28,009 bases of DNA from Deinococcales bacterium (GCA_043778225.1 JAYWGM010000039.1:1-28009), one strand, 5' to 3'; positions 1 through 28,009 are shown, counted from the first letter of the stretch. The notes: generated by a model from the letters alone, not told the origin. Numbers and translations are program-made.

Positions 1-57
1 GTGGTCACGACGAGCGTCTTCGAGGGTACTGAAATGTTCGATGATATTGATAATCAT
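1..57 (-). CDS. ISAs1-family transposase, N-terminal 19 aa (partial)
   Basis: ATG at 57 gives MIINIIEHFSTLEDARRDH, matching the typical ISAs1 N-terminus (ehF..leDpR...h). TACCCT lies 5 nt before the ATG. Too short for the ORF track. Confidence 0.75.
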   Translation of the reverse strand, partial: MIINIIEHFSTLEDARRDH

Positions 58-98
58 TCTTTAGGGTACAGCAAGCTCAACTTGGTGCGTTTGCCCTA
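1..98 (-). mobile_element. Left end of an ISAs1-family insertion sequence (runs off the window)
   Basis: The minus strand from 98 reads TAGGGCAAACGCACC, resembling ISAs1 terminal inverted repeats ((C/T)AGGGC..CGCA). A transposase-like start follows 41 bp later, and the upstream gene loses its membrane character at this point. Confidence 0.75.
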
Positions 99-261
99 AG
101 TAAATCACGCCAAGACTTGCAAAAATAGCGGGCATATTTACCAAAGTCATCACACCCAGAAGACCCGCAATTACCCCATTGAATCCCGCGAATCCAATAA
201 AAACGTTTTGGGCAATTTTTCGTGAGGTACTGCCTGTATTCAGATTTTCTATGTTTTTCAT
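61..261 (-). pseudogene. Small membrane protein truncated by the ISAs1 insertion
   Basis: RBS AAAGGAG before ATG at 261, directly after the SDR stop. Hydrophobic MKNIEN...FIGFAGFNGVIAGLLGVMTLV...LGVIYL; the last ~12 codons lie in the IS end. Confidence 0.6.
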
Positions 262-274
262 AATTGACACTCCT

Positions 275-1237
275 TTAAGTGGGGAACTTTTCGCCGAGTA
301 GCTCTTCTGTTTTTGCCCACAACGCTTCTGCAAGCGCTTCGTCGCGGACGTGTGGATGAACACCTATCATTGGCGGATTGCCAGCTTGCCACGGTTGGGC
401 GATATTGCAATTTTCGCAGTAGACACCACCTATACCGTTCAGCATCTGCGATGTGGCGCACCAGACTGTGGTTGCCGCACCTTGCTCAACTGTTTTGAGT
501 AGATCGTTGAGCTTGCCTTCTCTATCCATCCAGCCCATCGCAATTTTTTCTTCGTCAGCCATATAGCGTTGCAGTGGTGTATCGATACCACCGGGGTCTA
601 CCGCAAACGAACGCACACCATGCGGCTGACCTCTTTTGTCTAAAGAAAGTGCAAAAAGTGCATTGGCAGATTTGGCTTGTGCATAAGCCGTCCACTTTTC
701 GTAAGCCCGATTTTCAAAGTTAAGGTCATCAACCTCGAGTCCATTGCCGCTATGGGCAGATGAGGTCAGCGCAACCACTCTGGCACTACTTGCCGCAACT
801 AACAACGGAAATAAACGTGCTGTAAGTTGAAAATGACCGAGATGATTAATCGCCAACTGACTTTCAAAGCCACGTTTATCTCGAGTTAGTGGATTTGCCA
901 TAATCGCGGCATTGTTGATCAGAAAGTTTAGTTTTTTCAGGCGTGATAGCACAGCTTCACTAAACGAATCTATTGAGGCTGGATCACCAAGATCAAGGGT
1001 AAGTATCGTCACCCCTGTAATATCTGCCAGATTCTCCTGCGCTACCTCGAGACGACGAGCGCCAACGATGACATCAGCGCCTGCACCGACCAAAGCACGT
1101 ACCGTTTCGGTTCCGATTCCCGAGTATCCACCCGTGACGACAGCCGTTTTTCCCGTTAAATCTATTCCCTTGACCACATCATTGGCGGTAGAACGATAAC
1201 CAAACAAGGAATTTTCTAAGCGTTGTTGTAAAGCCAT
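275..1237 (-). CDS. Short-chain dehydrogenase/reductase (retinol-DH/WWOX-like)
   Basis: TGGYSGIG, NNA and YAQAK (YxxxK) motifs; RBS AAGGAG upstream. Confidence 0.93.
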   Translation of the reverse strand: MALQQRLENSLFGYRSTANDVVKGIDLTGKTAVVTGGYSGIGTETVRALVGAGADVIVGARRLEVAQENLADITGVTILTLDLGDPASIDSFSEAVLSRLKKLNFLINNAAIMANPLTRDKRGFESQLAINHLGHFQLTARLFPLLVAASSARVVALTSSAHSGNGLEVDDLNFENRAYEKWTAYAQAKSANALFALSLDKRGQPHGVRSFAVDPGGIDTPLQRYMADEEKIAMGWMDREGKLNDLLKTVEQGAATTVWCATSQMLNGIGGVYCENCNIAQPWQAGNPPMIGVHPHVRDEALAEALWAKTEELLGEKFPT

Positions 1238-1357
1238 AAATTTGTACTCCTTTTACTTGTGCCGAGTGAGACTCGGTCTGTGTCAAAGGATAATCTATAG
1301 TTAAATGCTTGTCTTATTCATTTTCAAAGAGCTTGGATACATTTCGCAGATTTGGTA

Positions 1358-2347
1358 TTAACCCACCAAGGCAACTTCTCGAGTTTTAGCCAGCGCCAGT
1401 CGTTGTCCGATATACGGCACATAAACCGAACCCGATAATCCTTGGGCTTGCCAAGCGCGGCTTGCCTCGAGTTGCCAGCGTTTGTCTGACCAGCCAAAGC
1501 CAGTATCGGCTTGGTCTTCGTGACCAGATAAGTGCATGAGATAAGTCTTTTGTGGCTCGAGTTTTTTGGCAATCGCCTTAATTTGACTAAACGAAGCATG
1601 ACTGGCGGGTAAACCTTGGGCATCCATGTGGTAATCCCAAGTGTTGCAGTCTACCAGCAGTAAATCGCAATTTTTGAGGGCGTTAAAGGCTTCTTCTTCT
1701 AAAGTCCTTGGTTGCTCGAGCCAAAGGTTGGTGCTGTCCATATCCCAAAGTAAAGCCGCTTTGAAATTGCTGGTTTGCAGAATAAATCCAGCACAACAAG
1801 ACAGCCGCTCTTCGCTGTGTGGAGCGTGTAAATCTGCGCTTGAATGTGCCAGTGTAACCGGCGTGATTTGTAAATCACTCAGTTGGGTTGCAATCGGCTC
1901 GAGCAGATGACCTTTGGGCAGAAACTCGAGCGAAGTAATGATTTGAAAATCGCGCAGTGCATGGGGTTGCTGCCGCTCGAGCCACGCCGCACTACCTTCG
2001 CGCATCCAAAGGTTGCCTTTGTGGGCTGGTTCGCCCCGACGCTGCCGACTGCGCCGAATGCTGGTGCTGATTCGGGCTAAATCCGCCACATGGTCGCTGT
2101 GCCAGTGGGTTAAGAAGACCCAATCCAAACGCGGTTTGTGCTGTAATTCTGGAATGTTCAGTAAACTGTCGGCAACGCCAGCCCCAGCGTCAAAAAGCCC
2201 ATGAAACCCAAATTGCTGGTTGCTGTAACCCAATAGAGAAACCGAAGTATTGGCGGTACGCTCGGTGCGACGACAGCGTTCGCAGTCACAGCCAAGTTCT
2301 CGTTTCCACGCATTGTCAAAGCCATTGATCACCAGTTCATAGTTCAT
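1358..2347 (-). CDS. MBL-fold metallo-hydrolase, PhnP-like
   Basis: THWHSDH (HxHxDH), N-terminal GCDCERC Zn motif, distal His motifs (HAS, HLSGH). Confidence 0.8.
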   Translation of the reverse strand: MNYELVINGFDNAWKRELGCDCERCRRTERTANTSVSLLGYSNQQFGFHGLFDAGAGVADSLLNIPELQHKPRLDWVFLTHWHSDHVADLARISTSIRRSRQRRGEPAHKGNLWMREGSAAWLERQQPHALRDFQIITSLEFLPKGHLLEPIATQLSDLQITPVTLAHSSADLHAPHSEERLSCCAGFILQTSNFKAALLWDMDSTNLWLEQPRTLEEEAFNALKNCDLLLVDCNTWDYHMDAQGLPASHASFSQIKAIAKKLEPQKTYLMHLSGHEDQADTGFGWSDKRWQLEASRAWQAQGLSGSVYVPYIGQRLALAKTREVALVG

Positions 2348-2451
2348 TTGTACTTGTACCCTAAAGCAACTTGGTCATGGAAAAGTCTGCCCTGAGGCAG
2401 AATTCTTATCCCGAGATAATCCAGCCAGACTCGAGCAAAAAGTCTAAAAGG

Positions 2452-4524
2452 TTATGCCGATTTCTGTAATTGAATGCCATTAATGGATAAGGCATTGACC
2501 GTCACAATCACGGTTGAGGCGCTCATCAACAGGGCTGCCCACTCTGGACGTAATAAAATTCCTAAGGATGGATATAATACCCCAGCCGCGATTGGAATCG
2601 CTAACACATTATAAATGGCTGCCCAAAATAAATTCTGTACAATTTTTTGCCGTACCACTCGAGCAATCTGAATCCCACTGGCAACACTCGAGGGGTCGCT
2701 TTTGACCAGCACCACATCGGCAGTTTCTACAGCCACATCCGTACCCGCACCAATCGCAATCCCAACTTCTGCCATTGCCAGCGCGGGTGCGTCGTTGACT
2801 CCATCGCCAATCATCGCCACTTTGCGCCCCTCGAGTTGCAGGGCTTTGACTTTATCGGCTTTGTCTTGCGGTAAAACCTCGGCAATCACGGTATCTATAC
2901 CAAGTTGCTTGGCGACGGCTTGGGCAGTTCGGGTGTTATCGCCAGTCAGCATCACGGTTTGAATGTTCAGCGCGTGTAGCGCAGCCACGGCATTTTTGGC
3001 AGTTGGGCGAATCACATCGGCTACAGCAATTAGCCCCAAAAGTAGCCCGTCTCGAGCCACATACATCGCCGTTTTACCTTCGCTCGAGAGGCGTTGGCTG
3101 GTTGCTTCAAGGGCTTGAGCGGCAATGTTGTGTTGCTGCATCAAACGCAAGTTACCAATCAGAATAGTTTTTCCTTCGATCATTGCGCTGATGCCAAGCC
3201 CAGCAATCGAATCAAATTTTTCTGGCGCGACCAACTCGAGCTTACGCTTTTTAGCATCGCGCACAATTGCTTCGGCAAGCGGGTGCTGTGAGGACTGGTC
3301 GGCACTGGCAGCCACCCGCAGTAACTCGAGCGGGTCAGTTCCTTGGCTTGGCTCGAGGTCGGTGACGGCGGGTTTACCTTCGGTTAAAGTGCCAGTCTTA
3401 TCAAAAATAACCGTATTGATGCTGGCGGTTGCCTCGAGTGCTGTGGCATTCTTGAACAGCACCCCTTCTTTGGCGGCTCTTCCCACGCCCACTGTAATCG
3501 CGGTTGGGGTTGCCAATGCCAGTGCGTCTGGGCAAGCAATCACTATCGCACTCACCGCCGCCGCCAGCGCAAAAACAACACCTTGAGTGCTAAATAGCAT
3601 CCAAGCGGCAAAGGTCAGGATTCCAGCGCCTAGAGCCACAAAAACAAGGTACTTACCCGCCGTGTCTGCCAATTGCTGGGCAGGAGCTTTACTGGCTTGG
3701 GCATCTTGAACCATCTGGACAATTTTTGCCAAGGCTGTATCTGCACCTACCGCCGTTGCCTTAAATTGAAATGCACCCGATTGATTGACCGTTCCGCCTG
3801 TTACCTTTGCGCCCGATTCTTTTTGTACAGGTATCGGCTCGCCCGAAATCATGCTTTCATCGACATAACTCGAGCCAGATGTGACCGTACCATCCACCGC
3901 CACACGGTCGCCGGGCTTAACGATAATTTCATCACCAACCACCACTTGCTCGAGCGGGATTTGTTGTTCTTGCCCACTTCGCAGCACTCGAGCCGTGGCG
4001 GGGGCAAGTTTAAGCAGCGCTTCTACGGCTTTGCCAGTTGCAAACCTCGAGCGCATCTCGAGCCAATGACCAGCCAAAGAAAAACTGGTCAGCATTGCGG
4101 CGGCTTCAAAAAAGACATCGCCACCCAAAAACACCGTGGCTGCCACCGAATAAATGTACGAAACCAAAATGCCCACGGCAATCAGGGTCATCATCGTCAC
4201 ATCAGCTTTTTTGAGCGAATTCCAAGCGCTCGAGGTAAATGGATATGCACCCCAGAGTACAATCGGTGTGGTCAAAATCAGCCCAAACCATTCCATGCTT
4301 AACCCAAACGGTGGATCAAAGGTAAAACCAATACCCATGCCGATTGGCGAAAACAGCACCACGGGGATGGTCAGCACCAAGCAAACCCAAAAGCGGCGCA
4401 ACATATCGCTAACCATGCTTTTATCATGACCAGCGTGTTGGTTATGATTTGCCTTTGGCGGCATTGCCCCATGACTTGAGTGATTCATGGTAGCAGGTGC
4501 TTCTGGCGAGTGATGTTGCTTCAT
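2452..4524 (-). CDS. copB: P1B-type ATPase, CopB-like, His/Met-rich N-terminus, CPD motif
   Basis: DKTGT, GDGVND, SQHP, YN (TM7), MSAST (TM8), IACPDAL (TM6). Start moved to ATG 4524 (MKQHHS...) to avoid overlap with the upstream gene. Confidence 0.88.
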   Translation of the reverse strand: MKQHHSPEAPATMNHSSHGAMPPKANHNQHAGHDKSMVSDMLRRFWVCLVLTIPVVLFSPIGMGIGFTFDPPFGLSMEWFGLILTTPIVLWGAYPFTSSAWNSLKKADVTMMTLIAVGILVSYIYSVAATVFLGGDVFFEAAAMLTSFSLAGHWLEMRSRFATGKAVEALLKLAPATARVLRSGQEQQIPLEQVVVGDEIIVKPGDRVAVDGTVTSGSSYVDESMISGEPIPVQKESGAKVTGGTVNQSGAFQFKATAVGADTALAKIVQMVQDAQASKAPAQQLADTAGKYLVFVALGAGILTFAAWMLFSTQGVVFALAAAVSAIVIACPDALALATPTAITVGVGRAAKEGVLFKNATALEATASINTVIFDKTGTLTEGKPAVTDLEPSQGTDPLELLRVAASADQSSQHPLAEAIVRDAKKRKLELVAPEKFDSIAGLGISAMIEGKTILIGNLRLMQQHNIAAQALEATSQRLSSEGKTAMYVARDGLLLGLIAVADVIRPTAKNAVAALHALNIQTVMLTGDNTRTAQAVAKQLGIDTVIAEVLPQDKADKVKALQLEGRKVAMIGDGVNDAPALAMAEVGIAIGAGTDVAVETADVVLVKSDPSSVASGIQIARVVRQKIVQNLFWAAIYNVLAIPIAAGVLYPSLGILLRPEWAALLMSASTVIVTVNALSINGIQLQKSA

Positions 4525-4588
4525 ATAATCCGTTTTAAGCCTTATACCTTTGGGTTGGCTGTGCTGAAACTGAATAAGGCTGGTGAAT

Positions 4589-4999
4589 TTAGGCTGGTGG
4601 TGCAAAACTCGAGGCAAGCCGAGTTAATAATTCTTCGCCATGCTCGTACCCGGGTCGTAGATAAATCATGGCAAAGGTTTTCCAGTCTTGCACCGCCGCA
4701 ACTTCTGTGCCGTCCTCGAGTTTGAAATGCGGGTATGCGCCATATTCGATATAACAATTAAATTCTTTTGCCACAGCCTCGAGTCGTATAAGTTTGGCAT
4801 CATCCCAAATAATCGTGTAAGGCAGTGCAAAACAAGGTTTACCACACGAACCACCTAAGCCAATCACCGCTAAGCCAGCATACGTTGGGTACTCGGCTCG
4901 AGCTTGGCTACGCTCGAGAAAAGCGGCTCGGTTTTTCAGTAAGGTCTTGTCGGCAATTTTTTGCGACATCACCCATGCACCAATTGGAACTTTTGCCAT
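4589..4999 (-). CDS. Hypothetical protein with CxxxC motif, between the two Cu ATPases
   Basis: RBS AAGGAG overlapping the copA stop; 136 aa; GGSCGKPC and YPHF motifs. Confidence 0.75.
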   Translation of the reverse strand: MAKVPIGAWVMSQKIADKTLLKNRAAFLERSQARAEYPTYAGLAVIGLGGSCGKPCFALPYTIIWDDAKLIRLEAVAKEFNCYIEYGAYPHFKLEDGTEVAAVQDWKTFAMIYLRPGYEHGEELLTRLASSFAPPA

Positions 5000-5008
5000 A
5001 ATTTCTCC

Positions 5009-7546
5009 TTAGGCTTGTGCGGTCACAAGATTTGATGGTTTGGTTTGAACTGCATTTTGAATTGGTGCTTTGAAACCACGCAAACGTAGCGCATTGCCAA
5101 GTACAAAAACACTCGAGAATCCCATGGCTGCGCCTGCCAGTACGGGGTTCAGCAACCAACCAAAAACTGGATACAACACGCCAGCCGCAACTGGAATTAA
5201 AACCACATTATAGGCAAATGCCCAAAATAAATTAAAGCGGATGTTGCCAATGGTGCTTTTTGATAACGCAATTGCATTTGGCACACCGCGCAAATCGCCA
5301 GACATCAAAATCACATCGGCGGTTTCAATTGCCACATCTGTACCCGTACCAATCGCAATACCAACGTCGGCTTGGGCGAGGGCGGGCGCGTCGTTGATGC
5401 CGTCCCCTACAAATGCCACTTTGGTGTTATTAGTTTGCAATTGCTTTATAGCTGCGGCTTTACCGTCTGGTAGCACTTCGGCAAGCACTTGGCTAATTCC
5501 GAGTTGTTTGGCAATTGCATTGGCGGTGTGCTGATTATCGCCAGTTATCATGGCAACTTGCAGATTCATTTTTTGTAATGCTTCAAGGGCAATTCTCGAG
5601 CCAGCCTTGATTGGGTCGGCTACGGCAATAATTGCAGCAAGCTGACCGTTAATCGCAGCATACAATGGCGATTTGCCTTGGTCGCCAAGCGCAGCAGCTT
5701 GGCTCGAGAAACCAGCCACATCAATCCCAAGTTGGGTCATGTATCGGTCTGCGCCAATTTGTACTTGTACCTTGTCAACTCGAGCCGTCACGCCGTACCC
5801 AGCAATCGCTTCAAAGTCAGAAATTGGCTCGAGGGTTAAACCTTTTTCTTTGGCGGCTTTGACAATACTTTGGGCAACAGGATGTTCGCTTGCGTTTTCG
5901 ACACTGGCAATCAAGGCTAAAAGTTGATTGTCTGGGATTGCGCTCTGGTTGATAAAATCGGTCAGTTCAGGTTGTCCTTTGGTCAGTGTACCCGTTTTAT
6001 CAAGCGCCACAATTTGAACCCCATGCAGTCCTTCCAGTGCCGTACCAGTGCGAAATAACACCCCAAGTTCGGCGGCTTTACCCGTGCCAACCATAATACT
6101 GGTCGGGGTGGCTAATCCCATGGCGCAGGGGCAAGCAATAATTAAGACCGCAATCGCGTTGACAATCGCAAAACTCGAGTTGCCAGCCAGCATCCAGACC
6201 AAAAAAGTCAGTGCCGCAATAACCAGTACAATCGGGGTAAAAACCAGAATCACTTTATCGGCTAAACCCTGAATTGGTGGTTTAGAACCTTGGGCGGTTT
6301 CGACCAGTTTAATAATTTGAGCCAGTACCGTATCTGCCCCAATCGCATTTGCTTTAACCATCAGAGCGCCACTTTTGTTGATGGTACTACCAACCACTTG
6401 GCTGTTCAGTTCTTTTTTGACTGGGACTGGTTCGCCAGTAATCATGCTTTCGTCCACATAACTCGAGCCACTGGTCACAATCCCATCCACTGGGATTTTC
6501 TCGCCGGGACGCACCGAAATTAAATCGCCCAGCAGCACTTCCTCGAGCGGAAGCTCGAATTCAGTTGTACCACGCAGCACCCGCGCAGTTTTGGCTTGTA
6601 AACCAAGCAGGGTTTTCATGGCTTGACTGGTTCTGCCTTTGGCGATGCTTTCGAGGTACTTACCAAGTAAAATCAGGGCAATCACCACACCAGCCGCTTC
6701 AAAATAGACAAAGCGCCCGTTCTCTGGCACAATTCCTGGCACAAAGGTCTCGAGTAGGACCACGGCTGTGCTGTACCAAAAAGCAGCACTTGTACCCAAC
6801 ATTACCAAGGTGTTCATATCGGGGCTGCGCTGCACTAGGGCTTGCCAGCCATGAGTTAGAAAGCGCCTTCCGGGAATAAAGTAAATCGGCACGGCAAGCC
6901 CAAGCATCACCCAATCCCAGAATTTCATTGGTGCAATCTGCTCGAGACTCATCATCGCGGGCATATACAGCATTGGAATCATGGCAAGCAATAAAAGCGG
7001 CACAGCAAAAACGGTGGCAATCGTTAAATCTATTTTTAGGCTTTGAATTTCGGCGGCTCGAGCCAAACTTTCGGCATCAGTGTGGCTCTGTCCAGCTTGC
7101 ACCTCGAGAATATCGTAGCCAGCTTCCCGAATCGCAGCTTTGAATTGTGCAGGGCTGGCGGCGGCTGGCAAATACTGCACCATAGCCCGTTCGGTGGCTA
7201 AATTGACATTGGCATCGAGTACCCCGTCTACTTTTTTAAGCGCCCGTTCGACCCGTCCGACACAAGCCGCACAGGTCATGCCCGTTACGCCTAACTCGAG
7301 GCGGCTGGTACGGGCTTCATAACCAATTTCTTTGACTTTCTCGAGGACGGCTGCCACAGAAACTTGATTTGGATTGTAAGCAATGGTGGCGCGTTCAGTC
7401 GCCAGATTAACGCTGGTTTGGGTCACACCCTCGAGTTTTTGAAGTCCTCGTTCGACCCGTCCGACACAAGCGGCGCAAGTCATGCCGCCAATGCCTAATT
7501 CGAGGACTTTGCTGCTTTGCAAAATTTGGTTTGTGTTGGCTGTCAT
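5009..7546 (-). CDS. copA: Cu(I)-translocating P1B-1 ATPase
   Basis: Two GMTCAAC HMA domains, CPC, DKTGT, SEHP, YN, MGFSS. Start at ATG 7546 with RBS AAGGAG. Confidence 0.96.
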
Positions 7547-7560
7547 CTTGAACTCCTTCA

Positions 7561-7576
7561 ATCCCCTTGGGGGGAT
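7561..7576. promoter_or_regulatory. CsoR operator (copA side)
   Basis: ATCCCC-TTGG-GGGGAT, the C-tract/G-tract pseudo-palindrome typical of CsoR sites, downstream of the copA -10. Confidence 0.75.
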
Positions 7577-7588
7577 ATATTAAGGGAA

Positions 7589-7617
7589 AGCATAAACCCA
7601 AAGGTAAAATCGGTCAA
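7589..7617 (-). promoter_or_regulatory. Sigma70-type promoter of copA
   Basis: TTGACC-17 bp-TATGCT on the minus strand. Confidence 0.7.
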
Positions 7618-7654
7618 GTACCGCAAAATACAGATTTTTTGTTGCTAAAAGGAC

Positions 7655-7683
7655 TTGAAAAGTTGGCTTCTCTCGAGTATTCT
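7655..7683 (+). promoter_or_regulatory. Sigma70-type promoter of copZ-csoR
   Basis: TTGAAA-17 bp-TATTCT; the spacer ends in CTCGAG. Confidence 0.7.
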
Positions 7684-7688
7684 GTCTT

Positions 7689-7704
7689 TACCCCATAGGG
7701 GGAT
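7689..7704. promoter_or_regulatory. CsoR operator (copZ side)
   Basis: TACCCC-ATAG-GGGGAT between the -10 and the copZ RBS. Confidence 0.78.
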
Positions 7705-7716
7705 AAAGGAGCAATC

Positions 7717-7923
7717 ATGACCATTGAATTAAAAGTATCAGGAATGACCTGCGGACACTGCCAAACAGCCGTTCAAAAAGCCCTGCAAAGTATCGAAGGG
7801 GTCAGTGCCGTAGAAGTAAATTTAAGCGCAGGGACAGCCAATGTCCAAGGCAACAATATCAAAACCGAGAACCTGATTGCTGCCATTATAGACGAAGGGT
7901 ACGGCGCAAGCCTGTCCGCCTAA
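7717..7923 (+). CDS. copZ: Copper chaperone
   Basis: 68 aa HMA domain with GMTCGHC; RBS AAGGAG. Confidence 0.95.
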   Translation: MTIELKVSGMTCGHCQTAVQKALQSIEGVSAVEVNLSAGTANVQGNNIKTENLIAAIIDEGYGASLSA

Positions 7924-7924
7924 A

Positions 7925-8209
7925 ATGGAACACGAAGCCTTGTGTATGCCGCTCGAGTCGCGCAAACGTGCCATTCGGCGGTTGGCGATTGCTAAAGGGC
8001 ATTTAGAGAGTATCCAACGAATGCTCGAGAACCCAGATGTCTACTGTGTGGATGTGCTGCGCCAAATTAAAGCCGTTCAGGGCGCACTGCAAGGTGCGGG
8101 CGAAGTGGTGCTGCGTGGGCATCTCGAGGCGCACGTGGCAACGGCGGCGGCTCGGGGCGATGCTTCTGAGATGGTGGATGAGGTCATGGAAGCCATACGA
8201 CTCCATTGA
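7925..8209 (+). CDS. csoR: Copper-sensing repressor, Thermus-type C-H-H ligand set
   Basis: RL..AKGHL..I.RML, YCVDVLRQIKAV, LRGHLEAHV; directly after copZ. Confidence 0.92.
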   Translation: MEHEALCMPLESRKRAIRRLAIAKGHLESIQRMLENPDVYCVDVLRQIKAVQGALQGAGEVVLRGHLEAHVATAAARGDASEMVDEVMEAIRLH

Positions 8210-8336
8210 CCAGATTGGTAATTCTGGCTAGAGACCTGACCAAATAAAAATGAGTTCTACATCAGCACGAAATTAACATAAAGACAAGTGCTAGACCAGA
8301 AAACCGATGCTTACATTGACAGTCCGTTCCTGCCTT

Positions 8337-9281
8337 TTAGCGCCCACGCCAAGTTTGCCCAGCGTTAAGGCTGGCATAGACTTGTCCAGTCTCAGAAACA
8401 CCATAGATGTTTTCACTGTTTTTTGGATTGACCGCCAAAAGAACAAAGGCTTCTGGTGCTTTTGATTGTTCCCAAGTTGTACCGCCATCACTCGAGCGCA
8501 AAATACTGCTATTTGATAAGCTGATTAAAATTGCTCCAGAGGCTTCGACTGCAATGCTCAACGGCTGACCACTGACTTTTATTGGTTTCCAATTTGTGCC
8601 ACCATCGCTCGAGCGAATTAAACCCTGGTCTTGGGTTAGGGCGTATAGCACAGGTGGCGCACCTGTGGCTGCCACAATTTTGTAGGCTCGAGTTGTCGCT
8701 TGAGTCGCAAAAGTCCAGTTCGCTCCGTCATCGGTCGAACGGTACAAACCACCTCCCGCCAGATTTGCATACAACCAACCGTTATCAGCCACTGCAAACC
8801 CATGAATATCTGTGCCAGGTAAATTGCCAACCCCGGGTTTATTCCAAGTCTGACCTGAATCAGTGCTGACTGCAAAAAAATCGTGACCTGCTAAAAAAAC
8901 CTTACCCGAATTCACGCCCATGCCCATTGCATCGCCACCGCCAGCCGCCGTACTCCAAGTCTGACCGCCATCTTTAGAAATTTGGACACCCGCGTGCTGC
9001 CCATAAAAAAGACTTCCATCTTCGCCTACACTTAAAGCGTGTAAATCACCCTCGAGTTGGGCTAAGTTTTTCGCAGCACCCATGTCCCTACCAGCCATGC
9101 TTGAATTATCTGTGGTACTTGGATTCATATTCAGTCCAGACATTCCACCTATGGCTGGCAAACGTGGAGTCAATGAACGCCAAGCAAAAACACCAATACC
9201 TATCAGCGCAACAACAAAAACAACACCAACATAGTGAGCGGGACGAGTGACAGGTTTATTATTCTGATCTGATTTTTTCAT
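8337..9281 (-). CDS. Membrane-anchored BNR/Asp-box beta-propeller protein
   Basis: N-terminal TM helix, Met-rich linker, six SxDxGxxW-like boxes (SKDGGQTW, STDSGQTW, STDDGANW, SSDGGTNW, SSDGGTTW, SLNAGQTW). Confidence 0.85.
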   Translation of the reverse strand: MKKSDQNNKPVTRPAHYVGVVFVVALIGIGVFAWRSLTPRLPAIGGMSGLNMNPSTTDNSSMAGRDMGAAKNLAQLEGDLHALSVGEDGSLFYGQHAGVQISKDGGQTWSTAAGGGDAMGMGVNSGKVFLAGHDFFAVSTDSGQTWNKPGVGNLPGTDIHGFAVADNGWLYANLAGGGLYRSTDDGANWTFATQATTRAYKIVAATGAPPVLYALTQDQGLIRSSDGGTNWKPIKVSGQPLSIAVEASGAILISLSNSSILRSSDGGTTWEQSKAPEAFVLLAVNPKNSENIYGVSETGQVYASLNAGQTWRGR

Positions 9282-9314
9282 ATCGTTAGACTCACAAGGC
9301 GCATCAGAGGTGGT

Positions 9315-9597
9315 TCATGGGCTAACCTCGAGTGTTCCCATCATGCCGCGATCCTCGTGTTCGACCACATGGCAATGGAAAACCGTTAATCCTGTAAAAT
9401 CACGTAAAGGCACAGCAAAATATTTTACTGCCAATACTGATATTTGTGGCGGTAGCTTCAAGTTTCCATTCGAGTGCGGAAATGGCTGTGGTTTGGGCAA
9501 AGGCACTGGCTCGAGCGCCAAGCAACCATGCCAAAGCCGTTTCGCCAACGGCTATTCCACCGATTCGTAAAATATCCCTGCGGTTTAATTTGTTCAT
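9315..9597 (-). pseudogene. Multicopper oxidase (laccase/CueO-like) remnant with large internal deletion and frameshift
   Basis: Frame 1 from ATG 9597 gives a Tat signal (NRRDIL) and LEWKLEATATNISIG. Another frame gives VPLRDFTGLTVFHCHVVEHEDRGMMGTLEV, the C-terminal T1/T3 copper motif. Total length is only 283 bp. Confidence 0.85.
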
Positions 9598-10586
9598 GAT
9601 TTCTCGATTTTTCGGGTCAGTCTCAGAATTGCTGTTTGTATTTCGCTCGAGCGAGGGTCTTCTTTGTAGGCAGCTTGCCATGCAGCCAAGGCTTTTTTGT
9701 ACTGCCCAACTTGCTCGAGGGCGCGGGCATAGTAGGTGTTGATTTCTCGGCTGTTGGGATAGCCCTTTAAGGCACTTGCTGCCACTCGAATCGTTTGCTT
9801 ATACATTCCAGCCCGATTCCAAGCATCGAAGGCATCGTGTTGATACCAGTATTGCTTAGCCGCCAAACCCAGTTTATGGGCTTGGCTAAAGGCATTGGCG
9901 GATGATTTCAGCACACCTTGATACAAATGTGCCTGTCCAAGACCCCACCATGCAGAAGAATCGCTGGGCGCACTTTTTAGGCGCAATCTCGAGTTCTGCT
10001 CGAGTTGCTTTAAGTTAAGTTGTCTGTTCCAGTTCTTGCCAAGAATTTCTTGTAACGCAGCCCCTTGCTCTGGGCGGTAGGCAATTAAATACTCGCCATT
10101 GTACGCCTTAGAAACAATCGCAAATTCGCGGTTTGTCAGGCGAAACTTCGCCCCAAACATCGAATCGCCAAAAAGAATCGAACTTGCATCAAAACCATAC
10201 GCCACCCGAAAATGTCCAATGTCGCTGTTGATTTTTTGTTGCTGGTGCAAAATAACAAAGAAATTAGCTTTGACCAAGCGACGCACCAAATCTGGAGTTG
10301 CCAACCAGCGCCGAATGGTTTGCAGTCCATTGGCTTGTAAATAACTGGCTAATTCTGGCGTGGTCACATTGCGATCTGGATAACTGCCTTTAAGCGCCGC
10401 CGCCGCCTCGGCTTGTGAAACCTTGATGCCAGCCAGCGACAGTGCCATTTTAGCGGTCACAGGTCCACAATTGTTTAAGCGTTGAAATTCAAACCCAAGC
10501 ACTGCGGGAAGCACATACTTTGATTGGGCGTTAGCCACACCAAAACCAATGCCTAAAATGAGAATGCCAAATTTGATTACTTTCAT
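9594..10586 (-). CDS. Exported C39-like cysteine peptidase with C-terminal TPR repeats
   Basis: Signal peptide; QRLNNCGP (Cys), GHFRV (His) and GDS (Asp) motifs; TPR-like helices (AWWGLGQAHLYQG, YYARALEQVG). Confidence 0.8.
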   Translation of the reverse strand: MKVIKFGILILGIGFGVANAQSKYVLPAVLGFEFQRLNNCGPVTAKMALSLAGIKVSQAEAAAALKGSYPDRNVTTPELASYLQANGLQTIRRWLATPDLVRRLVKANFFVILHQQQKINSDIGHFRVAYGFDASSILFGDSMFGAKFRLTNREFAIVSKAYNGEYLIAYRPEQGAALQEILGKNWNRQLNLKQLEQNSRLRLKSAPSDSSAWWGLGQAHLYQGVLKSSANAFSQAHKLGLAAKQYWYQHDAFDAWNRAGMYKQTIRVAASALKGYPNSREINTYYARALEQVGQYKKALAAWQAAYKEDPRSSEIQTAILRLTRKIEKS

Positions 10587-10648
10587 GCCAGACCTCGATA
10601 TGATGAATTTATTTATTTTGCCTCAAACATTTGAGGAATTTTTATAAC

Positions 10649-10677
10649 AAAAGCCTCTTGATGCTCGAGAGGCTTTT
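10649..10677. terminator. Intrinsic terminator downstream of the DUF305 gene (bidirectional form)
   Basis: AAAAGCCTCTTGA-TGC-TCGAGAGGCTTTT. Confidence 0.75.
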
Positions 10678-10686
10678 AACTCGAGC

Positions 10687-11304
10687 CTAGATATTCTTGG
10701 TTTTTAACCAGCCTTCGTACTGTTTAATTTCTTTGCTTTGGTCGTTGACCACAGCCTGACCAAATTTCTTGAGTTCTGGGCGCAGGGCGCGTTTGGTCGC
10801 ATCTTTACCCATGGCTACGGCGTGTTGATGGTGTGGAATCATGCCCTCGAGAAAACTGCGGTCTATGGGCATTGCCATACCAGCCATTGGCTGCATACCA
10901 CCCATCGAAGCGTCCATCATTGGTTTCATATCGGCTTTCATCAGTGCCATTTGCTTTGGGTCTGGCGTGGCTTTGTACCAATTTTTAAGCCATGTTTTCA
11001 TTTGCAGGATTTCTTTGTCTTGGGCGTTGATGATTTTTTGTGCGGCGGCTTTGACCTCTTTATCCAAACAATTCTTGACGCACATTTGCGACATTTCGAC
11101 TGCCCCACGGTGATGCTCAATCATCTGTGAAAGCCATGCGATGTCATAGCTTTTGCCACTCAGTTTAGCAAGGGCTCTCGCGCCAGAATCGCCCATGTTG
11201 CCCATCTTCATATCGCCCATGTTCATCTGTGCCACGGCTGGAACAGTCAGTGCGGCTAAACCAAGTGTGCCAATAAAACCCAATGCCAATAAAAACTTTT
11301 TCAT
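10687..11304 (-). CDS. DUF305 (CopM-like) exported Met/His-rich copper-binding protein
   Basis: Signal peptide; two MIxHH..AV.M repeats with Q..EI; very Met-rich. Confidence 0.92.
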   Translation of the reverse strand: MKKFLLALGFIGTLGLAALTVPAVAQMNMGDMKMGNMGDSGARALAKLSGKSYDIAWLSQMIEHHRGAVEMSQMCVKNCLDKEVKAAAQKIINAQDKEILQMKTWLKNWYKATPDPKQMALMKADMKPMMDASMGGMQPMAGMAMPIDRSFLEGMIPHHQHAVAMGKDATKRALRPELKKFGQAVVNDQSKEIKQYEGWLKTKNI

Positions 11305-11338
11305 ATGTATGACCTCAAGCCATAAGCTATCAAGCCAG

Positions 11339-11411
11339 TGTTGAGTTTTGATAAAGCCTGTTTATGACCTGTGGTACAAGGTTTTCTAGCCTATGTGAAT
11401 TTTGTGTAAAG
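11339..11411. promoter_or_regulatory. Candidate OmpR-type tandem binding boxes between the divergent DUF305 and response regulator genes
   Basis: Two similar 18-mers, TGTTGAGTTTTGATAAAG (11339-11356) and TGTGAATTTTGTGTAAAG (11394-11411), with half-sites 11 bp apart. Confidence 0.4.
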
Positions 11412-11437
11412 CACTCTTTGATGGTTTACAATGCCCT

Positions 11438-12121
11438 GTGGCAACGATTCTGGTGATTGACGATGAACCCAATGTGCGTGATATTGCCCGTGGCTACCTC
11501 GAGCGTGAAGGTTTTTTGGTCAAGACTGCCAGTTCTGGTTTGGACGGTTTACAGCAAATTCTCGAGTCTGCTCCGCAACTGGTGGTGCTTGACTTGATGT
11601 TGCCAGAACTCAATGGACTCGAGATTCTTAAACGCCTTCGCCCACAAAATAAAACACCGGTGCTGCTGCTGACGGCTCGAGGTGAAGAATTCGATCGGGT
11701 GCTGGGTTTAGAACTTGGCGCAGATGATTACCTGACTAAACCTTTTAGCCCTCGAGAATTGGTGGCTCGAGTCAAAGCAATTTTGCGCCGAACCAATACG
11801 CCAAGTACCAGTCAAGCCTTGCAGCACGGTAATTTACGCCTAGACCCACAAACCCGCGAGGTCTTTATAGCAGAAAATACAGTCACCTTGAGCGCCCTCG
11901 AGTTCGACTTGCTGCATACTTTGTTGTTACAGCCAATGCGGGTTTTTAGTCGTAACGAACTGATAAACGCTGTTTGGGGAAGTGATTTTCCCGGGGTAGA
12001 CCGTGTGGTGGATGTGCATATTTCAAGTCTAAGACGCAAGCTCGGCGACGACCCCGAACACCCGCGTTACCTTGCTACGGTGCGTGGCGTTGGCTACCGT
12101 CTGCTCGAGGCTCGGACATGA
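11438..12121 (+). CDS. OmpR-family response regulator (CopR-like by context)
   Basis: DD, LDLMLP, KPFSPREL and TVRGVGY motifs. Start moved to GTG 11438, 5 nt after TACAAT. Confidence 0.95.
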   Translation: MATILVIDDEPNVRDIARGYLEREGFLVKTASSGLDGLQQILESAPQLVVLDLMLPELNGLEILKRLRPQNKTPVLLLTARGEEFDRVLGLELGADDYLTKPFSPRELVARVKAILRRTNTPSTSQALQHGNLRLDPQTREVFIAENTVTLSALEFDLLHTLLLQPMRVFSRNELINAVWGSDFPGVDRVVDVHISSLRRKLGDDPEHPRYLATVRGVGYRLLEART

Positions 12122-13236
12122 ATAGCTTAGGGTTACGCAGCAAAATTCTGGCGGCTTTTTTAGTGGTGGTGGTTGCGGCAGGCGTGGTCTTGGTGATTAT
12201 TCTCGAGTTGACTGCGCCAAATTTTTATCGCACCCATGCCCAAGAAATGACCCGCACCATGGGCAGCGATGCCATGACCCCAGCCGAAGCCCACGCCTTA
12301 CAACACGACCTCGAGCGTGGGTTTAATCAAGCCCTGACCCAATCGCTTTTGCTGGCAGCCCTGATTACCATTCCACTGGCGGTTTTGGTCAGTGCTTTTG
12401 TCTCGCGGCGAATTGTTGCCCCGATTTTGGGGGTTTCAAAAGCCTCTGCCCGAATTGCGGCGGGTGGGTATCATGAACGCCTGCCACAAGTCAGCAGCGA
12501 TGAACTTGGTCATCTGACCGAGAACTTTAACCTAATGGCGGCGGCACTCGAGCAAATCGAAACCCGCCGCATCGAACTGATCGGCACAGTTGCCCATGAA
12601 CTTCGCACCCCATTGTCTGGTTTGCGTGGCTACAGCGAAGGGATGCTCGATGGGGTTTTTAGCATTCAACACGCTGCGCCACGGATTGGTCTGGAAGTCA
12701 GACGGCTCGAGCGACTGCTGGACGACCTCAGCCACCTCAGTCAAATCGAAAGTAAGGTGCTTCAAATCCGAATGCAGCCTGTGCGACTCGACCAGATTGC
12801 CAGCGATTTACAAACCCAACTCGAGCCTCTGTTCAAACAAAAAAATTTGGTTTTGCGCCTCGAAACCACTCCAACCAGTATTTTAGCCGATGCTGACCGA
12901 CTGCTGCAAATTGGGCATAATTTATTGTCCAATGCCTTGCGCCACACCACACTTGGCAGTGTGACCTTGCGTGTTTGCCAAGAGCGCGGTTTTGCTGTTC
13001 TCGAGGTCGCGGATACAGGCGAAGGGATTTCTACAGCCGATTTACCTCGTGTTTTCGAGCGTTTCTACCGAGCCAATAAAGCCCGTTCTCGAGATGACGA
13101 CAGCGTTGGTGCTGGGGTTGGCTTGACCATTGTCAAGCATTTGACTGAAGCCATGAAAGGCACAATCTCGGTTCAAAGCCAGCCGCAGCACGGCACAATT
13201 TTTCGGGTTCAGTGGTTGGCAATCCCCCTCGAGTAA
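12118..13236 (+). CDS. HAMP-domain sensor histidine kinase (CopS/BaeS-like)
   Basis: Two TM helices around a short His/Met-containing loop, HELRTP, NLLSNA, DTGEG and GAGVGL; ATGA overlap with the regulator. Confidence 0.95.
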   Translation: MNSLGLRSKILAAFLVVVVAAGVVLVIILELTAPNFYRTHAQEMTRTMGSDAMTPAEAHALQHDLERGFNQALTQSLLLAALITIPLAVLVSAFVSRRIVAPILGVSKASARIAAGGYHERLPQVSSDELGHLTENFNLMAAALEQIETRRIELIGTVAHELRTPLSGLRGYSEGMLDGVFSIQHAAPRIGLEVRRLERLLDDLSHLSQIESKVLQIRMQPVRLDQIASDLQTQLEPLFKQKNLVLRLETTPTSILADADRLLQIGHNLLSNALRHTTLGSVTLRVCQERGFAVLEVADTGEGISTADLPRVFERFYRANKARSRDDDSVGAGVGLTIVKHLTEAMKGTISVQSQPQHGTIFRVQWLAIPLE

Positions 13237-13347
13237 GCCCAAAGTGCAACCGCAATAAGGATTAAAATTCTTTGCAGCAATCAGTCTTCACGGTGCTACG
13301 CCGTTTAGCGCTGTCCTCGAGTTTATTTTTGGTGCAAAATACGGTCT

Positions 13348-14070
13348 ATGGCTCTGGAATTTATCCCAACCCTAGAAAAGTTGCTCGAGGTCTATCGTGT
13401 GCCGATTGGACAGGCGCGGTTTGATGCCTATATTGCCGCCACCGTCGGCGGAGCGCAAACAACGGCTGAAATTGCTTTGCCGCCACTGGTCAGTGCCAAC
13501 CCAATGGCAAAAGCACACCTCAATGCTGCTCTCGAGACATGGTTAGCGCTTGGTGTGGATGAGGCGGCTCGAGCCATTCTGCTTGAACTCGAGCCTGCGC
13601 TCAATGTTTCGTTCAAAGTTGGTTTAACACTGCTTGATGACCTTAGGGGTGGTTGGACAAATCGCTACTTAAACGATTGGGATTTTCGTTTTCCAAAAAA
13701 AATGAGTACCAACTGGATTGTTGTGCCGCTTTGGGTCTCTGAATTTGCGAGTCTCGAAGGCTTACGTGTTGCCATTCGTGGGGCAGTGACTCGAGTTATT
13801 TGGCAGTCGCAGCATGGCTTACCCAAGACCCTGCTCGAGATGATGCAGCAAGAAGGGTTTACACAACATTTTGCGGGTGTGCAGCCAAGATTTAGCCCCG
13901 ACGACCTCGAGTACAGCCGTGCCGTGATTGCATCATATCTGCCCAGTTTTGATAAACCTGTGCAGTTTGCTTGTTTGTATGGCGACTTAGCGGCTCGAGA
14001 AGTTGGCTATCCGCCGCTTGGCTTATCGGCTTTTGCGGGTTTTGAAGTGGCGCTTATTGATTATCCCTGA
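13348..14070 (+). CDS. Hypothetical protein
   Basis: 240 aa ORF with protein-like composition filling the gap; no family recognised with confidence. Confidence 0.7.
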   Translation: MALEFIPTLEKLLEVYRVPIGQARFDAYIAATVGGAQTTAEIALPPLVSANPMAKAHLNAALETWLALGVDEAARAILLELEPALNVSFKVGLTLLDDLRGGWTNRYLNDWDFRFPKKMSTNWIVVPLWVSEFASLEGLRVAIRGAVTRVIWQSQHGLPKTLLEMMQQEGFTQHFAGVQPRFSPDDLEYSRAVIASYLPSFDKPVQFACLYGDLAAREVGYPPLGLSAFAGFEVALIDYP

Positions 14071-14678
14071 CGGCAGTCTAAAGAAATTTGATACGAGTTA
14101 TCAGGTTGCAGTTCAAAACGCACAAAACCGCAATTATGAAACCAATCGGTTTGTTCGTATTCTTCGTAAGTCCAATGCAGTAAACGCTTTAGGAAAATCA
14201 TCGCGGTCATGCCGTGGGTGCTAATCAGTACCGTCTGGCTGGTGTTTTCGCGCATCAGCATCTCAAGAAAACTGCTGACCCGATCAAAAACATCTGTCCC
14301 AGCTTCGCCATCTGGCAGCCGGTAAAAAAAGCGGCTGTGGTTATCCAGTCCTTGGCGCATTTTTGTATGCTCGAGTTCGGTGTAATAATTGCCCCAATCT
14401 TGCTCACGAATGCGCGGGTCTTGGCGATGCAAAATCTCGAGGTGGCTAAGTCCTTGACTGAAAAACTGGGTGGTCTGCCGAGCGCGGGTGTAAGGCGAAG
14501 TCCAAATGGCAATTGGTTGGGTAATAAATTCGGATAAGCGCTTTCCTAACTCGAGAGACTGCTGTTCGCCAAGTTCGGACAGGACTATCTTGTGATCTGG
14601 AATGGTGGCTCGGGTGGTTTTGTCGAGGTTAGCGATAGATTCGCCATGACGAATGATGTACAGGGTTTGAGGCTGCAT
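14061..14678 (-). CDS. Histidine phosphatase (phosphoglycerate mutase) family protein
   Basis: RHGES, SPYTRARQT, REQDWG and THG motifs; TATAAT 5 nt before the ATG. Confidence 0.93.
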   Translation of the reverse strand: MQPQTLYIIRHGESIANLDKTTRATIPDHKIVLSELGEQQSLELGKRLSEFITQPIAIWTSPYTRARQTTQFFSQGLSHLEILHRQDPRIREQDWGNYYTELEHTKMRQGLDNHSRFFYRLPDGEAGTDVFDRVSSFLEMLMRENTSQTVLISTHGMTAMIFLKRLLHWTYEEYEQTDWFHNCGFVRFELQPDNSYQISLDCRQG

Positions 14679-14787
14679 GACCGATTATATCTGGACTTGG
14701 GGCTGCTTTTCAAAGATTTATTCTGTAGCTCGAGCCAGTCTAACCTAACGAACGTTTGTAAATAAACTCGAGTTTAATTTGTGGCTC

Positions 14788-14816
14788 TTTGCAAAACCAA
14801 GTCAGCCCCGTATAGT
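14788..14816 (+). promoter_or_regulatory. Sigma70-type promoter of the amino-acid ABC operon
   Basis: TTGCAA-16 bp-TATAGT. Confidence 0.55.
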
Positions 14817-14889
14817 GTGCGCTGACTGCATCAAAACGAGTACATTTGCATATCAAGTGTCTCGAGACGGCGTAGTTACGGAGGTAGGG

Positions 14890-15933
14890 ATGAAACATAA
14901 GAAATTGGTTATCGGAGCATTAGCATTGGCAGGCGTTGCCACAGGTGTCGCCTATTTTGGTATGGGTACTGCCCAAGGCAACACCAGCCGTTTGGACACC
15001 GTTAAAAAACGCGGTAAGGTCATCTGTGGTGTTAATGCCACAACCATCGGCTTTGGCTTTGTGGACTCGAGCGGTAAGTACAGTGGTTTTGATGTGGATT
15101 TCTGCCGTGGCGTGGCGGCGGCTGTCTTTGGCGACTCGAGCAAAGTGGATTTTGTTTCTTTGACCGCCGCAGCCCGTTTTACCGCGATTCAAAGCGGCGA
15201 AGTGGACGTGGTTTTTCGTAACACCACCTGGACTTCAAGCCGCGATGGCGAAGTTGGCGTGGACTTTGGACCAATTAACTTCTACGATGGTCAAGGTGTG
15301 ATGGTCAAAGCCAATGGTGCAGCCAAACGCATCTTGGACTTGGCAGGTGCAACCATCTGCACCAACCAAGGCACAACCACCGAACAAAACATCAACGATT
15401 ATTTTAGACAGCGCAAGCAACAAATTAAAGTTGTGACCTACCAAGACTTTAACCTTGTTATGGCAGCCTTTGACCAAGGTCGTTGCGATGCCGTCACCAC
15501 CGACGCTTCAGCCTTGGCAAGCCGCAAAGCCACCGCCGCCGACCCAACCGATTACCGCATTCTTGGCGAAATTATTTCCAAAGAACCACTTGCGCCGTTT
15601 GTTGCCCAAAACGATTCCAAATGGCTCGATGTCGTTTCTTGGACAGTCTATGCCACGATTTATGCCGAAGAACTCGAGTTAAACAGCCGCAACATTGATG
15701 CCGCTAAAACCAGCGCCGACCCTTCAATCCGCCGTTTCCTTGGACTCGAGGGTACAAGCGGTAAAGGCTTAGGTTTGAGTGCCGACTTTGCTGTAGATGT
15801 GATTAAAGCTGTTGGTAACTACAAAGAAATCTATGACCGCAACCTCGGACCAAAGACCAAACTCAACATCCCACGCCGTCAGAATGCCAACTACGAATCG
15901 GGCGGTTTACTCTACAGCCCACCTTTCCGCTAA
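14890..15933 (+). CDS. aapJ: General L-amino acid ABC transporter substrate-binding protein
   Basis: GFDVDFCR, RFTAIQSGEVD, RNTTWT, ISKEPL, GNY.EIY.RN and GGLLYSPPFR. Start at ATG 14890 with RBS GGAGG. Confidence 0.92.
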   Translation: MKHKKLVIGALALAGVATGVAYFGMGTAQGNTSRLDTVKKRGKVICGVNATTIGFGFVDSSGKYSGFDVDFCRGVAAAVFGDSSKVDFVSLTAAARFTAIQSGEVDVVFRNTTWTSSRDGEVGVDFGPINFYDGQGVMVKANGAAKRILDLAGATICTNQGTTTEQNINDYFRQRKQQIKVVTYQDFNLVMAAFDQGRCDAVTTDASALASRKATAADPTDYRILGEIISKEPLAPFVAQNDSKWLDVVSWTVYATIYAEELELNSRNIDAAKTSADPSIRRFLGLEGTSGKGLGLSADFAVDVIKAVGNYKEIYDRNLGPKTKLNIPRRQNANYESGGLLYSPPFR

Positions 15934-15944
15934 AGACTTACCCT

Positions 15945-15982
15945 CGAGCGCCGACACCTTAAACTGTCGGCGTTCTCGTTTT
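15945..15982 (+). terminator. Hairpin after the SBP gene (partial terminator or mRNA stabiliser)
   Basis: CGCCGACA-CCTTAAAC-TGTCGGCG followed by TTCTCGTTTT. Confidence 0.6.
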
Positions 15983-16061
15983 AGGAAGGTAAAAGTAGAA
16001 ATCTCATTTTTAACCTTTTAGCCCTTTTACCTTTTAACCTTGATTCTTGAGGAGGTTTCTT

Positions 16062-17255
16062 TTGTCAGAGCTTATTGTCAATTCTGAACAGACAGCCGTG
16101 CCGTTTTATCGTGATGTCAAAAAATTAGCCGTGATTGCCCAAGTGGTTTTTTTGCTGTTGGTGGTGGCGGCTGTTCTGGTTTTAATCAACAATGTCAATG
16201 TCGGCTTAAAAAAACAAGACTTGAGTTTTGGCTTTGATTTTTTGACCCAGACAGCTGGGTTTCAAGTTGCCGAAGGCACAGCCTTTGGTCTGCCTTACGA
16301 CTCGAGCAGCGATAATATTATTAAAGTGATTCTGGTTGGGTTGTACAACACCCTCCGCATTGCGATTATTGGCATGGTCTCAGCGACTTTGCTTGGGGTG
16401 CTGGTTGGCATTGGGCGGCTCTCGAGCAACTGGTTGGTCAGCCGTGTGGCACTGGTTTATGTTGAAATTTTACGCAATACCCCGCTTTTGGTGCAACTGG
16501 TGGTTTGGTACTTTATTGTGGTGCTGCAATTGCCACCAATTTCAGAGGTACAACCCGTGGCAGGTGTCTATCTTTCTAATTCAGGGCTGGCATTGCCATG
16601 GATGGTACAAAAACCCGATGCGATCAATTTCTTTCCGTTTACGATTCTGGCAGTCGTGATTGGCTTGGCGGTCTTTACTTTTTTTGTGCAACAGCGCAAT
16701 AAAAGCGGTAAACCCGTGCCGGCTGGGCAATTTGGGCTTGCCACATGGGTGCTGGTGCTGCTGCTGAGTTTTTTTGCCCTCGGGCAACCGCTCGAGTATG
16801 GTGTGCCAATTCGCGGTAACTTTGGAGTCAACGGCGGACTAACCATCTCGCCAGAATTCACGGCTTTGCTGGTTGGCTTGGTTGTGTATACCAGTTCATT
16901 TATTGCTGAAATCACTCGAGCAGGTATTCAGAGCGTCCATAAAGGGCAATGGGAAGCGGCTCGAGCTTTGGGGTTGGGCTACTCCGAAACCCTGCAACTG
17001 ATTATCCTGCCACAAGCCTTGCGGGTGATGATTCCGCCGCTTGGCAATCAATACCTCAATTTAACCAAAAACTCGAGCCTAGCCGTGGCAATTGGTTACT
17101 CGGATGTGCTAAACGTGCTGAATACCTCTGGCAACCAAAGCGGACAGAATCTGCAAACGATGGTCATCGCGGGTGGTATTTATTTGGTCTTATCCTTGAC
17201 CATTGCCACGATTGTCAACACCTACAACCGCGCCACCAAACTCAAAACGAGGTAA
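16062..17255 (+). CDS. aapQ: Amino-acid ABC permease
   Basis: RNTPLLVQL, EAA loop (GQWEAARALG), YLNLTKNSSLA. TTG start after GAGGAGG. Confidence 0.92.
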   Translation: MSELIVNSEQTAVPFYRDVKKLAVIAQVVFLLLVVAAVLVLINNVNVGLKKQDLSFGFDFLTQTAGFQVAEGTAFGLPYDSSSDNIIKVILVGLYNTLRIAIIGMVSATLLGVLVGIGRLSSNWLVSRVALVYVEILRNTPLLVQLVVWYFIVVLQLPPISEVQPVAGVYLSNSGLALPWMVQKPDAINFFPFTILAVVIGLAVFTFFVQQRNKSGKPVPAGQFGLATWVLVLLLSFFALGQPLEYGVPIRGNFGVNGGLTISPEFTALLVGLVVYTSSFIAEITRAGIQSVHKGQWEAARALGLGYSETLQLIILPQALRVMIPPLGNQYLNLTKNSSLAVAIGYSDVLNVLNTSGNQSGQNLQTMVIAGGIYLVLSLTIATIVNTYNRATKLKTR

Positions 17256-17258
17256 GCC

Positions 17259-18431
17259 ATGCAAATCACATCCAAAAATCCTGCCAGAGCGCCAGCTTGG
17301 CAAATCTGGGCAAAAGAAAATCTTTTCTCGAGTCCAATCAACAGTGTTTTGACGGTTCTCTCGAGCTTACTGGTTATTTGGGTGGTCTCGAGCTTACTTG
17401 GCTGGGCATTGACCGAAGCTAAGTGGAACGTTATTCCAGCGAACTTTAGAATTTTAATGACGGGTTCATTTCCAACCGAGCAGCTTTGGCGTACTTGGAC
17501 AGCCTTAATTGTGGTTTGTTTGGCTTCTGGTCTGCATTGGGGTTCGCTGGCAAAAGGCGCAAAATTACCCATCTGGACTTATGTTTTTGGGGCAGCGATT
17601 ATTCTTTTTACAGCCATTACCCAAGTCGGACACCCGAGTGGCATTCTTGTACCCGTGGCGGTGCTGGCGGTCTTTGCGGGTTATTTTGTCGGACAAATCG
17701 CTATTCCAAGCCGCATCATGAACATTGCTTGGGTGGTTATTTTCTTTGCCACGGTGCTGCTTTTTACGATCGATTTTGGCACTGGCGCGGTGCAGACCAA
17801 AGAATGGGGTGGCTTACTTTTAACCTTAATGCTGAGCATTGTTGGCATTGTGGCGAGCTTCCCACTTGGCATTGCTTTGGCAATCGGGCGCAGCAGCAAC
17901 TACCCAATCATCAGCGCCATCTGTACCGTTTTTATTGAAGTGGTGCGCGGTACGCCGCTTGTGGTGGTGTTTTTTATTGCCCAGTTATTTGTGCCGCTGC
18001 TTTTGGGCGGTGCAAACATCGACCCAGTGGCTCGAGCCATGGTTGGTATCACGATTTTTAGCGCGGCGTATCTAGCCGAAAATGTGCGCGGTGGCTTGCA
18101 AAGTATCCCACCGGGGCAAGTCGAGGCGGCTCGAGCCGTGGGTCTAACCGGTACACAAACACTCCTTTTGATTGTCCTGCCACAAGCCTTAAAAGCCGTG
18201 CTACCCGCTTTGGTTGGGCAGTTTATTGGCTTATTCAAAGACACCAGCCTTGTCTATATTATTGGCTTAAAAGAACTGGCGGGAATTTCGGACACCATCC
18301 GCAGCAACCCCGATTTTGTTGGCACAGCCAAAGAACTTTACTTTACAATCAGTATTATCTACTTTATTTTTAGCTATGCCATGAGCAGCGGCGCACGCAA
18401 CCTCGAGAAGACATTAAACACCAACAGATAG
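17259..18431 (+). CDS. aapM: Amino-acid ABC permease
   Basis: WGGLLLTL, RGTPL, AYLAENVRGGLQ and FKDTSL motifs. Confidence 0.92.
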   Translation: MQITSKNPARAPAWQIWAKENLFSSPINSVLTVLSSLLVIWVVSSLLGWALTEAKWNVIPANFRILMTGSFPTEQLWRTWTALIVVCLASGLHWGSLAKGAKLPIWTYVFGAAIILFTAITQVGHPSGILVPVAVLAVFAGYFVGQIAIPSRIMNIAWVVIFFATVLLFTIDFGTGAVQTKEWGGLLLTLMLSIVGIVASFPLGIALAIGRSSNYPIISAICTVFIEVVRGTPLVVVFFIAQLFVPLLLGGANIDPVARAMVGITIFSAAYLAENVRGGLQSIPPGQVEAARAVGLTGTQTLLLIVLPQALKAVLPALVGQFIGLFKDTSLVYIIGLKELAGISDTIRSNPDFVGTAKELYFTISIIYFIFSYAMSSGARNLEKTLNTNR

Positions 18432-18507
18432 GTAAAAAGTAAAAAAGGTAAAACTTGCCCTTAACATTTAACCTTTTGCCCTTTTCACCCTCTCTTAAAG
18501 GAGACCC

Positions 18508-19275
18508 ATGACCCATCCAGTAAAAGACCTGTCCAACGCCCCTGTGGTCATTGCCGCCAATAATGTCAACAAGTATTACGGGCAGTTTCATGCCTTAAAA
18601 GATGTCAATCTCGAGGTCAAACGCGGCGAGGTGGTGGTCGTGATTGGACCTTCGGGCAGTGGAAAAAGCACCTTTATTCGCTGTATTAACCGGCTCGAGG
18701 AACACCAAACAGGTAAAATTACGGTGCAGGGCATCGAGTTAAGCAACGATGTCCGCAACATAGATGCGATTCGCCGCGATGTCGGCATGGTTTTTCAGAG
18801 CTTTAATTTATTTCCGCATTTAAGTGTGCTGCAAAACATTATTTTAGCGCCAATGCGGGTTAAAAAAATCGAGAAAAGCCAAGCCGAAAGTATTGGACGG
18901 CAACTGCTCGAGCGGGTTGGCATTCCCGAGCAAGCCGATAAATTTCCGGGGCAGTTAAGCGGCGGTCAGCAGCAGCGTGTGGCAATTGCTCGGGCTTTAG
19001 CGATGCAGCCCAAAATTATGTTGTTTGATGAACCGACCAGCGCCCTGGACCCCGAAATGATTAAAGAAGTGCTGGATGTGATGAAAGAACTTGCCCGCAG
19101 TGGTATGACGATGATGTGTGTGACCCACGAAATGGGTTTTGCTCGAGAAGTCGCTGATAGGATTGTCTTTTTTGATAAAGGGCAAGTGGTTGAAGAAAGC
19201 ACCCCAGACGATTTTTATCACAACCCAAAAACTGACCGCGCCAAGTTGTTTTTAAGCCAGATTTTGGGGCATTAG
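18508..19275 (+). CDS. aapP: Amino-acid ABC ATP-binding protein
   Basis: [28 protein letters not shown] and THEMGFA motifs. Confidence 0.95.
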
Positions 19276-19324
19276 TGTTGCTCGAGCCTTTTCAAAAAGC
19301 CAATTTTATGCGACAATAAGCAGC

Positions 19325-19561
19325 ATGAACAGTGTCCTGCAAAATTCAATCGCTCAACTTCCAGCCAGCCAACAACTCGAGTTGGCACAATGGATTCTGG
19401 GCAGTGTAAAAGCACAAATTGAGCATTCCAGTATTTCAGATTTAACACCACCTGAGTTACGCCAAGCGCTCCAACGCGCCATTGATAATCCCAAAAATGG
19501 TAAAACTCCAGAGCAGTTGTTTGAAGCCTTAAAAACCAACCGCGAAGTACGGAATGCCTGA
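19325..19561 (+). CDS. Putative addiction-module antitoxin
   Basis: LP..QQLELAQWILGS...EL...L.R....P..G...EQL pattern of addiction-module components; TGATG coupling to the next gene. Confidence 0.65.
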   Translation: MNSVLQNSIAQLPASQQLELAQWILGSVKAQIEHSSISDLTPPELRQALQRAIDNPKNGKTPEQLFEALKTNREVRNA

Positions 19562-19869
19562 TGTACTTCTTGGTTCTTGATGACAAAGTACAGGACAATT
19601 TATTGCAGATTAGCCAAGATTTAAGTGAGGCTCGAGACCAAAAATTTCTACAGACACTAAAAAACTGCCTCGATTTAATTCTCGAACATCCGCTTGCCAT
19701 GCCGAGTATTGGCGTTGACAATGCGTTTCCCGACTTATACCGAATTAACTTAATCACTCTCGTTTACCCAAAAAACGGTCAAACTGTCGTTCTTGCTCAC
19801 AAGACAGCACCTTGCGGTCTGTTCGCGCTTCAAACGTTAATTCGGTTTCGTTGTCACTCCTTTTCTTGA
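19561..19869 (+). CDS. RelE/ParE-like toxin, C-terminus possibly degenerate
   Basis: N-half is ParE-like (VQDNL..I...L...F...L...LDLI.EHP). The C-terminal part is atypical and runs into a repeat region. Confidence 0.5.
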   Translation: MYFLVLDDKVQDNLLQISQDLSEARDQKFLQTLKNCLDLILEHPLAMPSIGVDNAFPDLYRINLITLVYPKNGQTVVLAHKTAPCGLFALQTLIRFRCHSFS

Positions 19870-19932
19870 CCCTAAACACGCACCTGTCTTGACCACAAAC
19901 GCGCACCTGTCTTGACCCTAAAGATGCACCTT
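19864..19932. repeat. 3 x 23-bp imperfect tandem repeat
   Basis: TCTTGACCCTAAACACGCACCTG / TCTTGACCACAAACGCGCACCTG / TCTTGACCCTAAAGATGCACCTT. Confidence 0.9.
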
Positions 19933-19969
19933 ACGGGCTGGGTCGCTGACGGGCGTGGTCGCATAGTCG

Positions 19970-20000
19970 GTTAATCAGTCAAAATACGCGACTGATTAAC
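19970..20000. repeat. Perfect 11-bp inverted repeat with 9-bp spacer
   Basis: GTTAATCAGTC-AAAATACGC-GACTGATTAAC. Confidence 0.85.
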
Positions 20001-20032
20001 ACAATTTGGTATAACACCATTTGGGTAGGGCT

Positions 20033-20070
20033 AAAAACTTAACGCCCTACTTATCTCAAAGTAAGGCGTT
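20033..20070 (-). terminator. Intrinsic terminator of the Ugp-like ABC operon
   Basis: Minus strand AACGCCTTACTT-TGAGAT-AAGTAGGGCGTT (one U-G pair) followed by AAGTTTTT. Confidence 0.7.
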
Positions 20071-20088
20071 TGCAGTTCAAGAAATCGT

Positions 20089-20114
20089 CTCGAGCGGGGT
20101 ATCAGCCGCTCGAG
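20089..20114. repeat. Hairpin closed by two CTCGAG sites
   Basis: CTCGAGCGG-GGTATCAG-CCGCTCGAG, 10 bp after the SBP stop. Confidence 0.8.
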
Positions 20115-20124
20115 TCTCAAGCAA

Positions 20125-21438
20125 TTATTTACCGACTGTATCGTTGTAGCGTTTCAAAGCAGCATCGGCTTTGACTTTGGCTTCATCAAGGGCTTGCTTG
20201 GCTGGCTTACCTTTAATCACTTCTTCCCACGCCGAAACCACATAGGTGCGAATTTCGGTGAATTGTCCCATCAAGCAGCCAGCGCTGGTGCTGTTGGATT
20301 TGCTGGTCTCGAGTTGACGAATGGCGGTGATAAAGTTGTTGTTTTTGACTTGTCCTTGCTTGACATCCACACGGCTGGTGACACCTTGCACCACTGGGAA
20401 ATAACCTGTGCCTAAGTGCCAACGGGCTTGGATGGCTGGCTCGAGCATAAATTTAATAAAGTCCCAAGCGCCATCTTGTTCTGGGGCAGCAAAGCCTTTG
20501 AGCATCCAGAGACTTGCGCCGCCAATCGCGACACCATTGCGTTCTTTTAAGAATGGGTAAAACGAGGTGCGAATTGGGAATTTACCACCAACTGCACGGG
20601 TTGCACCAAACAAGTTGGCGGTGCTGGAAACGTACATTGCGGCTTGCGAGTTGACAAAAGCATTTAATGAAGCTGTGCCGTCGCGCCCGACTGGCGCAGC
20701 ATAGCCACCCTGCGCCAAACGCCCAAACATTTCTAAAAATGCCACGGCGGCTGGGTTGTTAAAAGTGGTTTCGGTGGCACGGGCTTTGCGTCCGTTTTCG
20801 TTATTGCAGTAGGCATAACCACTGTTATAGCCAAATTGTTCGATAAACCAAGAATCGGCATTCCAAGTGATTCCATAACGGGTGGTTTTGCCGCTTGCAT
20901 CTTTAATTGTTAGGCGCTTAATCGTGTCCTCGAGTTGCGCGAGGTTATAGAGTGGGCGTTGTTCGACACCGCTTTTATTCAGGGCTTCGGCATTAAAGTA
21001 CAACAGTGGGTTGCTCGAGTTAAACGGCAAGCTGCTCATTTTGCTGTCTACAGTGTAATAGTTGCGTGGTTGGGCAACCAATTTTGAAAGGTCATAACCC
21101 TCTTTTTTGGCAACGTCCTCGAGTGGAATGATTGCCCCCGAGTCCACCATAAAGCGTGTCCCGATGTCGTAGACCTGAACCACATTGGGGTAGCCTTTGC
21201 CAGCTTGTAGACCAGCCCGAAGTTTGTTGAGGGTGTCGTCGTAGTTACCAGTGTATTCGGCTTTGATGGTGATTTTTTCTTGGCTGCTGTTAAAGGTTTT
21301 GACCAAACCTTCGACTTGTTCGCCAAGTGAACCGCCAAGTGCGTACCAAAAGGTGATTGTGGTACGTCCAGATTGCGCTGCGGACAGGGTAGCCGCGCCG
21401 ATGAGTGCCAGACCAAGTGCTAAGAACCGCTTTTTCAT
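20125..21438 (-). CDS. ABC substrate-binding protein, UgpB-like (CUT1 family)
   Basis: Signal peptide; QVYDIGTRFM, SLPFNSSNPLLYFN, GGASLW and WHLGTGYFP motifs. Confidence 0.9.
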   Translation of the reverse strand: MKKRFLALGLALIGAATLSAAQSGRTTITFWYALGGSLGEQVEGLVKTFNSSQEKITIKAEYTGNYDDTLNKLRAGLQAGKGYPNVVQVYDIGTRFMVDSGAIIPLEDVAKKEGYDLSKLVAQPRNYYTVDSKMSSLPFNSSNPLLYFNAEALNKSGVEQRPLYNLAQLEDTIKRLTIKDASGKTTRYGITWNADSWFIEQFGYNSGYAYCNNENGRKARATETTFNNPAAVAFLEMFGRLAQGGYAAPVGRDGTASLNAFVNSQAAMYVSSTANLFGATRAVGGKFPIRTSFYPFLKERNGVAIGGASLWMLKGFAAPEQDGAWDFIKFMLEPAIQARWHLGTGYFPVVQGVTSRVDVKQGQVKNNNFITAIRQLETSKSNSTSAGCLMGQFTEIRTYVVSAWEEVIKGKPAKQALDEAKVKADAALKRYNDTVGK

Positions 21439-21562
21439 ACGTTCCCTCCGATGGAGCTTTGAGTGCTGAGCTACGAATTATTCGTCAGGTGCTTTTGACT
21501 TTGAATTTGGGTCGTGCTGAGTTGTGAATCGAGCCATGATGGTTACTCGAGGCGCACAGCTT

Positions 21563-22378
21563 TTAGCCCTTTAAGCTGCCCATTGCAATGCCACGGACAA
21601 AAGCCCGTTGGGCAATCAAAAAGGCGATTAAAGTTGGCAATAAAATAATCACGGCGGCAGCAGCCACAATGTTGTAACGCACGGCTTCGTCTGAGCCAAT
21701 AAAACGCAAGGCAATTTGGGCAGTTCTCAGTGGCTCAGAATTGGTCACGACCAAGGGCCAAAGATACATATTCCAAGTGCCTAAAAAAGTTAAAGCCGCC
21801 AGTGCGCCAAGGGCAGGCATGGCAAGTGGCAGGGCAATATGCCAGAGCATCCGCAAGTGTCCAGCCCCATCCATTCGGGCAGCATCAAAAAGTTCTTGCG
21901 GCAGGCTCTTAAAAAATTGGCGCAGCAAAAAAATCCCAATTGGGCTGGCAATAAACGGCAGTGTTAGCGCAAGATAAGAATCCACCCAGCCAAAGCGATT
22001 GACCATGATGTAAAGCGGTAAAAACGTGACTTCACCCGGCACGAGTAAAAGCCCAATAATTAAGCCAAACAAAACATTGGTGACTCGAGACGAGATTCGC
22101 GCCAAGGCATAGCCAGTGCAACTGGCAATCAGCAGCACACCGACCGTCACCAAGCTCGAGACCAATAAACTGTTGCCTAAAAAACGCAAAAGTGGGAATT
22201 TCTCGAGCGCAACCTGATAGGCTTCTAAAGTCGGGTTGGGCGGAAAGAAACTGGGGTTATAAACATCGGAGTCGACACGAAAACTGACCGAAAAAAGTGT
22301 TAAAAGTGGCAACACCAAGAGCGCCGCATAGAGGCTGATGCCAGCGTAAAACAAAATCTGACTGAGGGTCTTATTCAT
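21563..22378 (-). CDS. Carbohydrate ABC permease (UgpE/MalG-like)
   Basis: FLLRQFF..LP.ELFDAARMDGA and WNMYLWPL. ATG 22378 overlaps the end of the upstream gene. Confidence 0.92.
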   Translation of the reverse strand: MNKTLSQILFYAGISLYAALLVLPLLTLFSVSFRVDSDVYNPSFFPPNPTLEAYQVALEKFPLLRFLGNSLLVSSLVTVGVLLIASCTGYALARISSRVTNVLFGLIIGLLLVPGEVTFLPLYIMVNRFGWVDSYLALTLPFIASPIGIFLLRQFFKSLPQELFDAARMDGAGHLRMLWHIALPLAMPALGALAALTFLGTWNMYLWPLVVTNSEPLRTAQIALRFIGSDEAVRYNIVAAAAVIILLPTLIAFLIAQRAFVRGIAMGSLKG

Positions 22379-23288
22379 AATGTACCTTGCGTCCGACAAA
22401 CCTAAATTGAAGCAGCGCCAAAAGCAGCAAGAATAAAAACAGAATCACGCTTTGGGCGGCGGCATAGGTTTGGCGAAAATTAAAAAACGCATCTTGGTAG
22501 ATTCGGTAAATCCAGACCATCGAGGAATCGGCGGGTCCGCCTTGGGTCAGTAAATGAATCTGTCCAAAGGCGGTTAGGGAACGCAAAAAAACCAGCAGCG
22601 TCACCAAAAAAAGTGTTGGGCTAATCAGCGGAATAGTAATACTCCAAAATTGCTGGGCGGCATTTGCACCGTCTATGCGAGCGGCTTCGTATAAATCTTC
22701 GGGAATTTGCTGTAAGCCAGCCGTCAATAAAATTGCCGCAAAACCAATTCCCGCCCAAGCTGTAATGACGGCTAAAGTCGGTAAGGCGGTACTCGAGTCG
22801 AGTAACCACGCCTTTGGCTCGAGACCAAACTGTTGCAGTATCCAGTTTGCCCAGCCAGTCTGCGGGTTTAAGAACCAACTCCAAGCAATTGCAGCCACAC
22901 CCGTTGGGACAGCCGTGGTCAAGAAAAAAAGTGTGCGGTAAATCGCCACACCCGGAAATGGACGCGAAATTAAAAGGGCGGCTGCAAACGCCAGAACAAT
23001 CTCGAGCGGCGCGACAATCAGGGCAAAATACAAACTCTGCCAAGCACTTTTAAGGTTTTCGGGTTGCCTAAAAATCTCGAGATAATTTTCTAAACCAATA
23101 AAAACACGGTTGCGCCCCAAAAGTCCTTCGCGCTGAAACGACAAGACAAAAGCCTCAATCGTCGGCAGCACCACAAAAATAGCCAAAAGCAAAATCCCCG
23201 GACTGAGCAGCAAGACCATCTCGAGCCAGTCTTTGCGAAGTCGCCATTTTTTTGTTCTGATGGTTGGTGTTGCCAAGGAGCGTTCCAT
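22371..23288 (-). CDS. Carbohydrate ABC permease (UgpA/MalF-like)
   Basis: FIGLENY, LQQIPEDLYEAARIDGA and LTQGGP motifs. Confidence 0.92.
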   Translation of the reverse strand: MERSLATPTIRTKKWRLRKDWLEMVLLLSPGILLLAIFVVLPTIEAFVLSFQREGLLGRNRVFIGLENYLEIFRQPENLKSAWQSLYFALIVAPLEIVLAFAAALLISRPFPGVAIYRTLFFLTTAVPTGVAAIAWSWFLNPQTGWANWILQQFGLEPKAWLLDSSTALPTLAVITAWAGIGFAAILLTAGLQQIPEDLYEAARIDGANAAQQFWSITIPLISPTLFLVTLLVFLRSLTAFGQIHLLTQGGPADSSMVWIYRIYQDAFFNFRQTYAAAQSVILFLFLLLLALLQFRFVGRKVHYE

Positions 23289-23347
23289 TCGGCTGACAAG
23301 TTATCTAGCCCATATCAGCTTTGTGTCAATCACCATAAGCTGACAAT

Positions 23348-24280
23348 TTAATAATCCTCGACCAAGCGATCCAATTCGGTTTGTCCTTGTATCACATCCA
23401 CCACGCGGTCACGGTGTAAGCCAGTAACAATCAGGGCAATTTTATCGGGTTCGATTTTGAGTTCGTCGCCAATGCTGCGGGCATCGCGTTTGCCATCAAG
23501 GTTTTTTAAGAATAAATTTGCCACCATACCGGCTGGCGGGTGGTACGAAGCTGGAATCTCGCGTTTGCGCTTTAAGAAAATCGTGCGTAAACCCGAAACG
23601 GCTGCCAGTTCGAGTAAGCCTCGAGCCATGCACACCTCTAAGGCTTTGTAAGCCCGTCCGTAGCCATCATGGTCGCTGCCACTGCGCTCGAGGACTTGAC
23701 GCAGGGTTCTACGACCCGTCAGCAACCGACAGACCCGCCATTCATCCAAGGATAACTGCACACTGGTCTCGTCGGGCATCAGTGCCATGCGGTAAACATC
23801 CTCGAGTTGCAGGCTGGGCGCAAAATCAAGCTTGGCTTTGAAATCTTTAAGCTCGAGTCGGGCGTACAAACCACTTGGGGAATCAGCACGGTAAAACTTA
23901 AAACGCTGCTGTGGTTCGATTTGTAAGCGATCCAGAACCCCTTCGATTTGTTGGCGCAGACAATCACGAATCAGGCTTTGAGGGACTTCAAAAGGGGCTT
24001 CGAGCAGTCGCTGCCCAAGGTTTTGTGACCCAGTGGCACTCAAGGCTTGCGAGAGTTCAGTTTCACTTAAAATACCTTGCCCGACCAAAATTGTACCAAG
24101 CGGTTCGCTGCCCCTGACCCCAACCACTGCCCCACGGTGTAAACGCAACGCCAGACCACTTGGGGCAAACTCGAGCCAACCGGGGGTAATCAGCTTGGAG
24201 AACCGCTCGAGGGTTGCAAAAGCGTTGCCGCGCTCGAGTTGCCCTTCAAAGGTGGATTGTCTTGGCAGGGTATCGGTCAT
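23348..24280 (-). CDS. DUF4388-like (PatA-N/GSPII-N-like) domain protein
   Basis: G.L...PLGTILV..G.LSETELSQAL, LGQRLL and LSLDEWRV...L.GRRTL patterns, typical of Deinococcus-Thermus DUF4388 proteins. Confidence 0.7.
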   Translation of the reverse strand: MTDTLPRQSTFEGQLERGNAFATLERFSKLITPGWLEFAPSGLALRLHRGAVVGVRGSEPLGTILVGQGILSETELSQALSATGSQNLGQRLLEAPFEVPQSLIRDCLRQQIEGVLDRLQIEPQQRFKFYRADSPSGLYARLELKDFKAKLDFAPSLQLEDVYRMALMPDETSVQLSLDEWRVCRLLTGRRTLRQVLERSGSDHDGYGRAYKALEVCMARGLLELAAVSGLRTIFLKRKREIPASYHPPAGMVANLFLKNLDGKRDARSIGDELKIEPDKIALIVTGLHRDRVVDVIQGQTELDRLVEDY

Positions 24281-24303
24281 GCCAAGAGCTTAGAAAGTCT
24301 CTG

Positions 24304-25059
24304 TCAGGGCTGGGTCGGCTCGAGAACCGTAAAATGATTTTTTGGCGGAATTGTGCCTAAATTATGCTTGCGACTTAGGCGCTCCAAGTACATCAGGCGC
24401 TCGGTTTCAAAAGGGTTGCGCGATGTGTTGGAAGTGACGTTGGCACTGCGCCAACTCATCAGCACGGTCGGTGGCTCGAGGCTTAAAAGTGGGTACAGAC
24501 TGGTGACCCGTAAAAACCAATCCCAATCCCAATAATTGCCAAGCTCAGGGTCAAATAAGCCCAATTCGTCGTGCAGTTCTTTGCGGTATGCCACCCCAGA
24601 AGTCAGCAGCGTGTTATCAGAGCGCAGGCTTTTTGGTGTGGTGGCTGGGCTAAACACAAGGCGTTGCTGCTCGAGCCAAACCTCATTTTCTAATTGCTCG
24701 AGAACCAACCAGCCACCTCGGTGCAGCAGGGCTTTTTCTGACCCAAGTTTTTGCAGCACGCTCGAGAAATGGTTTTTATCTAGCCAACGGTCATCATCGT
24801 CCAGCAGATGAATCACTTCGCCTCGAGCCATTTTCAGCGCCGTGTTTCGGGCATCCACTTGTCCACTACCAGCGTTGGTGAACGCTTGCACTCGAGGGTC
24901 GGCAACCCCCAAAGCTGCTGTCATTCCAGAGCCGTCACCATCGTCTATGACCAGCATTTCCCAGTTTGGCTCGGATTGCAGTTGCACATTTTGAATTGTG
25001 CGAAGCAGCAAGTCGGCGCGGTTGCGGGTTGGGGTGATTAAACTGATGAGCGGCTGCAT
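24304..25059 (-). CDS. Glycosyltransferase family 2
   Basis: ISLITPTRNR, VIDDG, ARN.AL, LLDDDD and FD..L..YWDWD motifs. Confidence 0.92.
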   Translation of the reverse strand: MQPLISLITPTRNRADLLLRTIQNVQLQSEPNWEMLVIDDGDGSGMTAALGVADPRVQAFTNAGSGQVDARNTALKMARGEVIHLLDDDDRWLDKNHFSSVLQKLGSEKALLHRGGWLVLEQLENEVWLEQQRLVFSPATTPKSLRSDNTLLTSGVAYRKELHDELGLFDPELGNYWDWDWFLRVTSLYPLLSLEPPTVLMSWRSANVTSNTSRNPFETERLMYLERLSRKHNLGTIPPKNHFTVLEPTQP

Positions 25060-25087
25060 TGGCTATAGACTCGAGCAGAAATGTCAG

Positions 25088-25187
25088 CTTTTGGTCAGGT
25101 GATACAAATCTCGACTTTTGGTTCTGGTCATACAAATCTCGACTTTTGGTTCTGGTCATACAAATCTTGACTTTTGGTCTGTTCATA
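25088..25187. repeat. ~3.6 x 28-bp tandem repeat between divergent glycosyltransferases
   Basis: Unit CTTTTGGTTCTGGTCATACAAATCTCGA at 25115-25142, with variants at 25088-25114 and 25143-25170 and a partial copy at 25171-25187. Confidence 0.92.
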
Positions 25188-25199
25188 TATACTCGAGCA

Positions 25200-26057
25200 A
25201 TGCTCAGTATCATCAGCGTCAAATATGGCTCGAGCCAATGGTTAGAAAAAAATCTGGAACTTGTTCAGAAACTGAATCCAAATCACAGTCCCCAATGGCT
25301 GATTGTCAACAACGACAACGACTCGGGTTTTCGCAGTTCATACCAAATTCTGCCAGCCGTGGCTCGAGAACAGCATAACGATAAAGGCAGTTATCATCAT
25401 GCTGCCGCCATTATGAGCGCTTTACCCGAGGTTAAGACTCGCTTTTTATTGGTGCTTGACCACGATTTTTATATTCTGCGCCAAAACTGGATAACCACTG
25501 TCACCCAGCAGATGATGGCTCGAGACTTGGCTTTTTTTGGCTCGGTCTGGCATCCCAAATGGACATACCAATATCGCTATTTTCCATCGGTGCATTGTTT
25601 TTTTGTAGACCTCGAGAAAGTTGCCATAACCGACCTCAACTTTCTGCCAGCCATGGGTACACATTGGCTGGACAACATCATCAGCCATCCAGCTTTACCA
25701 TTGCCAAAAAACTGGCGAACCAGATTGCAAATTGGACAGTTCCGCGATACCGGTTGGCGAATTTATCAGCGCTTCAAAAAATACCGTTTTGAAAGTTTGA
25801 TTCCGCACTTGAACGCCACTGCACCACGTTTTATTCCAGAACGCCTCAGTTTGATTCCGACCAAAGCCAATGCTTTTACTCGAGCCAGTTTTTTGGCGCA
25901 GGACTCGAGTTTTGCTTACCAAAATGGCTGGGAAGAATTTTTTTGGCAAGACCAACCCTTTGCTTTTCATTTGCGGCGCGTTGGCAGAAATCCACAAACC
26001 GACGAGTACCATGAACTCTGCCGTTTACTCGAGTGCTATCAGCCGACAATCCCATGA
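25200..26057 (+). CDS. Putative GT-A fold glycosyltransferase
   Basis: LSIISV.Y, WLIVNN, HAAAI and FLLVLDHDF (DxD). Start at ATG 25200, 6 nt after TATACT; the longer ORF just reads through the repeat. Confidence 0.7.
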   Translation: MLSIISVKYGSSQWLEKNLELVQKLNPNHSPQWLIVNNDNDSGFRSSYQILPAVAREQHNDKGSYHHAAAIMSALPEVKTRFLLVLDHDFYILRQNWITTVTQQMMARDLAFFGSVWHPKWTYQYRYFPSVHCFFVDLEKVAITDLNFLPAMGTHWLDNIISHPALPLPKNWRTRLQIGQFRDTGWRIYQRFKKYRFESLIPHLNATAPRFIPERLSLIPTKANAFTRASFLAQDSSFAYQNGWEEFFWQDQPFAFHLRRVGRNPQTDEYHELCRLLECYQPTIP

Positions 26058-26109
26058 GACAAGTATCAGCCGACAACCCCATGAGACCATCAGCCGACAA
26101 TTCCATGAC
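26038..26109. repeat. 3 x ~23-bp direct repeat spanning the GT stop and the ugd leader
   Basis: ATCAGCCGACAA(T/C)(C/T)CCATGA starting at 26038, 26065 and 26089. Confidence 0.9.
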
Positions 26110-26133
26110 CAAAATTGTATTGACTGGAGCTTT

Positions 26134-27498
26134 ATGCAAACTTTAACCGTAATTGGCGCTGGGTATGTTGGACTCTCGACGGCGGTCGCCATGGCAATGG
26201 CTGGGCATCGGGTCTACTTATTTGAACGCAACAGCCAACGTCGCACCGATTTACAGCAGGGCATTCTGCCATTTAGCGAACCCAATCTCGAGAATGCGCT
26301 GCTTTTACAAAAAGAGCGAATTGTCATCACCGACGATTTAGCGACGGCTGTTGATGCCTCAAGCATCATCATGTTGGCAGTTGGCACACCGCCCACACCT
26401 GCCCAAGGGGTTGACCTGACCCAAGTTTTTGATGCCGTACATCAGCTTGCGCCGCACCTTGACCAGACGGCTCGAGTGATTGTCGTTAAGTCCACTGTAC
26501 CCGTTGGCACAAGCCAAGAAATCCAGAAATTACTAGAAGAAATCGCCCCAAATGCCATTTTTGCTTTAGCCAGCAACCCCGAATTTCTGCGCCAAGGCAG
26601 GGCGCTGCGCGATGCGGTTTTTCCAGACCGAATTGTAATTGGCACAAGCCAAAATTGGGCGCTCGAGGTGTTGCGGGCTTTGTATGCGCCGCTCGAGCAT
26701 GGCAATTTGGCTGTGCCACCCGAACTCGAGCCATACCGACCCGATAAGCCGATTCCGATACTCGAGGTCAGCCTTGCCAGTGCCGAACTTGCCAAATACG
26801 CCGCCAATGCCTTTTTAGCGATGAAAATCAGTTTTATCAACGAAATCGCTAATGTCTGCGACAGCACCAACGCCGACATAGACCAAATTGTGGCGGTCTT
26901 AGCCCAAGACAGCCGTATTGGTAAGGATTTTTTACGCCCCGGACTGGGTTATGGCGGTTCGTGTTTTCCCAAAGACACCCGTGCGTTAAGTCACTTGGCT
27001 TCGCGCCGTGGCTATGAATTTCGCTTGCTCAGGGCAGTCATCGAAGTCAATAGCGAGCAGCGTTACCGCGCCCTCGAGCGACTTGAGCGGGTTTTAGCTG
27101 GTTATCGCGGTAAACGGATTGCGGTTTTGGGGCTGAGTTTTAAGCCAGAGACCGACGATTTACGCGAATCGGTGGGCATAGACATAGCCTTAGAACTGAT
27201 GGCTCGAGGTGCGATTGTGACAGCCCACGACCCGATGATGCCTAAGGCTGCACCAGTCCAAATCCAAATAAAAGCCAGACTCGAGGATTGCCTTGCAGGG
27301 GTAGATGCTGCCATTCTCGTGACGGAGTGGCTGGATTACCAAGAAGCCGATTGGACTCAGCTTGGGCAAAGTATGAAGCAAAAAATCATGCTTGATGGGC
27401 GTAACGCCCTTGATGCCCAAGCCATGCGACTGGCTGGGTTTACTTACTTGGCAATTGGGCGCAATCAGCACCAAATTAAGCGCAGGGTCACAATCTGA
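26134..27498 (+). CDS. ugd: UDP-glucose/GDP-mannose 6-dehydrogenase
   Basis: GAGYVG, AVGTP, KSTVPVGT, NPEFL, GYGGSCFPKD, FKP.TDD.RES and DGRN. Start at ATG 26134 with GGAG. Confidence 0.95.
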   Translation: MQTLTVIGAGYVGLSTAVAMAMAGHRVYLFERNSQRRTDLQQGILPFSEPNLENALLLQKERIVITDDLATAVDASSIIMLAVGTPPTPAQGVDLTQVFDAVHQLAPHLDQTARVIVVKSTVPVGTSQEIQKLLEEIAPNAIFALASNPEFLRQGRALRDAVFPDRIVIGTSQNWALEVLRALYAPLEHGNLAVPPELEPYRPDKPIPILEVSLASAELAKYAANAFLAMKISFINEIANVCDSTNADIDQIVAVLAQDSRIGKDFLRPGLGYGGSCFPKDTRALSHLASRRGYEFRLLRAVIEVNSEQRYRALERLERVLAGYRGKRIAVLGLSFKPETDDLRESVGIDIALELMARGAIVTAHDPMMPKAAPVQIQIKARLEDCLAGVDAAILVTEWLDYQEADWTQLGQSMKQKIMLDGRNALDAQAMRLAGFTYLAIGRNQHQIKRRVTI

Positions 27499-28009
27499 AA
27501 CGGGGTCACAAAAACCCGAACTGTCTTGCCGTGAACTTCAAGCGGGGTTTGGTTTAGCTCGAGTAAATTACAAATAAAAGCTGCCTCGAGTTCAAACATA
27601 CATTCGAGGTCTACCCAGCCGCGTGAACGGCTGCACTCGTAAAAGCGCACAATCATGCCGTTGTCGTCGTCGGCACGTTTAATCGTCTCGAGAATAATGT
27701 TGCTGTTGATGCTCGAGAGCAAAGAAGCCACTGGGCGCGTTGGTGTTTTGTTGCCAGAGACAGCAATGATTGGGTCGTTCAGTTCATAGGCGGCGCTGCT
27801 GACTTCCCAACTCGAGGGAAAAGTGCTTGGCACAAGCGCATACGAAAAAACCTGCTGCCCTTGGTCGGCTTGGGGGTCTGGCGAAACTGGCGAGCGCAAT
27901 AACGACAAACGCATCACATTATCGTGAATGTCGTGTCCATACTTGCAGTCGTTGATTAAACCCAAACCATAGCCATTTTCCGAAAGCATCACCCATTTCT
28001 GAGCGCAGG
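27465..28009 (-). CDS. GH38 alpha-mannosidase, C-terminal part (5' end outside window)
   Basis: CAQKWV.LSE.GYG..LINDCKYG, RLSLLRSP..PD..ADQG, ETIKRA.D, RFYE and PFQIVT; frame open to the window edge. Confidence 0.9.
   Translation of the reverse strand, partial: CAQKWVMLSENGYGLGLINDCKYGHDIHDNVMRLSLLRSPVSPDPQADQGQQVFSYALVPSTFPSSWEVSSAAYELNDPIIAVSGNKTPTRPVASLLSSINSNIILETIKRADDDNGMIVRFYECSRSRGWVDLECMFELEAAFICNLLELNQTPLEVHGKTVRVFVTPFQIVTLRLIWC

Follow-up and report, generated by a model that had tools for sequence, protein, structure and literature searches.

In an uncultured bacterium of the Deinococcales, a directional pressure acting genome-wide at the level of DNA generates and maintains the bare hexamer CTCGAG at about one copy per 160 bp, equally in genes and in spacers. 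In the family of this source genome CTCGAG behaves as a highly iterated palindrome (HIP), because its excess is genome-wide, extends to all reading frames and to spacers, goes beyond codon usage and is accompanied by conservation of the sites between genomes. The pressure is strongest in this one family, weaker in three further families of the order and reversed to avoidance in a fourth. We found no published report of a CTCGAG excess in this lineage.

Abundance of CTCGAG in the window and the genome

The window, meaning the whole analysed stretch of 28,009 nt, holds exactly 171 copies of CTCGAG, one per 164 bp, spanning positions 734..27816 (first copy 734..739, last copy 27811..27816). The first-pass annotation had counted about 170 copies, ~25-fold more than the uniform expectation of 28009/4096, which the exact count bears out; relative to dinucleotide-preserving shuffles of the window (n=100; mean 3.03, s.d. 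1.69, maximum 7, with 0/100 reaching 171) the excess is ~56-fold. With crudely called ORFs (100 aa or longer) taken as genes, all 24 called genes carry at least one copy, 150 copies lie within gene bodies (88 in the CTC-GAG or Leu-Glu frame, 32 as xCT-CGA-Gxx and 30 as xxC-TCG-AGx), 22 lie outside called genes, and 10 of the 16 spacers that reach 20 bp contain the word, in line with the earlier description of sites in nearly every gene, in all three frames and in most intergenic regions. For example, a P-type ATPase gene on the minus strand (2452..4617), an ordinary housekeeping gene, is loaded with 16 copies (7/4/5 across the frames), two copies at 4046..4062 form a close pair with starts 11 bp apart, and a stretch outside called genes (7562..8336) holds four. 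In the spacer at 19758-20124, the CTCGAG-free part (19758..20088) is a multi-copy dispersed repeat, and the first of the two CTCGAG copies in this spacer follows at 20089-20094. Shuffling synonymous codons within the genes of the window, which holds protein, dipeptides and codon usage constant, left 13.2±3.3 copies (maximum 22 in 200 shuffles) vs the 150 observed.

The same density is found throughout the source genome, which contains 24,877 copies (~1 per 162 bp), 26.7 times the expectation from composition and three times the count of the next most frequent hexamer. The second-ranking palindromic hexamer reaches an observed/expected ratio of only 2.48, and 31/64 other palindromic hexamers stand at 0.05 or below. 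The earlier concern that the excess might be confined to a single contig can be dismissed, as it is present on all 107 contigs (the longest at most 154 kb), with a sole density outlier at 1 per 94 bp and none sparser than 1 per 300 bp. The flanks of 24,873 genomic copies carry at most 0.033 bits at any position, and the unit is therefore the bare hexamer, as the variable flanks in the window had suggested. Dispersed repeats of the REP or MITE type were considered and rejected, there being no conserved sequence past the core. Coding copies fall 13,098/4,477/4,638 into the three frames, with 59% in the Leu-Glu frame, and the density in 1,834 short spacers (1/162 bp; GC 43.5%) equals that in genes (1/163 bp), which for the spacers is 32 times the expectation from their own composition. 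In a genome-wide synonymous permutation, 22,263 copies were observed vs 2,371±40, such that the excess survives the codon- and dipeptide-preserving shuffle 9.4-fold.

The sites are spaced slightly more evenly than random (CV 0.914 vs 0.962), with 3,195 gaps longer than 300 bp vs 3,699 expected, and they repel each other at 8-20 bp, the hazard being 0.14-0.21 at 8-9 bp and ~0.5 at 14-20 bp; pairs as close as that at 4046..4062 are scarce genome-wide (~0.3 of the plateau), and pairs 7 bp apart are not depleted (0.87). CTCGAG-free gaps above 1.5 kb number 19 vs 1.6 expected, all at 31-47% GC in a genome of 48.7% GC, and we read these long low-GC gaps as imported DNA without CTCGAG, so that imported stretches can be recognised in these genomes by the absence of the word. 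Among one-letter variants of CTCGAG in the source genome, those altered at the outer two positions, which retain TCGA, are the commonest (6,184 vs 3,503 and 4,106). No single neighbour is drained; the most abundant are those that differ by a transition (observed/expected 1.16-1.41), a pattern expected from simple decay of 25,000 sites.

Codon choice, protein sequence and turnover of sites

The pressure overrides codon choice and even alters proteins. In the source genome, 13,128 of the 18,973 Leu-Glu pairs are written CTCGAG, and the odds ratios for the word-completing codon are 40 for GAG, 22 for CTC over CTT, 14 for CGA over CGG and 12 for TCG over TCA, with 46-333 for most other synonymous alternatives; counted outside CTCGAG, CTC makes up 9% of Leu codons and GAG ~24% of Glu codons. 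Leu-Glu itself occurs at 2.33 times its expectation, vs 0.97 for Glu-Leu. Across 30 ortholog pairs with a CTCGAG-avoiding genome, the source genome has 178 Leu-Glu pairs vs 91, of which 45/178 are conserved when counted from the source genome and 45/91 when counted from the avoiding genome. Thus, CTCGAG fixes synonymous choice and roughly doubles the Leu-Glu pairs in proteins, biasing the codon and dipeptide statistics of these genomes.

To follow the sites between species, 20 kb of the window was compared with five genomes of the same genus. CTCGAG was kept at 41/52, 52/77, 54/72, 35/48 and 41/81 sites, vs fractions of 0.36, 0.35, 0.35, 0.21 and 0.26 for control hexamers, such that it is retained two to three times better than other hexamers. 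Where the amino acid was conserved, the codon was kept in 0.75-0.88 of cases inside CTCGAG vs 0.43-0.55 outside it. With an outgroup, 15/75 ancestral CTCGAG sites had changed vs 44% of other hexamers, and changes polarised within the genus include both gains and losses of the word. Context-dependent codon choice, the additional Leu-Glu pairs and these polarised gains and losses uphold the earlier proposal that something acting on DNA creates or keeps the site.

Distribution across the order and candidate enzymes

The annotation had placed the sequence in a probable Deinococcota lineage, and both the source genome and its two closest named relatives are labelled Deinococcales. Within the uncultured Deinococcales family, the excess is present in 19/19 genomes (the source and 18 other assemblies). 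In two named bins taken from other records, the observed/expected ratio is 21-22, vs a median of 0.55 for 78 unrelated loci of the same gene. After shuffle correction, another genus of the source family shows an excess of 5.7, four genomes from two further families of the order show 2.4-3.3, one further family shows 1.6 and the last shows 0.02, that is, avoidance. The result is a natural dose series running from a very strong excess in one family, through a weaker one in three, to its inverse in another. As a side observation, the milder excess in GC-rich relatives derives in part from CTC and GAG being common codons there.

No candidate gene for a CTCGAG system lies in the window, as the annotation had stated. 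The link that it suggested to a methyltransferase or a Vsr-like nuclease is not established: no methyltransferase shared by the carriers and no Vsr in the source genome were found, an XhoI-family nuclease was detected in 0/19 family genomes (the same model matches 6/121 genomes of the order), and no neighbour of the word is depleted. The source genome encodes about 20 DNA methyltransferase genes, and CTCGAG specificity cannot be read from their sequences. No methyltransferase ortholog or class common to all carriers was found among genomes that are mostly incomplete bins (57-94% complete), so that gene absences are soft. The 650-aa Eco57I+TaqI_C gene of the source genome is present in 3/19 family genomes and shares only 20-21% identity with the Eco57I+TaqI_C genes found in two genomes of the order; TaqI_C of any kind occurs in 6/19 and is absent from the single-contig genome G033. 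A C5 enzyme was not found in G010, nor a beta-class N4/N6 enzyme in G033, and two conserved D12-class clusters are missing from the source genome. Genus g13 is equally rich in CTCGAG with or without the ~600-aa class, and genus g9 has a TaqI_C gene in 16/16 genomes, yet no CTCGAG excess. In one genome of the order, only ~260 bp separate a ~600-aa Eco57I+TaqI_C gene from the broken gene of an XhoI-family nuclease. We rejected the possibility that CTCGAG is the target of a resident restriction-modification system, given the lack of an XhoI-family nuclease in the 19 family genomes and a word that is enriched rather than avoided. XhoI would cut the DNA of these genomes to pieces of ~160 bp. Of the competence genes that uptake would require, ComEC was found in 18 and secretin in 17 of the 19 family genomes; they do not discriminate, because the Thermus and Deinococcus control genomes, for which no such word is known, have both as well.

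Positive evidence for methylation of CTCGAG comes only from cultured relatives, Meiothermus and Marinithermus, which are placed in the same order as the source genome, and none from the source family. Active m6A at 94-99.5% of CTCGAG sites was tabulated for Marinithermus hydrothermalis, Meiothermus chliarophilus and M. ruber (Blow et al. 2016, PMC4752239, Tables S3 and S4). The responsible CTCGm6AG enzymes are M.Mru1279II, M.Mch9957IV and M.Mhy14884I, one of them annotated as Eco57I family, and their target is identical to the source-family word; the entries for these enzymes name a cognate nuclease for none of them, and the main text of that paper, searched for CTCGAG, contains nothing on its abundance (PMC4752239). 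These cultured relatives allow experimental tests of the uptake, recombination and repair hypotheses.

Origin of the excess and comparison with known systems

Our best guess, which we put forward tentatively, is that CTCGAG is a HIP spread by a drive linked to its recognition, through recombination or uptake. CTCGAG would be the site read by a resident DNA-recognising system, which in the cultured relatives is apparently a nuclease-less CTCGm6AG methyltransferase that may descend from an XhoI-type restriction-modification system, and copies would spread because kin DNA carrying (methylated) CTCGAG is preferentially taken up, spared or recombined or, alternatively, because heteroduplexes between chromosome copies are resolved towards CTCGAG. 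By either route, gain of a site would carry a fixation advantage and loss a disadvantage. Such a drive is the model now proposed for HIP1, methylation of which raises natural transformation up to >100-fold (bioRxiv 2024.09.10.611283) and for which a DNA-uptake 'watermark' has been proposed (PMC13756078). Against a drive stand the methyltransferase search, which found none common to the carriers, the non-discriminating competence genes, and the 8-20 bp repulsion and slightly even spacing, which would not be expected of a drive that treats every site independently. More speculatively, and with rather lower probability, CTCGAG may be a putative kin watermark, probably N6-methylated and read by the competence or recombination machinery. 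The hosts would then be naturally transformable, multi-copy-genome bacteria whose clade DNA is marked by CTCGAG, and a self-reinforcing drive would have saturated the genomes of the family up to one site per 160 bp, with rewritten proteins as the price. This drive would act more weakly in cultured relatives resembling Meiothermus, and the sister family may defend itself against it by purging the word. If this were true, HIPs would be a general, convergent device of competent bacteria rather than a cyanobacterial oddity.

Function, rather than drive, might also set the density, if a DNA-binding or organising protein (for nucleoid packing, a Chi-like start or repair) required the site at short regular intervals and selection acted on it directly. 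We consider this unlikely, although equal density in genes and spacers of differing constraint and GC, the slightly even spacing, the depletion of close pairs (which fits diminishing returns or a protein footprint) and the conservation of sites all speak for it, and a role in chromosome structure has been argued for HIP1 (Xu et al. 2018, PMC5861425). However, no candidate protein is known, the undepleted 7-bp pairs oppose a simple footprint, density differs at least 40-fold among families that share basic chromosome biology, one of which avoids the word, and a Chi-type hotspot was rejected outright, since CTCGAG is its own reverse complement and cannot carry the orientation that Chi needs. Somewhat less probable again is a ratchet of methylation-directed mismatch repair, in which CTCGAG or TCGA is marked, near-cognates are converted to it and decayed sites reverted, all independently of uptake. 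Elhai 2015 (PMC4390886) proposes this for HIP1 and for alternate HIPs, pairing each with a methyltransferase that matches it, relatives of the source genome methylate CTCGm6AG (PMC4752239), and the predominance of outer-position variants mirrors Elhai's outer-letter bias; against it stand the failure to find a methyltransferase common to the carriers or a Vsr in the source genome, and undrained neighbours among which transitions are the most abundant. The strand choice of MutH type that the ratchet borrows from E. coli is not known in this phylum, a further point against it.

Two simpler explanations are refuted, the second as far as contigs show. The excess could follow simply from composition, codon usage or a high frequency of Leu-Glu, as the share of coding copies in the Leu-Glu frame and the common CTC and GAG codons of GC-rich relatives would suggest, but it withstands the protein- and codon-preserving shuffle, is as dense in spacers as in genes, and uses two codons that are infrequent outside the word. 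An artefact of assembly, binning or adapters, for which we found no supporting evidence, is contradicted by the 19 family assemblies, by the two named bins from other records, by in-frame copies within conserved genes and by window positions 10001-18720, where long pieces of independent contigs from two public runs, one of them perhaps the source sample, show 0 differing letters over 8.7 kb.

Among words spread by other means, the USS of Pasteurellaceae and the DUS of Neisseriaceae are also over-represented, including inside genes, and are thought to spread by uptake bias and recombination, shaping proteins. Competence genes are present in the CTCGAG family as well, but USS and DUS are non-palindromic, 9-12 letters long and occur about once per kb, a format to which six letters once per 160 bp do not conform, and we rejected CTCGAG as an uptake sequence of this type. 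At CCWGG in E. coli, very-short-patch repair tied to a methylated site skews related words, giving a few-fold bias and draining specific neighbours, whereas for CTCGAG no Vsr was found in the source genome and no neighbour is drained.

The closest likeness is to HIP1 (GCGATCGC) of cyanobacteria, as the annotation had proposed. Each is a short GC-rich palindrome that is hyper-abundant in genes as well as spacers whatever its flanking sequence, each is scarce in imported DNA, and the lineages carrying them are naturally competent and probably polyploid. Both are also kept between genomes beyond the expectation from codon usage, our codon-conservation test being that of Xu et al. 2018. CTCGAG differs in having six letters rather than eight and in being denser (1/160 bp vs at most 1/350 nt for HIP1; PMC5861425). 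For HIP1, two orphan methyltransferases are widely conserved (Elhai 2015, PMC4390886), whereas none in common was found among CTCGAG carriers. High HIP1 abundance, according to Xu et al. 2018 (PMC5861425), is not seen beyond the cyanobacteria. Alternate cyanobacterial HIPs (GGCGCC, also a hexamer, in Calothrix PCC 7103; GCsGC; rCCGGy) resemble CTCGAG in that a different palindrome fills the HIP role in particular lineages, but each of those is described from a single strain that has the matching methyltransferase (Elhai 2015, PMC4390886), whereas CTCGAG marks a family of 19 species and is graded across the order. Highly iterated palindromes have been puzzling for thirty years, with cyanobacteria as their only known hosts, and CTCGAG, as a second case in another phylum, with a different and denser word, shows that the phenomenon is general.

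Extent of the CTCGAG excess and its independence from coding sequence

The first-pass annotation had estimated about 170 copies of the palindromic hexamer CTCGAG in the window. The exact count is 171, from position 734 to position 27816, in a stretch of uniform GC content (47-52%) for which 100 dinucleotide-preserving shuffles yielded a mean of 3.03 copies and a maximum of 7. On a crude gene calling that greedily selected ORFs of 100 aa or more, the copies fell in all frames (88/32/30) and in all 24 called genes, and a further 22 lay outside them, with at least one copy in 10 of the 16 spacers, so that the distribution over frames and intergenic regions was as claimed. It was also correct that the window offers no candidate gene: none of its gene products acts on DNA, and its content is ordinary, comprising P-type ATPases, ABC transporters, a two-component pair and sugar enzymes. 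Two of the P-type ATPase genes, at 2452-4617 and 5009-7561, are adjoining paralogues, and another genome of the same genus (G003) has two copies that are ~90% identical to the first of them.

The excess is not limited to this contig. The genome carrying the window, G000 (4.03 Mb in 107 contigs, GC 48.7%, 89% complete), contains 24,877 copies, 26.7 times the composition expectation, making CTCGAG its commonest 6-mer, threefold above the next; the second-ranked palindromic hexamer has an observed/expected ratio of 2.48. Density is ~1 copy per 150-180 bp on every contig, with a sole outlier at 1 per 94 bp, and 68% of all TCGA tetramers fall within CTCGAG. Flanking positions each carry at most 0.033 bits of information, and the unit is therefore the bare hexamer, as had been proposed. 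At the level of contigs an assembly artefact was excluded, since independently built contigs of two public runs (both from one study, and one possibly the source sample) match window positions 10001-18720 with no differing letter in long pieces. The spacer sequence at 19730-20020 is assembled from modules of a dispersed repeat that lacks CTCGAG. Each module has 25-47 matches in G000, and every one of five same-genus genomes has dozens; over this repeat the contig depth is 430-1,200, compared with 15-31 nearby.

The excess survives a within-gene permutation of synonymous codons, which alters neither the protein nor its dipeptides nor its codon usage, with 22,263 copies observed in the genes of G000 against 2,371+-40 expected, and 150 against 13.2+-3.3 in the window (maximum 22 in 200 shuffles). 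The density of the word is equal in genes (1 per 163 bp) and in 1,834 short spacers (1 per 162 bp) whose GC content is only 43.5%. Leu-Glu pairs are spelled CTCGAG in 13,128 of 18,973 cases, while elsewhere CTC makes up 9% of Leu codons. Relative to the same choice made elsewhere in G000, the odds of the word-completing codon were 40 for GAG over GAA, 22 for CTC over CTT, 14 for CGA over CGG and 12 for TCG over TCA, and 46-333 for most other synonymous alternatives. Read as a balance of mutation and fixation, these odds would correspond to a scaled advantage of ~2.5-3.7 per synonymous choice.

Protein sequences are affected as well. Compared with the expectation from residue frequencies, Leu-Glu occurs in G000 at a ratio of 2.33, against 0.97 for Glu-Leu and 0.95 for Leu-Asp. 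Across 30 best-hit protein pairs (11,412 aligned residues) between G000 and G052, a genome of the same order that avoids the word, there were 178 Leu-Glu dipeptides in G000 and 91 in G052; 45/178 of those in G000 were also Leu-Glu in G052, and 45/91 in the opposite direction, with Leu-Gly, Leu-Arg, Leu-Asp, Leu-Ala and Val-Glu as the usual residues opposite a Leu-Glu of G000. Loss within G052 may explain part of this asymmetry, its own Leu-Glu observed/expected ratio being 0.80 in a small sample. The same asymmetry was seen between G000 and G015, a genome of another family (67/232 against 67/165).

Turnover, spacing and sequence surroundings of the sites

In alignments of 20 kb of the window with five other genomes of its genus, which are 75-83% identical to it in DNA, CTCGAG was kept at 41/52, 52/77, 54/72, 35/48 and 41/81 sites, compared with fractions of 0.36, 0.35, 0.35, 0.21 and 0.26 for other 6-mers in the same genomes. 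At positions where the amino acid was unchanged, codons inside the word were kept more often than the same codons outside it (CTC 0.77 against 0.43, GAG 0.82 against 0.43, CGA 0.75 against 0.46, TCG 0.88 against 0.55), a test of the kind Xu et al. applied to HIP1, the cyanobacterial example of a highly iterated palindrome (PMC5861425). Of 75 CTCGAG sites that an outgroup marked as ancestral, 15 had changed, against 44% of other 6-mers, and turnover within the genus ran both ways, with gains (e.g. 11 in G000) as well as losses (4). Only six ancestral one-letter variants were usable with the outgroup, of which one had turned into CTCGAG, too few for a rate.

The one-letter neighbours of the word are not drained in G000: observed/expected ratios were 1.16-1.41 for transitions and 0.15-0.95 for transversions, a spectrum that looks like the decay products of a large CTCGAG pool. 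The commonest variants are those altered at an outer letter, with TCGA intact (6,184, against 3,503 and 4,106).

Copies avoid one another at short range, the hazard of meeting the next site at 8-20 bp being 0.14-0.64 of its plateau (0.14-0.21 at 8-9 bp, ~0.33 at 10-13 bp and ~0.5 at 14-20 bp). Pairs at 7 bp escape this avoidance, with a hazard of 0.87; they number 123, occupy unique contexts and lie in genes in 101 cases. At 6 bp, a spacing that would form the avoided palindrome GAGCTC, the hazard is 0. Certain 7-bp pairs located in spacers lie in longer hairpin-like palindromes. Long gaps aside, the sites are spread a little more evenly than chance would place them (CV 0.914 vs 0.962). Gaps of more than 1.5 kb free of CTCGAG number 19, against 1.6 expected, and all have a GC content of 31-47%, against 48.7% for the genome; they are probably recently imported DNA. 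Examples are C44:57430-63067, C41:55253-59553 and C40:7694-11074 (contig:positions in G000). The last of these contains methyltransferase genes, and a D12-class methyltransferase gene at C101:10426-11115 overlaps the start of another such gap.

The 8-letter palindrome CCTCGAGG is under-used in G000, with 243 copies against ~810 predicted from single-flank frequencies, and the remaining 15 flank pairs around CTCGAG have 1,117-2,203 copies each. Almost every other palindrome is avoided to an extreme degree. Of the 64 palindromic hexamers, 31 have an observed/expected ratio of 0.05 or less, among them GGCGCC (3 copies), GGGCCC, AGGCCT and GACGTC (1 each); GGCC has 131 copies in 4 Mb and GATC a ratio of 0.13. 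This avoidance suggests long exposure to many restriction systems; about 20 methyltransferase genes are present.

Distribution across the Deinococcales

All 19 sampled genomes of the uncultured family to which G000 belongs (5 genera; 57-94% complete; one, G033, a single contig) are rich in CTCGAG, with 12,028-35,442 copies each, or one per 150-235 bp. For one window protein, the two closest named records, both Deinococcales MAGs, lie in DNA with an observed/expected ratio of 21-22, against a median of 0.55, and at most 4.9, over 78 loci of that gene in other phyla.

Over 121 genomes of the order, levels were graded, and we verified the gradient on fetched stretches (40-240 kb per genome) with the same synonymous shuffle. 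The excess over shuffle was 5.7 in G033 (80 kb), from another genus of the same family; 3.3 in G116 (120 kb) and 2.5 in G067 (240 kb), both of family f5; 2.7 in G056 and 2.4 in G013 (40 kb each), both of family f2; and 1.6 in G015 (80 kb; family f4). In these six genomes CTCGAG is the top palindromic hexamer, its observed/expected ratio in non-coding DNA is 3.3-9.5, and odds ratios for CTC before GAG are 2.5-9.4. The exception is G052, of family f3 (80 kb, loci L083-L086), where CTCGAG is not the top palindromic hexamer and the ratio to shuffle was 0.02, with 1 coding copy against 43 expected; strong avoidance characterises the family, with 40-942 copies per genome among the 26 sampled. The graded excess and the avoidance in f3 indicate a long-standing pressure, widespread across the order, which peaks in the family of G000 and is inverted in one other.

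Candidate recognition systems and possible sources of the pressure

The first-pass annotation had pointed to a methyltransferase or a Vsr-like nuclease as a possible partner of the word, and neither link was established in the genomes surveyed. No Vsr family match was found in G000 (89% complete). Very-short-patch type conversion was rejected on this ground, and because the neighbours CTTGAG and CTCAAG are undepleted (observed/expected 1.41). XhoI-family nucleases were found neither in G000 nor in its family (0/19) nor in f3 (0/26), so that such a nuclease was rejected as the cause of avoidance in f3; they were present in 5 of 23 f4 genomes. DNA methyltransferase genes of G000 include five full C5, four or five beta-class N4/N6, about ten gamma-class (three HsdM among them) and three D12-class genes, in a survey that left out one reference sequence with a stop codon.

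No DNA methyltransferase common to all carriers was found, and a single family-wide enzyme was rejected, every class tried being patchy or non-orthologous among the 19 genomes; such absences are soft, as most of the genomes are incomplete bins, and specificity is not readable from sequence. The Eco57I+TaqI_C gene of G000 occurs in 3/19 family genomes, G010 has no C5 match and G033 no beta-class match, and in a comparison of six genomes the pairings of C5 and beta-class genes stay within or between single genera. Matches to ~500-aa Eco57I/N6_Mtase proteins were either HsdM-type or merely 23-41% identical, and members carrying the N6_Mtase domain, present in 19/19, are heterogeneous. D12-class genes occur in 18/19 family genomes and form two conserved clusters. 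For one (55-92% identity), tblastn against G000 yields only paralogues of 24-26% identity; the other, a 293-aa protein with a weak D12 match, is 72-98% identical across three family genera (G033, G011, G050, G055, G068, G073 and G004; loci L228-L234) and has no tblastn hit in G000. TaqI_C, found in 6/19 family genomes and 38/121 of the order, does not match CTCGAG density: in genus g13, genomes with and without the ~600-aa Eco57I+TaqI_C class are equally rich in the word, and in genus g9 all 16 genomes have a TaqI_C gene and none an excess. Assignment of the Eco57I+TaqI_C gene of G000 to CTCGAG by similarity was rejected, since the genes of G019 and G037 that share its architecture are only 20-21% identical to it.

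Active CTCGm6AG methylation has been reported by Blow et al. (2016; PMC4752239, Tables S3 and S4, where no cognate nuclease is named), with 94.6% of sites methylated in Marinithermus hydrothermalis, 94.1% in Meiothermus chliarophilus and 99.5% in M. ruber; CTCGAG methylation is not listed there for M. silvanus. Genes that join Eco57I to a TaqI-like specificity domain, the matching architecture, occur in genomes of the order with a milder excess. At G025:C1:1095131-1096226 (L276), stop codons interrupt an XhoI-family nuclease gene that follows, within ~260 bp, a 597-aa Eco57I+TaqI_C methyltransferase frame; the pair is apparently an XhoI-type system caught while losing its nuclease. A broken nuclease gene beside a methyltransferase gene suggests that such systems may have been orphaned. 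A literature search, with most subscription journals outside its reach, found nothing published on hyper-abundant CTCGAG in this phylum: the Elhai survey covers cyanobacteria only and its text does not contain the word (PMC4390886), and in PMC8112702 CTCGAG appears solely as a Halorubrum m5C motif.

A directional pressure on the DNA itself favours completing and retaining CTCGAG. A ratchet of methylation-directed repair is the least likely of the sources we considered. Direct selection for a function of CTCGAG itself, which could include a footprint on the DNA, seems unlikely too, if somewhat less so, and short-range repulsion between sites fits it better than it fits a drive tied to recognition of the word. 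Such a drive, which would depend on a CTCGAG-recognising system and act through uptake or recombination of DNA from kin, or through repair between copies of the chromosome, is nevertheless the mechanism we rank first, tentatively and at somewhat short of an even chance, despite this repulsion and the lack of a methyltransferase common to carriers. We place the recognition-linked drive ahead because relatives methylate exactly CTCGAG, because competence genes are kept in the family (ComEC in 18/19 genomes, secretin in 17/19), and because of the parallel with HIP1, which in its methylated form raises natural transformation (bioRxiv 2024.09.10.611283) and has been proposed as a watermark for DNA uptake (PMC13756078).
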